The notes: generated by a model not told the origin, from the sequence alone. Counted from the stretch's first letter, positions 1 through 64,000 are shown. The stretch: 64,000 bases of DNA from an uncultured Gemmatimonadales bacterium (GCA_963707505.1 CAVPQB010000006.1:288001-352000); one strand, 5' to 3'. Translations and numbers: made by a program.

Positions 1-93
1 TCCTCCCGCGGCCTGTGCAGCAGACTCCCCCGATATAGCGGCTAGCGCTACCACCATGCACGTGACAGAAGATCTTACATACCGAGCCACCAT
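1..93 (-). CDS. 5' end of an exported protein (signal peptide), truncated by the window edge
   Basis: Manual translation MVARYVRSSVTCMVVALAAISGESAAQAAGG has a basic N-region, hydrophobic core and AxA-like site; frame is open to the edge. Confidence 0.55.
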   Translation of the reverse strand, partial: MVARYVRSSVTCMVVALAAISGESAAQAAGG

Positions 94-171
94 ATTCGAC
101 GAGCCGATCAGACGCAAAAGCTCATTCCCCCGCTTGACATGACCAGTCCACACTGAAAGCGCTATCGACCT

Positions 172-1644
172 GTGAGTCGTAATTTGAAGCCCATGATCAC
201 CATAGTACATGACCCATCTGAAACAGAAGAGCCGGGTGTGGCTCTCGTACTAGATCAGGCTCCTGCAAGAGAGCGCTGGAGCTGGGCGCTGTACGAGTTC
301 GCAAACACAATCTTCTCGATGAACATCGCGACTCTGTACTTCGCGGTGTGGTTGGTATCCGATCTTCACGGCTCGAATACCGACGTAGCCGTCGGAAATG
401 GAATCGCCTCTGTGCTGGTGATGTTGTCCATACCGGTCCTCGGCGCGATTTCTGACGTAACGCGACGACGTAAGCCATGGGTCGTCGGATTCACGCTTAT
501 CGCCGTGCTCGCGACAGTTGCTATCGGAGCGATCGGTCAATACCTGATACCTCTCGTTGGGGACTCCGTGCTGAACCCAACTGCCGCTACCGGATTTGAA
601 ATAGGCGGGCTTCCGTTGATTTTCGTGATCGCTGCATTCGTAATCGCGAATTACGCATATCAGGGCGCGCTTCCATTCTACAATGCAATGCTCCCCGAGC
701 TCGCTCCACCCAACAAGTGGGGACGTCTCTCCGGACTCGGCGCGATTCTTGGATACACCGGATCGATCCTGGGCGTACTCATGATCAAGCCGTTTTTCGA
801 CGGTTCACTTCCGCTGCTCGGACAGATCCCGAGTACGCTCATGCACGCCCTGCGGACGGTGTTCCCGCTCGCCGGATCGGGCGGCCGTGTCGCGACATTT
901 GCGCCAACCGCATTGCTGTATCTCGTGTTCAGTATCCCGTTGTTCGTATTCTGCCGGGATCACTTTCCGGCACGCACGCGTCAGACCATACCGTGGCGAC
1001 AGGCGTTCCACGATGTGGCAAATACGATTCGCGAATCACGCAAGTATCCCGGTGTTCTCAGGTTTATCATCGCCTCGTTCGTATATCAGGACGCGATGGG
1101 AACGATCATCAGCTTCATGGCGTTGTACGCCGTGGTGGCGATGGGATTCAAGAGTGGTAGTGAGACAACGCTATTTGTCGTGCTCACAATCCCTGCTGTA
1201 TTCGGGGCATGGTTGTGGGGAAGACTCACCGATCGCATCGGACCAAGGAATACGCTGATGATCGTGCTCTGCGCCTGGGTCGTGCTCCTCGTTGCGATGA
1301 TCGCTGCGCCATCACGCCAGGCGTTCTGGATAGTTGGTGCAATGATAGGCTTTATCTATGGTGGAGTGAACGTCGCCGAGCGCCCGATGCTGCTGCGGCT
1401 GATCCCTGACGAAGAGGCGGGACGGTTCTTCGGACTCATGGTACTATCGGCGCGGGCAGCCGCGATTGTTGGGCCGCTGGTTTGGGCGCTGGCCGTTGAC
1501 GGACTCACGCCGAGTTTCGGCAAGGGCGTCGCATACCGCGCTGGGGTCGCGACAGTAGCCATCGCGATGTGTGTCGCGCTGCTTATCATGCGTGGTGTGC
1601 CGGACAACTTTCCAGCAACAGGGAAGCCATCCGGCTTGCTATAA
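172..1644 (+). CDS. MFS transporter, UMF1/Atg22-like family
   Basis: SWALYEFANT N-terminal motif, GAISDxxxRRK and GRLTDRIGPR MFS loops, about 12 TM segments. Confidence 0.85.
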   Translation: MSRNLKPMITIVHDPSETEEPGVALVLDQAPARERWSWALYEFANTIFSMNIATLYFAVWLVSDLHGSNTDVAVGNGIASVLVMLSIPVLGAISDVTRRRKPWVVGFTLIAVLATVAIGAIGQYLIPLVGDSVLNPTAATGFEIGGLPLIFVIAAFVIANYAYQGALPFYNAMLPELAPPNKWGRLSGLGAILGYTGSILGVLMIKPFFDGSLPLLGQIPSTLMHALRTVFPLAGSGGRVATFAPTALLYLVFSIPLFVFCRDHFPARTRQTIPWRQAFHDVANTIRESRKYPGVLRFIIASFVYQDAMGTIISFMALYAVVAMGFKSGSETTLFVVLTIPAVFGAWLWGRLTDRIGPRNTLMIVLCAWVVLLVAMIAAPSRQAFWIVGAMIGFIYGGVNVAERPMLLRLIPDEEAGRFFGLMVLSARAAAIVGPLVWALAVDGLTPSFGKGVAYRAGVATVAIAMCVALLIMRGVPDNFPATGKPSGLL

Positions 1645-1653
1645 CCGACTGGA

Positions 1654-2595
1654 ATGATTCAACGATTGGCACGCTGGCTCAGCGGAATTGGCTTGCACTG
1701 GTTCTACAGCGAGATACGCATCACCGGATTGGACCGTATCCCGTTGGACGGGCCTATCCTGGTGGCAATGAATCACCAGAACGCATTGGTCGATGCCATG
1801 CTGGCGCTTGAGATCGTTCCGCGGGAACTACGCATCACCGCGAAGGCTACACTGGGTGACAGCCTCGCCGGTGCAGCCTTGATGAAGGCAGCTGACATCG
1901 TTCCTCTGAGCCGCGCTTCCGACAAAGCCGTTGCGCAAGACCCACTTCGTAATCGCCGCTCTTTCGAGGCAATCATCGAGGAGTTGCGAGTTGGTGGAGC
2001 GGTGCTCGTATTTCCAGAAGGAAAGAGTCATAATGATCCGGAGCTTGCGCCGTTAAGAACCGGGCTCGCACGCGCCGCATTGCGAGCGCGTGAGGCAAGC
2101 GTGCATGGCATTCGGATAATCCCGATCGGAACCACATTTGCCGAAAAGGCTGAGCCGGATACAATCATGTCTGTGCAGATCGGCGAGCCAATATTGATGG
2201 ATGATTGGCCGGATGACGATGCACATCGGCTTACCGACGCCATCGCTACCAGGCTTCGGGTGATTTCATTTACCGGAGATGTAAGCCCACCGAACGGCCC
2301 CATGGAAACCCATCGACATATCCTGATACGTACCGCAGCCTGGTGGGGACGAGTGATGCACGAGATCCCACTCCGCATGGCGCGCCGACAGGCGATAAGA
2401 CTCAGCACCGACGTCGGTGAGACTGCGATGTACACCATGACTTTCGGGCTCGCTGCAATCCTGGTGTCTTACGCGATCGAAGTCCCGATCATCTGGGCGC
2501 TGCTCGGCAGAATCGTCGCGCTCTTGTTTCTCGTATCACTCGTTACCGGCGCATACTGGGCCGCGTACACGGAGCACTTTCCAAAACGATCCTGA
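1654..2595 (+). CDS. PlsC-family lysophospholipid acyltransferase
   Basis: NHQNALVD (HX4D) and FPEG motifs; C-terminal TM helices. Confidence 0.85.
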   Translation: MIQRLARWLSGIGLHWFYSEIRITGLDRIPLDGPILVAMNHQNALVDAMLALEIVPRELRITAKATLGDSLAGAALMKAADIVPLSRASDKAVAQDPLRNRRSFEAIIEELRVGGAVLVFPEGKSHNDPELAPLRTGLARAALRAREASVHGIRIIPIGTTFAEKAEPDTIMSVQIGEPILMDDWPDDDAHRLTDAIATRLRVISFTGDVSPPNGPMETHRHILIRTAAWWGRVMHEIPLRMARRQAIRLSTDVGETAMYTMTFGLAAILVSYAIEVPIIWALLGRIVALLFLVSLVTGAYWAAYTEHFPKRS

Positions 2596-2617
2596 GCACG
2601 AGCAATGCTTGCTCGAC

Positions 2618-5428
2618 TCACATCTTGGTATCGAGCCAGTTGTGGCCAATTCCGACGTCCACGACCAATGGTACCGAAAGCTCGGCGGCGTGCTCCATCT
2701 GGTAGACAACTACTTCACGCACATGATCAAGCTCCGATGGCTCGACATCGAAGACGAGCTCATCGTGCACCTGTAGCAGCATCCGGCTTTCAAAACCCCG
2801 TTCGCGAAATGAGTCATCGACACGAATCATCGCGATCTTGATCAGATCGGCGGCAGAACCCTGGATCGGAGAATTTGCCGCCGTGCGCTCGCCAAACGCA
2901 CGCATGTTGAAGTTCCGCTCTCGTAACTCGGGAATGTACCGGCGACGGTTGAAGATCGTCTGCACGTATCCGTGCTCACGCGCGAACTCTACCATCGAGT
3001 CGAGATATCTCTTGACGCCCTCGAACCGTTCGAAGTATCTCGCTATGAAATCCCGCGCCTCAGCGTGAGTAATACCGAGTTGCCTGGAAAGCGCATGCGG
3101 TCCCTGACCGTAGATCGTCGCGAAGTTGATGGTCTTCGCACGACCGCGCATTTCGGATGTAACCAACTCGAGCGGTACGTCGAAGATGATCGACGCGGTC
3201 TGCCTGTGAATATCACCACCGGCGTTGAACGCGTCGACGAAATTGCTGTCACGTGACAGATGTGCGAGTAATCGCAGTTCGATCTGTGAGTAATCGGCAG
3301 CGAGGAGCGTCCATCCGGCCCGCGGGACGAAACCACGCCGGATGTCCCTGCCAAGCTCTCTGCGAATCGGAATGTTCTGAAGATTCGGATCGCTCGAAGA
3401 CAGCCTGCCCGTGCTGGCCACCGTCTGATTGAACGATGTATGAACCCTTCCGTCTTTCGGATTTGCCGAGCGAGGCAGAGTGTCCAGATACGTGCTCTCC
3501 AGTTTGGCGAGCTCGCGGTATTCCATCAACAACGAAGGAAGTCGATGGCCTTCCTCAGCGAGCTCCTGCAAGACGCTCGCATCGGTGGATGGGCCGGTCG
3601 ACGTTTTCTTCAACACCGGAAGCTTCAGTCGATTGAACAGGATTTCACGCAACTGCACGTTGGATCCGATGTTGAACTCCTCACCGGCTTCCCTGTAGAT
3701 CTGCAGCTGCACCTGTTCCCGTTCACGTTGAAACCGTTCCTTCAATGTCGCGAACCGTTGCGTATCGATTGCAATGCCATTCCATTCCATCTCGGCGAGA
3801 ACGCTGATAAGTGGCATCTCCACCTCTTTGAAGAGAGGAGTGAGCTCATGGGCGTCGAGTTGTGGTTCGAAATGCTGGCGCATCCGCAACGTCATGTCCA
3901 CGTCCTCGCACGAATAATCACGAGCGACGTCCAGCGATACCTGGTCGAAGGTGATCTCTGATTTTCCCTTGCCACACACATCGACGTACGACGTCATCGT
4001 GTGATCCAGGAATTCGAGCGCTAACATGTCGAGAGAATGCGACCGACGACTTGGGTCCAGAACGTAACTGGCGATCATCGTGTCAAACTCGACGCCACGA
4101 AGAACGACGCCCTCACTACGAAGGACGAGCATGTCATACTTCGCGTTCTGAAGCGTCTTTGGAACGGACTCGTCCTCCAGCAAATCCCGGAGCGGTTTCA
4201 TTGCGTCCGACATGAGCGCCGGAAGGTTCTTCACGTTCGCTACCGGTGCGATCGCTGTGGTGAGCAGCTCTCCTTGATGACTGGTAGCGTCCGTATGCGC
4301 GAACGGAAAATAGTATGCCTCTCCCGGCGCTACCGCTACGGATATCGAAACGAGATGCGATCTGAGCGGATCGACCTTAGATGGCGATCCTGGATCGATG
4401 GTCGTTTCCGTATCGACCGCGATCGTCCGCGCCTTGCGCGCTTTACGTACGACGCGCTCAACTTCAGCCACAGTTTCTACCGTACGGTACTTTGCCGATT
4501 CGGTGACCTTTGGCGTCTCGACAGCGCCAGCGGCTTCCTTGGCGAACGTATGAAACTCCAGCTCGACATATAGTTGCGCCAGAGCTGCATTGTCCGGCGA
4601 GCCGACCTTCAGTGCGTCGAGATCGAATTCAACCGGAAGGTCGTCACGAATCGTGACAAGTTCCTTCGATAGACGCGCGTTCTCGGCATGTTCAAGAAGA
4701 GCTTCGCGTGGTCGCTTCTTCGTGATTTCCGAGGCGTGCGCAAGAATTTCCTCGAGGTGACCATAGGTACCCACCAATTCACACGCCGTCTTGTCACCGA
4801 TTCCTTTCACGCCCGGCACGTTGTCGGACGAATCACCAACAAGAGATAGATAGTCCGTGACGAAACTCGGCGGTACACCGAGCCTCTCGGCGCCATTCTC
4901 CACGCCTACCCAGTGCTCTTCGACGCTCGCCGGACCACCACGCCCGGGATTCAATAACCACACCCCTGGACGCACGAGCTGCTGAAAATCCTTATCTCCT
5001 GATATGACAACAACGTTGACGCCGGCGTCCACAGATTTCTTCACCAACGTTCCGATTACGTCGTCGGCTTCATAACCTTCCAGCGCTAGAATCGGAATTC
5101 CGTACGCCGTGAGGAGCGAGCTGACTCGCTCCATACCGCGATCGAAGTCCGACTGCAGCTCCTCGGTCAGCTTCTCACGCGTTGCCTTGTAGGCAGGGTA
5201 CCGTTCGTGACGGAATGACAGACCCGAATCATGCACCCACCCCAGATATTCGGGACGGTGTGAATTCAGCAGCCTTTGAAGAAAGTTTGCAATTCCCCAC
5301 GCTGCAGACGTGTTCTCCCCACGGCTCGTGGTGAGAGGACGCGATATCAAAGCAAAGAAGGCGCGGTAGATCAGCGCGTAGCCATCGACCAGAAATAGTC
5401 TTGGTGATTGTGGTAGCTCTACGTCCAT
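2618..5428 (-). CDS. polA: DNA polymerase I
   Basis: 5'-3' exonuclease (LVDG, EADDVIGTL), intact 3'-5' exonuclease (DTET, NAKYD, YSCED), polymerase motifs ADYSQIELR, KTINFATIYG, QVHDEL. Confidence 0.99.
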   Translation of the reverse strand: MDVELPQSPRLFLVDGYALIYRAFFALISRPLTTSRGENTSAAWGIANFLQRLLNSHRPEYLGWVHDSGLSFRHERYPAYKATREKLTEELQSDFDRGMERVSSLLTAYGIPILALEGYEADDVIGTLVKKSVDAGVNVVVISGDKDFQQLVRPGVWLLNPGRGGPASVEEHWVGVENGAERLGVPPSFVTDYLSLVGDSSDNVPGVKGIGDKTACELVGTYGHLEEILAHASEITKKRPREALLEHAENARLSKELVTIRDDLPVEFDLDALKVGSPDNAALAQLYVELEFHTFAKEAAGAVETPKVTESAKYRTVETVAEVERVVRKARKARTIAVDTETTIDPGSPSKVDPLRSHLVSISVAVAPGEAYYFPFAHTDATSHQGELLTTAIAPVANVKNLPALMSDAMKPLRDLLEDESVPKTLQNAKYDMLVLRSEGVVLRGVEFDTMIASYVLDPSRRSHSLDMLALEFLDHTMTSYVDVCGKGKSEITFDQVSLDVARDYSCEDVDMTLRMRQHFEPQLDAHELTPLFKEVEMPLISVLAEMEWNGIAIDTQRFATLKERFQREREQVQLQIYREAGEEFNIGSNVQLREILFNRLKLPVLKKTSTGPSTDASVLQELAEEGHRLPSLLMEYRELAKLESTYLDTLPRSANPKDGRVHTSFNQTVASTGRLSSSDPNLQNIPIRRELGRDIRRGFVPRAGWTLLAADYSQIELRLLAHLSRDSNFVDAFNAGGDIHRQTASIIFDVPLELVTSEMRGRAKTINFATIYGQGPHALSRQLGITHAEARDFIARYFERFEGVKRYLDSMVEFAREHGYVQTIFNRRRYIPELRERNFNMRAFGERTAANSPIQGSAADLIKIAMIRVDDSFRERGFESRMLLQVHDELVFDVEPSELDHVREVVVYQMEHAAELSVPLVVDVGIGHNWLDTKM

Positions 5429-6847
5429 TTATCTGTTGGTCATGCGCGCGAGTAATGATTGGAACACCGCCATGCTCGGTCGTGTGAGGCGCCACTGGCG
5501 GGTGTCGTTGGGATCGTAGAATATGATCCGTGTCTGGTACTGGCTGTACTCCCACACGAGAATCCGCACGCGTGTCGACAGCTGATTCACCACTCCTATG
5601 TCTCCCATGTACATCGACCCGTAATCCTCGTACGAGTTCGTCGGTGCACCGAGGCTCACGAACACCATGCCGCGATCCGACAACCATCCGCGTGGCGTAT
5701 CGGTGATGAAAGTCGCATTGGCATCGCGAATCCTGCCGAAATAGTCATCCAGTGCTTCGTTCTGTGGCGTCGACGGGTTTGGATCTGTTGCGTGCAGAAA
5801 CGCGGTCCATCGTGCGCCACGTTCTTCTGGCTTCGCGTCGTACAGCGGTTTCAGTTTGTCCGGAGTGCTGAAGAAACGCAGATACCCCAACATGTCCTTG
5901 AACGACAACACCGGAAGATCGGGACCGAAGCCGACGAACATCCGCGTACCGATGGTGTCGGGCGATCCAGGCAGCGTTGCGACGATGGTTCCGATGCCCA
6001 CGTCAGCATGAACGAGCGGAACGGTTACGATGCCCGATGCGAGGCCAGCACCTCGCGCTGAAAGCGTTCTGCTTCCTTGCCAGGCAACCTTACCGTCCGG
6101 AGTACGAACCTCCATGGATACCGGACCGGCTGTGCCGTATGACTCCAGGTATACTGCCGCCGAGTCATCGACGCCAAACAGGTAGGACGCACGTGGCGCG
6201 GGAAGATAGGATGGCACCGAGTCCAGGTTCTGCCGTGACTTTGCCTCGTATATCGGTTCGAGAGTGGACAGTGCTGGGGACGACAGTTTCGGAACTGCGA
6301 TTGACTGGCGTTGGCTCGCACCACGTGGGCCGCTTCCGTCTCGCACCGCGTAGGTCACCGCATACCTACCGGGAACCAGACGGAATGCTCTACGATATAT
6401 CACGCTCTCGTCAGTCCGGGACGTTTCCCTGAACGTCGGCACACGCACCGACTCGCTGTCCTGCGACTGTGCTGCCATACCAGCGCCATTTTCCACGGAG
6501 AGATCCACAGCATAGCTGGCTGAGTAGCCATCGGGATCCTTTCTGAAGGACAGGCCCTTATTCGGCAACGACATTCCAACGACAACAAGCGTAGTGTCGG
6601 GCGACTTGGTGGCGAAGTAGGCAACGTCACCGACAAAGAAGATCGGGGGACCCGATGCGGCGAGTCCCATCCTGCCATAGATGGTAGCAAATACCCCACT
6701 ATCCCCAGCCGTCGAGGCACGGTTTGGGTCGTAGCTCTGCAGAGGATCTCTACGGCCGGATCCAGGACCAGCCGCGTTACCCGAGGCACACGCCGCTAGA
6801 AATACCACCGCGCCAAGTTTGAGCCATCTGAGCGACATCACTGTCAT
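5429..6847 (-). CDS. GWxTD-domain lipoprotein
   Basis: Lipobox FLAAC; GWLSDRGMVFVSLGAP motif; stop codon abuts the polA start. Confidence 0.8.
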   Translation of the reverse strand: MTVMSLRWLKLGAVVFLAACASGNAAGPGSGRRDPLQSYDPNRASTAGDSGVFATIYGRMGLAASGPPIFFVGDVAYFATKSPDTTLVVVGMSLPNKGLSFRKDPDGYSASYAVDLSVENGAGMAAQSQDSESVRVPTFRETSRTDESVIYRRAFRLVPGRYAVTYAVRDGSGPRGASQRQSIAVPKLSSPALSTLEPIYEAKSRQNLDSVPSYLPAPRASYLFGVDDSAAVYLESYGTAGPVSMEVRTPDGKVAWQGSRTLSARGAGLASGIVTVPLVHADVGIGTIVATLPGSPDTIGTRMFVGFGPDLPVLSFKDMLGYLRFFSTPDKLKPLYDAKPEERGARWTAFLHATDPNPSTPQNEALDDYFGRIRDANATFITDTPRGWLSDRGMVFVSLGAPTNSYEDYGSMYMGDIGVVNQLSTRVRILVWEYSQYQTRIIFYDPNDTRQWRLTRPSMAVFQSLLARMTNR

Positions 6848-6953
6848 GCACTGGTCCGTGGGTGTAAGGGCAGCGAAGGCATCGCACGGTCATTACGTAT
6901 TATATAGCCTCCTGCCCCTGTCCCTGCCGCCCAATTCGCATTAGGTTCGCCGA

Positions 6954-7871
6954 GTGCCACGAGAAAATCTGGTGGGAACGACGGTCGCCGGGTATGCGAT
7001 CGACCGAGAGGTTGGTGAGGGCGGTACGTCCGCCGTTTACGAAGCGCATCACTCCGAGCATGGGCGCGTAGCGCTCAAGGTGCTACGTGAGCGGCTGCGA
7101 CAGGATCCTACTGCCGTCACGCGGTTCATCCGCGAAGCCAAGTTCGGTGCCCGCGTAGAACACAGCAACGTTGTCCGCACAATCGAAACAGGCGAAGCCG
7201 AAGGCGGAATTCCATTTCTCGCCATCGAATGGGCCGCCGGCGAGCTCCTCGAAAGATACGCCAAAACAAAGGGCCACCTCGATCCAGCTGAGGCGTCGGT
7301 AATCACTGTTCAGATCGCCGCTGCCGTTGATGCCGCACATTGCCAGAACATAGTGCATCGTGATCTGAAGCCTGACAATGTCATGTACGACCCGGAAACT
7401 CGCACAGTCAAGCTGCTCGACTTCGGAATCGCGACTGACACGAATACACCGGCCGACGAGCGCCTGACACGAGCTGGTTTCTTCGTGGGAACGCTGATGT
7501 ATGTGGCCCCGGAAGCATTGTCTGGTGAATTGGTCACACCAGCTGCAGATCAGTATTCTCTAGCCACCATCGCGTACTTCCTGCTCACAGGCTGCCACCC
7601 CTATACCGCCAAACAGCCACGGGAAATGTTCACTCAGCTCCTCACGATGCCGCCAATTCCACTCAGTCAGGCAAATGAGGATCTACAGTTCCGCCCGGAA
7701 GTCGAGGAAGTCGTAATGCGCGGTCTCTCTCGACAACCCAAGGACCGCTATCCGAGCGTCATGGAGTTCGCCATCGAGCTGGAGCGAACACTTGCCCTGC
7801 CGGTCGAAGAGAAGAGCAAACTATCCAGGTTACTGCGCCGCTTCTCCAGGCAGCCAGACCGTAAACGTTGA
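6954..7871 (+). CDS. Hanks-type Ser/Thr protein kinase (soluble, kinase domain only)
   Basis: GEGGTSAV, VALK, HRDLKPDN, DFG, APE motifs. Confidence 0.95.
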   Translation: MPRENLVGTTVAGYAIDREVGEGGTSAVYEAHHSEHGRVALKVLRERLRQDPTAVTRFIREAKFGARVEHSNVVRTIETGEAEGGIPFLAIEWAAGELLERYAKTKGHLDPAEASVITVQIAAAVDAAHCQNIVHRDLKPDNVMYDPETRTVKLLDFGIATDTNTPADERLTRAGFFVGTLMYVAPEALSGELVTPAADQYSLATIAYFLLTGCHPYTAKQPREMFTQLLTMPPIPLSQANEDLQFRPEVEEVVMRGLSRQPKDRYPSVMEFAIELERTLALPVEEKSKLSRLLRRFSRQPDRKR

Positions 7872-8750
7872 GCCCTTCCCAAGCTCGCTCTCTACTGTAA
7901 CGTCGCCGCCCAATAGCCGTGCGAGCCGCCGTGATATCGGCAGACCGAGTCCGGTTCCACGATTCATCGAATCACCACGCGGTCCAGCGTTGATCTGCTC
8001 GAACTCTTCGAATATTCGCGCCTGATCATTTTTCCCGATTCCAATTCCGGTATCCGACACCAGAATTGCAACCCATGGACGCGCGGTTGTAACAGATGCA
8101 TCCTGAACCGGCTTAACAGTTGCTGGAATGGATGTGTCGGAAGCCGGAATGATTCTAGTACGCACACTTATCGTTCCCGTATGTGTGTACTTCACGGCAT
8201 TTCCCAACAGATTCAGAATGATCTGACGTAGATGAGTCGGATCGGTCCGAACCCGCGGAAGCACCGAGCTCAGCGCGAGAGATAGATAGAGACTCTTCTC
8301 CGAAACCAGTGGCTCGACCTCGCTCGCAACGTCGAGGATGAACGGCCGCAGATCGATTGGCTCGGAATGAACTTCCAGTCGTCCGGCAGCTATCTTGGCA
8401 AGATCGAGTATCTGGTCAACCAGATGTCGGAGGTGGCTGGCAGACGCCTCGATTCGCTGAACTGGCCCAGCTTGCTTCGGCGTCAACTCCCCATACACAC
8501 CTTCACGCAGCAGGTCCACAAACCCTACTATCGCGTTTAGCGGCGTGCGCAATTCGTGGGATACATTCGCGAGAAACTCACTTTTCATCTTGTTGACGCG
8601 AATCAACTCGGTCGACAGATGCTCGAGCTCTCGGGAGCGCTCCTGAAGCCTGTGCGCCTGGGTACGAAAACGGCGAACAACGAGGACAAAAACGATTGCC
8701 CCGACACCGACGAGCACCCAGCCCAGGCCTGCCGGAATATTATCTAACAC
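7830..8750 (-). CDS. Sensor histidine kinase (single TM, HisKA + HATPase)
   Basis: SHELRTPL H-box, NLLGNAVK, DTGIG, GTGLGL. Confidence 0.95.
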   Translation of the reverse strand: MLDNIPAGLGWVLVGVGAIVFVLVVRRFRTQAHRLQERSRELEHLSTELIRVNKMKSEFLANVSHELRTPLNAIVGFVDLLREGVYGELTPKQAGPVQRIEASASHLRHLVDQILDLAKIAAGRLEVHSEPIDLRPFILDVASEVEPLVSEKSLYLSLALSSVLPRVRTDPTHLRQIILNLLGNAVKYTHTGTISVRTRIIPASDTSIPATVKPVQDASVTTARPWVAILVSDTGIGIGKNDQARIFEEFEQINAGPRGDSMNRGTGLGLPISRRLARLLGGDVTVESELGKGSTFTVWLPGEAAQ

Positions 8751-8798
8751 TGATCAAGCACTGAAGAATCCAAGAGGAGTTCTGTATATTCTTCGCGC

Positions 8799-9356
8799 AT
8801 GACGAAGCATGACGAACTGGTAGAGCTCCTCGCCACGCGATCTGCACGCCTTGGAGAATTTACACTCGCGTCCGGCGCTCGCTCCGATCTCTACATAGAT
8901 GCTCGAATGACTGCGATGAGCCCGGAAGGCCTCGCACTTATTGGCCCCCTGGGAATTGACGAGATCACGAGTGCTGGCTGGACGCCGGATTCCGTCGGTG
9001 GCCTCACACTTGGCGCCGATCCCGTCTCGTACGCCATTGCATATGCGAGCGCCCTGGCCGGCAAACCGATTCGCGCATTCACAGTGCGGAAGGAAGCCAA
9101 GACACACGGAACCGGCAAGCTGATCGAAGGTCCATTCCTGCAATCCGATCGCGTAGTCGTGATCGAAGACGTCATCACGACCGGTGGCTCGGCGCTCAAG
9201 GCGATAGAAGCCGTCAGGAACGCCGGAGCCATGGTCATCGGGGTGTTATCACTCGTAGACCGCGAGGAGGGCGGCCGCGAGCGTATAGAAGCCGCTGGCT
9301 ACCACGTTCGATCCCTTGCCAGGGCGGCCGAAATCGTCACAAGAATGCGCAGCTGA
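8799..9356 (+). CDS. pyrE: Orotate phosphoribosyltransferase
   Basis: FTLASG, RKEAKTHG, VIEDVITTGGS PRPP-binding motif. Confidence 0.95.
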   Translation: MTKHDELVELLATRSARLGEFTLASGARSDLYIDARMTAMSPEGLALIGPLGIDEITSAGWTPDSVGGLTLGADPVSYAIAYASALAGKPIRAFTVRKEAKTHGTGKLIEGPFLQSDRVVVIEDVITTGGSALKAIEAVRNAGAMVIGVLSLVDREEGGRERIEAAGYHVRSLARAAEIVTRMRS

Positions 9357-9372
9357 TGATCGGCAGCAGTAA

Positions 9373-10266
9373 CTAGGCGCACTTGGATATCCATCCCGGC
9401 TGGGCAGTCACAGGCCGAAATGACCGCAGTGTTGCTACGTGTGGAAGGATCAGCTCCTCCCTGAATTTGCGTAGCATTCTCTCGCCGTCGTATGCTTCAC
9501 GAAACCGCACAGGTGACATGCCGAGCACGCAGCGTACGTGTCTGCTGAATGCCTGGGGAGATGAGTAATCCAGCTTTCGCGCCACGCTTGTAACGGAAAG
9601 TCCAGCGTTCTCGAGTAGTCGCGCCGCTCGCACCAGACGTCCAACGTCGATGTAGCGCTTGGGTGACGGCAGGTTCGCGCGATAGAACCGACTCATCAAC
9701 GTCCCAGGAACAACGTTGAGGTAGCGTCCCATCTGACGGACATTTGCAATGTAGGGCTTGTGGGTGAACAGAAGTTCAAAAAACTTCCAGCAATCAGGCG
9801 CTACTCCAGCAAGATCGAGGTTCAGTGCGCCCAACATCTGGCGTTGTACGTCAGTCGATCGCTCATGGGTCAGGAGATCCCGTAAAGCCGACCACCCAGC
9901 CGGTGAGCGTGCGTCGATCAGGGTCCGCACACCGACCCGACCCAGCTCGAGAACCGAATGCGGAGTCGAGCGCTGCACATCAGTAAGAAGCGCGAATGTC
10001 GGTACAGTCGGAAACTCCCTCACCATTGCCGCCATCCGCGCCGTACTTCCGGTATCGTACCTCGCGACCGACAGAATTACAGCATCTACCTCTTGTGACC
10101 GGACATCGTCGGCCAGTTCATCGACCGAGCCGCGATGCAAGACCTCGAAGGCTCCCTCGGAAGCGACATCCACCCTGATTCGTTCCAACGGTGTAAGCAC
10201 CGTCGCAATTATCGGCGCTCGGGTAGCGACAGACGGGACATGTGTGCGTGGCTTTTCAGACGACAT
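9373..10266 (-). CDS. AraC-family HTH regulator with receiver-like N-terminal domain
   Basis: C-terminal AARLLENxxLSVTSVARKLDYSSPQAFSRH AraC signature; start moved to ATG 10266 because of a GAGGA SD. Confidence 0.85.
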   Translation of the reverse strand: MSSEKPRTHVPSVATRAPIIATVLTPLERIRVDVASEGAFEVLHRGSVDELADDVRSQEVDAVILSVARYDTGSTARMAAMVREFPTVPTFALLTDVQRSTPHSVLELGRVGVRTLIDARSPAGWSALRDLLTHERSTDVQRQMLGALNLDLAGVAPDCWKFFELLFTHKPYIANVRQMGRYLNVVPGTLMSRFYRANLPSPKRYIDVGRLVRAARLLENAGLSVTSVARKLDYSSPQAFSRHVRCVLGMSPVRFREAYDGERMLRKFREELILPHVATLRSFRPVTAQPGWISKCA

Positions 10267-10402
10267 TGACGCATCCTCGGGATGATGTAAACGGAGCGGA
10301 TGTTCGCTCGCGAGCACGATCATATAGCAGCACATCATCACGACATCATCGTTGCATCACCGCTGGATCATCACACGGCATTCAATGAGTCCGTTAGATT
10401 CA

Positions 10403-10798
10403 GGGAGTGCCACCGGCTGGGCGGTCGCGAAATAGTATCTCAATGGTACTATTCCGAGGAAAGTCCGGGCTCCATGGACACACTGCCAGGTAACACCTGG
10501 GCACGAGGCGGTCAAACGCCAAGTGACGGACAGTGCAACAGAAAACAAACCGCCGGCGGGAAACCATCGGTAAGGGTGAAACGGCGAGGTAAGAGCTCAC
10601 CGCGTACGTGGTAACACGTACGGCTTGGCAAACCCCAGTGGGAGCAAGGCCAAATAGGCGGCGAAGGGTGTCCACCCTGACAAAGACGCCGCGGGTAGGC
10701 TGCTGGAACGCGTGGGTGACTACGCGTCGAGAGAAATGACCGTCAGCCAGTCGAAAGGCTTGGCTTACAGAACCCGGCTTATAGGCCGGTGGCACCTC
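10403..10798 (+). ncRNA. rnpB: RNase P RNA (type A)
   Basis: GAGGAAAGTCCGGGCTC, AGTGCAACAGAAA, GGGTGAAACGG, ACAGAACCCGGCTTA conserved segments; P1 pairing GTGCCACCGGC/GCCGGTGGCAC; -10-like TAGATT at 10395. Confidence 0.97.
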
Positions 10799-10815
10799 TC
10801 GCACTTCAAGGTCCG

Positions 10816-11613
10816 ATGATGAAACTGAGCGGGATGGCGAGCATATTGGGCACCGTGTTCATGGCTGCATGCGTGTCCGCTCCGCCAGCAATTGAGCCAA
10901 CACCAGCAAACAGGCCTGAAGTCAATCCGGCTCAGCCGAAGTCGCAACCCGCGCCAACAGCTCCCGCACTTCCAGCACGCATGTCACGAGGTGGCCCGTG
11001 GAGTTTCACGTACGCGCCAGGGACTTACGCATACACGATCGTTACCGACGCTGTCATTGCACTGGCTCTCGATACGACACAGAAACGGCAGATTCCAGAG
11101 CTGAGTCAGAAAGCAACGATCTCTCTTTCCGCGTCGGGCGACTTACAGGTAGTAGATCCAGTTCCTGGTACTACCGCGTTGTGTGACAGCAGCTCTGCGT
11201 TGATAACACGCGCCCAGGAACTCATCTCAAAGTTGCCCAATCAGCTGGCAGTCGGCGATCGGTGGCGGGACTCAACAACTACGACAGGGTGCAGGGGGAC
11301 CATTCCAGCCGAGTCAACCGTAATCAGTAATTACATCGTCGTTGGAGACACAGCTTTCGCAAATACTGTAGCGCTTCAGATACATCGTACAGATTCCCTA
11401 TCCGCAACCGGCGAGGGGACTGAAGGGCAACATCGAATCATCGTTACCGCAACTGGAACTGGCGGAATGGATCTCTTCCTGGACACTGCCGCCGGCAGAT
11501 TGCTTGGCTCCCGTGGACTTCAGACCAGTCTCGTGAATATCACTACGTCAGGAAAGCTGACGCAGTTCATTCAACACGTTACCGAAACAGCGACCATCGC
11601 CGGTCTTCGGTAA
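10816..11613 (+). CDS. Hypothetical lipoprotein, beta-rich
   Basis: FMAAC lipobox, Pro-rich linker; start placed downstream of the rnpB end. Confidence 0.65.
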   Translation: MMKLSGMASILGTVFMAACVSAPPAIEPTPANRPEVNPAQPKSQPAPTAPALPARMSRGGPWSFTYAPGTYAYTIVTDAVIALALDTTQKRQIPELSQKATISLSASGDLQVVDPVPGTTALCDSSSALITRAQELISKLPNQLAVGDRWRDSTTTTGCRGTIPAESTVISNYIVVGDTAFANTVALQIHRTDSLSATGEGTEGQHRIIVTATGTGGMDLFLDTAAGRLLGSRGLQTSLVNITTSGKLTQFIQHVTETATIAGLR

Positions 11614-11616
11614 GAC

Positions 11617-12729
11617 TCAATCCATCAATCGTAGCGGCATTACGAGGCACATATACGTCGCCGGATCGGTCCAGCCTTCTGGTTCAATCGTGGCGGCGCG
11701 CTCTGGTGCTTTGAACGTGAGCTTGATCTCATCAGTCGGCATGAAGCGCAGGATCTCGAGCAGATAGCTTGCGTTGAATCCAATCTCCAACTGATCACCG
11801 TCGTAGCGAATCGGAAGTTCATCCTGTGCTTCGCCGAGATCCGGAGTCGTAACGCTGAACTTGAGCATTCCGGAATTGAAGGCCATGCGGATTCTGTGCG
11901 TCTGATCGCTGGCGATCACTGACATGCGCTTCAGCGCACTGATCAACGCATTCTTGTCGGCTATGGCGTACTTGTCGTTGTCGCGAGGAATTACCTGATC
12001 GTAGTTGGGGTAGGGCCCTTCGATCAGGCGCGTGTATACGGCAGTGAGTGGTGAGCGAAAACCGATGTGATTCTCTCCACGTGCAACTTCCAGTTCCTCT
12101 TCAGCTGGAAAAAGACGGCGTACCTGCTCCAACGCCTTCGGTGGAACAATCAGATCGCTAGCCGGCGCGCTACTCGCAACAATCGGGGTTTCCATCTTCG
12201 CGAGACGATGACCGTTGGTGGCAACCATCCGCATCTGCTCCGGGCGAAGCTCCCAGAGCACACCATTCAGGATCGGTCGGCTCTCCTCAGTTGAAACAGC
12301 AAATACGGTCGCACCGATGAGCTTCTGAAGATCACCTGACTTGATACGCCAGCTCTCGTTGAAACGAACAACGGGAAAAGTCGGAAATTCATCTCTCGGA
12401 AGGCCGAGCAATTTGAATTTCGATCGACCGCACTCGAGTGTGATCCGCTGCTCGCCGAGAGCTGCAATTTTCACTGGCGCAGGCGGTAACTCACGGGCGA
12501 GCTCGCTCAGTTTTTTCGCTGGAATCGTAACAGCACCCGAAGCTTCGACGTCAGCCGCGACTTCGGTGCTCACGGCTATATCCAGATCGGTCCCAGAAAG
12601 CCTTATACCGCGGTCAGTTGTCTCGACCAGGATATTCGCCAGAACCGGGAGAGTTGTCTTCGTGGGAATGCTTGCCGAGACGGCATTGAGGCCTTCCTGA
12701 AGCTTCTCACGAGAGATCGTAAAGCGCAT
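11617..12729 (-). CDS. dnaN: DNA polymerase III beta sliding clamp
   Basis: MRFTI start, ATNGHRL, LIEGPYPNY, C-terminal LVMPLR; 370 aa. Confidence 0.99.
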   Translation of the reverse strand: MRFTISREKLQEGLNAVSASIPTKTTLPVLANILVETTDRGIRLSGTDLDIAVSTEVAADVEASGAVTIPAKKLSELARELPPAPVKIAALGEQRITLECGRSKFKLLGLPRDEFPTFPVVRFNESWRIKSGDLQKLIGATVFAVSTEESRPILNGVLWELRPEQMRMVATNGHRLAKMETPIVASSAPASDLIVPPKALEQVRRLFPAEEELEVARGENHIGFRSPLTAVYTRLIEGPYPNYDQVIPRDNDKYAIADKNALISALKRMSVIASDQTHRIRMAFNSGMLKFSVTTPDLGEAQDELPIRYDGDQLEIGFNASYLLEILRFMPTDEIKLTFKAPERAATIEPEGWTDPATYMCLVMPLRLMD

Positions 12730-13027
12730 CCGTATTCCCTGACGTCCGAGGAGGAGAGTAAACGTACCATGTCGCTTGTCCGGGGTCTTCGTGTGGAAGA
12801 CTCGCCGGCTCTAATACAGCCTAAATGATATAGAAATCTAGCAGTCGTAGTAGAGGAGTGTTCAGAAGCGGATAAGCTCTGTAAGTATCGATTCCATATG
12901 GAGTTCCAGCGATATGACGCTGTGGAACACTGGTGGAGAACATTTGATTTCAACAATTGTCAACATCGAACCTTTCCAACTAACGGCTTCGTGTCTTGAT
13001 ATAAGTGGATAAGTGGCAAGCGTTTGT
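12730..13027. other. Probable oriC (dnaA-dnaN intergenic region)
   Basis: Co-oriented degenerate DnaA boxes at 12792, 12867, 12921, 12932, 13004; trio-like TAG CAG TCG TAG TAG at 12839-12853 next to an AT-rich tract (12811-12840). Confidence 0.8.
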
Positions 13028-14431
13028 TCATATCCTGAGAGATGCCAACAGTCCACGAATCCGACTGATTCTCGTTCCCGTACCTGCGTCTGCGGCGATC
13101 ATCTCGGTGACTTTATCCAGGCTATGAATTACGGTCGAATGGTCTCTACCTCCGAAAGCCGCGCCAATCTCTACAAGCTGCATGCCGAGAAGGTCACGCG
13201 TCAGGTACATCGCAATCTGCCTGGGCACCGTGAGTGCCTTGGTTCGCGTCTTCGACCGCAATCCGTCGACTGTGGTTCCCCACTCCTTTGCAACAGCAAC
13301 CTGAATTGCGCTGACTGTAAGACCAAGTGGCTCTGTATCAGCCGTTATGCTCTCGGAAGCTTTGAGCTTGTCCCGTAAGGCTTCCTTGGCAACCTCGACG
13401 CTTACCGGTTTGTGTCGGAGCGACGCATAAGCCAGGAGCTTGATAATGGACCCTTCGAGCTCGCGAACACTCGACCGCACGTGCTCGGCGATAAAGCGGA
13501 TAACATCATCCGGGATCGTGGTTTCGAGATCATCCTGTTGAGATTTTTGCTGAAGGATCGCGATTCTGTGCTCGAAATCGGGAAGCTCGATATCAGCGAC
13601 CATACCCCACTGGAATCGGCTTACAAGTCTGGCCTCGAGTCCCGCTATGTCAGACGGAGGACGATCGCTCGTGAGGATTATCTGACGACCGGCCTCGTAA
13701 AGGGCGTTGAACGTGTGAAAGAACTCCTCCTGAGTGCCCTCCTTTCCCTTCAGGAAGTGCACGTCGTCGATGAGAAGAAGATCGGTCTCGCGATAACGGC
13801 GCCGGAACTCGTGATTGGTCCGAGTCTGGATTGCGTTGACCATTTCGTTGGTGAACTGCTCGGTGCCGACGAAGGTGATGCGGGTGGAAGGATCGCGTTC
13901 GTAGATAGCATGCCCCACCGCCTGCATGAGATGGGTCTTTCCGAGGCCGGTATCGCCGTAGATGAAAAACGGGTTGTAGATCTTTCCGGGCGCCTCAGCG
14001 ATTGCGTGTGCGGCAGCAGCAGCGAGCTCGTTCGATTTGCCGATTACAAATTGCGCGAACGTGTATCTATCGTTAAGTGGCGCCTCGGTGGCGCGTTGAG
14101 GTCGCGATCGTGTCGCAGTTTCTTCGGGCTTTGGGGCCACGAAGAAGTCCATTTGAGGGCGAGCCTGTCGCTCTTCGTTGACGCGGAATGCGACTTTGAT
14201 TGGATGGCCGAGGGCAACTGGTCCAAACGAGCTCAGCAAGGCTGCGTGTTTTGACTCGTTCCAATCAGCTGCGAAGCGGTCGGGGGCTCCGACTACGAGT
14301 GTATCGCCGATTATTTCGAGAGCTTCGGTCGGTTCGAGCCAGGTTTTGAAGGTTTGTTCGGGCAACTCGCGCCGAGCGCGCTCCAGAAGGCGTGACCAGA
14401 TTTCGGCGGGGAGAAGATCGAGCGATTCCAT
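13028..14431 (-). CDS. dnaA: Chromosomal replication initiator DnaA
   Basis: YNPFFIYGDTGLGKTHL, QEEFFHTFN, RELEG, GGRDHSTVIH. Confidence 0.99.
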   Translation of the reverse strand: MESLDLLPAEIWSRLLERARRELPEQTFKTWLEPTEALEIIGDTLVVGAPDRFAADWNESKHAALLSSFGPVALGHPIKVAFRVNEERQARPQMDFFVAPKPEETATRSRPQRATEAPLNDRYTFAQFVIGKSNELAAAAAHAIAEAPGKIYNPFFIYGDTGLGKTHLMQAVGHAIYERDPSTRITFVGTEQFTNEMVNAIQTRTNHEFRRRYRETDLLLIDDVHFLKGKEGTQEEFFHTFNALYEAGRQIILTSDRPPSDIAGLEARLVSRFQWGMVADIELPDFEHRIAILQQKSQQDDLETTIPDDVIRFIAEHVRSSVRELEGSIIKLLAYASLRHKPVSVEVAKEALRDKLKASESITADTEPLGLTVSAIQVAVAKEWGTTVDGLRSKTRTKALTVPRQIAMYLTRDLLGMQLVEIGAAFGGRDHSTVIHSLDKVTEMIAADAGTGTRISRIRGLLASLRI

Positions 14432-14460
14432 ATGGTGGGGAGGCGAAGCTACGGAACGAA

Positions 14461-14469
14461 TGTGGATAA
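14461..14469 (-). promoter_or_regulatory. Perfect DnaA box (TTATCCACA) upstream of dnaA
   Basis: TGTGGATAA on the + strand, 30 bp upstream of the dnaA start. Confidence 0.8.
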
Positions 14470-14609
14470 GTCAATCACCGGCGTTCAAGGGTCTGGATCC
14501 ATGGTGAGCCGGCACATTTACGCTATTGTTGCATCTTGTTGCCGCCATTAGATTTAACGGTCTTTCGCTAAAGTTGTTCAAGAGCCGTTTAGAGCACTGA
14601 GGATCATAT

Positions 14610-14774
14610 ATGGGTAAGCCGACTTATCGTCCGCGTAATAAGCGCCGGATCAAGACGCATGGGTTTCGCGAGCGTATGTCAACGCGTTGGGGACGTGAAG
14701 TACTCGCGCGTCGTCGCAAGAAGGGTCGCAAGCGCCTGACGGTTCAGTTGCCGTCGAAGTACTCTGGCGCGTAA
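14610..14774 (+). CDS. rpmH: 50S ribosomal protein L34 (not in the ORF track)
   Basis: Manual translation [54 protein letters not shown]; divergent from dnaA. Confidence 0.97.
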
Positions 14775-14881
14775 GCAAGCGAAGTACGCAGCCGGCTGAC
14801 AGGTCGCAGCACGCACCTGCAGACGAGGCGGGAGGGAGGGGTCTTCGGCTTTCGAACTCAACGGCACAACCAACGTCGCAT

Positions 14882-15223
14882 TTGAGGTTTTCGCGCGCGC
14901 AGCGTTTATCGCGCGCGCCGGATATCGAGTCCGTCAGGCGAACGGGGAAGCGGGTGAAGTCTGGACTGCTGGACGTCCGGGTCACTGCTTCCCCGTCTTC
15001 GTGTGCGCGGGTTGGGATCATTGTGCCGAAGTATGGGCACATCATTGTCGATCGGAACCGGCTTCGGCGGCGCATACGGGAGATAGTGCGTGTGCACGTG
15101 CTTCCGGTGCTGTTGTCGGTGCCGCCGACGGACGTGCTGATCCGCGCGCTTCCGCGGGCCTATTCGGCTAGCTTTGAGGTGCTGGAGCGGGAGATAGATG
15201 GGATTGTCGCACGAATCACATGA
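14882..15223 (+). CDS. rnpA: RNase P protein component
   Basis: [25 protein letters not shown] (RNR motif); synteny. Confidence 0.93.
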
Positions 15224-15530
15224 CGGTCAGGAGGCGAATGCGCATCTTCACGAGCATCCGTCCGATGGCCATCATGGACTGAAGAAAGATCGAGCTTTGA
15301 CGGATCGCAGGCGGTCTGTGGCAATGTGGATGCTACGCGGACCGATCCGATTCTATCAGCTCGCCATATCGCCAATGACGCCGTCCGTATGTCGTTACTA
15401 TCCCAGTTGCTCCAATTATGCGATCGAGGCCATCGACAAGTACGGTGCCTTGAAAGGCGGGTGGCTGGCGATACGGCGCATACTGAGATGTCATCCTTTT
15501 CGGCCGGGCGGCTTCGATCCGGTCCCTTGA
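15198..15530 (+). CDS. yidD: Membrane protein insertion efficiency factor (start uncertain)
   Basis: [18 protein letters not shown], [17 protein letters not shown]. Confidence 0.93.
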
Positions 15531-15544
15531 GCTCGCACTGATTC

Positions 15545-17306
15545 ATGGATACAAGCAAGCGAATCGTTCTCGCCATCGTACTGGCCCTGGCGGTCATCTT
15601 TGGAATGCAGTTTCTATTTCCCCAGAAACCTCAGCCCAAGCCAGTTAGTAGCGCCGACAGCGCTGCGGTACACAATTCGGCAGAGAGCGCAAAGGTAAGC
15701 GCCAACACGCCGAGGATCGATTCGACAAAGGCTGCAGCGGTAATTCCTGGAGCGGCCGCTCAATCGGTTCCAGCCACAGCTGCCGAAACAACGATTGTTG
15801 CGCCTGTCGCTGCGCGGCGGGATAGTGGCGCGACCTTCGAAATGAGCAACGTTGGGGCTGCGCCTGGTGCGGTGGTGATGAATACGTACGCTAACCGTGT
15901 CGGTGGCAGCAACGGCGCGAAGGTGCGACTGGGCTCCGCGGGCAATCCGGTGCTTAAGTACCAATTAGTTACTAATGGTGGCCAGCCGACCGATCTATCT
16001 GGAACTGCATTTCAGACGACACGGTCCGGGGACGTTGTCACGTACACTGCGGACGTGGGTGGCTCGACAGTCGCGATCAATTACGCGATAGTGCCGGACA
16101 GCTTTGTATCGCATGTCACTGGTTCTGTGAGTGGCGCGAAGTCGGGGAGCTATCTCGTCGTTACGCTGCCGCAGACTTTTGCGGCGACGGAGCCGGACAC
16201 GAACGACGACCGCAACTCGCTTGCGTTCGCATTCCTCACCAAGCGTGAAGCTGCGCGGAACGTCTCGTTCCATTCGCTCGATCCTGGCGAGAAGCAGCTG
16301 GTAGAAGGGCCGGTGACGTGGATCGTGGCCAAGTCGAAGTATTTCGTTGTCGGGACTGCTGGCACCGAAGAATGGGCCGGAATTTACCGAGGCAACGCTC
16401 ATCGGCGGGCCGCGCACGACCAAGGTCGCGACGCGCGCTACGGGAACGGTGGTGATACCGATAGCGAATGGTGCGTTCGCGTTCGACATGTATGCGGGCC
16501 CGCAGGAGTGGAAGAAGCTCAACGCACTTGGCCGCGACTTCGATCAGGTGAATCCGTACGGATGGGCGTTCGTGCGGCCGCTGATGCAACCGATTGCGAC
16601 ATCGGTGATTCGTCTGGTGCTGTGGATGCACAGCGCGCTCAATCTGAGCTATGGACTGGTTCTCATCGCGCTCGGGCTTCTAATCCGGTTGTTGATGTGG
16701 CCGTTGTATCAGACATCGATGAAGACGTCGATCAAGATGCAGATCCTGCAGCCGGAGCTGACGGCGGTGCAGGACAAGTTCAAGGACGATCCGGAGAAGC
16801 AGCGGACTGAAATCATGAAGGTGTACCAGAGCCACGGGATGAATCCGCTCTCGCCGTTGCTCGGGTGTCTTCCTTCGCTGTTGCCGATGCCGATTCTGCT
16901 CGCGCTGTTCTTCGTGTTCAGGAACACGATCGAATTTCGCGGAGTTCCGTTCTGGTGGATGAGCGATCTATCGGTGCGGGATCCGTACTACATCCTTCCG
17001 TTGCTGATGGGTGCGTCGATGTATCTCATCTCGTGGATGGGAATGCGGAACACGCCGCCGAATCCGCAGGCGAAGATGATGAGCTACATAATGCCGGCGA
17101 TGTTCACGCTCTTCCTTTACAGGGAGGCAGCTGGACTCAACCTGTATTACGCGACGCAGAACCTTGCGACTCTGCCGCAGCAGTGGCATCTGTCGCGTAC
17201 GCGCGGGATGAGCAAGCCAAAGACTGGTGCGGCGGCCAAGGAAGTCGCAGCACCGTCGGCGCCGCCGGCGGCGAAGGGAAAGGCAAAGGCAAAGGATAAG
17301 GGGTAG
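15545..17306 (+). CDS. yidC: Membrane protein insertase YidC; one apparent frameshift near 16352 (extra G)
   Basis: N-terminal TM and periplasmic domain in ORF 15545; LQPEL, GCLP, WMSDLSVRDPYYILP in ORF 16347; removing one G in GTCGGGACTG joins the frames. Confidence 0.93.
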
Positions 17307-17340
17307 CATCGATCGGCGCGTGGTTGATGTAGGTTAAGGG

Positions 17341-18120
17341 ATGCGGATCACGTACATCGGGCATGCGACTCTGCTGATCGAGATCGGTGGGAAGAAGATT
17401 CTCACCGACCCCAATTTCGATCCAGCGCTGGGGCGATTTCTGGCTCGGGTGAGTGCGCCGGGGATTGCAATCGACAAGCTGCCGAAGCTGGACATGATTC
17501 TGCTGACGCACGCACATGCTGATCACCTGTCGTTCCGGTCGCTGGCGGAGATTCAGCGCGTGCCGTTATATGCCCCACCTGCCGTTGCGCGGTGGATCCG
17601 CAAGCATGGTGTGACAAACGCAATCGAACTGGGGCCTGGCGAGTCGCTTACGAGCGGCAGCCTCACGGTGCACGTGGAAGCGGCGACGCATGCTGGTAAC
17701 CGGTACGTGATAGATCGGTGGCGCAAGCAAGCTAATATGTATCTAATTGCTACTAATTATGAGAGCGTGTTCTTCGCTGGCGATACTGCGCTTACGGAGA
17801 ATACGACTGCGCTCGTGGAGCGAGAGCAGAAGGGGCGCCAGCTGGACGTCGCGCTGCTCCCGATTGGGTACGCACCAGCGTGGAAGGCCGAGAGCTTCAA
17901 TAGAGGCCATCTTACGAGCCTGGGCGCGCTAACGCTGTTCGAGCGATTAGGCGCACGGTATCTGATTCCGTACCACTGGGGGACGTTCAACCATGTGACT
18001 GCGTCGGCGTACGACGCGATAGGTGAAATGCGGGAGCACGTCAGGACACACGCGCGTGGCACCGACGTGCGCATTCTCGAGCCCGGTGAGTCCCTACAAG
18101 TGCCGTCGCTGTCTGCTTGA
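17341..18120 (+). CDS. MBL-fold metallo-hydrolase (UlaG/RomA-like)
   Basis: THAHADH, FAGDT, LPIG, PYHWGTF. Confidence 0.9.
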   Translation: MRITYIGHATLLIEIGGKKILTDPNFDPALGRFLARVSAPGIAIDKLPKLDMILLTHAHADHLSFRSLAEIQRVPLYAPPAVARWIRKHGVTNAIELGPGESLTSGSLTVHVEAATHAGNRYVIDRWRKQANMYLIATNYESVFFAGDTALTENTTALVEREQKGRQLDVALLPIGYAPAWKAESFNRGHLTSLGALTLFERLGARYLIPYHWGTFNHVTASAYDAIGEMREHVRTHARGTDVRILEPGESLQVPSLSA

Positions 18121-19454
18121 GTAGCGGCGAAGACGATACGATCGCGGCGGAGGCGACGGCTCACGGAAGGGGCGCCATCGCCGTGATTCGCGTTTCCGGA
18201 CCGGCCGCGTTCACGATCGTGAAGCGTCATGTAGCAACGTGGCCGGAAAATCAGCGCCAGGCAACGTTATGCACCATACGAGACGGGAATGGTGACGTGC
18301 TGGACGAGGCGCTTGTCACGACGTTCATAGCGCCGGCATCGTTTACCGGCGAGGATGTGGTCGAGATCGCCACGCACGGCGGCACGATAGTACCGACGCT
18401 CGTGCTGGCAGCGCTCGTTGCCTCGGGGGCGCGTGTTGCGCTACCGGGTGAATTTACGCGGCGGGCGGTATTGAACGGTAAGCTCGATCTGGTACAGGCA
18501 GAGGCGATCGGGGATCTCATCGATTCCACTTCACACGCGATGCAGCGAGTGGCGATGACGCAGCTCGACGGCGGCTTGTCGCGGCGGATCGAGGAGCTAC
18601 GGGACCGAGTGATCGGTCTGGAATCGCTGATTGCATACGACATCGACTTTCCCGAAGAGGACGACGGACCAATTCCGAAGTCGAGGATTACTGTTGCGAC
18701 GGAAAGTGTCATCGTATCGTTGAACGATCTACTCGCGACGGCACCGGCGGGAGAGCTGGTGCGGAATGGAGCGCTGGTCGTGATCGCGGGTGCACCAAAT
18801 GCGGGGAAGTCATCACTGTTCAATGCGATGCTGGGCCGGTCGCGTGCTATCGTCACCGAGATCCCCGGGACGACCCGGGACGCGATCGAAGCTGTGCTCG
18901 ATGTCGGACCCTGGCCGGTTCGATTGGTGGATACGGCGGGGTTGCGCGAAACGACGGACGTCGTCGAGCGGCTTGGGATCGAGGTGGCAACGCGGTATCT
19001 CGCATCGGCAGACGCCGTGCTCGCATGCGGTGACAGTGCCGACGACGTGTCACGGACAACTGCCGCTGTATCACAGCTGACGGACGCGCCAGTGATTCCG
19101 GTGCGGACGAAAAGCGATCTCTCGCCATCTGCCGAACCAAACATGGTGAGCGCAACGACTGGACAGGGTATACGCGAGCTTCTCGATACGGTTGCCGGAG
19201 CGGTATCGGAGCGTTATGGAAGAGCGCCACTGGATGCTCCCATCCTTACACGAGAGCGGCAACGTTTTTGTGTGGAACAGGCACGCGAGGAGATGGTCGC
19301 TTTTGCGGCTGCGATTGAAGATGAAGGGTTGCCGGCGTCGGTCGCGGCGGTGCATCTTCGCAGTGCTGTCAACGCGCTGGCAGACGTAACTGGCACAATC
19401 GACGTGGAGGACGTCCTGGATCGTCTCTTCCGAACGTTCTGCGTGGGCAAATGA
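18117..19454 (+). CDS. mnmE: tRNA modification GTPase MnmE/TrmE
   Basis: SFTGEDVVE, GEFTRRA, GAPNAGKSS, PGTTRD, DTAG, C-terminal FCVGK. Confidence 0.98.
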   Translation: MSSGEDDTIAAEATAHGRGAIAVIRVSGPAAFTIVKRHVATWPENQRQATLCTIRDGNGDVLDEALVTTFIAPASFTGEDVVEIATHGGTIVPTLVLAALVASGARVALPGEFTRRAVLNGKLDLVQAEAIGDLIDSTSHAMQRVAMTQLDGGLSRRIEELRDRVIGLESLIAYDIDFPEEDDGPIPKSRITVATESVIVSLNDLLATAPAGELVRNGALVVIAGAPNAGKSSLFNAMLGRSRAIVTEIPGTTRDAIEAVLDVGPWPVRLVDTAGLRETTDVVERLGIEVATRYLASADAVLACGDSADDVSRTTAAVSQLTDAPVIPVRTKSDLSPSAEPNMVSATTGQGIRELLDTVAGAVSERYGRAPLDAPILTRERQRFCVEQAREEMVAFAAAIEDEGLPASVAAVHLRSAVNALADVTGTIDVEDVLDRLFRTFCVGK

Positions 19455-21265
19455 CGATCTCCGGGCCGGTTACAACGAACCCACAGTTTGTGCCGGCATC
19501 CAGCCTGGATATCTCGCTGGATGTGGAGACTCCGGAGCAGATCGCTCTATCCTATTCCATCGCAGGAATAGGATCACGTGGCGCTGCAGCGGCGATCGAT
19601 ACCCTGATCAGCTTCGCGATACTCGTCGCATTGACGGTGATATTGCTGATCGCAGCTGATCACATGGGGCCCAGGCCGGCAAAGGCGCCTCCGTCGTCGG
19701 CGTGGGTGCTCGCATTCTACTTCATCGCGCAGTTCGTGATAATGTGGGGCTACTACGTGATATTCGAGGGGATCTGGGATGGCCAGACTCCCGGAAAGCG
19801 AATCATGAAGCTACGTGTCGTTCGGGATGGTGGGTTTTCAGTCACGTTCGGCGCGTCTGCGGTGCGGAATCTGCTGCGGGTCGTCGATGCGTTTGGAGTC
19901 TACCTCGTCGCAATCGTCGTCGCGCTAATGAACAGCTCGCGCAAGCGACTTGGCGACATCGTTGCCGGCACGTTCGTCGTGAAGGAGGAGCGGGCGCAGG
20001 CTCGCTCCTCGCCGTTGCCGGCGGCAGTGCAGAATCGCAACATGTTTGCCCGTCTCAATGATGACGAATACTCGGTGCTCGAGCGTTATGTCGAGCGACG
20101 TGGCACACTCGACCCTGGGCACAGAGACTTGATCGTCGCACAGCTGGCGACCAGGTTTGCGGAGCATCTGCCAACGGCGACGTCTGCGAGAGGGGCGCTC
20201 GTGCGGTTGTATGAATCCGAGCGAGATGCAAGGGCGAGTGGTGTTGCAGCCCGGAGCGACACCGGCGCTCGACGAGAGCAACATGCAATTGTCGCGTTGG
20301 GTCTCAAGCGCTGGAATGATTTCGCAACGGCGCTCGACGCTGCGTACAAGAAGGGGCTATCGCGAATGGCGCCCGAAGACGTATCGGCCCTTGTGGCGCG
20401 CTACAGGGAGATGACGACCGATCTGGCGCGACTTCAGACTGCGAGTCGCGGCAGGAACAACGAGTCTCTGTTTTACGTGAGTCGTCTGGTTGCACGCGGG
20501 CACAATCTGTTGTACCGGCAGCGTGGACGCACGATCGCTACGTTCTTTGAGTACATAACGGACACCGTACCGTCGGAAGTACGACGGTCGTGGCGGCCTA
20601 TTGCACTGGCTGCGCTGTTGTTGTTCGGGCCAGCAGCGGCTGCCTACATCACCATCGTTCAGAATCCGGCAATCGCCAGCCAGATACTGCCCGATGAGAT
20701 GATAAGTAGAGCGACAACAGGAAACGAGAGAGAGAAGCGCGGTGAAGGATATGTATCCATCCCGGAAGAGATTCGCCCGGTTGTAGCAAGCAGGATCATA
20801 TCGAACAACGTGACGGTGACGTATCTCACCTTCGCGATGGGGTTGACGGCAGGAATCGGAACAATCCTCATGCTCGTGTTCAACGGCGTCGCAATTGGAA
20901 GCGGCGTTGGCCTGTTTGCATCACGCGGCGTGGTAAGACTCATCCTTGCGTTCATCGCGCCACATGGCGTTCTCGAGCTGAGCGCAATCTGCATCGCAGG
21001 TGGTGGAGGATTGCTGATCGCCAAAGGAATTCTGCTTCCGCTCAATAGAACGCGGCGAGACGCGCTGGTCGAAAACGGAAGACGTGCAATCGATCTCATC
21101 GCTGCGTCGACTCTGTTACTGATCGTTGCGGGAACTCTGGAAGGATTGGTATCACCGCGAGTATGGCCGCTGAGCTGGAAGCTCATCATCTCGGGTGTGA
21201 CGGCGATTTTGATGCTCGGCTATCTGTCGCTGGGGCGGCGGGTCAAAGCGTCGAGCGCTCCTTGA
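19451..21265 (+). CDS. RDD-family domain fused to a SpoIIM (DUF95)-like membrane domain
   Basis: ETPEQ, GQTPGKR, KRLGDIVAGT (RDD); NNVTV, PHGVLEL, AGTLEGLVSP (SpoIIM-like); ATGA overlap with mnmE. Confidence 0.85.
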   Translation: MTISGPVTTNPQFVPASSLDISLDVETPEQIALSYSIAGIGSRGAAAAIDTLISFAILVALTVILLIAADHMGPRPAKAPPSSAWVLAFYFIAQFVIMWGYYVIFEGIWDGQTPGKRIMKLRVVRDGGFSVTFGASAVRNLLRVVDAFGVYLVAIVVALMNSSRKRLGDIVAGTFVVKEERAQARSSPLPAAVQNRNMFARLNDDEYSVLERYVERRGTLDPGHRDLIVAQLATRFAEHLPTATSARGALVRLYESERDARASGVAARSDTGARREQHAIVALGLKRWNDFATALDAAYKKGLSRMAPEDVSALVARYREMTTDLARLQTASRGRNNESLFYVSRLVARGHNLLYRQRGRTIATFFEYITDTVPSEVRRSWRPIALAALLLFGPAAAAYITIVQNPAIASQILPDEMISRATTGNEREKRGEGYVSIPEEIRPVVASRIISNNVTVTYLTFAMGLTAGIGTILMLVFNGVAIGSGVGLFASRGVVRLILAFIAPHGVLELSAICIAGGGGLLIAKGILLPLNRTRRDALVENGRRAIDLIAASTLLLIVAGTLEGLVSPRVWPLSWKLIISGVTAILMLGYLSLGRRVKASSAP

Positions 21266-22613
21266 TTTCCAGATAGCGATTGATCAGAGCCGCGGTCATG
21301 CCTCTCGGTGCTGTATCGAGGACTGCGACTCCGGCCTGACGCATGATCTGAAGCGCTTCATCCCGTGCTGAGAGAAGCTCCTCCGCCGCGGCGCTCTCGT
21401 AGGTCTGCTCATCGCTGGCATCTGGCGACGGAACGGATGCCAGGACCAGTTGCTCGTTCCGCAAGGCGACAACCAGCGGAAGATGGCGCTCGGCGCTTCG
21501 TGCGGTCAGCGCTATCACGGCACGTGAGGAACGGACGTCTATCACGTCGGTGAAGAGGACAATGAGTGAGCGACGCCGATTGCGCTCGGTGAGGGTACGG
21601 AATGCGGCTGCGTAATCCGGTTCTGTCATCGTTGCCGTGACGCCGGTCAATGCGTCCCGGAGCGCACCGAGGGTGCCTGGGGCGCGTGTCGGCGCGATGT
21701 AACGGCGGACAAGCGAGTCGAAGACGATCAGACCGACGCGATCGCCGGTGGAGAGAGCGATGTCCGCAAGAGTCAGTGCTGACGCGAGAGCGTACTCGAA
21801 GCGCGGCCTGTCGCCTGCGAGCTGAGTCATCATTCTGCCGCAGTCGATCGCAATCATGATGGTCTGGCCCTGCTCCACCGTGAACTCGCGCGAGATGAGG
21901 CGGTGACGACGTGCGGTGGCCTTCCAGTCGATGCGACGTGGGTCATCGCCCGGTACATAGTCGCGGAGATTGGCGAACGATGTTCCTGCACCACGCCGGC
22001 GTATCACACGCTGGCCCGCGGTTCTCACCCGGTGTTGCGCAGCGAGGAGACGATAACGACCGGCGTTAGCCATTGACGGGATTATCGAAATAGTATCATT
22101 TAGATAATAAATCACCGACCGCCGGACGAGCTTCCATGGGCCACGGATGGTGATTGCAACCGGGCCAAGTGCGAACGTGCCGCGAGATCGTCCTGTAATC
22201 GTCAGATCGGCGAGGAGTGGGCTATCCGGGCCGACTTCCATCTTGTTTGCGTGAAGGTTGGCGGCAACGAGTGCTGAGGGGAGTTGTTGAGTCATGAAGA
22301 CACTCAGTGCGGCAGGCCACGACGACGTGATCGTGTAGCTTCCCGATCTGCTGTCACCGACACCAATCGTGGCCGGGAAATCACGCGTCAGTTCCACGTA
22401 ACGTGCGCCGGGAATCCGTAGCGCATCGACAAGGACTGCGATCGCGATGATTGCGACTACTGCAGTCGCGGTTGCCTGACCAGCCGTGCTCGAGGAAAGA
22501 ATCCAGGCCGGTGCAGCTATCGCTACCACCAATGCCAGTCTCGGCGTCGGAGCGTATCTCGCGAGTGACCGCAATGGCTGGGTGATACGGCCGAACAGCC
22601 GCGAAAAAATCAC
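21243..22613 (-). CDS. DUF58 / vWA-like protein
   Basis: LRDYVPGDDPRRIDWKATAR, IDCGRMM, VLFTD. Confidence 0.9.
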   Translation of the reverse strand: MIFSRLFGRITQPLRSLARYAPTPRLALVVAIAAPAWILSSSTAGQATATAVVAIIAIAVLVDALRIPGARYVELTRDFPATIGVGDSRSGSYTITSSWPAALSVFMTQQLPSALVAANLHANKMEVGPDSPLLADLTITGRSRGTFALGPVAITIRGPWKLVRRSVIYYLNDTISIIPSMANAGRYRLLAAQHRVRTAGQRVIRRRGAGTSFANLRDYVPGDDPRRIDWKATARRHRLISREFTVEQGQTIMIAIDCGRMMTQLAGDRPRFEYALASALTLADIALSTGDRVGLIVFDSLVRRYIAPTRAPGTLGALRDALTGVTATMTEPDYAAAFRTLTERNRRRSLIVLFTDVIDVRSSRAVIALTARSAERHLPLVVALRNEQLVLASVPSPDASDEQTYESAAAEELLSARDEALQIMRQAGVAVLDTAPRGMTAALINRYLEIKERSTL

Positions 22614-22650
22614 GGCAGATGCACCCTGGCTGCACTGACCGGCGCAGGAC

Positions 22651-23610
22651 TCATTGCGGTGCCGGCACTCGTGCCAGGATTGCCGTGATCACGTCGTCTG
22701 TCGAGCGGCCCTCGACCTGGAGCTCGGGCGACAGAAGAACACGGTGACGCAACACGGGCAGTGCGTGCTGCTTCACATCGTCAGGGGTGGCGAAGTCGCG
22801 GCCTGCCACGAGCGCAGAGGCTCGCGCTATACGGAAAAGCGCGACTGCCGCGCGCGGCGATGCACCGAGTGTCAGTGATGTATCCTCGCGCGTGGCGCGT
22901 ACGATGTCAGTGATGTACTCGCGGACATCGACCGTCACGTTGACGCTATCCGTCATCGTGCGAAGTTGTAACACTTCCGCACCTGTCACGACGGGCGTGG
23001 GCATGAACGTACTCGCACGCTCCGCGTCGAATCCTCCGGAATAGTTCTCGAGCATTGCGAGCTCGGCACTCCTCGCCGGATAGCCGATTCGCACGTTGAC
23101 GAGAAAACGATCCAGCTGCGCTTCCGGGAGTGGGTACGTGCCTTCGTATTCCACGGGGTTCTGCGTCGCAAATACGCTGAACATGTCACCGAGTGGATGC
23201 GTCACACCATCGACAGTGACCTGGCGTTCCTGCATCGCCTCGAGCAACGCCGACTGGGTTTTGGCCGGCGCGCGGTTGATCTCATCCGCCAAAAGGAGAT
23301 CGGTGAATATCGGGCCTGGACGAAACTCGAATGCACGCGATGATTCCTGATAAACGCTCACGCCAGCGACGTCGGATGGCATGAGGTCGGGAGTGAACTG
23401 AACACGTCCGAAGCGCACATCCAATGCGCCGGCGAGTACTCGAACAAGCAATGTTTTCGCCGTGCCAGGAACGCCTTCGAGCAGAATGTGTCCCCGGGCA
23501 ACGAATGCGGCGAGGATCTGATCGATTACCTCTTCCTGGCCAATGACACGGGCTGCGACGGTGTCGCGAATGCGCTGGAGCGCGGCGGATGTAGCGGTGA
23601 GATCAGTCAC
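22651..23610 (-). CDS. MoxR-family AAA+ ATPase
   Basis: EGVPGTAKT, QFTPDLMPSD, DEINRAPAKTQSALLE, YPLPEAQLDRF, GASPR. Confidence 0.96.
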   Translation of the reverse strand: MTDLTATSAALQRIRDTVAARVIGQEEVIDQILAAFVARGHILLEGVPGTAKTLLVRVLAGALDVRFGRVQFTPDLMPSDVAGVSVYQESSRAFEFRPGPIFTDLLLADEINRAPAKTQSALLEAMQERQVTVDGVTHPLGDMFSVFATQNPVEYEGTYPLPEAQLDRFLVNVRIGYPARSAELAMLENYSGGFDAERASTFMPTPVVTGAEVLQLRTMTDSVNVTVDVREYITDIVRATREDTSLTLGASPRAAVALFRIARASALVAGRDFATPDDVKQHALPVLRHRVLLSPELQVEGRSTDDVITAILARVPAPQ

Positions 23611-24881
23611 TCTCGAAATGCCCTCTCGATGTTCGCGACCGCGGCGCCAATGGCGGCGAGATGGTCTGATGAGTTCGGTGAATCTGGTGCAAGAGCAGTC
23701 GCTATGCGATCGATATCCGGGGACGCGACCGGAAGCCGGTCGCGCAGTGCCGACAGGTAGTTCGAATTCGATACTGATCGAGGCAAACCAAGCGAATGGC
23801 GCCGCCGGAGGCCGCGCACCAGCATGCCAGTACCGAGGCTACGTGCGTCGACCTGCGAGTACGCGTGCGCAAGTGCGCCAACGTGCTCGAGTGGCGAGCG
23901 ACGCGAGATCAAGGGGACCGGCACCGGTGCAAGTGGTCGCACGGCGAACGCAAGGAGAAGTACCAGCGCCGCGGCGACGATCCCAAGCGTCACGCGCCCT
24001 GGTGGAGTGTCGGTGAGCGCACGGGTGACGGCAGCTGGCATGTCGGCGTGAGTTCCGAAGCCGTGATGATATTCGTCGAAAACGACGCTGCGCGGCCGTT
24101 TCTGAGAAGATGCGGAGCCATTCGCGAATTGGAGCGCGCGCACGATCGCGATGGCTGCTTGCGGGTCATGCATGACCTGATTCATCAGGATCTGAGCCGG
24201 CGCAACGGCGATCACGTAGCCCCGACCAAATCTGTGACCGAGTACCAACGCCGGTCGGTGAGCCGAATCGGATTTTGCTTTCTCGTCGTTGGGCAATGGC
24301 TGGAGCCAGAGGAATGTCTGGTTGTCCGACTTTGATTTCGACGTGACGGTCACGGATATGGGGAAGGCGGCCTGAAAGGCGGCACGCGGGTCCTGTGTTG
24401 CGGGAGTCGACGGATTGCCTCCGGCGACGCTTGTTCGGCTCAATGTGTAGAATCCACTCGGCGATGAATTCAGCTCGAAGCCGAGTGAATCTGTCAGCTC
24501 GTCGTCGTCCGGGGTGAATATGAGAACCATGCCGCGACGCACTGTCGCCAGAACTTGCGTCCGCTCGATCGTCGTGAGCGGTTGTGCGGGTTGTATGAGA
24601 GCGTAAGCAGAGGTCGAATCAAGGGCGGAGGCTGAAGTGAGCGGCCTTTCGTTGCGGCTCGTGACGAAGCCGAGCCGGGCAAGCGTTTCGTAGAGAGCTC
24701 TGACGCCGCCAGCTCCGACCGCGTAGGAGCTGTACGCCGTTCCCACATCTTCTCGTTCCTGTGGCGCGAAGAGGACAAAAATGACCAGCAGAACCGCTAC
24801 AGCGGAGAGAACGCGGGCAGGCGTAAACAGGCTACCACCAGTCGGCGCCTCAAATCCGGCGATGGGTGGCGCCGCGCTCAT
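23607..24881 (-). CDS. DUF4350-domain membrane protein
   Basis: N-terminal TM, SSYAVGAGGVRAL, VFDEYHHG, second TM; position in the MoxR cluster. Confidence 0.8.
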   Translation of the reverse strand: MSAAPPIAGFEAPTGGSLFTPARVLSAVAVLLVIFVLFAPQEREDVGTAYSSYAVGAGGVRALYETLARLGFVTSRNERPLTSASALDSTSAYALIQPAQPLTTIERTQVLATVRRGMVLIFTPDDDELTDSLGFELNSSPSGFYTLSRTSVAGGNPSTPATQDPRAAFQAAFPISVTVTSKSKSDNQTFLWLQPLPNDEKAKSDSAHRPALVLGHRFGRGYVIAVAPAQILMNQVMHDPQAAIAIVRALQFANGSASSQKRPRSVVFDEYHHGFGTHADMPAAVTRALTDTPPGRVTLGIVAAALVLLLAFAVRPLAPVPVPLISRRSPLEHVGALAHAYSQVDARSLGTGMLVRGLRRRHSLGLPRSVSNSNYLSALRDRLPVASPDIDRIATALAPDSPNSSDHLAAIGAAVANIERAFRE

Positions 24882-25537
24882 TGCCTGACGCCGGACGCAG
24901 TATTACCGGCAGCGTCCACAGCAGCATTCGCAGCGGATTTCGATGGAAAGGCCGTTAAGAGGTTACCTGCCAGAGCATTGAGAGTAGTGAAGCGGTCTCT
25001 GTCACATGTGCCAATGCCGTAGATCACCGTTTCGTACGAGCGTGTGAAGTCGGTGAAGCGCGGCAGGTCGATCGCGTCTGGTTTTCTGCGAAGCTCGCGA
25101 AGGTAATCGCCTGTGGTCTTGGATTCGTGGAGAGATACGAGTCCGCGGCGTGCGACTGCCCCAATGAGCGCGAGATAGAGAGCGTGCGCTGCGCCGGTAT
25201 AGTCGTTATGTGCGGCGAGCGTCTGTGCGGTGGTCCACCAATCAGTGCGGCGGTCGGACTCGAACCGCCGCAATCCGATTGCGGATGGTGCGAAACGGGC
25301 GACGAGGCCGTACACGATTCGAGCGAGTACGACCAGCAAGGCCAATCCGAGGGCGATGCGAAACACGATGCCGACCGCTGGGTGACTCTGGGCAAAGCCG
25401 AAGAATCGAAGAACCAGATTCCATATCCACTCTGCGATCAGCTCGCTGATGGAAACAGTGCCGCGGCCGGCAAAGGTGCTGCTGCGGAAGACGGCGGCGA
25501 CTGTATCCGCGATCGCGGCGTTATCGAAGGGACCCAT
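24878..25537 (-). CDS. DUF4129-domain membrane protein
   Basis: TM followed by AHALY, KTTGDY, YETVIYG; MoxR-cluster context. Confidence 0.75.
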   Translation of the reverse strand: MGPFDNAAIADTVAAVFRSSTFAGRGTVSISELIAEWIWNLVLRFFGFAQSHPAVGIVFRIALGLALLVVLARIVYGLVARFAPSAIGLRRFESDRRTDWWTTAQTLAAHNDYTGAAHALYLALIGAVARRGLVSLHESKTTGDYLRELRRKPDAIDLPRFTDFTRSYETVIYGIGTCDRDRFTTLNALAGNLLTAFPSKSAANAAVDAAGNTASGVRQ

Positions 25538-25564
25538 TAGTATCGAATAGATACTAATCTTGAA

Positions 25565-26320
25565 TCAGGATGCCGGATGCAACTGCGGTGCTCCGAGGGC
25601 CTGTGTCATGAGCTCGATGTCGTAGCCTTCTCTGCGTATCCGGATGTCGTAGTACAACAGGGTCGCGACGATGCTGGAGAATGGCGATATCGCGGTAGTC
25701 AGCACGAGAGTAACAATAGCGGTAGCTGCTGCGCTGTGCGCGAAGGCCTGAACGAGTTGCAGCAATATGCCTGTTGCGATGAGCACAAAAAGAAAGACTC
25801 CGCCCAGCAGGGCGAATATGCGAGTGCCATTGCCGTTGGCGAGCTCGCGCGAGCGCGACACGGCATCACCGACCTTGTTATCCTCGAACAATACGGTCAT
25901 GGGAAGCGCAAAGTAGCGTTTGAAGACCAGAAGTCCGGGCGCTATGAAGAGGATAAGACCAAAGAGGATGAGGATCCACTTGGTGATCATGGCGATGAAC
26001 AGTCTGCCGGGGTGGCTGAATGCTGCGCGCATTGACTGCTCGAAATCGACCTGATTGCCGAGGTATGCGGCCGAGGTAGCGCATGCGATGGCGCCCTCGG
26101 TGAATGGAGATATGAGCACGCCAGCGAAGCGGATGAGTGCGGATGTGAACAATCCATCCGTCTGCTGTAGTAACATCGCTGTCTGGCCAAAATAGGACGA
26201 GATAGCCCAGGGTACTGCCGCCAGGACGTTGATCGCCATGAAGACCGCGAAGTGGCGCCGATAGATCTCGAATGCTGCATCGAGTATCTCGGAGTTGGAG
26301 CGCGGGCGAAAGTCGGACAT
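25565..26320 (-). CDS. Polytopic membrane protein of the MoxR/DUF58 cluster
   Basis: RPRSNSEILDAAF start, RSRELA, LLYYDIRIRREGYDI C-terminal motif. Confidence 0.75.
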   Translation of the reverse strand: MSDFRPRSNSEILDAAFEIYRRHFAVFMAINVLAAVPWAISSYFGQTAMLLQQTDGLFTSALIRFAGVLISPFTEGAIACATSAAYLGNQVDFEQSMRAAFSHPGRLFIAMITKWILILFGLILFIAPGLLVFKRYFALPMTVLFEDNKVGDAVSRSRELANGNGTRIFALLGGVFLFVLIATGILLQLVQAFAHSAAATAIVTLVLTTAISPFSSIVATLLYYDIRIRREGYDIELMTQALGAPQLHPAS

Positions 26321-26386
26321 CAGCGCTGCGGGGTGGCGCTGGGGTGTGGCAGCGATGCAAGCTGAGCTGCCATGATGGCTGTCAGG

Positions 26387-27334
26387 TCACGCGCTTGCGG
26401 CGGATGACTGCTGGCCTGCGGCTGCGGCCGCTATCTGTGAAGCGTCTGCGCGAACCGTCCAGGCGAGTCCACGACTGTTAACGGCTGCGTCGGTGAGGCG
26501 AGCTCCGACGAAGTAGCCGCTGCGTTCTGGGATGACGTTACGATCGACGGTACGAGCGTCGTCGCTCATTCCCCCGGATAGATAGCGCAGCCGTAGACCA
26601 AGTCCCGCCCGGTCGAAATGCTTGGCTACGGTGCGCATTATGAAGGGCTCTGCTTCGCGTACTCGAGCGTATTCCTTGCGGGCGTAGCCGAAGTATTCCC
26701 AGGCTGCGTGACCGGGGCTGACCAGCCGACTCGTCTGCACGGCGACGCCTTCGTTGACTATGAGCTCGCGGAGCGACGCGCGTCGGCCGGTTTCCCAGTA
26801 GTCGTAGTATCCGCCGGCTTCCGCTATGAGCTGGCGCATCTCACTCTGGCTGGTGGGCGACGTGTACCGGACGGCGTGCGCGATCTCGTGTGCAAGCCAG
26901 AGGGGGATGAGCTCTGGCTCGAGCCCCAACGCGCTCGTATCAGGGTTGGGCTGTCCGGTGAAATGCTCGAGGGCGATGAATGCCATTCCGCGGCCATCGA
27001 CGACGAGCTCGCCTGCGTTCGCTGCACCGACACCGACCATGAGAACGACATCCGTATCGACGTCGGCTTCGAGGACTCGCCGGCTTTCGGTTTCGGCGAG
27101 ACGAGCCAGTGCGACGACGTCGATGCGTGCGAGCATGGCGCGGAGGTCATCGCGATTGGCATGGGTCGTAGCTCGAACCACTTCCTGGAAGTGCGGACCC
27201 TCGGGATCGAGGACGTAGTTCGTCCAGTACGACTCCAGTATTCGGCGATGTGCTTCGAAGTAGCGCAGATAAGCTGCGACGCGATCTGAGCTGTCTATGA
27301 CAGCGAAAAAATCTGGGAGCAAGTTGATCAGCAT
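26387..27334 (-). CDS. Zincin-like metalloprotein (DUF2268-like)
   Basis: LAHEIAH (HExxH) plus downstream NEGVA; start inferred at MLINLL. Confidence 0.65.
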   Translation of the reverse strand: MLINLLPDFFAVIDSSDRVAAYLRYFEAHRRILESYWTNYVLDPEGPHFQEVVRATTHANRDDLRAMLARIDVVALARLAETESRRVLEADVDTDVVLMVGVGAANAGELVVDGRGMAFIALEHFTGQPNPDTSALGLEPELIPLWLAHEIAHAVRYTSPTSQSEMRQLIAEAGGYYDYWETGRRASLRELIVNEGVAVQTSRLVSPGHAAWEYFGYARKEYARVREAEPFIMRTVAKHFDRAGLGLRLRYLSGGMSDDARTVDRNVIPERSGYFVGARLTDAAVNSRGLAWTVRADASQIAAAAAGQQSSAASA

Positions 27335-27511
27335 CGGCGCCAAGAAAATACCGCGTTGGGAAATGCACAACAAGAGTAAACGGCCAACTCGGCGAATATT
27401 CTCGAGCTGCCGATCGTCCCGTCGAGTATCGGCTGGCGGCATTGACGATCAAATTCGCGCCGTGGCACAGAAATTCCCTATGTGCCAACCGGGGAGGCAA
27501 TTGAAGATCCT

Positions 27512-28162
27512 ATGACTGCATTGCGCAAGATCGAGCTGCGGTGTCCATCGTGCAGCCATGAGTTTCCGTCGGAGACGGTCGTGTCCACCAACTGGTTTGG
27601 TGGCAAGCGAACGGATTTTCATGAACGTGCCGCGGGGGCGCAGCCGTGGGCGTATCAGGTGCACATGTGCGACCGATGCGGCTACTCGGGCGCGGAGCGT
27701 GATTTTACCGATCAGACGGATATCAGCCCGCTCGTACGGGAGCGAGTGTGGAACGAGCTATCGCCGCATGCTCATGGAGCGGTGACTGGATCCGAGAAGT
27801 ACGAAGCCGCGGCCAAGGTGGCGGAGTGGCAGGGCGCCGACCAACGTTACATCGGTGACTTGTGGCTGCGTGCGGCCTGGTGTTGCGTGGATGAAGGCGA
27901 CGTCGAGGCCGAGCGTTATTTCAGGCGGCTAGCAGCCTGGTCGTTCGAGCAGGCGCTGGAATTCTACGATACGGTCCCGCGTGAAGATCGTGCAGTTCTC
28001 GTGTATCTCGTTGGCGAGCTATGGCGGCGCATTGGTGATCTGACGCAGGCGAATGCGTGGTTCGATCTGGTGCCGGACGAGATCACCGACCCGATAGCGC
28101 AGCGATGGGTGATCGAGGCAGCGCGGCGACAGCAAGCCGATCCACGCGAGTGGTTCGCGTAG
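27512..28162 (+). CDS. DUF2225-like protein (Zn ribbon + TPR-like helices)
   Basis: CPSC, TDF, CDRCGY; LRAAW; YLVGELWRRIG. Confidence 0.75.
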   Translation: MTALRKIELRCPSCSHEFPSETVVSTNWFGGKRTDFHERAAGAQPWAYQVHMCDRCGYSGAERDFTDQTDISPLVRERVWNELSPHAHGAVTGSEKYEAAAKVAEWQGADQRYIGDLWLRAAWCCVDEGDVEAERYFRRLAAWSFEQALEFYDTVPREDRAVLVYLVGELWRRIGDLTQANAWFDLVPDEITDPIAQRWVIEAARRQQADPREWFA

Positions 28163-28196
28163 GAGCGGCTTTGGTACGGCTGGCTTTGGTGTGCGT

Positions 28197-28832
28197 TCAG
28201 CGCGTGCCGAAGAGTCTGTCTCCTGCGTCGCCCAGACCGGGAAGTATGTAACCCACGGAATTCAGCTCGCGATCGAGCGATGCTGCGTAGACCTGCACGT
28301 CCGGATGCGAGTCGAGAAGTTTCTGGACGCCTTCCGGTGCCGCGACGAGGCAGAGGAAGCGGATGCGTGTTGCGCCGGTTCTCTTGAGTGACGAGACGGC
28401 AGCGACCGCGCTTCCACCTGTTGCGAGCATGGGATCGAGAAGAAAGAAGTCACGCTCGGCGGCGTCGCCGGGAATCTTGAAGTAGTAGTCGACGGGCTGG
28501 AGAGTCTCGTGATCGCGGTAAAGGCCGATGTGGCCCACTCGTGCTGACGGGACCAGTCTGAGCACTCCCTCAACCATTCCCAGGCCGGCGCGTAGGATTG
28601 GGACGAGCGTCAGCTTCTTGCCACTTATATGATGACCCGTCGTGTGCTCCAGGGGCGTATCCACTTCTCGGGGCTCGATGCCGAGATCCTTGGTAGCCTC
28701 GTAAGCCATCAGGGTCGCTATCTCATCCACCAGTTCCTTGAAGATCTTGGTGGGTGTACGCCTGTCCCGAAGCAGGGTGAGCTTGTGGAGGACAAGCGGG
28801 TGGCGGATAATAGTGAGGTTCGAAAACTCCAT
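28197..28832 (-). CDS. upp: Uracil phosphoribosyltransferase
   Basis: [34 protein letters not shown]. Confidence 0.98.
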
Positions 28833-28839
28833 AATCCCA

Positions 28840-29010
28840 ATGAAAGAATATCAGGCAGTAGTGGTCAAGCTTACGCGCCACACGCGTGAGAATGAAGATA
28901 CCCTGACAGATCTGCTCAACGAGCGGATCCGTGGCGGCTGGGAGCCGGCGCTCATAAGTCAGGACAAGGACCAGCTGGTTCTAATATTCTGCAGGTCAGC
29001 CGAGGGTTGA
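28840..29010 (+). CDS. Small DUF4177-like protein (56 aa)
   Basis: [22 protein letters not shown] match the EY..LN..G..GWE..F.R pattern. Confidence 0.65.
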
Positions 29011-29046
29011 CCGATCCCACCAATTAGTACCCAATAGACACTAAAT

Positions 29047-30429
29047 ATGGAAATAGAGTTCTACGGCGCAGCCCGGGAGGTTACCGGGTCGTGCCACATT
29101 CTGCGTGTGAATGGCAAGGTCGTGATTCTGGACTGCGGGATGTTCCAGGGGCGCCGGAGCGAATCCGCCGAGAAGAACAAGACACTGCCCGTGGAGGTAG
29201 CGGAGATCGATGCGGTGGTATTGTCGCATGCGCACATCGATCATTCAGGGCGACTGCCGTATCTGGTCCGAAAGGGCTATTCCAAAACGATATTCGCAAC
29301 GGCGGCGACCCGGGACCTCTGCGCGGTGATGCTGGCCGACTCGGCGCACATACAGGAGAGCGACGCCAAACATCTGGCGAAGAACCACAAGGAGTTCATC
29401 GAGCCGCTATACACGATGCGGGATGCAGTGCGGACGCAGGATCTGATGATCGGCATCCCGTACAACAAGACCTTTGATGTCGTGGCAGGGGTGCGGTGCA
29501 CGTACGTCGATGCCGGACACATTCTGGGCTCGGCGTCGGTGCTGCTGGACATCACAGAGAACGGGAAGACGAAGCGGCTCGTGTTCTCCGGCGATATCGG
29601 CCGGCCGGGTCTGTCGATCATACGTGATCCGGTGGTGCCGCAGGGGGCTGACGTTGTGATCATGGAATCGACTTACGGGAACCGCGATCATGAAACCGTG
29701 GTCGATGCGCGGGCTCAGCTTGCTGCGGTCGTGCGGGATACGGCAGCGCGTGGCGGCCGGGTTCTGATTCCGTCGTTTGCCGTGGGGCGCACGCAGGAGC
29801 TGCTCTACAATCTGAATGGGCTTTCGCGAGAGGGGGCGATTCCAGCGATTCCGATTTACGTGGACAGTCCGCTCGCGACCGACACCACCACCGTGTTCGA
29901 GATGCATCCGGAGGTGTTCGATCACACGGAAGATCTGGTAAACAAGGCCAAGGACCTTTTCCAGTTTCCGCAGGTGCACTTCACGCGGAGCGTGGAAGAG
30001 TCGAAGGCGCTGAACACGGCCCAGGGGCCGATGGTGATCATCGCGGCGTCGGGAATGGTAGAAGCGGGGCGTATCCTGCACCATCTGGTGCAGGGTGCCG
30101 GCGATCCCAAGAACACGATTCTATTCGTGGGTTATCAGGCCGAAGGAACGCTCGGCAGGAGAATCGAGGCGAGCCCCCCGACCGTGCGCATTTATGGGGA
30201 TGATGTTCCGTTGCGGGCCGAGGTGAAGATCATAGACGGATACAGTGCGCACGCCGATCGGACCGAGCTGACGGCGTGGATCGACGGTGTGAAGGCGACA
30301 TCGCCCCAACTGAGCGAAGTGTTTCTCGTGCATGGAGAGGCGGACGTACAGGACATCTTCAAGACAGCGTTAACTGCAAAGGGGTACACTGTAGAATGCC
30401 CGGAACCTCGCACAAAGCGAACGGTCTAA
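29047..30429 (+). CDS. MBL/beta-CASP ribonuclease (YSH1-like)
   Basis: GAAREVTGS, SHAHIDHSG, AGHILGS, MESTYG, GRILHH, YSAHAD. Confidence 0.93.
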   Translation: MEIEFYGAAREVTGSCHILRVNGKVVILDCGMFQGRRSESAEKNKTLPVEVAEIDAVVLSHAHIDHSGRLPYLVRKGYSKTIFATAATRDLCAVMLADSAHIQESDAKHLAKNHKEFIEPLYTMRDAVRTQDLMIGIPYNKTFDVVAGVRCTYVDAGHILGSASVLLDITENGKTKRLVFSGDIGRPGLSIIRDPVVPQGADVVIMESTYGNRDHETVVDARAQLAAVVRDTAARGGRVLIPSFAVGRTQELLYNLNGLSREGAIPAIPIYVDSPLATDTTTVFEMHPEVFDHTEDLVNKAKDLFQFPQVHFTRSVEESKALNTAQGPMVIIAASGMVEAGRILHHLVQGAGDPKNTILFVGYQAEGTLGRRIEASPPTVRIYGDDVPLRAEVKIIDGYSAHADRTELTAWIDGVKATSPQLSEVFLVHGEADVQDIFKTALTAKGYTVECPEPRTKRTV

Positions 30430-30430
30430 C

Positions 30431-31811
30431 ATGGTAAGATCCCGGTACGCCGCTCTGCGGCTGCTCTCTGTGGCTACCGCCTGCAGTCGCGTTTGCGACG
30501 ACTGGCGGTGCGCAATCCATCCCGCGCATTCCATTCGAGAAGTACACGCTGCCGAACGGGTTGGAGGTGATCCTTCATCAGGATCACACGACGCCGATGA
30601 TAGCGGTCGATACGTGGTATCATGTCGGTTCGGGTGATGAGAAGCCAGGTCACACGGGATTCGCACATCTCTTCGAGCATCTGATGTTCATGGGCTCGCA
30701 GCATGTGCCTACCGGACAGTTCGACCAGCTTCTGGAAGCCGCGGGTGCGAACAACAACGGCTCGACCACGGAAGATCGTACGAATTATTACGAAACGATG
30801 CCGTCGAACGCACTCCCCCTGGCACTGTACCTCGATAGTGATAGGATGGGCTTCCTACTTCCGGCTCTGGATAGCGCGAAGGTGGATTTGCAGAGGGACG
30901 TTGTGAAGAATGAACGCCGCCAACGCGTGGACAACGTGCCGTACGGAAAATCGGACGAGACCATTCTGGCAGCGTTATATCCGAAAGGCCATCCGTACTC
31001 ATGGCCCGTAATTGGCTCGATGGCGGATCTCTCGGCGGCGACGCTTGCGGATGTGAAGAATTTCTTCAGGACGTATTACGCACCGAACAACGCGACACTG
31101 GTTATCGCCGGGGATTTCAACATCGATTCGGCGAAGGCGTTGGTGAAGCATTACTTCGGCGATATCCCACGTGGTCCGCAAATTCCGCCGAGGCCATCGC
31201 CGGCGCTGGTTGTGATCCCGCGTGACACATTTCTGGTGTTGCAGGACAGGGTTCAGCTCCCACGGGTGTACTATACCTGGCCGTCGGTGAAAAATTTCGC
31301 ACACGACGATGCAGCGCTGAATGTGCTTGCATCGGTGCTCGCTGACGGCAAGAACTCACGGCTGTACAAGCGACTCGTTTACGACATGCAGATCGCTCAG
31401 GACGTGAATGCATATCAGAACGGTGAGCATCTGGCAGGCTACTTTCAGATCATAGTGACACCAAGAAAGGGAATCGCACCAGCCAGAATCGACTCTCTGG
31501 TTCGTGCGGAGCTCATCAAACTGCAAAAAGACGGAATAACCGCACGCGAGCTGGCGCGTGTGCAGAACTCGACGCGGTCCGACTTTCTCAGATCGCTTGC
31601 CACGGATCTCGGTAAAGCCGAGCTGTTGAATCAATACAATTACTTCGTGGGAGATCCGGACTATGTGCAACGTGACGCAGCCAGATACGACGCTGTGACC
31701 AGAGCCGATGTTCAACGTGTTGCACGGATGTACCTTGGCAAGCCAAAGGTCGTGTTGACGGTTGTGCCGGACGGGATGACAGCACTGATGGTCAAGGGAG
31801 GCTCCAGATGA
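30431..31811 (+). CDS. M16B peptidase catalytic subunit, exported; apparent frameshift near 30480
   Basis: HLFEH (HxxEH), NERRQR; signal peptide from ATG 30431 joins AQSIPRIPFEKYTLPNG if one C is removed. Confidence 0.88.
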
Positions 31812-33256
31812 GATATCGTGTCTCGGGCACCATCGCAGGAGCGATACTGGTGGTGCTTGCAGCGCCGGTGACGCTGACGGCTCAGGCGCCGGTCGATCGT
31901 AGCAAGCCGCCGGAGCTCGGTCCTCCACCGGCGTTGCACATACCGCCTGTCGTGGTGCGTGAGCTTGCGAACGGGCTCAAGCTAATGGTTGTCGAGCGTC
32001 ACAATCTGCCAGTAGCCGATTTCGTTCTCGTGATTCCTTCCGGGGCGACTGCGAACCCTGCGGACCGGGCCGGTGCTGCGGATCTCGTCGCGAACATGCT
32101 GACGGAAGGGACGACCAGTCGCAGCGCGCTGCAGATCGCGGATCAAACCGCTTATCTGGGCATCTCGTTATTCAGCTCGAGCGGATGGGACGCGACTACG
32201 GTTCGACTGTCGACACCGACGGCGCAACTGGACAGTGCGCTGGCGTTGTTTGCCGATGTGGTGCTGCGTCCTTCGTTCCCACCGACCGAGTTTGCGCGTG
32301 TGAAGCAGGAGCGGCTCACCGCGCTGCTCCAGGTAAAGGACAGAGGTCCAGCTATAGCGAGCCTGGTGTATCCAACGCTTCTGTACGGAAAGGACAATCC
32401 TTACGGTCGCTCGGCGGTAGGCACTGATGCGTCGGTTGGCGCAATGACTGCGACGGATCTCAGCACTTTCTACCATCGGCATTTCGCTCCGAACGGTGCA
32501 ACGCTCGTAGCTGTGGGCGATGTGACGCCGGCCGAGGTGGAACGGAAGGTAAGCGCGTTATTCAGCGGATGGGCGCGCGAGACTGTACCGACCACGGATG
32601 TGGGTGCTGGTCTTCCTGCACCGGCGACGACGATTTATCTGATAGACAAGCCGGGCGCTGCGCAGTCGTCGTTCAGGATCGGCTCCCTGGGGGTCGCACG
32701 GTCGACAGCTGACTACTTTCCGATCGAGGTGATGAACACGGCGCTCGGCGGATCATTCACCAGTCGTCTGAACCAGGTGCTACGCGAGGACAAGGGTTAT
32801 ACGTATGGCGCGTCGTCCAGATTCGACATGCGGAAGTATGGCGGGCTGTTCGTCGCATCCGCCGAGATTGTATCGGCAAAGTCGGATTCCGCTCTAGTAG
32901 ATTTCATGAAGCAATTGAAGGGCATTCGCGATACGATCCCGGCGACCGAGCTGAGCAAGACAAAGCGCTACCTCCAACTGGAGCTACCAAGCGCGTTCGA
33001 AACCACGGGCGAGATTGCGATGCGTTTGGGAGACGTCGCGCTATACGGGCTGCCGCTCGACTACTACAATCACGTTGTCGATCAGATCGGTGCAGTTACA
33101 CAGGATGAAGTGCAGCAAGTCGCGGAGAAATACATCGACCCCTCGCATCTGACAGTGTTGATCGTGGGAGACAGAAAAACAATCGAAGGGCCAATCAAAG
33201 CGCTCAACATCGGACCGATCGTATTTCGTGATACGAACGGCAATCCGATTCAATAG
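31808..33256 (+). CDS. M16B peptidase non-catalytic subunit, exported
   Basis: Signal peptide, DRSKPP, SRLNQVLREDKGYTYG (R/Y pair), no HxxEH. Confidence 0.9.
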   Translation: MRYRVSGTIAGAILVVLAAPVTLTAQAPVDRSKPPELGPPPALHIPPVVVRELANGLKLMVVERHNLPVADFVLVIPSGATANPADRAGAADLVANMLTEGTTSRSALQIADQTAYLGISLFSSSGWDATTVRLSTPTAQLDSALALFADVVLRPSFPPTEFARVKQERLTALLQVKDRGPAIASLVYPTLLYGKDNPYGRSAVGTDASVGAMTATDLSTFYHRHFAPNGATLVAVGDVTPAEVERKVSALFSGWARETVPTTDVGAGLPAPATTIYLIDKPGAAQSSFRIGSLGVARSTADYFPIEVMNTALGGSFTSRLNQVLREDKGYTYGASSRFDMRKYGGLFVASAEIVSAKSDSALVDFMKQLKGIRDTIPATELSKTKRYLQLELPSAFETTGEIAMRLGDVALYGLPLDYYNHVVDQIGAVTQDEVQQVAEKYIDPSHLTVLIVGDRKTIEGPIKALNIGPIVFRDTNGNPIQ

Positions 33257-33279
33257 TCAGTGAGTGTCGAGGAGCATAA

Positions 33280-33816
33280 ATGTCGAGGAGAATTGCCTCA
33301 GGGATAGCCGTAATGTCACTGCTCCTGGCGGGGGCGTGTAAGCAGGCTGAGAATTCGCACGCACCGCCGCGAAGCGCATCTGCACCAGCAGGAGCTGTTG
33401 CGGCATCTGGCGACAGTGTGGCGATTCGAACGACGGACGGTGCCATACAGCTCGGGCTGGCGCGCGACACCGTCTACATGGGACTTACGGATTCGGTGCT
33501 AGCTCTGGCGCGGACGGACATGGCGCGCGACACGGAAGAAACCAGGAGCGTCATCGCCGGCACAATCGAGCGATTCGTCAAGAAGCGTGTGAGCTCCGCG
33601 TTGCAGACGCGACTGAAGTATCCGCTTGCCGATCTGGACAGTGTTACCTACAGCGGCGGGGCTATCAAGTTCGCGTATCGGGACAAGCGGCGGATGGGAT
33701 TCGAAGATGTAAGTCAGAACGGTCACAAGGCATTGCAGTCCTTCACTCCGGATGACGCGCGACACTTCGTCAGCGTAGTCAACTCCGCCATTCGTGAGAC
33801 CCGGGGTACCTTCTAA
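33280..33816 (+). CDS. Hypothetical lipoprotein
   Basis: LAGAC lipobox; GGAG SD. Confidence 0.65.
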   Translation: MSRRIASGIAVMSLLLAGACKQAENSHAPPRSASAPAGAVAASGDSVAIRTTDGAIQLGLARDTVYMGLTDSVLALARTDMARDTEETRSVIAGTIERFVKKRVSSALQTRLKYPLADLDSVTYSGGAIKFAYRDKRRMGFEDVSQNGHKALQSFTPDDARHFVSVVNSAIRETRGTF

Positions 33817-34358
33817 TGACATCGATGATTCAGGATATGCGGTACCCGATCGGACGGTTCAAGTACGACGGTGACTCGTCCCGTGAAGCAATAGATCGCT
33901 CGATTGCCGACATCGCCGCATTGCCGGGGCTGCTGCGCGCATCAGTCAATGGATTGAATGCTGATCAACTGAACACGCCATATCGTGAGGGAGGCTGGAC
34001 GGTAACGGAAGTGGTGCATCACGTTCCTGACAGTCACATGAATGCGTACGTACGCTGCAAGCTTGCTCTAACTGAGCAATCACCGACGGTGAAGCCATAT
34101 GACGAGGCTGCCTGGTCCAAGCTTGGCGACGTAAGGGCTGTGCCGATAGACGTATCACTCGTACTCCTCGAAACTCTACACACGCGATGGGTGACGCTAT
34201 TACAGTCCTTATCAGATGCGGAGTTCGAGCGCAGCTACATTCATCCTGAGCAGCAGCGTATGGTGCCACTACGAGAAGTTGTAGCGTTGTATGCGTGGCA
34301 TGGCCGGCATCATACGGCGCACATATCGTCATTGCGAGAGCGAAACGGGTGGGCCTGA
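33816..34358 (+). CDS. YfiT/BstA-family DinB-fold thiol transferase
   Basis: RYPIG, YREGGWT, HHVPDSH, YAWHGRHHTAHI. Confidence 0.9.
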   Translation: MTSMIQDMRYPIGRFKYDGDSSREAIDRSIADIAALPGLLRASVNGLNADQLNTPYREGGWTVTEVVHHVPDSHMNAYVRCKLALTEQSPTVKPYDEAAWSKLGDVRAVPIDVSLVLLETLHTRWVTLLQSLSDAEFERSYIHPEQQRMVPLREVVALYAWHGRHHTAHISSLRERNGWA

Positions 34359-36325
34359 CGCAGCGATTTGCGTTGGCTGTCGTTGCATTACTGTTCGCAA
34401 CGTCCTCGCCCGGTATCGCGCAGGGCATCAAAGTTCCCTCAGTAGCTCCAACTTCAGCTGACGATTCTCTCTATCGCCTCGTGGTCGATCCGGCGACGCA
34501 CGAGGGCGAGACCACACATCCGATTGCAGATCTTACGACGATAACCGTCGAGACCGACGGGCGCGTTCTCAAGACATTCCGACGGGTCATTCAGGTTCTG
34601 ACGGACGCTGGCGCATCACAGTTGCGCGAACAGCAGTTTGGTTACGTGCCAGGACATCAGAGCTTCAACGTGCACTGGATTCGCGTGGTGCGGCCGGATG
34701 GAACAGTCATCAGTGCGGCTCCGACGCAGATTCAGGAGTCCGACGTTCCAGCACCCGTATCGACGGCGCCGATCTACAGTGATCAAAAAATCGTGCGCAT
34801 GTCTCTCTCCGGCGTTGCAGTCGGGACCATTCTGGATGTGGAATTCACGGTCGAGGAACGCAAGCCAGTATTGAAGGATGACTTTGCGCAGACATACGTA
34901 TTCACACCTGGCGTATCGATAGGAAGAGCTCGACTCGTTCTGGATGTGCCGTCTTCGACAAAGCCTCTGATCAGAGAGGAAAATCTCGATTTCAAGCGGA
35001 TCACAAATACATCGGGCGGGCGAACGCGGTATCTGTGGTCCCGCGACACGACGCCAAAGGTTCGCGCGGAGCCGTTCGCCTCCGACTCGAATGGTGTGGT
35101 GATGCGCGTTCGTATCGGTGGTCCGCTAAGCTGGAACGATGTCTCTCACTGGTACGCGGATCTCGCACGTGACCGATACAAGGCGACAGCCACACTCAGC
35201 AGAACTGTGGACTCCCTTGTAGCAGCTGCGAAGACGCGAGACGATTCCATTCGAGCCGTTCACAAATGGGTCGCTCAGGACATCAGATATGTTGGCATAG
35301 AACTCGGAATCGGCGGCTATCAACCGCGAATGCCTGATACTGTGATAGCTACAGGTTACGGTGACTGCAAGGACAAGGCTACGTTGTTCGTCGCAGCACT
35401 AACTCATCTTGGCATACGTGCGTATCCCGTGTTATTGAGCATCAGTGCAACCGCTCAGCGCGATCTGCCGACACCGCAGCAGTTCAATCATGAGATTGCG
35501 GCTGTCGCGCTCATCTCCGGTGGGTATCAGTTTGTAGATCTCACGTCTTCGTTCAACGCGTATGGGGAGTTACCACGCAGCATTCAGGGCGGGTTCGGTC
35601 TCCTGGTTTTCCCTGATGGGCGGAATGAAGAAGTAACGATTCCGGTCGACGCGCCGGCGTCGGATGTTCAGACTACGAGAATCACCGGAACGTTATCAGC
35701 TGATGGGAAATTCGAAGGCCACTATGTAGAAACGGCTGTGGGATCTATCGCGGCTGCAATGCGGGCATCGTTTGCATCACCGCTGGATTCTACACAACGA
35801 GCGGATGCCGCACGCAGGGTTGCACGCAAGTATTTTTCGAACGCTGATGGAGATTCGCTGTTGGCGTTCAACGGGAAGGATTATGCTGCGCCAGCCCACG
35901 TGAGCGTCCGAATTACCAATGCGGACGCGACGACCAAAGCAGGCACGGTGGAGCTGCTGAACAACCCATTCGCCAGTTTCGCAAAAATGACGACGGCGGC
36001 CGACGACATTGCGCGCCTTCCGACTCGGCGTTTCCCGATCGACGCATCGAGGATCGTAGGACGATTGACCGGAATCTCGGAGTTTCGTGTGACACTCCCT
36101 GCGGGCTGGCGCGCTCGCCTTCCAGTCAATGTGTCGGCGACGAGTGTATTCGGCAGCTATACGGCGACATACTCTCAGGACGGCCGCGATCTGGTCATCG
36201 ATCGCCGCATCGTCGGCGGAACGGGAATATTCCCGCCGAGTCGTGTGGATGACCTTGTAGCCTGGTTGCGCGCAATTGGTCGTGATGACACGAAGTTCAT
36301 CGTGCTGGAGAAGCCGACGAACTGA
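34295..36325 (+). CDS. DUF3857 + transglutaminase-like domain protein, exported (start probably near 34349)
   Basis: Signal peptide; IRYVGIELGIGGYQP, GDCKD, FNH..D triad. Confidence 0.85.
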   Translation: MAWPASYGAHIVIARAKRVGLTQRFALAVVALLFATSSPGIAQGIKVPSVAPTSADDSLYRLVVDPATHEGETTHPIADLTTITVETDGRVLKTFRRVIQVLTDAGASQLREQQFGYVPGHQSFNVHWIRVVRPDGTVISAAPTQIQESDVPAPVSTAPIYSDQKIVRMSLSGVAVGTILDVEFTVEERKPVLKDDFAQTYVFTPGVSIGRARLVLDVPSSTKPLIREENLDFKRITNTSGGRTRYLWSRDTTPKVRAEPFASDSNGVVMRVRIGGPLSWNDVSHWYADLARDRYKATATLSRTVDSLVAAAKTRDDSIRAVHKWVAQDIRYVGIELGIGGYQPRMPDTVIATGYGDCKDKATLFVAALTHLGIRAYPVLLSISATAQRDLPTPQQFNHEIAAVALISGGYQFVDLTSSFNAYGELPRSIQGGFGLLVFPDGRNEEVTIPVDAPASDVQTTRITGTLSADGKFEGHYVETAVGSIAAAMRASFASPLDSTQRADAARRVARKYFSNADGDSLLAFNGKDYAAPAHVSVRITNADATTKAGTVELLNNPFASFAKMTTAADDIARLPTRRFPIDASRIVGRLTGISEFRVTLPAGWRARLPVNVSATSVFGSYTATYSQDGRDLVIDRRIVGGTGIFPPSRVDDLVAWLRAIGRDDTKFIVLEKPTN

Positions 36326-36353
36326 AAGATCCGGCTGAACCCCGTATCTCGTC

Positions 36354-37139
36354 TCAGCTGATTTGAGAGACCGGAGGAACGTCCGGCGTGGAGGTGACTT
36401 GTGTGCCTTCCGCAAGGAGAGGGGCGACGAAATTGAAACTGTCCAGGATCAGTTTGCCAACCGGGCCCTGGCTCTGGTCCACGTCGAAGCGCGTGACTGA
36501 GCAATTGGCTACCTCGTTCTCGCGATCGATTTTCAGTATCTCTTCCTCGGTGAGGCTTTCGACGATGTAGCGCATGCAGAGCACCACGACCGAGTGCGCT
36601 ACGACGAGAATGCGTTCGCCATGGTACTCCCGACACATCATCTCGAAGGCGCTTCTCAGCCGTAGAATCACGTCGCACCAACTCTCGCCACCCGGCGGGC
36701 GGTGGTAGAACTTTCCGAGTGATGTACGGAACGCAGCCTGTTCCGGAAAACGCTCGGCGATTCCGTACCGTGTCAGACCATCCAGAATTCCGAACTCCTT
36801 TTCGCGAAAACGCTCATCTACCAGGAGGCTCGTGACGTCACTCGCGTACGGGAAATCGCCCAGCTCCTTGATTATGGCTGTGGTCTGTCGGGCGCGGACG
36901 TAGGGAGAGGTGATGACGACCGTGGGCCGCTGGCTTTCAGGCAGTGCGCCGAACCAGTGGCCGAGCGCCGTGGCCTGACGCTCGCCGAGCGGAGAAAGGG
37001 GGACATCGACATCACGGGATGAGGACCTACGTATGACAGGCTCACGTGCCGCATTTGCCTCATCGCGCGCCACGTTGCCGGCCGATTCGCCGTGTCGCAC
37101 CATGAACAGAGTGCGTGGCCAGACAGATGCATCGGTCAT
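36354..37139 (-). CDS. Histidine phosphatase (phosphoglycerate mutase family)
   Basis: RHGES, SPYVRARQT, PPGGES, VAH. Confidence 0.9.
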   Translation of the reverse strand: MTDASVWPRTLFMVRHGESAGNVARDEANAAREPVIRRSSSRDVDVPLSPLGERQATALGHWFGALPESQRPTVVITSPYVRARQTTAIIKELGDFPYASDVTSLLVDERFREKEFGILDGLTRYGIAERFPEQAAFRTSLGKFYHRPPGGESWCDVILRLRSAFEMMCREYHGERILVVAHSVVVLCMRYIVESLTEEEILKIDRENEVANCSVTRFDVDQSQGPVGKLILDSFNFVAPLLAEGTQVTSTPDVPPVSQIS

Positions 37140-37209
37140 TCTGAAGAGGTTGCCAGGGGAAGAAGTAAGGGTGGATACATTCTATATTACCCGGAAACCA
37201 ATCACTGTC

Positions 37210-38536
37210 ATGCGTATTCCGATAGAGACATTCCGGCTCGGGAACGGTTTACTGGTAACGCTCTCCGAGGATCACACCGCGCCAATCGTAGCGGTGAATT
37301 TGTGGTATCACGTGGGCTCGGCGAATGAGCGTCCCGGGCGTACGGGCTTCGCCCATCTGTTCGAGCACATGTTGTTCCAGGGGTCGGAGCATGTGGGGGC
37401 GAATGAGCATTTCGAGCTGGTGCAACGCGCCGGCGGAACGCTCAATGGATCTACATGGCTGGACCGGACGAACTACTTCGAGACCGTGCCTTCCAATCAG
37501 CTGGCAATAGCGCTGTGGCTCGAGGCGGACCGAATGGGTGCCCTGCTGCCGGCTATGACTCAGCAGAAGCTCGACACACAGCGCGACGTCGTTTCGAATG
37601 AGAGGCGCTGGTCCGTCGACAATCAGCCTTATGGTACGTGGTGGGAAAAACTTCCGGCGCTCACCTACCCCGACCCGCATCCGTTCCATCACTCTCTGAT
37701 CGGATCGTTCGAGGATCTGAATGCCGCGTCGTTGGACGATATCGCGCATTTTTTTGCGACCTACTACACACCAGACAATGCCGTGTTGACCATCGCGGGT
37801 GATTTTGATCCGCGAGAAGCACGCGAGCTGGTGCAGTCGTACTTCGCGGCGATCCCACGCGGCAGGGGCAAGCCTGCGCTTCCGGACATGTCGCTACCAG
37901 CAACATTCGGCGGCACGTTGCGTGAGGTGGTGAAGGATGATGTAAGTCTTCCACGTCTGTACCTGGCTTTCCGTTCGCCGGCATTTGGAAGCAGCGAGTA
38001 TTACGCCGCGTCGGTGGCCGGGGCAATTCTCGGGATGCGTAAGGGGAGCAGATTGCAGCGTGCGCTGGTACGCGAGCGCGAAGTCGCAACTGACGCGGCC
38101 GCGTTCACGTTCGATTTACCGAAGGGCGCCGACATTCTGGTGGTCGATGTCACGGCGCGGCCGGGTATCACGCCGGAGCACCTGGAGCAGGAAGTAGTCG
38201 AGGGAGATCGACCGCATACGATTCGACGGTGTGACGCAGAACGAGGTAGATCGCGCAATCTCGCTCATCGGCACCGATTTCGTGGTGTCGATGCAACAGG
38301 CATCCGAGCGTGCCGATCAACTGTCACGTTTTGCCACGTACTTCGGCGATCCATCGTTCATCAATGATCAGATGAGCCGTTACCGCTCCGTCACCGTGGA
38401 AGATATAGACCGATTCGCTGCAACGCGATTGGGTGAGGATAACCGCGCCTTCCTGATGTATGTACCGCGTGGTGATGGTGAAAATGCAGAGTCGCAAAAC
38501 ACGGTCGGCACCGATGCTGCTCTGGTGACGGCATGA
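37210..38536 (+). CDS. M16B peptidase catalytic subunit, cytoplasmic; apparent frameshift near 38202 (extra G)
   Basis: HLFEH, NERR; GAGGGAGATC read as GAG GAG ATC restores EEIDRIRFDGVTQNEV and joins ORF 38231..38536. Confidence 0.88.
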
Positions 38537-39882
38537 CGATAGCCACACGTCCACAGCCCGGTCCGGCGCGCGAGTATCATTTTCCGTCGTTCGAGCGTCG
38601 CTCGCTATCCAACGGACTCACGCTGCTCGTTGCACCAGCGCATAGCCTGCCCGTAGTCACGGTTCTTGCCATAGTTGACGCAGGCGCTGTTGCGGAGCCA
38701 TCCGGCCAGGAAGGAGTTGCGCATCTCGCAGCGCTCGCGCTCAACGAGGGGACGCCGAAGTATGACGGCGAAGCGCTCACGGAGTATCTGGAGCGACTCG
38801 GTACCTCGGTCGGCGGATCAGCAGGGTGGGATTCGGCGTCACTTGCAATGACGGTATTGCGTGACAATCTCGAAAACGCGTTCGTGCATTTCGCCGAAGT
38901 TCTCGTCACGCCGACATTTCCCACAGCAGCGATCGAGCGACTCAAGGGTGAACGAATTGCCGAGCTGATGCAGATCGAGTCCGAACCGCGCGAGCTTGCC
39001 GATGAGAAATTCGACGAGTACATCTACGAAGTCACATCGCGCTTTCGCCTTCCACTCGGCGGCACGCGGCAATCGGTAAATAGTCTTACGCGTGACGAGG
39101 TTGTAGCGTTTCACGCGTCGAGATATCAGCCATCCGCGACGACGCTGATCGTCGTTGGCGACGTGAACATGACTGAAGTCGAGAGCATGGTAAGCGGCGA
39201 GTTGAATGGTTGGAGTGGAGCTGCAGTGCCGTCGTCGAAAGCGAACGACAGACCTGTTCGAGCGTCGCGCGCTGTAAGGATCGTGCGGAAGGAAGACGCT
39301 CCGCAATCCGAGGTACGTATCGGGCACGTGGGCCTTCCCCGCACTCATCCGGATTATTTCTCGATAACCGTGATGAACGCTGTGATGGGCGGCCTGTTCT
39401 CCTCTCGCATCAATCTCAATCTGCGCGAAGCGCATGGTTACACGTACGGCGCATCGTCATCGTTCGATTGGCGGCGCGAGGCGGGTCCGTTCGTCATCGG
39501 CACCGCAGTCGCCAGCGACGTGACCGTGCCCGCAATTCAGGAGACGCTCAAGGAGATCGATCGAATGCGCGCCGAGCCGATCAGTGAGAGCGAGTTATCA
39601 CTCGCGACAAGCTATCTCGAAGGCGTTTTTCCCATTCGATACGAGACCACCGCCGCCATTGCTGCCGCACTTGCGACACTTGCAATATACGATCTGCCTT
39701 CTGACTGGTACGACAGCTATCGTGCGCGGATGGGTGCTGTGACAGTGGACGATGTGCTAGCGGCTGCCCGTGCCTACGTGCATCCAGATTCGTTGCAGAT
39801 CGTGATTGTAGGCGACGCTGGCGCCATTCGGGAGCCGCTTGAAGCACTCGCGTTCGGTCCTGTAGATGTCGTGAATCCGTAG
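38533..39882 (+). CDS. M16B peptidase non-catalytic subunit, cytoplasmic
   Basis: SRINLNLREAHGYTYG; no HxxEH; ATGA coupling. Confidence 0.9.
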   Translation: MTIATRPQPGPAREYHFPSFERRSLSNGLTLLVAPAHSLPVVTVLAIVDAGAVAEPSGQEGVAHLAALALNEGTPKYDGEALTEYLERLGTSVGGSAGWDSASLAMTVLRDNLENAFVHFAEVLVTPTFPTAAIERLKGERIAELMQIESEPRELADEKFDEYIYEVTSRFRLPLGGTRQSVNSLTRDEVVAFHASRYQPSATTLIVVGDVNMTEVESMVSGELNGWSGAAVPSSKANDRPVRASRAVRIVRKEDAPQSEVRIGHVGLPRTHPDYFSITVMNAVMGGLFSSRINLNLREAHGYTYGASSSFDWRREAGPFVIGTAVASDVTVPAIQETLKEIDRMRAEPISESELSLATSYLEGVFPIRYETTAAIAAALATLAIYDLPSDWYDSYRARMGAVTVDDVLAAARAYVHPDSLQIVIVGDAGAIREPLEALAFGPVDVVNP

Positions 39883-39914
39883 AACGTCAACAGAACGTCA
39901 ACCATCCGATCTCA

Positions 39915-40463
39915 ATGTCCGATCCACTGATTGCATCACACCGCATCTACACCGGCAAGGTGGTATCCCTGGATGTGGATCAGGTTCGCTTTCCCGATGG
40001 GACGACGGGTGAAATGGAGATCATCCGTCATTCCGGTGCGGCTGCGATTCTGCCATTCCTCACCGATCCGGCTGGAGAAGATCCACAGATCATGCTGCTC
40101 AGGCAATACAGATATGCTGCCGGTGGCTATCTGTACGAAGTGCCGGCTGGAAAGCTGGAGAAGGACGAGAGTCCCAAGGATTGTGCCGAGCGCGAATTAC
40201 GTGAAGAGACCGGCTGCAGCGCGCAGCGCATCGAGCCGATGTTCAGCTTCCTAACGACGCCGGGTTTCACGGATGAGGTAATTCACTCATTCATGGCGAC
40301 TGGATTGACGACCGGTGAGAAGCACCTCGAAGCAGACGAGTTCAGCGAGGTCGTGACGTTCAAATTGTCGCAGGCACTGAGGATGATTCAGACCAACGAG
40401 ATCCGCGATGCGAAGACTGCGTTGATAATTCTGTACGCGGCTGGCTTCGGCGCCGAGTTGTAG
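39915..40463 (+). CDS. Nudix hydrolase (ADP-ribose pyrophosphatase NudF-like)
   Basis: QYRY, intact Nudix box GKLEKDESPKDCAERELREETG, TPGFTDE, DAKT. Confidence 0.9.
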   Translation: MSDPLIASHRIYTGKVVSLDVDQVRFPDGTTGEMEIIRHSGAAAILPFLTDPAGEDPQIMLLRQYRYAAGGYLYEVPAGKLEKDESPKDCAERELREETGCSAQRIEPMFSFLTTPGFTDEVIHSFMATGLTTGEKHLEADEFSEVVTFKLSQALRMIQTNEIRDAKTALIILYAAGFGAEL

Positions 40464-40490
40464 TAGAAAGCGCTCAACCCAACATCGCCG

Positions 40491-40829
40491 TCATATCACG
40501 TCTTCCTCGCTCGTGACGAGAAACTGCGTCTGATCCATGTCCGCGAAGATACGCTCGTCGGGAGCGACTATCGCCAGGTAATCTGGATCGGAGAAAAAAG
40601 CGTTCTTGTCCTCCACTGAATCGAACCAGAGCTCCGCTGTACCATCGTAGGCGGGATTGCCATCAGCGTATTCGGTGTCGAGGGTGTGTGCCTGTACATA
40701 GCGCCGGATATATCTCGACGTGGCGGAAATCGAGCGTACCTTCGCAGCGTGCTCGGTGCGCCAGTATCTGTGAAATTCTTCGGGCGACATGGTGGTATTA
40801 CGCTTTATGACGACAATCAACTTGATCAC
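40491..40829 (-). CDS. EthD-family protein
   Basis: EEFHRYWxxEHA, RYVQ, YDGTAELWF, DERIF. Confidence 0.85.
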   Translation of the reverse strand: MIKLIVVIKRNTTMSPEEFHRYWRTEHAAKVRSISATSRYIRRYVQAHTLDTEYADGNPAYDGTAELWFDSVEDKNAFFSDPDYLAIVAPDERIFADMDQTQFLVTSEEDVI

Positions 40830-42830
40830 TTACACTCCGTGTGACGGATACGATGCGATGCCTGATTCCAACACTTCGTCGGTCTGATGCGGTAGCCAGA
40901 GCGTGAATGTAGAGCCGTGTTGTGGCCGGCTTTCGACTGTGATGTCGCCGCCCATCATTCGGGCGAGATGACGACTGATCGAGAGACCCAAACCGGCACC
41001 ACTCTTCTGGCGCGTGTACGGATTACCGCTGTCCGCCTCGAGCTGTGTGAACGGTTGAAATAGCTTGTCGAGCTTCTCCTGATCGATCCCGATTCCGGTA
41101 TCCGCTACGCGTATCGCTACATACATCGAGTCGCGATCCATGATCGCGTTTGCGGCTACGGGCTTCGACAGTGAGCACGTGATCAGAATCTCGCCACCAG
41201 AATTGGTGAACTTCACGGCGTTGGAGAGAAGATTGGCCAGTGCCTGACGCACACCGCGCTCGTCACCTCTGTACGCCGATGCGGCAGGATCACTGGCGCT
41301 GATTACAATCCTGATATGCTTGGCCGTAGCCTGAGGCTCCACAAGCGCTACAGCGGCATCGATCGATGGTCGCGTCTCGACATGTGCTGTACGCATCTGC
41401 ATTGTGCCGGACTCGATCCTGGACAGGTCGAGCACGTCGTTGATCAGCGCAAGCAGGTGGCTGCTGCTGGTCCTGATGCGGCGCAGGTTCTCGTGCTGCT
41501 TGGCGTTGAGCGGGCCGGAAATGCCAAGGTCGAGAATATCAGCGTAACCAATGATGGCGTTGATCGGTGTTCTGATCTCATGAGACATCGTGGCGAGGAA
41601 GTTGGATTTCGCCTGGCTTGCGCTCACCGCCACTTCCCTTGCCTGATCCAGCTCATCCGCCAATCGGTGTGCTTCCTGAACCTGCCCCGCCAGTCGCGCC
41701 TGCGAAGCCGCGACTTCGCCAGCCATTTCGTTGAACGAGGTGCCGAGGCGTCCAACTTCGTCGGTATTCTGAACGGCAACGCGCGCAGAATAGTCTCCAC
41801 GCGCCATCGATGTGGCAGCACGTGTAAGATCGACAAGTGGTCCTACCGCACCGCGAATCAACAGCCATGATACGGCTGCTGCAGCGATCAGGAGCAGCGA
41901 GCTCAACAGTGTGAACCTCATGAGCATCGATTTCGCGGGAGCGACCACCGCTGCGTGCTCGACCTCCAGCACCAACATCCACGGCGTTCCGTCAATCGGA
42001 AGAGCAGTCGCGAGCACAGTACCGTGTTGCGCGTGCTCGTATGACACGACGCCAAGCGTATCTGTCGCGGTCGCCCGGAAAAGCGCCGGAGCATTGATTG
42101 GAGCAGCGGTCGGAATTCCGCCGATCGTGCTCCAGAACGCGCCGCTATCGTTGCGGAAATATGCAGCCGTGTGATCGCCGATCAATCCATTGATCTGCCG
42201 ATCGGCATTCGGACGGGATTTGATGCGTGCCTGTTCCGCGATCCAGCCAACACGCTTGCCGCCATCGAGCACCGCCACGGTCATCCAGTAGTAGACCTGA
42301 TTGTCGTGACTTGCGAAGAACGGCAGAAATTGCGCGTTGTTACCCTTCGGCATCGTGGTCTGCGGCACGCCATTTCCCGGAATTGGAAAGGACTGATGAG
42401 TATCGCCGATATTGCCCGGTGTCGCGGGAGGGCCACCAATACTATCAATCAGCTGCCCGTCCGCTGACCAGAGCTCTATTGCAAGCGTCGAGTCACCGGG
42501 GAGGACCAGCCGGTGCAGTGCAGCGTATGCCTCGGTGTGATTCGGTGCGCCGGCTGTCGTGCCAAGACGCGAAGTCGACGACGTGGCTGCGCGTCTGACA
42601 GCAGGCGATTCAGCGGTCTCGCGCAGTAATTTTGCGCGCTGAGTTACCGATAACGAGGACAGTGACGCAAGTTGCCGGGACGCTGTCTGAATGCGCGCAC
42701 CCGCCGCGAGCTCTGCAGATTGGCGAACCTCGCGATACGCCAGGCCCACAGAGGTTGCCAGTGTCGCGACGAGAACCGCAATGACGAGCAGTGGGAGCTT
42801 TCGCTCCAGGGACATATTCCGGATGGACAT
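40830..42830 (-). CDS. Sensor histidine kinase (2 TM, periplasmic domain, HAMP, HisKA, HATPase)
   Basis: DEVGRLGTSFNEM, SHEIRTP, NAVKFT, GAGLGL. Confidence 0.95.
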   Translation of the reverse strand: MSIRNMSLERKLPLLVIAVLVATLATSVGLAYREVRQSAELAAGARIQTASRQLASLSSLSVTQRAKLLRETAESPAVRRAATSSTSRLGTTAGAPNHTEAYAALHRLVLPGDSTLAIELWSADGQLIDSIGGPPATPGNIGDTHQSFPIPGNGVPQTTMPKGNNAQFLPFFASHDNQVYYWMTVAVLDGGKRVGWIAEQARIKSRPNADRQINGLIGDHTAAYFRNDSGAFWSTIGGIPTAAPINAPALFRATATDTLGVVSYEHAQHGTVLATALPIDGTPWMLVLEVEHAAVVAPAKSMLMRFTLLSSLLLIAAAAVSWLLIRGAVGPLVDLTRAATSMARGDYSARVAVQNTDEVGRLGTSFNEMAGEVAASQARLAGQVQEAHRLADELDQAREVAVSASQAKSNFLATMSHEIRTPINAIIGYADILDLGISGPLNAKQHENLRRIRTSSSHLLALINDVLDLSRIESGTMQMRTAHVETRPSIDAAVALVEPQATAKHIRIVISASDPAASAYRGDERGVRQALANLLSNAVKFTNSGGEILITCSLSKPVAANAIMDRDSMYVAIRVADTGIGIDQEKLDKLFQPFTQLEADSGNPYTRQKSGAGLGLSISRHLARMMGGDITVESRPQHGSTFTLWLPHQTDEVLESGIASYPSHGV

Positions 42831-42864
42831 GGCGGGGAGGATGAGAAGTTATCCCCCCTGCGTG

Positions 42865-43815
42865 TCATCCGGCAGTCGTCAGGCTGATGTCGCCATGTCC
42901 GGTTGACAGTCGTACGGAACGGCCGCCTGAGCCCAGAACTCCGTGCGCCGATCCGGTCCTCGAATGCCTGCCCTGATCGCTGATCGTGAGCGGAAAATTC
43001 GACGATACACTGCCTCGGCCCGTATGCAGATCCACGTCGCCGCTCAGCGCTTTCGGAGCAACGACGCTCACGTTGCCGTGCCCCGTCTCGAACATCATGT
43101 CGTTGGCGCCAACAGCTGCAGCTCCAGCCAGCTCCGCGATGATGTCGCCGTGGCCCGTGTTTGCGCGCACCGCCCCGACGCTGGATACGTGAATGTTACC
43201 GTGGCCGGTTCTGGCGGTGACCTGTTTCGCGGCGTTGACTATGTCCATATCGCCATGGCCCGTATTTGCGTCGATGGTGCCCGCGACGTTTCGGATCGAG
43301 ACACTGCCATGTCCACTGCGAGCGATGACGTCCGCGCCCGCGTCGGTGATGTGGAGATCGCCATGTCTGGTCGCCGCCTGAAGTGATACGCCGGCAGGCA
43401 GGAGCACGACGATGCGCATCGGTTGTGGGTGCCAATCATCATCGTCGGGAGAGGAGAGGTCGTTTGCGTTGCAGGTCGGCTTCTCATCAGAAATGGCGCA
43501 AATCACCACATCCGCCCCCTGGCGCTGAGTGACAAACCTCACTGGCTCGGTCGATCTACCGAACCAGACCCAACGATCCAAGCCCGGCTCCTTCGTGGCC
43601 TGAACATCGATGGTTTTTCCGGATGTCCGCCTCACCTCCACCGTGCCGGCAAGATTGCGTATTCGGAGCCAGCCGCCGTCAGTCACCGTTCCGCTCCACG
43701 CAAAATTCGCCGAAGTGTCGGCAGCGGGAGCGGCCGTCGTTAATGTTGAAGGGACGGTGGCGGAAAATCCGTGAAGGATGACCACGGATGCGGCAACAAT
43801 GGCGGTTTTCAGCAC
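42865..43815 (-). CDS. DUF4097 beta-strand-repeat exported protein
   Basis: Repeated (T/S)GHG(D/N/S)(I/V/M) units; GTG 43815 with AGGAG SD and signal peptide. Confidence 0.8.
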   Translation of the reverse strand: MLKTAIVAASVVILHGFSATVPSTLTTAAPAADTSANFAWSGTVTDGGWLRIRNLAGTVEVRRTSGKTIDVQATKEPGLDRWVWFGRSTEPVRFVTQRQGADVVICAISDEKPTCNANDLSSPDDDDWHPQPMRIVVLLPAGVSLQAATRHGDLHITDAGADVIARSGHGSVSIRNVAGTIDANTGHGDMDIVNAAKQVTARTGHGNIHVSSVGAVRANTGHGDIIAELAGAAAVGANDMMFETGHGNVSVVAPKALSGDVDLHTGRGSVSSNFPLTISDQGRHSRTGSAHGVLGSGGRSVRLSTGHGDISLTTAG

Positions 43816-43855
43816 GGGAGCTCCTGTGAAAGGGCCAGCAATAGCAGCTACGTGC

Positions 43856-44098
43856 ATTGGATGCAACGCGCGCCCGGATGGTTGCAAGGGAACAAAGTTC
43901 CGTTTTTGTGTTAACGAAACGAGCTTGGAGAGCGTCTAATTGGCGTTAAAGGACGGCTCCCGTCGTCGATTCAGTCAAAATGGCGCGACAGAATGGCAGT
44001 CGAAGAATCTTGGGAATATCGGCTAAGTCGTTGATACGTAACGCGTTAGCCGACTTTGTAAACGACAGGCAACCCGGCACGCGTGGTGCCTGTCTAAT
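43856..44098. promoter_or_regulatory. Three ECF-type promoters, AAC-N17-YRTCYAAT (two on +, one on -)
   Basis: +43913..43940 AAC-N17-CGTCTAAT; +44071..44098 AAC-N17-TGTCTAAT; -43886..43856 TGCAAC-N17-CATCCAAT. Confidence 0.65.
44024..44036. promoter_or_regulatory. IHF-consensus site
   Basis: TAAGTCGTTGATA matches YAANNNNTTGATW exactly. Confidence 0.4.
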
Positions 44099-44191
44099 AT
44101 CAGAGCGAAGCACCTGTCCGGAGGGACTTCGCATGGGCCGGCCAATCCCGACCCCACCCCGTTGAACAGTCGTCCCAAAAAAGGGGATTTT

Positions 44192-44845
44192 ATGGCCATT
44201 GCCGCTCGTAAGACCTTACCAGCACTCGCCCATGCCGAGCTCGTCGGATCGACGATCCGCGACAGACTTCGCACGGCTGAAGATTCCGAAGTCGTCTCGG
44301 CGTTCCTGAACGGCGAGGAGCGTGCATTCTCGGAGCTCGTGGAGCGCTATCAAACGCGTCTCCTGAATTTCATTTACCGGACGATCGGCGACAGGGAGAA
44401 AGCCGAGGATCTGGTGCAGGAAGTTTTCATCCGCGTGTACCGGCATCTGCACCGTTTCGACAGGTCGAAGAAGTTCTCGACGTGGGTCTATACCATTGCC
44501 TCCAACCTCGCCAAGAACGAGCTGCGGAACCGCTCACGCAATCCGCTGGTTCTGTTTCAGACGATCACCAAGAACTGGCAGGATGAAGAGCGTCCGCTGC
44601 AGTTCGAAGATCCTGGCAACCGGCCGGACGACCTGTTCCGGAAGCGCGACATCCGGGAAAAAGTCGAGGAAGCCGTGGGCCAGCTCCCGGAGCATCACCG
44701 GAACGTCTTCGTCCTACGGGAGCTCGAGGGGAAGTCGTATGAGGAGATCGCGGAGATAACTCACACGAACCTCGGAACCGTCAAGTCGCGCCTGAATCGG
44801 GCGCGAAACAGTTTCGCCGAGATAATCGGACCCTGGCTGGGCTAG
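44192..44845 (+). CDS. ECF sigma-70 factor (RpoE/SigW-like)
   Basis: AEDLVQEVF, FSTWVYTIA, SYEEIAE, GTVKSRLNRAR; AAGGGG SD before ATG 44192. Confidence 0.95.
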   Translation: MAIAARKTLPALAHAELVGSTIRDRLRTAEDSEVVSAFLNGEERAFSELVERYQTRLLNFIYRTIGDREKAEDLVQEVFIRVYRHLHRFDRSKKFSTWVYTIASNLAKNELRNRSRNPLVLFQTITKNWQDEERPLQFEDPGNRPDDLFRKRDIREKVEEAVGQLPEHHRNVFVLRELEGKSYEEIAEITHTNLGTVKSRLNRARNSFAEIIGPWLG

Positions 44846-44864
44846 AAGGGCCTGCGTGGGTGAG

Positions 44865-44904
44865 AAACGCGTGACCAGGGATACTGGTCACGCGTTTTCT
44901 GTTT
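44865..44904 (+). terminator. Intrinsic terminator after the ECF sigma gene
   Basis: 14-bp stem AAACGCGTGACCAG / CTGGTCACGCGTTT, 5-nt loop, T-rich tail. Confidence 0.75.
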
Positions 44905-44921
44905 GGGGATCCATCGGCACC

Positions 44922-45027
44922 TCGTCATTCCCGCGGAAGCGGGAATCCATCTGCTGCCGACCCGCTCCCCGCTTTCATCGCATCCAGAGATCGCTAACAT
45001 GGATTCCCGCTTTCGCGGGAATGACGA
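44922..45027. repeat. REPIN/MITE-like element: inverted CGTCATTCCCGC..GCGGGAATCCAT REP units
   Basis: Terminal inverted repeats; second full copy at 61798. Confidence 0.85.
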
Positions 45028-45098
45028 TATCCGGACTTCCTGCCTGGCCGGTCGATTGGCCGGGAACTATTATTGACGCCGCCCGGTATCCTTATTCG

Positions 45099-45611
45099 AT
45101 GCGCTGTTCAGAGTTCAAAGATCTTCACTGCTCCTTCGTAGACGACACCCTGGCAGGGGTCGAGCTGGTACGCATGCAGAGTCACATCGCTGAGTGCGCC
45201 GACTGTGCTCGTCTGGATGCCAGTGTGCGGCGCTCGCTCATGCTCGTGCACAATCTTGCACCGATCGAGCCCTCTGCGGACTTTGCGTTCCGGCTCAATG
45301 CGCGGCTGAGAGAATGCCGGCTGAACCAGGCTACCGCATCCGGGGGACGATTCCGAACAGTAGCGGCGATTGGGGCAATCGCATCGTTGATAATGCTGGG
45401 TTACGTGGCTGAAACGATGAGAGTGGCGGAGCAACAGCGGGCACTGCCGGAGATCGTGCTGCCACCCGCAGTGGCGATGGCGATTCCACCGGATACCACG
45501 CCAGTGCCTTCGATAGTTGCGTCGGTTTCTGCTGGAATGCCGATCTGGCCGGCTGCGTTGCTGGTGGAACAGGGCGGTCTTCAGACCGTGAGCTACACGC
45601 AACCGCGATAG
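45099..45611 (+). CDS. Zinc-binding (ZAS/zf-HC2) anti-sigma factor
   Basis: MRC start, HIAECADC (HxxxCxxC), one TM; downstream of the ECF sigma. Confidence 0.85.
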   Translation: MRCSEFKDLHCSFVDDTLAGVELVRMQSHIAECADCARLDASVRRSLMLVHNLAPIEPSADFAFRLNARLRECRLNQATASGGRFRTVAAIGAIASLIMLGYVAETMRVAEQQRALPEIVLPPAVAMAIPPDTTPVPSIVASVSAGMPIWPAALLVEQGGLQTVSYTQPR

Positions 45612-45640
45612 TCTTCGCTCCGCGAAATTAGATTTTGGGC

Positions 45641-46699
45641 ATGGCAACCGACGCTGCCCTCAAGACGCTCCGTGACGCCGTGAAAAAACGGCAGTTTGAC
45701 GGGGCGTATTACGTTTACGGGGACGATGAGTACCAGAAGAACGAAGCGGTGAAACAGCTCGTCGCCGCTGCGGTCGATCCGGCAACGCGCGACTTCAATC
45801 TGGATACGCGTCGCGCCGCTGATCTGGATGCCGAATCACTTGGATCGCTGCTCGACACGCCACCGATGATGGCTGAGCGGAGGGTCGCGATAATTCGCGA
45901 GGTCGGAGCGCTCAGGAAGGACGCGCGCAGCGCGCTCGACAGATATCTCAAGCATCCGTCGCACGAGACACTGGTCTTGCTCGTAGCGGCTCCCGGTGCC
46001 AAGGTAGACAAGGCTCTACAGATGTCGACCACGCCGATGGAATTCAGTCCACTCGACGGCAGCCGCGTTTCGAAGTGGATTGCGCATCACGCCAAATCAG
46101 AACTTGGCGTCGAGATAGCGGAATCAGCGGCGGATCTGTTGCACGAAGCAGTGGGCAATGATCTGTATCAACTGGCATCGGAGCTGGACAAGCTCGCCAG
46201 CTATACCAATGGTGCGGCGATCACTGAAGATGCGATCGGCGCGGCCGTAGGAATTCGGCGTGGGGAAACCGTCTCCGATTTTCTCGACAAGGTGTTGCAA
46301 CGGGATGCGACCGGAGCGCTCAATCTTATCCCGCACGTTCTGTCGCAGCCCAAGACGAGCGGGGTAAGCGTCGTCATGGCGCTGTCGACCCAGATGTTGG
46401 CGCTCGCGTGGGGTCGGTGCCGGCTGGATTCCGGACTGCCGGCGGGGCGACTGGAAGGCGAGTATTTTCAGCTGCTCAAGTCGACCGGGGCCTATCCTGG
46501 CCGCCCGTGGGGTGGGGCTGCACGCGCCTGGGCGATGGCGGCTCGGGAGTGGAAGACATCTGAGTGCGACAGGGCAGTGACCGCGCTTCTGGCGGCGGAT
46601 GTCGCGCTCAAGGAGTCACGTGTATCATCCGAAAACCAGATCCTTGCGACGACGGTTCTTGCCATCTGTGCGGCATCTGGTCGTCGCCGAGCAGCATAG
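45641..46699 (+). CDS. holA: DNA polymerase III delta subunit
   Basis: YYVYGDDEY, DFNLD, TPPMMAERRV, ELDKL, ADVALK. Confidence 0.9.
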   Translation: MATDAALKTLRDAVKKRQFDGAYYVYGDDEYQKNEAVKQLVAAAVDPATRDFNLDTRRAADLDAESLGSLLDTPPMMAERRVAIIREVGALRKDARSALDRYLKHPSHETLVLLVAAPGAKVDKALQMSTTPMEFSPLDGSRVSKWIAHHAKSELGVEIAESAADLLHEAVGNDLYQLASELDKLASYTNGAAITEDAIGAAVGIRRGETVSDFLDKVLQRDATGALNLIPHVLSQPKTSGVSVVMALSTQMLALAWGRCRLDSGLPAGRLEGEYFQLLKSTGAYPGRPWGGAARAWAMAAREWKTSECDRAVTALLAADVALKESRVSSENQILATTVLAICAASGRRRAA

Positions 46700-46755
46700 A
46701 TTCGCGGCAGAATCCGCGACAGTAATACGCCACATTAGAAGCATTCTCGCGACAA

Positions 46756-48020
46756 ATGAGCCAAATCATGGATTTCACGAATTTCTGCAGAGTTTCGTTT
46801 ATGAGGCGCGGGACGCCACGGATGGGGCTGGGGGCGGCATTCCTGAGGCGCGGATGCATCTGCGCCCTACAAATCGGTCTCGCGCTGCCGGTTGTAGTTG
46901 GAGCGCAGTCAGCCAGGGACTCTACGCTGTACCTTCGAGCTCAGCAGATGGTGGCGAACGGCGATGCTGCTGGTGGGCGCAGGCTGGTTGATTCGGTCGC
47001 CAGTGCCGCGCCTGCCGGGACTCCGGCGTACGCCGAGGGGCTTTACTGGCGCGCCACGCTGGCTGCGAATGCGAGGGATTCGGAGCAGGCGTACAGACAG
47101 ATCATCGTGGACTATCCGCTCTCCGGTAGGGTGCCCGACGCGTTGCTTCGGATCGGTCAACTGGAGTCGGCGCGTGGTGAGAATGCGGCGGCGCTGCAAC
47201 ACTTTCAGCGACTCGTACTGGAGCATCCGCAGAGTCCACTGCATGCGGAAGCGAGCTACTGGGTGGCGAGGATGTACTTCGATGCGAACGACGCTCCGCG
47301 TGCATGCGCGGCCAACAGTGACGCAATGGCGAGTGCGCCGGCGTCCAACGTGGAGCTCAAGAATCGCATCGATTTTCAGCAGCAGCGTTGCAGAGGTGTA
47401 ACGCTCGCAACGAATGCGCCTCCAACGCCGGTATCCGTCCCGGTGAAGAATGTGCCGGTTGTGAATTCACCGAAGCCGCCGGTCAAGCCTGCTCCGAAAG
47501 TTGCGGCAACCATCAAGGAAGCTCCGAAGAATACTGTTCCGGAACGTCACGATACGATCGCGAAGGAAGCGCCGGCGGCGGTTGCGCCGACTGCGCCACG
47601 TGAAACAGCGAGTGTTGCAGCGACATCGGGTAGTACTACAAGTACGGGCAACGGTGTTGTTTCCCGTCCTCCAACGAAAGAAGAGGTCGATCGCGCGCTC
47701 GCATCGGCTGCGCAATCGAAGCTGTTGAAGAAGACACCAGCGGCAGCAACGCCGACGAAACAACAGCCGCGAAACCAGCCGCAGAGTCACCGAGCACATC
47801 GAGCGGTCGGTACGCGGTTCAGATTGCAGCGTTCCGTACCAAGGCACCGGCGACTCAGCTGGCCACGGAGCTGCATGGACGCGGCTACGAAGCTTACGTC
47901 GATGGCGCGAATGCGCCGTATCGTGTGCGTATCGGACACTACACGACGCATGCGGCGGCAGCTCAGGAGCTCGTGAAGCTGAAAGCCAGGCACATAGACG
48001 GGTTCGTGGCAGAGAGATAG
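46756..48020 (+). CDS. TPR + Pro/Ala linker + SPOR-domain protein; apparent frameshift near 47760 (missing A)
   Basis: TPR (DALLRIG, HPQSP); alternative frame gives YAVQIAAF, YRVRIGHY, GFVAER* ending at 48020; start uncertain. Confidence 0.85.
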
Positions 48021-48024
48021 GCGC

Positions 48025-50622
48025 GTGGCCAAGCCCGTGGCCACGCCACTCATGCAGCAGTACCGGGAAATCAAGGCCAGACATCCCGGCACCATCCTGT
48101 TCTTCAGAATGGGCGACTTCTACGAGACCTTTTACGAAGACGCAGAACTGATCTCGCGCGTCCTGGGCCTCACGCTCACGTCGCGGAACAACGGCGGGGC
48201 GTCGCAGGTTCCGCTTGCTGGTGTGCCGGTGAAGGCTGGTCCGGAATACGTGCGCAGGTTGGTGCAGCTGGGCCATCGCGTTTCCATCTGCGAGCAGGTC
48301 GAAGATCCCAAAACGGCGAAGGGCGTCGTGCGTCGTGAAGTTGTCGAGACCATTACGCCCGGCGCTGCATTCTCGGACGAGCTGCTGGATGGATCGCGCA
48401 ACAACTTCCTCTGCGCGATGGCGGCCGGCGTAAAGGGCGATGCGTCACGAGCGGGAATTGCGGCACTGGATCTCTCGACTGGTGAGCTGCGACTGATCGT
48501 CGTCGCTGGAGCGGAGATCGAAGCGGCGCTGGCGCGATTCTCTCCGCGCGAGATGGTCATTCCAGAAGACATGGCTGCGGGAGCCAACACGATTCTCGAT
48601 TCGATACTCGTGTCACATCGTCCTGCGTGGGAGTTCGACGCGGCGATGGCGCGCGAGGATCTGCAGCGTCAGTTCGGTGTGCGCTCGCTGGACGGATTCG
48701 GCGTGGAGTCGTCGGACGACATTGCGGTGGGAGCAGCGGGTGCGCTGTTGCGCTACGTGCGCGAGCTGCAACCTGGTGGAGTTCCACATCTCCGGCCGCC
48801 GGTGATCGAGCGCTCGGGCGGCACGATGCCGCTGGACGAGATGACTCGCCGGAATCTCGAGCTCACCGAATCATTGCGTGGCGGCGCGGGTCAGGAAGGA
48901 ACCCTGATCAGCGTGCTGGATCGCACGCTCACTCCAATGGGTGCGCGACTGCTGCGTCAGTGGGTCCTTGCACCGCTCACGCAGGTGGACCGCATAGAAT
49001 CGCGTCTCGATGCCGTCGCCGCGTTCGCATCCGATGCGATGACTCGAGCAACGATGCGCGCGGCACTGGATGGCGTGCGCGACGTCGAGCGACTTGCAGC
49101 CAAAGTCGCGGCAAGTCGCATCACTCCACGCGAACTGCGTGCGCTCGGCGATTCCATCGCACGATTGCCGGATGTCGAGAATGCCGCGCGTCGAATCAGT
49201 GGCGATGCGTTGCAAACGATTCTCCAAAGCTGGGATGCGTGCAGGGAGCTGGGAGACGACATCATCAACCTGCTGGTCGAGCGTCCGCCGATTGCGCTGG
49301 GCGAAGATCCAACTGTTCGCGCAGGCTTCGACGATGATCTGGATGAGCTGCGCTCGTTGCGCGATGGAGGCAAGGACGGAATTGCGCGCATCCAGAGCGA
49401 GGAGCGTGCACGCACGGGAATCAATTCGCTCAAGGTCGGCTACAACCGTGTGTTCGGTTACTACATAGAAGTGAGTAACACGCACGGCCACAAGATTCCG
49501 GACGACTACCAACGCCGCCAAACGCTCACTGGTGCGGAGCGGTACGTGACGCCGGCGCTCAAGGAATACGAAGAACATGTTCTCACGGCTGCCGACCGGA
49601 TCGAGTCGCGCGAACGTGCGTTGTTCGAAGCATTGCGCGGACGGATAGCGCGGGAAGTTTCGCGCTTGCAGTGCGCTGCGCGTGTACTCGCCGAGCTCGA
49701 TGTACTGTCGACGTTCGGTGAGGTCGCGGAGATCGAGGCATATGTACGACCGCGACTCGATGACGGATTCGATCTCCGTATAGAAGGTGGAAGACATCCG
49801 GTGGTGGAGCGGATGATGCCGCGTGAGAAGTTCATCCCGAACGATGTGACGCTCACGGGCGATGCGCGGGTGATAATTCTCACTGGCCCCAACATGGCCG
49901 GCAAGTCGACCATCCTGCGTCAGATCGGCCTCATCGTACTCATGGCGCAGATAGGCAGTTTCGTTCCGGCGCGGTCGGCGGGAATCGGAGTGGTCGACAG
50001 ATTGTTCACGCGCGTCGGCGCGAGCGACAATCTCGTGCGCGGTCAATCCACCTTCATGGTCGAGATGAGCGAGACGAGCGCGATCCTGCACTCGGCCACC
50101 TCCAGATCACTGGTCCTGCTGGACGAGATCGGGCGTGGCACTTCGACGTACGATGGTGTATCCATAGCATGGGCGGTGACCGAGCACATTCACGATGAGC
50201 TCGGTTGCAAGACCGTATTCGCCACGCATTACCATGAGCTGACACAGTTGTCGGACGAGCTCGCGGCAGTCCGGAACTTCAACGTGCGCGTGCGGGAGGT
50301 GGGGGAGGAGATTCTCTTCCTGCACACGCTGGAGCCGGGTGGTGCGGATCGTTCGTACGGAATCGAGGTCGGGCGTCTGGCTGGTCTGCCGCGTCCGGTA
50401 TTGAAACGCGCGCGGACGCTGTTGCGTCAATTGGAGGGAGACCACCGGATGCCACCGCGTGAGCGGCCGGGTGACGAAATGGCGGGCCAACTCGCATTAT
50501 TCGGATCGGAGCCGGACCCTATCATGGAAGAGCTGAGAGGGATCGACCCAAACACCATGACACCGTTGCAAGCGCTCGACACACTCGCGCGACTGGTTTC
50601 GGATGCTCAGCAAAAGACGTGA
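48025..50622 (+). CDS. mutS: DNA mismatch repair protein MutS
   Basis: TPLMQQY, FRMGDFYE, TGPNMAGKST, STFMVEM, DEIGRGT, C-terminal QLALF. Confidence 0.99.
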   Translation: MAKPVATPLMQQYREIKARHPGTILFFRMGDFYETFYEDAELISRVLGLTLTSRNNGGASQVPLAGVPVKAGPEYVRRLVQLGHRVSICEQVEDPKTAKGVVRREVVETITPGAAFSDELLDGSRNNFLCAMAAGVKGDASRAGIAALDLSTGELRLIVVAGAEIEAALARFSPREMVIPEDMAAGANTILDSILVSHRPAWEFDAAMAREDLQRQFGVRSLDGFGVESSDDIAVGAAGALLRYVRELQPGGVPHLRPPVIERSGGTMPLDEMTRRNLELTESLRGGAGQEGTLISVLDRTLTPMGARLLRQWVLAPLTQVDRIESRLDAVAAFASDAMTRATMRAALDGVRDVERLAAKVAASRITPRELRALGDSIARLPDVENAARRISGDALQTILQSWDACRELGDDIINLLVERPPIALGEDPTVRAGFDDDLDELRSLRDGGKDGIARIQSEERARTGINSLKVGYNRVFGYYIEVSNTHGHKIPDDYQRRQTLTGAERYVTPALKEYEEHVLTAADRIESRERALFEALRGRIAREVSRLQCAARVLAELDVLSTFGEVAEIEAYVRPRLDDGFDLRIEGGRHPVVERMMPREKFIPNDVTLTGDARVIILTGPNMAGKSTILRQIGLIVLMAQIGSFVPARSAGIGVVDRLFTRVGASDNLVRGQSTFMVEMSETSAILHSATSRSLVLLDEIGRGTSTYDGVSIAWAVTEHIHDELGCKTVFATHYHELTQLSDELAAVRNFNVRVREVGEEILFLHTLEPGGADRSYGIEVGRLAGLPRPVLKRARTLLRQLEGDHRMPPRERPGDEMAGQLALFGSEPDPIMEELRGIDPNTMTPLQALDTLARLVSDAQQKT

Positions 50623-51125
50623 ATAGCATGACCATCGATGATTCCAGATCAGTCGCGTTGCGTACGGTCGCAGCTACCGTCGCAGTCACGATTCTCACAC
50701 TGTTCGCTGCATGCTCGAAGGGAGACGGCACCAAGACGGCGTTCGACGCTGGCATGGCGCGTCCTGATACCTATCCGATCATGCTGAACAAGGAGATGCC
50801 GTTCCGATATCCGCCAGCGTTGTACGCCGAGAAGGTGCAGGGCAACGTGACGTTGCGATTGTATGTGGACAAGGATGGATCGGTGATCGATGATTCGACA
50901 CGCGTGATCGAATCGTCCAGCATCGCACCGCTGGATTCAGCGGCGATCAAGGGGTCGCGCGAGCTCAAGTTCGTTCCCGCCAAGCTGCGCGGCACTCCGA
51001 TGCCGGTGTCGATCCTGTTCCCGGTATATTTCCGCCATCCAGACGCGCCGCCACCGCCGGGGGATTCCATTCTCAAGAAGAACGTCGCGGGCACTGATAG
51101 TGCGGCGAAGGGCCCCGCGAAATAG
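50619..51125 (+). CDS. TonB C-terminal-domain protein with lipobox-like signal
   Basis: YPPAL, VQGNV, SSIAPLDSAA, FVPA; LFAAC. Confidence 0.8.
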   Translation: MNSMTIDDSRSVALRTVAATVAVTILTLFAACSKGDGTKTAFDAGMARPDTYPIMLNKEMPFRYPPALYAEKVQGNVTLRLYVDKDGSVIDDSTRVIESSSIAPLDSAAIKGSRELKFVPAKLRGTPMPVSILFPVYFRHPDAPPPPGDSILKKNVAGTDSAAKGPAK

Positions 51126-51182
51126 GTCGCGTCAAAATGTCGCCACGCCCGGTAAGCAGGCGCAAATCGAGATAGTAGCAAT

Positions 51183-52581
51183 ATGTCAATAAAACGAAAC
51201 GAGCGGCCATACGACAACGTTCTCGAGACGATCGGGTGGACGCCTCTGATCCGGCTGCATCACGTGACGCGCGGAATCCGGACGCCGGTGTACGCCAAGG
51301 CTGAGTTCTTCAATCCCGGCGGATCGGTCAAGGATCGAATCGGGCTTCCGATCATCGAACGGGCGGAGCGGGAGGGAAAGCTCAAGCCGGGCGGAACGAT
51401 CGTCGAGGGCACGAGCGGCAACACCGGTGTCGGTCTCGCGATCGCCGCGGCGCTGCGCGGCTACAAGTGCATCTTCACGATGCCCGACAAGATGTCGCAG
51501 GAAAAGGTACGTCTGCTCAAGGCGTTCGGCGCGGAAGTGATCGTCACGCCGACCGCCGTTCGCACCGGATCATCCGGACAACTACGTGATGATGGCGAAG
51601 CGGATCGCGGAAGAGACGCCGAACGCGATCCTCGCGGATCAGTTCTACAACGAGGCCAACCCTGATGCGCACTACGCGACGACTGGTCCCGAGCTGTGGG
51701 AGCAGACCGAAGGAAAGATCACGCACTTCGTCGGCGTCGGCGGGAACAGGCGGTACGATCACCGGCGTCGGACGCTACCTCAAGGAGCGCAATCCCGAAG
51801 ATCAAGATCATTGCTGGCGATCCGACAGGCTCGATACTGGCCGAGTACTGGCGGAGCAATGGCGAGCACAAGATCGAGGGGAACGCCGTACAAGGTCGAG
51901 GGAATCGGGCAGGACAAGCTTCCCGGAACGCTCGACATGAGTGTGATCGACGAGTATCACACAGTGAGCGACAAGGACTCGTTCGCGATGGCGCGGCGGC
52001 TGACGCGCGAGGAAGGGCTTGTTCGTTGGCGGATCGTCGGGCTTCATCACGCACGTCGCTCTCAGATCGCGCGCGAGCTCGACGATCCGAACGCATTGGT
52101 CGTGACGATCCTGTGCGACACTGGCGAGCGATATCTCTCCAAGCTGTACAGCGACGAGTGGATGCGTGAGAACCAGATGCTCGAAGCCGACATGTCACGC
52201 TCGCCGACATGCTCGGCCGCAAGGATGCGAGTGCGCCGGCGAGTCGTGAGCGTCGCGCCGGCATCGAGGGTGCGGCAGGCCCTCGGTCTCATGGTGCTGC
52301 ACGACGTGTCGCAGCTTCCGGTGATGGATGGCGATGAGTGTGTTGGATCTGTCGTCGAGGCAACGTTGTCGCAACGGGGATTGGAAACACCGGCGTTGCT
52401 CGAAGCGACTGTACGCGAGGTGATGGATGCGCCGTTTCCGTCGCTGGCGAGCGATGAAGCGATCGAGTTTGCGGTGAAGCTGTTGTCAAAGAGTACGCCT
52501 GCTGTGCTGGTACATGATCATGGTCGTGTCGAAGGAATAGTTACGCGCTCGGACATGCTTCGCTTCATGATGGGGCGGTAG
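51183..52581 (+). CDS. Cystathionine beta-synthase-like PLP enzyme with C-terminal CBS domains; multiple apparent frameshifts
   Basis: NPGGSVKDR, TSGNTG, GTGGTITG (shifted frame), YKVEGIG, DTGERYLSK, CBS pair. Confidence 0.88.
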
Positions 52582-52586
52582 GAATC

Positions 52587-53606
<1,020 letters not shown>

Positions 53607-53629
53607 GACGAAAGGTCGCGCAGGGATCC

Positions 53630-54562
53630 ATGGAAACGTCAACCGAATTCAACGCAGCGGATTTTGAGCCTGGCGTCGGCATAACACCGGCGGTCCAGTG
53701 GCTCATCGCGCTCAACGCACTGGTTTATTTCATCCAGCTGACGTCGCCAGTCGGGACGGCGGACGTTGCGGCGTGGCTGGGTCTGTCGGCGACGGAGTTT
53801 CCCGCCCACTGGTGGGCGATCGGCACATACATGTTCGTACACGCGGGCTTTGCGCACATCGCGACGAACATGATCATGCTGTGGATGTTCGGCCCGCGCG
53901 TGGAACGCGCGTTCGGCTCGCGAGCGTTCACCTACTTCTATCTCTGGTGTGGTCTCGGCGGCGGAATATTCCACCTGCTGTTCGAGCAGCACAGTGGAGT
54001 GATCGGTGCATCCGGCGCGGTTGTCGGTGTAGTTCTCGCGTACGCGCTCAAGTGGCCCGACGACGAGGTCTACATACTCGGCGTCATGCCGATTCGCGCG
54101 GTGTGGCTCGCGGTGTGGACGATCGCGTGGAACGTGGGTATGGCGTTCGCGGACTTCACGGGATATTCCAGCGGCTCTGTCGCGTTCATGACGCACGTCG
54201 GCGGTCTCGTCTTCGCGTGGATCTATCTGCACGCACCGAATAGCTCGAGCTTCGACAAGATTCGCCGCCACGTTGCGACTGTGCCCGATGATTCCAATCC
54301 GCAGCCGATTCCCAAGATGCAGCGTCCGCAGAAGCGTCGCGACGGATTGCCAAGTGCGGATGAAGCGGTGGCGCGCAGTAACGCGATAGTGAAGCGGCGC
54401 CCGCAGACTCCGATGATATCGGCACCGAATCCGAATCCAAAACCGCGCGCGGAAGACGTGAATGGATTGCTGGACAAGATTTCCAGGGAAGGCATGGGGA
54501 GTTTGTCCGGTGACGAGCGAGCGCTGCTGCAGGAGATTTCGCGGAAGCTGCGCGGGTCATAA
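53630..54562 (+). CDS. Rhomboid intramembrane protease with C-terminal DUF6576-like helix
   Basis: HIATNM, GASG, HVGG; LLDKISREGMGSLS. Confidence 0.92.
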   Translation: METSTEFNAADFEPGVGITPAVQWLIALNALVYFIQLTSPVGTADVAAWLGLSATEFPAHWWAIGTYMFVHAGFAHIATNMIMLWMFGPRVERAFGSRAFTYFYLWCGLGGGIFHLLFEQHSGVIGASGAVVGVVLAYALKWPDDEVYILGVMPIRAVWLAVWTIAWNVGMAFADFTGYSSGSVAFMTHVGGLVFAWIYLHAPNSSSFDKIRRHVATVPDDSNPQPIPKMQRPQKRRDGLPSADEAVARSNAIVKRRPQTPMISAPNPNPKPRAEDVNGLLDKISREGMGSLSGDERALLQEISRKLRGS

Positions 54563-54607
54563 GAGCGAGCTTCATTGTGGCGCAGGCTGTCCAAAAGCTT
54601 GACATCT

Positions 54608-54674
54608 CCGCGAAAGCGGGAACTTCAAGACTCGTCATTCCCCGCAAAAACACTCCCCAGGACTCGTCATTCCC
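54608..54674 (+). repeat. Degenerate fragments of the REP family
   Basis: CCGCGAAAGCGGGAA at 54608; GACTCGTCATTCCC at 54629 and 54661. Confidence 0.65.
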
Positions 54675-54719
54675 GGTCTCCCGGGATTGTCATCGCGCTT
54701 GTCAAACTAGATTTGTAGC

Positions 54720-55130
54720 ATGCCAAAGCCACAACTGCTCGAAGTGTTTCCGAATCCTTACGCCGATCGGGACTATGAGATTCACATGGACTGTCCCGAG
54801 TTCACGTCGCTCTGTCCGCTTGGCGGGATCGAAGGCGATGCGAGTGATCTGACTGCACTCGAAGGCGGCGCTCCGGATTTCGCGACGATTCGAATCACGT
54901 ATTTTCCGGGAGATTCCTGCGTGGAGCTGAAGAGCCTCAAGCTCTATCTGTGGAGCTTCCGCAATGATGGGATCTTCTACGAGCGCGCGGTCAATCGAAT
55001 TCTGGATGATATCGTCGAGCGCGTGAAGCCGAAGTGGATGCGTGTTGTTGGTGATTTCAATCTGCGCGGCGGGATCAAGTCGGTGATCACGGCCTCCAAT
55101 GGAACCAGACCGGACACACGGAATCTCTGA
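54720..55130 (+). CDS. queF: preQ0 reductase QueF (type I)
   Basis: PEFTSLCP, PDFA, ELKSLKLY QueF motif, RGGI. Confidence 0.93.
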   Translation: MPKPQLLEVFPNPYADRDYEIHMDCPEFTSLCPLGGIEGDASDLTALEGGAPDFATIRITYFPGDSCVELKSLKLYLWSFRNDGIFYERAVNRILDDIVERVKPKWMRVVGDFNLRGGIKSVITASNGTRPDTRNL

Positions 55131-55136
55131 ACAGGA

Positions 55137-55649
55137 TTACATCGATCCAAGGGCGAGATCGGCACACGCGACGGGCGCGGTAGCAGACGCGGTAGTAGAC
55201 GCGGTAGCAGGCGTTGCGGGAGTCGCGACGACAGCGTAGGAAGCCGAAGGGGATAGTGTTTCCGGAATGGCGGCTTCGGCAGCGCCAGATCCATCTGCAT
55301 GGATGTTGAAGTCGGCGTATCTGTTGGTCGGACCAATGATGTTGCCCTGTGAGGCGCAACTGCCGGACCTGAGACTCCAGGCGTACGTTTCGCCCGCCAC
55401 ACTATTCTCGACCGAGATAAGGACGTGTGCCCATCCCGGAGTGGGGCTGGGCGTTACGGATGCAGCTCCGGCGATGCCAGCCGTTCCGGCACCATGTATG
55501 GCGCCGAGCCACAAGGGAGTTGGCTTGGGCGGCGGTAAAACGCCGAGTGTGTTGGGTGCATCGTAGGATTGGGCCGCGCACGCGGCACAGGCAGCTCCGA
55601 TCGCTGCTATGGCGGCAAAGTGACGAAGGACGTTGGAAACCGATGGCAT
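55137..55649 (-). CDS. Lipoprotein with Cu/Zn-SOD-like topology lacking the His ligands
   Basis: Lipobox-like CAAC; YAWSLRSGSC, DGSG, VACADL. Confidence 0.5.
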   Translation of the reverse strand: MPSVSNVLRHFAAIAAIGAACAACAAQSYDAPNTLGVLPPPKPTPLWLGAIHGAGTAGIAGAASVTPSPTPGWAHVLISVENSVAGETYAWSLRSGSCASQGNIIGPTNRYADFNIHADGSGAAEAAIPETLSPSASYAVVATPATPATASTTASATAPVACADLALGSM

Positions 55650-55725
55650 TTCGGCCAGATTAATGCAATTTCCGGGCACAGAGACCGCGACAGTCGCGTT
55701 GTCGATCAATTCAATTCAATTGTCA

Positions 55726-56109
55726 ATGCCATCCAGGTTTTTCGGACTACGCACCGTCATTTATCACGTGTCGGATCTACAGGCCGCGAAGCGATGGTAC
55801 GCGCTCGCGACGGGCATCGAGCCGTACTTCGACGAGTCATTCTACGTGGGCTTCAACATCGGTGGTTTCGAGCTGGGACTGGATCCGGATCCCGCGAGTG
55901 GCACGAGCGGAACCGGCGGGACGACGGCTTACTGGGGAGTGGAGAGTGTCGAGCGTGCTCTCGTGGATCTCGTCGGAGCAGGGGCAACGCTCAAGGCGCC
56001 GGCGACGGACGTCGGCGATGGGATTCGCGTAGCGATCGTGCTGGATCCATTCGGCAACGACCTGGGCGTCATAGAGAATCCACACTTCAAGCTGGTCGAC
56101 GTGGGCTGA
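55726..56109 (+). CDS. VOC/glyoxalase-family protein
   Basis: LRTVIYHVSDL, ELGLD, YWGV, DPFGN. Confidence 0.88.
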   Translation: MPSRFFGLRTVIYHVSDLQAAKRWYALATGIEPYFDESFYVGFNIGGFELGLDPDPASGTSGTGGTTAYWGVESVERALVDLVGAGATLKAPATDVGDGIRVAIVLDPFGNDLGVIENPHFKLVDVG

Positions 56110-56120
56110 CCATCGGTGTT

Positions 56121-57350
56121 CTAGCGCGCTTCTCCTGCCGTTCCAAACATCACTCCGTGCTTCTCCGGACCGAAGTACGTCAACACTGCAATCACCACGG
56201 CAGCGCACGCGGCGACAACCGCCAGCGCATACGCGTAGTTCCCGCCATGGCTCGCAGCAAACCCCGCCTGTAACGCGGCGTTCCCCGAGGCCAGCAGATT
56301 ACCAAGCTGATACGCGAAACCCGGGAAGGTTCCGCGCACCTCGTCCGGTGACAGCTCGTTGAGATGAACCGGAATCACGCCCCACGCTCCCTGCACGGCA
56401 ACCTGCATCAGGAACGCGCCGAGCCCAAGTAAAATCGGTGTCGCGCTGAACGCCCACAATGGTATGATCGGCAACGCGATCAGCGCTCCAAACACGATAG
56501 CCTTTCTTCGTCCGATGCGCTGCGACAGTGCACCAAACGCGAGACCACCGGTTATCGCCCCGACGTTGCCGATGATCGACACGATACTCACCGTGTGCGT
56601 CGTGAACTTGTGCTGGATCTGCAAGAAGGCCGGATACAGATCCTGTGTGCCGTGACTGAACAGATTGAACGCGGTCATGAGCACGACCACGTAGATGAAC
56701 AACGGCCAGCGCTTCTTCAACACGCTCATCAGACTCTGCGTCGGCCGCTCGCGCATCCTGTTCCACGCCGGCGATTCCTGCACATTGCGGCGAATGAACA
56801 ACACCAGCAACGCCGGCAACACGCCGACCATGAACATGCCGCGCCAGCCGATACGATCGAACAACAAGCCGTACACAACAGACGCGAGCAGATAACCGAA
56901 CGGATATCCAGTCTGAAGAATCCCCGACGCTATCCCGCGTGCCTTCGGTGGAATGGTCTCCATGGTGAGCGATGCGCCGAGTCCCCACTCGCCGCCCATC
57001 GCGAATCCGAATGCCGTACGCAACACCAGCAGTGCAACGATCGATGGTGCAAATGCCGACGCGAATTCCAGTATCGAGAACAGCAGGATATCGATCATCA
57101 ACACCGGTCTGCGGCCAAACCTGTCGGCCAACATCCCGAACACGAGGGCTCCAGCGGGGCGCGCAGCGAGCGTCAACGTTATCGCAACCGCGACGGCCTT
57201 GATATCAGTCCCGAACTCCTTCGCGATGGCGCCCAGCATGAACACCATGAGGAAGAAATCGAACGCGTCGAGAGTCCAGCCGAGGAAGCTCGCGATGAGC
57301 GCGCTCCGCTGGTTACGATCAAACTCCTTCCACTCGCTCATCACGCTCAT
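56121..57350 (-). CDS. MFS transporter, sialate:H+/carboxylate symporter (SHS)-like
   Basis: GWTLDAFDF, MGGEWG, NLFSHGTQDLYP, YQLGN; ATGA overlap with the upstream regulator. Confidence 0.9.
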   Translation of the reverse strand: MSVMSEWKEFDRNQRSALIASFLGWTLDAFDFFLMVFMLGAIAKEFGTDIKAVAVAITLTLAARPAGALVFGMLADRFGRRPVLMIDILLFSILEFASAFAPSIVALLVLRTAFGFAMGGEWGLGASLTMETIPPKARGIASGILQTGYPFGYLLASVVYGLLFDRIGWRGMFMVGVLPALLVLFIRRNVQESPAWNRMRERPTQSLMSVLKKRWPLFIYVVVLMTAFNLFSHGTQDLYPAFLQIQHKFTTHTVSIVSIIGNVGAITGGLAFGALSQRIGRRKAIVFGALIALPIIPLWAFSATPILLGLGAFLMQVAVQGAWGVIPVHLNELSPDEVRGTFPGFAYQLGNLLASGNAALQAGFAASHGGNYAYALAVVAACAAVVIAVLTYFGPEKHGVMFGTAGEAR

Positions 57351-58027
57351 CCGAGCAGGTCGAACCTCACTCCACGCCGTGCTCGGCGACGTTTTCTGGG
57401 ACCGTACCTGAAGAGTTGCGCTGGGCGGCCGCGACCCTCGCTGCGCCATTCATCGGTCGGCTCGACGAGCGCGGCGGCAGTGAGCGCGCGACGGAAGCTC
57501 GCCTTGTGCAGGCGCCGTCCAAGCAGCAGCTCGTACATGTGCTGCAGCTCGCTCAACGTGAACGTCGCCGGTAACAACTTGAAGGCGACCGGATACAGGT
57601 CCAACCGATCGCGGACAGCGTTCACGGACTCCTGCAGCATCTGACTCTGGCGCGCACTGAGCGGCGGAAGATCGCTCAGGAGAAACCACTGGAACTCATC
57701 ACCCTGCACCGTCGCCTCGCCCATTGGAACGAGCGCGACGTACACGATCGACAGATCGGATTCGCCAGGATGCGGACCGTCGCTGAAAGCGCCGACCTGT
57801 GTGCTCCAGATCGACGCGCCACCTGCGCTGCGCTTGATCGTGCGCTGTGCAAGATCGTCGAGCCCCTCGCCATTCCGCGACGCACTCCACGGAAGTACCC
57901 AGCGCACAGACTTCTCTCGACCTTCGCTGCGCTGCTCGAGCAACACCGCGAGCTGGTTGTCGCGTGGAGTAAGTGCGACTACGTCAACGGTGTAATGCTG
58001 ACGTTTCACCCGGGGCTCTCTGGTCAC
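57347..58027 (-). CDS. NrtR-family regulator (degenerate Nudix domain + winged HTH)
   Basis: TVDVV, VLL, WVLP Nudix fold with eroded box; LLPATFTLSELQHMYE, KASFRR, GRPAQLFRY wHTH; Arg-rich tail. Confidence 0.9.
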   Translation of the reverse strand: MTREPRVKRQHYTVDVVALTPRDNQLAVLLEQRSEGREKSVRWVLPWSASRNGEGLDDLAQRTIKRSAGGASIWSTQVGAFSDGPHPGESDLSIVYVALVPMGEATVQGDEFQWFLLSDLPPLSARQSQMLQESVNAVRDRLDLYPVAFKLLPATFTLSELQHMYELLLGRRLHKASFRRALTAAALVEPTDEWRSEGRGRPAQLFRYGPRKRRRARRGVRFDLLG

Positions 58028-58032
58028 GCAGC

Positions 58033-58062
58033 ATATTAGTCACATATTGTAACTAATGTCAA
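58033..58062 (-). promoter_or_regulatory. Sigma70 promoter of the NrtR-like gene with overlapping 23-bp palindromic operator (58035-58057)
   Basis: TTGACA-N18-TAATAT, 5 nt before GTG; ATTAGTCACATATTGTAACTAAT covers the spacer. Confidence 0.8.
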
Positions 58063-58113
58063 GGATGGAATGCGAATGCCTTGTGACAACTTCGTTGCTG
58101 GTGATATACGACT

Positions 58114-59928
58114 TCAGGGAGTGATGGTCAACCCGTCGCCGCGCTTCGCGACTGGCGGTATTGTGATCGGAAGATGGCCGGATGCAGGCAAGAGGCCAGT
58201 TATTACTTGAGCTGCCGATTGCTGGCTGGCGTTCGCACCATCCCATCCCACGACGTAGGTAGGAGTGCTGGGAATCTGTGAAAGCAGATAGGGGTTTCCG
58301 AACGAAACCACCACAACCTTGCGGCCCCTGGCGACAAGACCGGAGAGCCAATCAGCGAACGCCTGTGGCGCATCGACACTCGTGACGTTCCAGCTCTGCC
58401 CTACATATGATGAGACGACGGTCACATCTGCGGAGTCGGCCATCGCTGCAAGACGAGGATAGTTGACGGCTGGATCGTCCGACATGACGAATTCCGCACG
58501 CGTCGCAGGCGCCAGTCTGGCGAGCGCGGCGTTGAAGATCTGGCCAGCGCCGAGGTCTGTACGACGCGCAACGGTCACCGAAAGGACCTTCGTGTTTGCA
58601 GAAAGCTTGAGCGGCAACAAGTGCGACGAATCGCGAACGACTGTTATCGATCTGTTCGCTGCCTGCTGTGCCAGCGCGAGATGCGCGCTGTCGCCCACCG
58701 TGGCGCGCAGCGAATCGAGGTTCGCGAAACGGTCGCGGTCGAGCTTCAGCTTGCGCTTCATGGCGAGTATGCGCCTCGCCGACTCCGATACGCGAGTCTC
58801 GCTGTAACGTCCCTCGCTTACTCCAGCGATCACCGCGTCGATCGCCGCAGGAACGTCGAGGGGCTGGATCAGCACGTCGACGCCGGCTGCTACAGCACGC
58901 TTGATCGCTTCCGTCGAGCCGTACTTGTCGGTCACGCCCTTCATGTCCATGGCATCGGAGATGACGAGTCCGTTGAATCCCAGCTCCTTGCGTAGCAGTC
59001 CGGTTACCACGTTCGACGAGAGCGTTCCTGGCGCGCCGCTGCTATCGAGCGCTGGCATGGAGCCGTGGAATGTCATCACTGCGCCGACTCCGGCCTTGAT
59101 CGCGGCGCGGAACGGGACCAGCTCCACCGTATCGAGCCGAGCTCGGCTCACGTTCACGATCGGGAGGGCGAGGTGAGAGTTGGTCTCAGTGTCGCCGTGC
59201 CCCGGGAAGTGTTTCGCCGTGGCGATCATCCCGTTGTCCTGCAATCCGTGTATGAAGGAGACGCCGAGCCGCGCGACCTCATGCGGGTCCTCACCGTATG
59301 AGCGGGTGTTGATGACGGGGTTCGCCGGATTGTTGTTGACGTCCAGGACCGGGGAAAAGTCGATGTGGATACCGAGTGCGCGGCCCTCGATGGCGGTGAC
59401 CCGTCCTTCGGTGTACGTGAGCGCCGTGTCATTCGCCGCGCCGTATGCCATCTCTGATGGAAAGACCGTGGCGCCGCCGAGGTCGATACCGTTGGGGACG
59501 AAGTAGCCGCCGCGCGCACGCATGCCTGCGCCCGTTTCGAGGTCGGCGCCGACCAGCAGCGGAAGGGCGCTCATGCGCTGGAGCGTGTTGAGCTTGACCG
59601 CCATCTCGATGGGTGATCCGATGGACATCAGGATCCCGCCCACCTTTTGATCGGTGACATACGACGTGACCTTGCGCCAGGTCGCCGCATCGGTCGGTAC
59701 GTAGTCGGCGTAGATGTTGGGCCAGACCATCTGGGCAGCGCGATCCTTCAGCGTCATGGTGGTCAGAACCGAGTCAGCCCACCGATTGGCGTCAGATTCG
59801 ACCGCTGACCGCGAGTTGCCGGCCGCCTGCGCGGCGGCGGACGAGATTGGCGTCGCGAGCGGGCACAGCGCGGCGGTAGCCGCGAACATGGCGGCTCTCA
59901 GATGGTTGGTCGCATGTCTCGAATGCAT
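58114..59928 (-). CDS. GH3 beta-N-acetylhexosaminidase (NagZ-like, two-domain, exported)
   Basis: PVLDVNNNP, INTRS, KHFPGHG, ISDAMDM; signal peptide; start uncertain. Confidence 0.9.
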   Translation of the reverse strand: MHSRHATNHLRAAMFAATAALCPLATPISSAAAQAAGNSRSAVESDANRWADSVLTTMTLKDRAAQMVWPNIYADYVPTDAATWRKVTSYVTDQKVGGILMSIGSPIEMAVKLNTLQRMSALPLLVGADLETGAGMRARGGYFVPNGIDLGGATVFPSEMAYGAANDTALTYTEGRVTAIEGRALGIHIDFSPVLDVNNNPANPVINTRSYGEDPHEVARLGVSFIHGLQDNGMIATAKHFPGHGDTETNSHLALPIVNVSRARLDTVELVPFRAAIKAGVGAVMTFHGSMPALDSSGAPGTLSSNVVTGLLRKELGFNGLVISDAMDMKGVTDKYGSTEAIKRAVAAGVDVLIQPLDVPAAIDAVIAGVSEGRYSETRVSESARRILAMKRKLKLDRDRFANLDSLRATVGDSAHLALAQQAANRSITVVRDSSHLLPLKLSANTKVLSVTVARRTDLGAGQIFNAALARLAPATRAEFVMSDDPAVNYPRLAAMADSADVTVVSSYVGQSWNVTSVDAPQAFADWLSGLVARGRKVVVVSFGNPYLLSQIPSTPTYVVGWDGANASQQSAAQVITGLLPASGHLPITIPPVAKRGDGLTITP

Positions 59929-60230
59929 GAAGTCAAAGGTAATTGCCAGCGAAGTCGCCGGAAAACATCGCCGACCACTGTGGCACTCGCGCAACAGATG
60001 GCGCTGTTTTGGCCGTGTGGTGCCACACTTTCCGTGGCCGGGCCGTCGTGAATCGGAGCGTTTTCGGTACTTTCGGCGACTTTCGTTACTCAATCCGCCA
60101 ATTTGTTGATGCGCGATGTAGAATCCAGGACTATTATACTCGTAACTTTTTGTTTTCAGCTCGTGGCCCAGAGTGTGTTTGCTGGAACGCGACGGTCGGC
60201 GCTGCGCGCTCTTTTGGCCATTTGGTTCAT

Positions 60231-61118
60231 ATGAAGCACCATAAACTCACGGTAGGATCATTAGCGGTACTTCTCGTTGCTGCCTTTTCGGCTGCTACGT
60301 CAGTATCCGCGCAGGCCGTGAGGCGTGATACCGTACCACGCGCGGCTCAGAAGCCGGTCGTGCGGGCAGCGTCCGTCGATTCGCTGGTCGAGTGCTCGCC
60401 GGTCGCGGCTCCAGTCAAGAAGAAGCCGGCGTTGCGGCGCAAGGCTCCAGTCCGCAAGGTGGCTTCGAACGTGGCACCCAAGCCGAAGCCGACGACAACT
60501 AGCAACGCGCACCGTCCGGTAGTACGTCGCGCGCGTCGTGTCGCTCCCAAGGCCAAGCCAGCTGCCGCTCATTCGACGACCGTCGTCATGTGCCGTCCGG
60601 TGCGTCCGGCGCCGGCGCTCGCCGAGGGCACGCCAACTGAGCAGTCGGTGATTCCAGTGCCGCAGCTCGCCACGGCGACGCCGCCTGCAACGCCGGTTGC
60701 CGACGAAGAGGGGCCGCCGATTTTCGTATCGACGGCGCCGGGAATGCCAATGGCTGCGGCTGGTGGCGGGCGGTCCTGGCTGCCGTTCGGGCTCGTTCCC
60801 GCGATCTTCATCCCGTTCGTTCACAACGGAAAGACCCACAACGGGACTACGACGCCGATCGACACCACGACGACGAAACCGCCGGTGGATACGACCGCGA
60901 CGCCACCGGATACAACGACGAAGACGCCACCCGACACGACGAAGACGCCAGGTACCCCGCCAGACACGACGCCAGTGATTCCGCCGCCGGGCGACACTGT
61001 ACCGGTTATTCCTCCGGTCGTACCCCCCACAACTGTGCCGGAGCCGGGTACACTGGTGTTGCTGGGATCAGGGTTGCTGGGACTGGCGGGGGTAGTACAG
61101 CGCAGGCGTAAGAAGTAG
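60231..61118 (+). CDS. PEP-CTERM-sorted low-complexity surface protein
   Basis: Signal peptide; VPEPGTLVLLGSGLLGLAGVVQRRRKK; PPDTT repeats. Confidence 0.88.
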   Translation: MKHHKLTVGSLAVLLVAAFSAATSVSAQAVRRDTVPRAAQKPVVRAASVDSLVECSPVAAPVKKKPALRRKAPVRKVASNVAPKPKPTTTSNAHRPVVRRARRVAPKAKPAAAHSTTVVMCRPVRPAPALAEGTPTEQSVIPVPQLATATPPATPVADEEGPPIFVSTAPGMPMAAAGGGRSWLPFGLVPAIFIPFVHNGKTHNGTTTPIDTTTTKPPVDTTATPPDTTTKTPPDTTKTPGTPPDTTPVIPPPGDTVPVIPPVVPPTTVPEPGTLVLLGSGLLGLAGVVQRRRKK

Positions 61119-61144
61119 AGGCAGCAAGCTCAGAGAGTCTCCAG

Positions 61145-61169
61145 CCTGCTTTCGCGGGGATGACGAGTC
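61145..61169 (-). repeat. Single REP unit of the same family
   Basis: Reverse complement reads GACTCGTCATCCCCGCGAAAGCAGG; lies between convergent genes. Confidence 0.65.
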
Positions 61170-61179
61170 TTCCCGCGCC

Positions 61180-61752
61180 CTACAGCAATCGCGTTTCGAT
61201 CCGCCGGTCCGGGACCAGCCAGATGAGTGCGACGGTGGCGTAGATGGCATCGGCGATCCAGGGGCGCACGAAGGCCAGTGCGATTCCTGACGCGTAGAGC
61301 AGCAGCGACGTGAGGCCTTTCGTGTCCTGTCCGATAGCCATGGCGAGCCGCGAGTCTCGTCCTTCTTCTCTTATTATCGCGGTCTGAAGAATCGTGTACG
61401 ACAGCGCGGCCATGATGAGCACAGCACCGTACAGCACCGTTGGCACCGACCTTTCGTAGTTTCGGCCCATCCATGCGGTGACGAACGGGACGAGCGAGAG
61501 CCAGAACAGCAGATGCAGATTGGCCCACAGGATTGCGCCGTTGACGCTATCCGTTGCCTGGAGCATGTGGTGGTGATTGTTCCAGTAGATGCCGAGGTAT
61601 ATGAAGCTCAGCACGTACGTGAGCACCGATGGAATGATCGGTCTGAGCGCAGCCCAGTCGTAGCCTACCGGCGGGTGCAGCTCGAGGATCATTATCGTTA
61701 TCAGAATCGCGACGACTCCGTCGCTGAACGCTTCCATGCGGTGCTTGTCCAA
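61180..61752 (-). CDS. TMEM175-family K+ channel (DUF1211)
   Basis: RMEAFSDGVVAILITIMILE, YWNNHHH; TTG 61752 with GAGGA SD. Confidence 0.92.
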   Translation of the reverse strand: MDKHRMEAFSDGVVAILITIMILELHPPVGYDWAALRPIIPSVLTYVLSFIYLGIYWNNHHHMLQATDSVNGAILWANLHLLFWLSLVPFVTAWMGRNYERSVPTVLYGAVLIMAALSYTILQTAIIREEGRDSRLAMAIGQDTKGLTSLLLYASGIALAFVRPWIADAIYATVALIWLVPDRRIETRLL

Positions 61753-61797
61753 GAAAGTGTTCCTCGCTCGTCGATCGCAGGAGAGCTGTGCAGGTGT

Positions 61798-61911
61798 CGT
61801 CATTCCCGCGAACGCGGGAATCCATCTGTTGCCGATCAGCTGTTGGGGCGACGCATGCGTCGCCCCTGCTACAGATCGATAATATGGATTCCCGCGTTCG
61901 CGGGAATGACG
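61798..61911. repeat. REPIN/MITE-like element, second full copy with a nested 22-bp palindrome
   Basis: Same arms as the 44922 copy; GGGGCGACGCATGCGTCGCCCC at 61845-61866. Confidence 0.85.
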
Positions 61912-61914
61912 GGG

Positions 61915-64000
61915 TTACCCTTCAAAATACGGCTGCGTCGGTCCAGTTGGGCTTCGCGGATCAGGTTTGACGAGGAAGCTCTGCGTGTAGCTCTTTCCAT
62001 TCACGGTGAGCTTCGCGGTAAAGGTGCCTGAAATCGGTGTGCCGCGACGACGGAAGCCGCCACCAGCGGCTCCCGCTTCCACCTTGATCGGATCCCAGAC
62101 GACGCGGTGCATTCCAGCGGCGGTCGCAAAGGGCGCTGGCGGCTCGCGCCAGAGTGCCGACGTATTGGGAATGCCACCTGCATTTCCACGCCGTCCACCC
62201 GCTGCCGGCTCGCGTTGCGGCTCGCTCGAGAACGTGTGCAACACAGCACCCGTGGAATCGAGGATGTCGATCGTCACGGGACCGGTTGCGGCAGTCTTGA
62301 GATAGTAGTCGATGGCTGCGCCGTTCGGCGGATTCGGGGCCTGGGGCTCGTCCTTCTGCAACGGAGTGCCGTTGTCGCCGCCCTCGATCATGTTGATCGA
62401 ATCACCCGGCTTGAACAGGTACGCTTCGGCATTTCCGATCGTGTCGTTGATCTGACGCAGCGGGCTGATGTCATCGATCACCCAGAAGCCGCGGCCGTGT
62501 GTCGCTACTATGAGATCGTTCTCGTAGATCTCGAAGTCGCGCATCGATGTGACGGGAAGATTCAACTGGAACGGTTGCCAGCTCTCTCCGTCATCAAACG
62601 AGATGTGCACGCCGAGCTCGGTGCCGGCGAAGAGGAGTCCCTGGCGCTTTGGATCTTCCTTGACGCTGTGCACGTATCCATTCGCCGGAAGACCAGTCGT
62701 GATCTTCTGCCAGGTCTTGCCTGCGTCGCGCGTACGATAGATGTACGGCGTGAAATCCTGGAGCTGATGTCTGTCGACACTCGCGTACGCGACATTGAAG
62801 TCGAAGTGTGACGCTTCCATCATCGTGACGCGACTCCACGACGTCATGGCCTTGGGCGTCACATCAGTCCAGCTCTTGCCGTCGTTCATCGTGAGCTGAA
62901 TCAACCCGTCATCGGTGCCGATCCAGATCATCGGGACGAACAACGGTGACGGTGCGATCGTGTAGATGACGCCGCGTTTGTCATTACCGACGTCCGCCGC
63001 GGCCGCCGCATCGAGCGTGCGCGGCACACCGGGATCCTTGCGCGTGAGATCGGGGCTTATCTGATTCCACGTGACGGCGTTGTCTGTGGTCTTGAACAGG
63101 AACTGGTTTCCGTAGTACAGCGCGCGCGGATCTGCACGGGAGAACACCAGTGGCTGAGTCCAGTCCTTGCGCCCGGTCTCCGGTGATTTTTGCACGGTGG
63201 TGCCCGATATCATCCGGTTCTCTTCCATGTTGTAGCGCTCGCCGGTGCCACCAAAGATGATGCCTGGATGCAGCACATCACCTGCGGTGTAACCGCTCTC
63301 GCCACCGGCAGCGACGGGCTCCCAGTCACGCATCGAGATCTCGGCGAACTTGCCGCGCGACCGTACCGCGACCGCGCCACTGTCCTGCTGTGCGCCAGTG
63401 ACCCAGTACGGGAATCGATAATCGACCGACACGTGATAGATCTGCGCGACGGGCTGATTGTACCACGAGCTCCACGTCACATCGCGGGGATCTTCAGTCT
63501 TCGCGTTGCGCGTGATGATGGTGCCCTGATCGCTCGCGGAGATCATCGTATTGCTATCATCCGGCGAGACCCAGACCTGGTGATAATCATCACCACCAGG
63601 CGAGCCGCGCAGCGCAACCCAGCTCTTGCCACCGTCCATCGAGCGTGAGATCGAAACGTTCGCGACATACACTATGTCGGCGTTCTTTGGATCGACGTCG
63701 ATGTGCTCGAAGTACCAGCCGCGTCCCCAAAGCGCCTGATCCGACGACAGTCTGCTCCACGTCTCACCGCCATCATCGGATCGGAAGAAGCCGCCAAGTC
63801 CGGCTGGCGACGCGAATGGATTGGGCGGTCCCGGTGGTGGCTTGGGTGCAGACGGGTCGGGATTGAGATTGTCGATCACCGCGTAAACGCGCTGCGGGTT
63901 GGATGGACACACCGCGATTCCAGATTTGCCCATTCCTTCGTTCGGCAGGCCCTTCGTGAGCTGCTTCCACGTACTTCCACCATCGGTCGACTTGTAAATT
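61915..64000 (-). CDS. VPS10/BNR-repeat beta-propeller glycosyl-hydrolase-like protein (5' truncated)
   Basis: Repeated S/TxDGGxTW Asp-boxes, GAQQDSG, ATHGRGFW. Confidence 0.85.
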   Translation of the reverse strand, partial: IYKSTDGGSTWKQLTKGLPNEGMGKSGIAVCPSNPQRVYAVIDNLNPDPSAPKPPPGPPNPFASPAGLGGFFRSDDGGETWSRLSSDQALWGRGWYFEHIDVDPKNADIVYVANVSISRSMDGGKSWVALRGSPGGDDYHQVWVSPDDSNTMISASDQGTIITRNAKTEDPRDVTWSSWYNQPVAQIYHVSVDYRFPYWVTGAQQDSGAVAVRSRGKFAEISMRDWEPVAAGGESGYTAGDVLHPGIIFGGTGERYNMEENRMISGTTVQKSPETGRKDWTQPLVFSRADPRALYYGNQFLFKTTDNAVTWNQISPDLTRKDPGVPRTLDAAAAADVGNDKRGVIYTIAPSPLFVPMIWIGTDDGLIQLTMNDGKSWTDVTPKAMTSWSRVTMMEASHFDFNVAYASVDRHQLQDFTPYIYRTRDAGKTWQKITTGLPANGYVHSVKEDPKRQGLLFAGTELGVHISFDDGESWQPFQLNLPVTSMRDFEIYENDLIVATHGRGFWVIDDISPLRQINDTIGNAEAYLFKPGDSINMIEGGDNGTPLQKDEPQAPNPPNGAAIDYYLKTAATGPVTIDILDSTGAVLHTFSSEPQREPAAGGRRGNAGGIPNTSALWREPPAPFATAAGMHRVVWDPIKVEAGAAGGGFRRRGTPISGTFTAKLTVNGKSYTQSFLVKPDPRSPTGPTQPYFEG

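Follow-up and report, generated by a model that had tools for sequence, protein, structure and literature searches.

Why should one palindrome recur around the replication origin of an uncultured Gemmatimonadales bacterium, in genes that are functionally unrelated, and which protein would read it? In the window (the whole 64,000-nucleotide stretch of DNA analysed here), a first-pass annotation had aligned nine copies of a 23-bp palindrome and assigned them to an NrtR-like protein encoded among them. The letters and coordinates of all nine proved exact on recheck (Table 1), as did the invariance of G5, T6, C9, G15, A18, T20 and A21. The consensus is WTTAGT-MD-C-N5-G-HK-ACTAAW, and the two exact copies of ATTAGT-N11-ACTAAT (25536 and 58035) are the only ones in the entire 3.66-Mb assembly. 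The motif is not a -10 element, a reading dropped because its position 8 is variable. That the copies lie mostly inside genes holds for five of the nine (mid-gene in yidC, the metallo-beta-lactamase-fold (MBL) gene, DUF58 and ddl, plus the RNase P RNA); three others lie across or right beside start codons (DUF4129, beta-CASP and cbs) and one lies in the nrtR-like promoter.

Table 1. Features of the window, with positions counted from its first nucleotide
Feature	Position	Strand	Observation
RNase P RNA class A, hosts one site	10409..10797	+	Rfam RF00010, 289.5 bits
Site in first variable hairpin of RNase P RNA	10431..10453	.	8/18 regions with nrtR, 0/8 without
dnaA, array centre	13028..14431	-	density peak within 10 kb
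Site within yidC	15954..15976	.	synonymous P 7e-5; 5/11 rows with nrtR, 0/3 without
Site within MBL gene, +405	17735..17757	.	synonymous P 3e-6; 9/11 rows with nrtR, 0/3 without
Site within DUF58 gene	22089..22111	.	synonymous P 2e-6; 6/7 rows, all genus g1
Site in 28-base gap 5' of DUF4129, touching start	25536..25558	.	position shared by 6 genomes
Site 13 bases upstream of beta-CASP start	29023..29045	.	seen in 5 genomes
Site centred on cbs start codon	51171..51193	.	position
Site within ddl	53365..53387	.	synonymous P 2e-7; 7/13 rows with nrtR (all genus g1), 0/6 without
NrtR/AraR-family gene (226 aa; Nudix-fold domain + winged HTH)	57347..58027	-	Pfam NrtR_WHD, E 6e-22
Sigma-70-like promoter of nrtR-like gene, TTGACA-18-TAATAT	58033..58062	-	consensus match only
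Predicted operator in -35/-10 spacer of nrtR-like gene	58035..58057	.	upstream site recurs across family
GH3 glycosidase, conserved upstream neighbour of nrtR-like gene	58114..59889	-	43/50 loci, all same strand

A selected array centred on dnaA

Scored leave-one-out, the nine sites reach 19–33 bits, and for each at most 13 genome positions score as high. A matrix built from relatives only (72 training sites, some orthologous to the source genome's own) returned 19 matches of at least 15 bits in the source genome, 11 of them near dnaA. Thirty palindromic matrices with permuted columns gave a mean of 1.5 (maximum 6) genome-wide and 0.1 (maximum 1) near dnaA. When the codons of 88 kb of neighbouring coding sequence were resampled synonymously, 0.11 matches arose (maximum 1 in 100 runs) against five real ones, and a matrix built from 21 nrtR-promoter sites alone gave 18 matches, all 11 origin sites included. 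The source assembly (G000) holds 14 strong sites, three of them on other contigs; two further sites fall a short way outside the window on its left (G000:C6:273671, mid-gene, and C6:278537, intergenic), and the DUF4129 copy is the strongest of those dispersed.

Eleven of the 14 strong sites lie within 50 kb of dnaA, in 2.7% of the genome (binomial p 6e-14, promoter site left out), and extend over 73 kb. Site density, which when pooled counts orthologous sites repeatedly because gene order near oriC is conserved, runs at 12.6, 7.9, 5.9, 4.0 and 4.3 per 100 kb and settles near 1 as distance from dnaA rises, a peak within 10 kb on both flanks and a tenfold drop by 50 kb; the cumulative GC-skew minimum, at 12645 in the window, is next to the gene. 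Across 22 well-assembled genomes, 49 of 94 matches other than those at nrtR fall within 60 kb of dnaA where 2.8 would be expected, a count over kin that are not independent; with one genome per genus it is 33 of 74 against 2.1. Clustering around the regulator gene rather than oriC is ruled out by G012, G020 and G094. The usual distance between nrtR and dnaA is 44–122 kb, yet in G012 it is 140 kb and nine of the 11 other matches lie within 45 kb of dnaA (the cbs site again at the start of cbs), in G020 it is 167 kb with the array remaining at dnaA, and in G094 the sites spread wider, over ±320 kb.

The pattern is not uniform. In G096 the dnaA contig holds three of 23 matches, the remainder being on 16 contigs and mostly mid-gene; G057 has three of its nine other matches near dnaA and G024 none in 38 kb; and five high-GC relatives (G063, G059, G082, G088 and G109) have the gene and no match near dnaA. 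The three strong sites of G000 outside the array are distal, and some distal sites are conserved between genomes, the promoter-like G000:C3:709855 among them. The spacing of one site per 7 kb in the first-pass annotation is therefore a property of the origin region and not of the genome, and the SlmA/Noc-type nucleoid occlusion and global regulation that it also offered fit the source genome poorly, since so few strong sites lie elsewhere.

Within genes, the copies are maintained by rare synonymous codons: where relatives encode identical peptides, the rare codons occur only where the site is retained, and the MBL copy at +405 attains the maximum score possible for the encoded peptide. In the source assembly, yidC is broken in two by a frameshift. 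Turnover is lineage-specific, and in an alignment that left out the mnmE sites and the MBL +29 site, mutS and polA sites are lost in all seven genus-g1 regions while yidC, DUF58 and ddl sites are gained there. Of 117 sites classed, 56 are mid-gene, as far as 2.2 kb from a start, and eight lie in convergent gaps, a fivefold enrichment over a background of 1.3%. The hairpin of RNase P RNA that hosts a site is one that we take to be P3. One gene carries a site in G005, 68 kb from dnaA, and has none in G000, 177 kb away, a comparison that does not discriminate because near orthologues also lack lineage-specific sites.

An NrtR/AraR-family protein and its predicted operator

The motif is inherited with nrtR. 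Sites occur in 57 of 64 family genomes that have the gene (seven have no match) and in two of 16 that do not; in a phylum-wide sample the family genomes with the gene and those with the motif are one and the same set, 21 of 26, and outside the family 2 of 74 genomes have single matches (control 7). The family tree shows three or more losses of the gene, and the sites are absent where it was lost. The system is accessory, several lineages having lost both gene and sites and others keeping the gene with few sites.

A profile search found a single NrtR_WHD gene in the assembly, the nrtR-like one. Sequence and model both give its product the NrtR-family architecture, a Nudix-fold N-terminal domain and a winged-HTH C-terminal domain, and the predicted structure has a TM score of 0.83 to AraR and 0.74 to SoNrtR; against the NCBIfam equivalog NF050029 it scores 75.1 bits, below the 400-bit cut-off. 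The TTGACA-18-TAATAT promoter (one found against 0.2 in shuffles) ends 6 bases 5' of the predicted GTG start, and the transcript is probably leaderless. Of 50 family loci, 49 carry a motif site ahead of the gene, its centre in most cases at -18 to -22; among named loci such a site occurs in 80 of 80. Filling the spacer, such a site would be autoregulatory, its geometry suggesting negative feedback. The outer AGT-N11-ACT spacing is that of the AraR operator, and position, co-occurrence and this geometry together predict that the NrtR-like protein uses the motif as its operator, as the first-pass annotation had supposed.

The first-pass annotation had also called the protein Nudix-degenerate; a broken Nudix signature is described as common among NrtR proteins (PMC2330246) and does not on its own point to repurposing. 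Loss of ligand residues is the informative point. We compared the AraR pocket residues R34, G47-G48-F49, R86 and H131 at sequence level only: among 50 orthologues, the R34 position is R in 13 and the R86 position R in 28, G47 is replaced by W in 48, H131 by Q in 39 and D130 by R in 49, whereas outside the clade the pocket residues are retained in 34–43 of 58 (F49 in 24 of 58). Since the pocket is without residues that bind ADP-ribose or pentose, these effectors would probably not release the protein from DNA. The predicted structure contains neither an extra coiled coil nor a long amphipathic anchor. A membrane anchor in the C-terminal tail is unsupported by the model (a 4-residue terminal helix only, pLDDT 55–65) and by comparison: the tail motif occurs in 35 of 56 proteins within the clade and four of 58 outside it, basic content is similar, and other NrtRs likewise end in basic or hydrophobic tails.

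The view that this is no repressor of NAD or sugar genes was borne out in the genes that were located, nadA, nadE and GH3 (nadB, nadC, nadD and pentose genes were not located, and NAPRTase was not found in the source genome). No match of at least 12 bits lies closer than 23 kb to nadE (C4:286031) or 42 kb to nadA (C4:352348). A sugar regulon via GH3 is ruled out: this gene lies upstream of nrtR in the same orientation, is not preceded by an operator (best upstream score at most 1.2 bits in four of four cases) and outlives nrtR, being present in five of five genomes without it at 42–59%. The motif tracks nrtR rather than GH3.

Readings of the array

We consider it reasonably probable that this protein, specific to Gemmatimonadaceae (soil and water bacteria), marks the origin domain under its own autoregulation, the reading that, on site positions, best fits an array centred on dnaA whose positions are kept. 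A dimer would bind the 23-bp palindrome, and the copy over its own -35/-10 spacer would set the protein level by negative feedback, with the changed pocket making release by ADP-ribose or pentose effectors improbable. For the remaining copies, about ten per genome in the clade and densest at oriC, chromosomal place would matter and the host gene would not; they may have been placed in cheap sequence, that is, synonymous codons, start regions, convergent gaps and a free RNA hairpin. Once bound, the protein would thus mark the origin domain for a job in the chromosome cycle, most likely shaping or positioning the origin region, whether as a roadblock or boundary to ParB/SMC traffic or by compaction and tethering.

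The strongest alternative, although an unlikely one, is an ordinary or roadblock regulon, in which housekeeping genes near oriC are repressed, mid-gene sites act as roadblocks or looping partners, and the candidate targets are beta-CASP, DUF4129, cbs, the parAB/mnmG region, rnpB and the protein's own operon. Repression fits too, since start-proximal sites are at twice background (31 of 112 against 14%) and 24 of 36 sites precede a first gene or a long gap; the geometry at the nrtR promoter is that of classic autorepression, a site before parA/mnmG recurs in several genomes, and second sites 60–170 bases past the end of nrtR in 12 of 80 loci could loop. A regulon of this kind would nevertheless have functionally unrelated targets that are swapped between lineages (mutS and polA versus yidC, DUF58 and ddl), half of the sites are mid-gene with convergent gaps enriched, and the gradient peaking at dnaA would be without reason.

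Somewhat more doubtful is replication-timed titration, whereby origin decoys double at initiation and draw the repressor off promoter and distal targets in a cell-cycle pulse. Early replication would, we infer, require sites within a few hundred kb and not a peak within 10 kb, and nrtR, at its usual distance from dnaA, would double almost simultaneously; titration nonetheless suits a repressor that regulates itself, is apparently blind to ligand and has decoys and targets in roughly equal number, a decoy role is recognised for intragenic sites in the account of PMC9934606, and conserved distal promoter-like sites such as G000:C3:709855 exist. That the protein directly controls initiation, or else division over the origin (nucleoid occlusion or a RefZ-like effect on FtsZ), strikes us as improbable: the two-sided density peak, the wider spreads in G094 and G096 and the precedent of RefZ, described as a regulator-family protein with oriC-referenced sites (10.1101/459685), are set against dnaA–dnaN and dnaA–rpmH gaps that carry no site in G000 and against SlmA sites, reported by the dozen chromosome-wide except at ter, where here 11 lie in 73 kb.

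It is very improbable that the motif is read by another protein, whether a co-inherited regulator or ParB, for which it would be a non-canonical parS. G000 has no canonical parS within two mismatches, which would suit such a reading, but ahead of its parA stands a tandem variant parS (common to G003, G005 and G020), strong canonical parS stands alongside the array in ten regions with nrtR, and the ParB recognition helix is identical in genomes with and without a motif that tracks nrtR; a non-canonical parS is ruled out on these grounds. Neutral drift in a slightly AT-richer origin region (GC 0.58 near oriC against 0.61–0.62 elsewhere) has next to no chance of explaining the array, even if most intragenic PhoB sites are described as inert and unconserved (PMC9934606), because permuted matrices and codon resampling reproduce almost none of it, rare codons appear only where a site is kept and sites vanish with the gene.

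Known systems and significance

The protein resembles the NrtR family as described for BtAraR and SoNrtR (PMC2330246, PMC4666351) in its Nudix fold, winged HTH and broken Nudix signature, and its palindrome shares the outer AGT-N11-ACT spacing of the AraR operator (PMC4666351). It differs in the core of its 23-bp operator, where MD-C-N5-G-HK replaces the inner GT-N7-AC (NrtR operators are palindromes of ~21 bp, and motifs vary within the family according to PMC2330246), in its recognition helix (HKASFRR instead of DKRNFR(R/K)), in its replaced ligand residues, and in sites that lie around oriC and inside genes, not before NAD or pentose genes. In way of working, with no homology expected, it recalls RacA/ram of Bacillus subtilis, a winged-HTH protein whose palindromes are reported to flank oriC within coding sequences (PMC4914108); RacA is described as having 25 GC-rich 14-bp sites over ~600 kb (10.64898/2026.03.06.710092) and a coiled coil that binds DivIVA in sporulation only, unlike our model. 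RicO/ricS of Staphylococcus aureus, as presented in the same source (10.64898/2026.03.06.710092), likewise has about ten oriC sites, one before its own gene and near parS, and is accessory to SMC/ParB; ricS is non-palindromic, intergenic and spread over ~700 kb, and RicO has a coiled coil and an amphipathic helix and no autoregulation. RefZ/RBM and SlmA/SBS are also described as regulator-family proteins with position-defined palindromes, RefZ positions being kept relative to oriC, although both belong to the TetR family, with five RBMs at arm boundaries and SBS by the dozen everywhere but ter (10.1101/459685). As for RacA, RicO and RefZ, site position relative to oriC is conserved here and host-gene identity is not (G096 and the five high-GC relatives excepted); an anchor or self-association module is absent from the predicted structure. 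ParB/parS likewise comprises palindromes near oriC, with a 16-bp parS that is present separately or as a variant, another motif and another protein.

We found no NrtR protein with an origin array in titles and the openings of abstracts, and no paper that paired NrtR with a gemmatimonad; RegPrecise or supplements could hold the motif. To our knowledge, origin-organising DNA-binding proteins come from a few model Firmicutes and Proteobacteria and are mutually unrelated. We give about an even chance to the fuller proposal that an NrtR metabolic-sensor repressor was repurposed, in most of the Gemmatimonadaceae, as a self-limiting origin organiser, held at a constant level by its own promoter, with its oriC gradient written in codons, amino-acid choices and the RNase P hairpin, possibly as a backup to a diverged parS and possibly under the control of a new ligand in a remodelled, conserved pocket (W47, H86 and R126).

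If true, this would be an origin organiser from a third regulator family, after the TetR-type SlmA and RefZ, in an abundant soil phylum with an unstudied chromosome cycle, and the protein, motif and site map are already available. Few natural examples of intragenic sites selected for where they lie on the chromosome are as clean as this array, which comes with gains, losses and controls from gene loss and counters the default view of intragenic sites as noise.

The palindrome array around dnaA

All nine copies of the 23-bp palindrome (consensus WTTAGT-MD-C-N5-G-HK-ACTAAW) listed in the first-pass annotation stand in the window as written; its description of them as mostly intragenic holds for five, with three others at gene starts and one in the promoter of the NrtR/AraR-family gene (nrtR). 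For the scan, a matrix was derived from 72 sites in relatives; the assembly under study (G000; 3.66 Mb, six contigs C1–C6, 83% complete) contributed none, and some are orthologous to its sites. Across the whole assembly the matrix gave 14 matches of at least 18 bits, 11 of them at C6:273671-346035, <50 kb from dnaA (binomial p 6e-14, promoter site excluded), a distribution that departs from the SlmA/Noc-type pattern (SlmA, 10.1101/459685) to which the array had been likened. At a 15-bit cut-off, 19 matches were found genome-wide vs a mean of 1.5 for thirty column-permuted palindromic matrices, and 11 vs 0.1 near dnaA. The window spans C6:288001-352000. Since dnaA and the contig GC-skew minimum lie in the window and parAB lies to its left, 20 kb from dnaA, the origin falls within it. 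G+C is 0.58-0.59 at C6:260000-340000 vs 0.61-0.62 on either flank. Close homologues of the NrtR-like protein are labelled Gemmatimonadaceae or Gemmatimonadota.

Features of G000 (bare positions, window; C-prefixed positions, contigs; g1, one genus within the sampled Gemmatimonadaceae)
Feature	Position	Remark
nrtR-like gene	57347-58027 (-)	sole NrtR_WHD match in assembly
nrtR operator	58035-58057	in spacer of TTGACA-18-TAATAT promoter
dnaA	13028-14431	
GC-skew minimum	12645	
DnaA box	14461	only exact box near dnaA
DnaA boxes, two adjacent	C6:282333-282351	directly after parB, 19 kb from dnaA
yidC	15545-17306	split; whole in relatives
cbs	51183-52581	split; whole in relatives
ddl	52854-53606	start-shortened; whole in relatives
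Strong distal site	C1:73501	look-alikes in several g1 genomes
Strong distal site	C4:66325	mid-gene, synonymous P 1e-10; look-alikes in several g1 genomes
Strong distal site	C2:109932	
Distal site	C2:149649	look-alikes in several g1 genomes
Weak conserved site	C3:709855	between Lys/Arg-rich histone-like ORF and dehydrogenase-like gene; also G012:C3:2578646
Weak site pair	C6:487526, C6:487569	end of a gene we take to be LigD-like

The yidC and cbs splits and the ddl shortening are probably assembly indels. The weak conserved site on C3 is possibly a true distal target; in five relatives a site resembling the weak C6 pair stands ~1.1 kb away from nrtR.

In 22 assemblies with full match lists and no more than 60 contigs, a selection of such genomes in which kin are not independent, 49 of 94 non-nrtR matches fell <60 kb from dnaA vs 2.8 expected (33/74 vs 2.1 with one genome per genus). 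In eight family genomes that did not contribute to the matrix, the dnaA region contains 3 to 15 sites, and density per 100 kb in 18 pooled nrtR-bearing regions runs 12.6, 7.9, 5.9, 4.0 and 4.3 over successive 10-kb bins from dnaA, then ~1. The array keeps to dnaA even where nrtR is far off: on the 2.96-Mb contig of relative G012, nrtR lies 140 kb away, yet 9 of 11 other matches are <45 kb from dnaA, and G020 is similar. Width varies: in G094 all 15 matches share the contig of dnaA and span -214 to +323 kb. Counting against origin centring, only 3 of 23 matches in G096 share the dnaA contig, and G063, G059, G082, G088 and G109 have no match near dnaA. The G096 sites (L171-L175, L189-L208) are mostly mid-gene and spread over 17 contigs, in a genome that also has a variant parS. 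Seven of 64 nrtR-bearing family genomes have no match anywhere.

The NrtR-like protein and its probable operator

By fold the protein belongs to the NrtR family, its structure model aligning with AraR at TM 0.83 and with SoNrtR at 0.74. Six bases separate promoter end from GTG start (window 58027-58033), and the mRNA appears leaderless, with GTG six bases after the -10. The operator offset, -18 to -22, is fixed in most relatives; a site of at least 15 bits lies upstream of nrtR in 49/50 family loci (26/27 outside the training set), and an upstream site in all 80 named nrtR loci, a set overlapping those 50. When the matrix was built solely from 21 promoter sites, that of G000 among them, it gave 18 matches, which include all 11 origin sites. 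Genomes flagged as unpublished (G007, G017, G043, G060) are within the promoter-site set and family counts, and no conclusion hangs on them alone. A second site 60-170 bases beyond the nrtR stop (L022, L024, L116-L130, and 12 of the 80 named loci) brackets the gene with operators, between which looping is possible.

Of the 80 family genomes with completeness of 95% or more, 64 have the gene, and its co-occurrence with the motif was borne out: 57 of 64 gene-bearing vs 2 of 16 gene-less genomes carry a pattern match (2 matches in those 16; reversed-pattern control, 15). In the phylum sample, the 21 family genomes (of 26) with the gene are also those with the motif, and outside the family 2 of 74 genomes have a single match each (control, 7). 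Five gene-less family genomes occupy at least three places in the tree (seven proteins, 26 genomes), have no sites in their scanned dnaA regions and retain the GH3 glycosidase homologue; one, G058, has no sites and is sister to G096. The recognition helix is invariant in 50/50 orthologues, and the AraR operator as printed in the available part of PMC4666351 has outer AGT-N11-ACT spacing identical to the motif's. Promoter position, co-occurrence, losses, AraR spacing and invariant helix together strongly imply that this putative regulator binds the motif.

Selection and turnover of intragenic sites

With the peptide fixed and codons drawn at genome usage, each mid-gene site has a probability of 7e-5 to 2e-7; four of the five lie at most 0.7 bits below the best score reachable by synonymous change. 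Because these positions were chosen after the fact, regional control matters: synonymous resampling of the region gave 0.11 sites in 100 resamplings vs 5 real, so the sites exceed the codon-shuffled control proposed in the first-pass annotation. The polA peptide ELVTIRDDL takes the site spelling in G094, G114 and G074 and another in gene-less G058 and in G000; polA sites occur in 7/17 nrtR-bearing and 0/8 gene-less aligned rows, mutS sites in 8/16 and 0/7. Both are absent from all seven g1 regions, which instead carry sites in ddl (7), DUF58 (6), the C6:273466 gene (6) and yidC (5). The RNase P RNA copy forms the first variable hairpin, which is a site in 8/18 nrtR-bearing regions and an arbitrary hairpin elsewhere. 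Intragenic PhoB sites, by contrast, mostly lack both conservation and activity (PMC9934606). The constant feature is nearness to oriC, not the host gene; the array is genuine, under selection, linked to the nrtR-like gene and origin-centred across much of the family.

Regulatory alternatives and a proposed chromosome role

The first-pass view that the protein is not an NAD/sugar repressor was upheld: no match lies within 20 kb of nadA or nadE in G000, and no site precedes the GH3 gene in the four loci checked. GH3 lies upstream of nrtR on the same strand in 43/43 loci showing it. These results speak against a metabolic regulon of nadA, nadE or GH3-linked genes. A broken Nudix signature is usual in the NrtR family (PMC2330246, as far as its available text goes). 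AraR ligand residues are replaced (Gly47 by Trp in 48/50 orthologues, Asp87 by His and Asp130 by Arg in 49/50 each, His131 by Gln in 39/50; Arg34 retained in 13/50) and mostly retained in 58 sequences outside the clade, from 114 of 150 distant representatives compared. Since the replacements are themselves conserved, the remodelled pocket may be a new ligand site or partner surface.

No canonical parS at up to two mismatches was found in G000. A tandem variant stands 211-235 bases before parA (C6 ~280260-280290), common to G003, G005 and G020; its right half is altered, though the ParB recognition helix is unchanged. G012 and G096 carry other variants. Ten nrtR-bearing regions contain a strong parS as well as the array, and the ParB helix is identical throughout the genomes compared; with the variant before parA, this rules out the motif as parS. 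In six genomes a site and parS are ~1 kb apart or less.

A regulon of origin-linked genes is an unlikely alternative. Of 117 sites, 31 are start-proximal, 8 in convergent gaps and 5 at nrtR, with 56 mid-gene and 17 other or uncalled (simple gene-caller background: 14, 1.3, 79 and 5% for start-proximal, convergent, mid-gene and other). Replication-timed titration we regard as slightly less likely still, and direct control of initiation or division as improbable. That a different protein binds the motif is very improbable, and drift, beside the resampling result, scarcely credible.

In the way its sites are used, the system resembles RacA/ram (PMC4914108), with intragenic palindromes around oriC; RefZ/RBM (10.1101/459685), whose protein also comes from a family of regulators and has positions referenced to oriC; and RicO/ricS (10.64898/2026.03.06.710092), where one of nine sites precedes the gene of the protein itself. 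Neither a coiled coil nor a long amphipathic helix was seen in the structure model. Our literature search, which left aside subscription papers, RegPrecise and supplements, found no paper joining Gemmatimonad and NrtR, and no NrtR origin array among the papers listed. Of the first-pass proposal of an origin organiser, origin centring and the link to the gene stood, and its chromosome function is what we infer. Autorepression would set the level of the NrtR-like protein, whose dimers would occupy an oriC-centred gradient of sites; we think it reasonably likely that an autoregulated protein thus bound acts on the origin domain, where the occupied array would most likely serve as a boundary, a roadblock, or a compaction or positioning aid beside ParABS/SMC.
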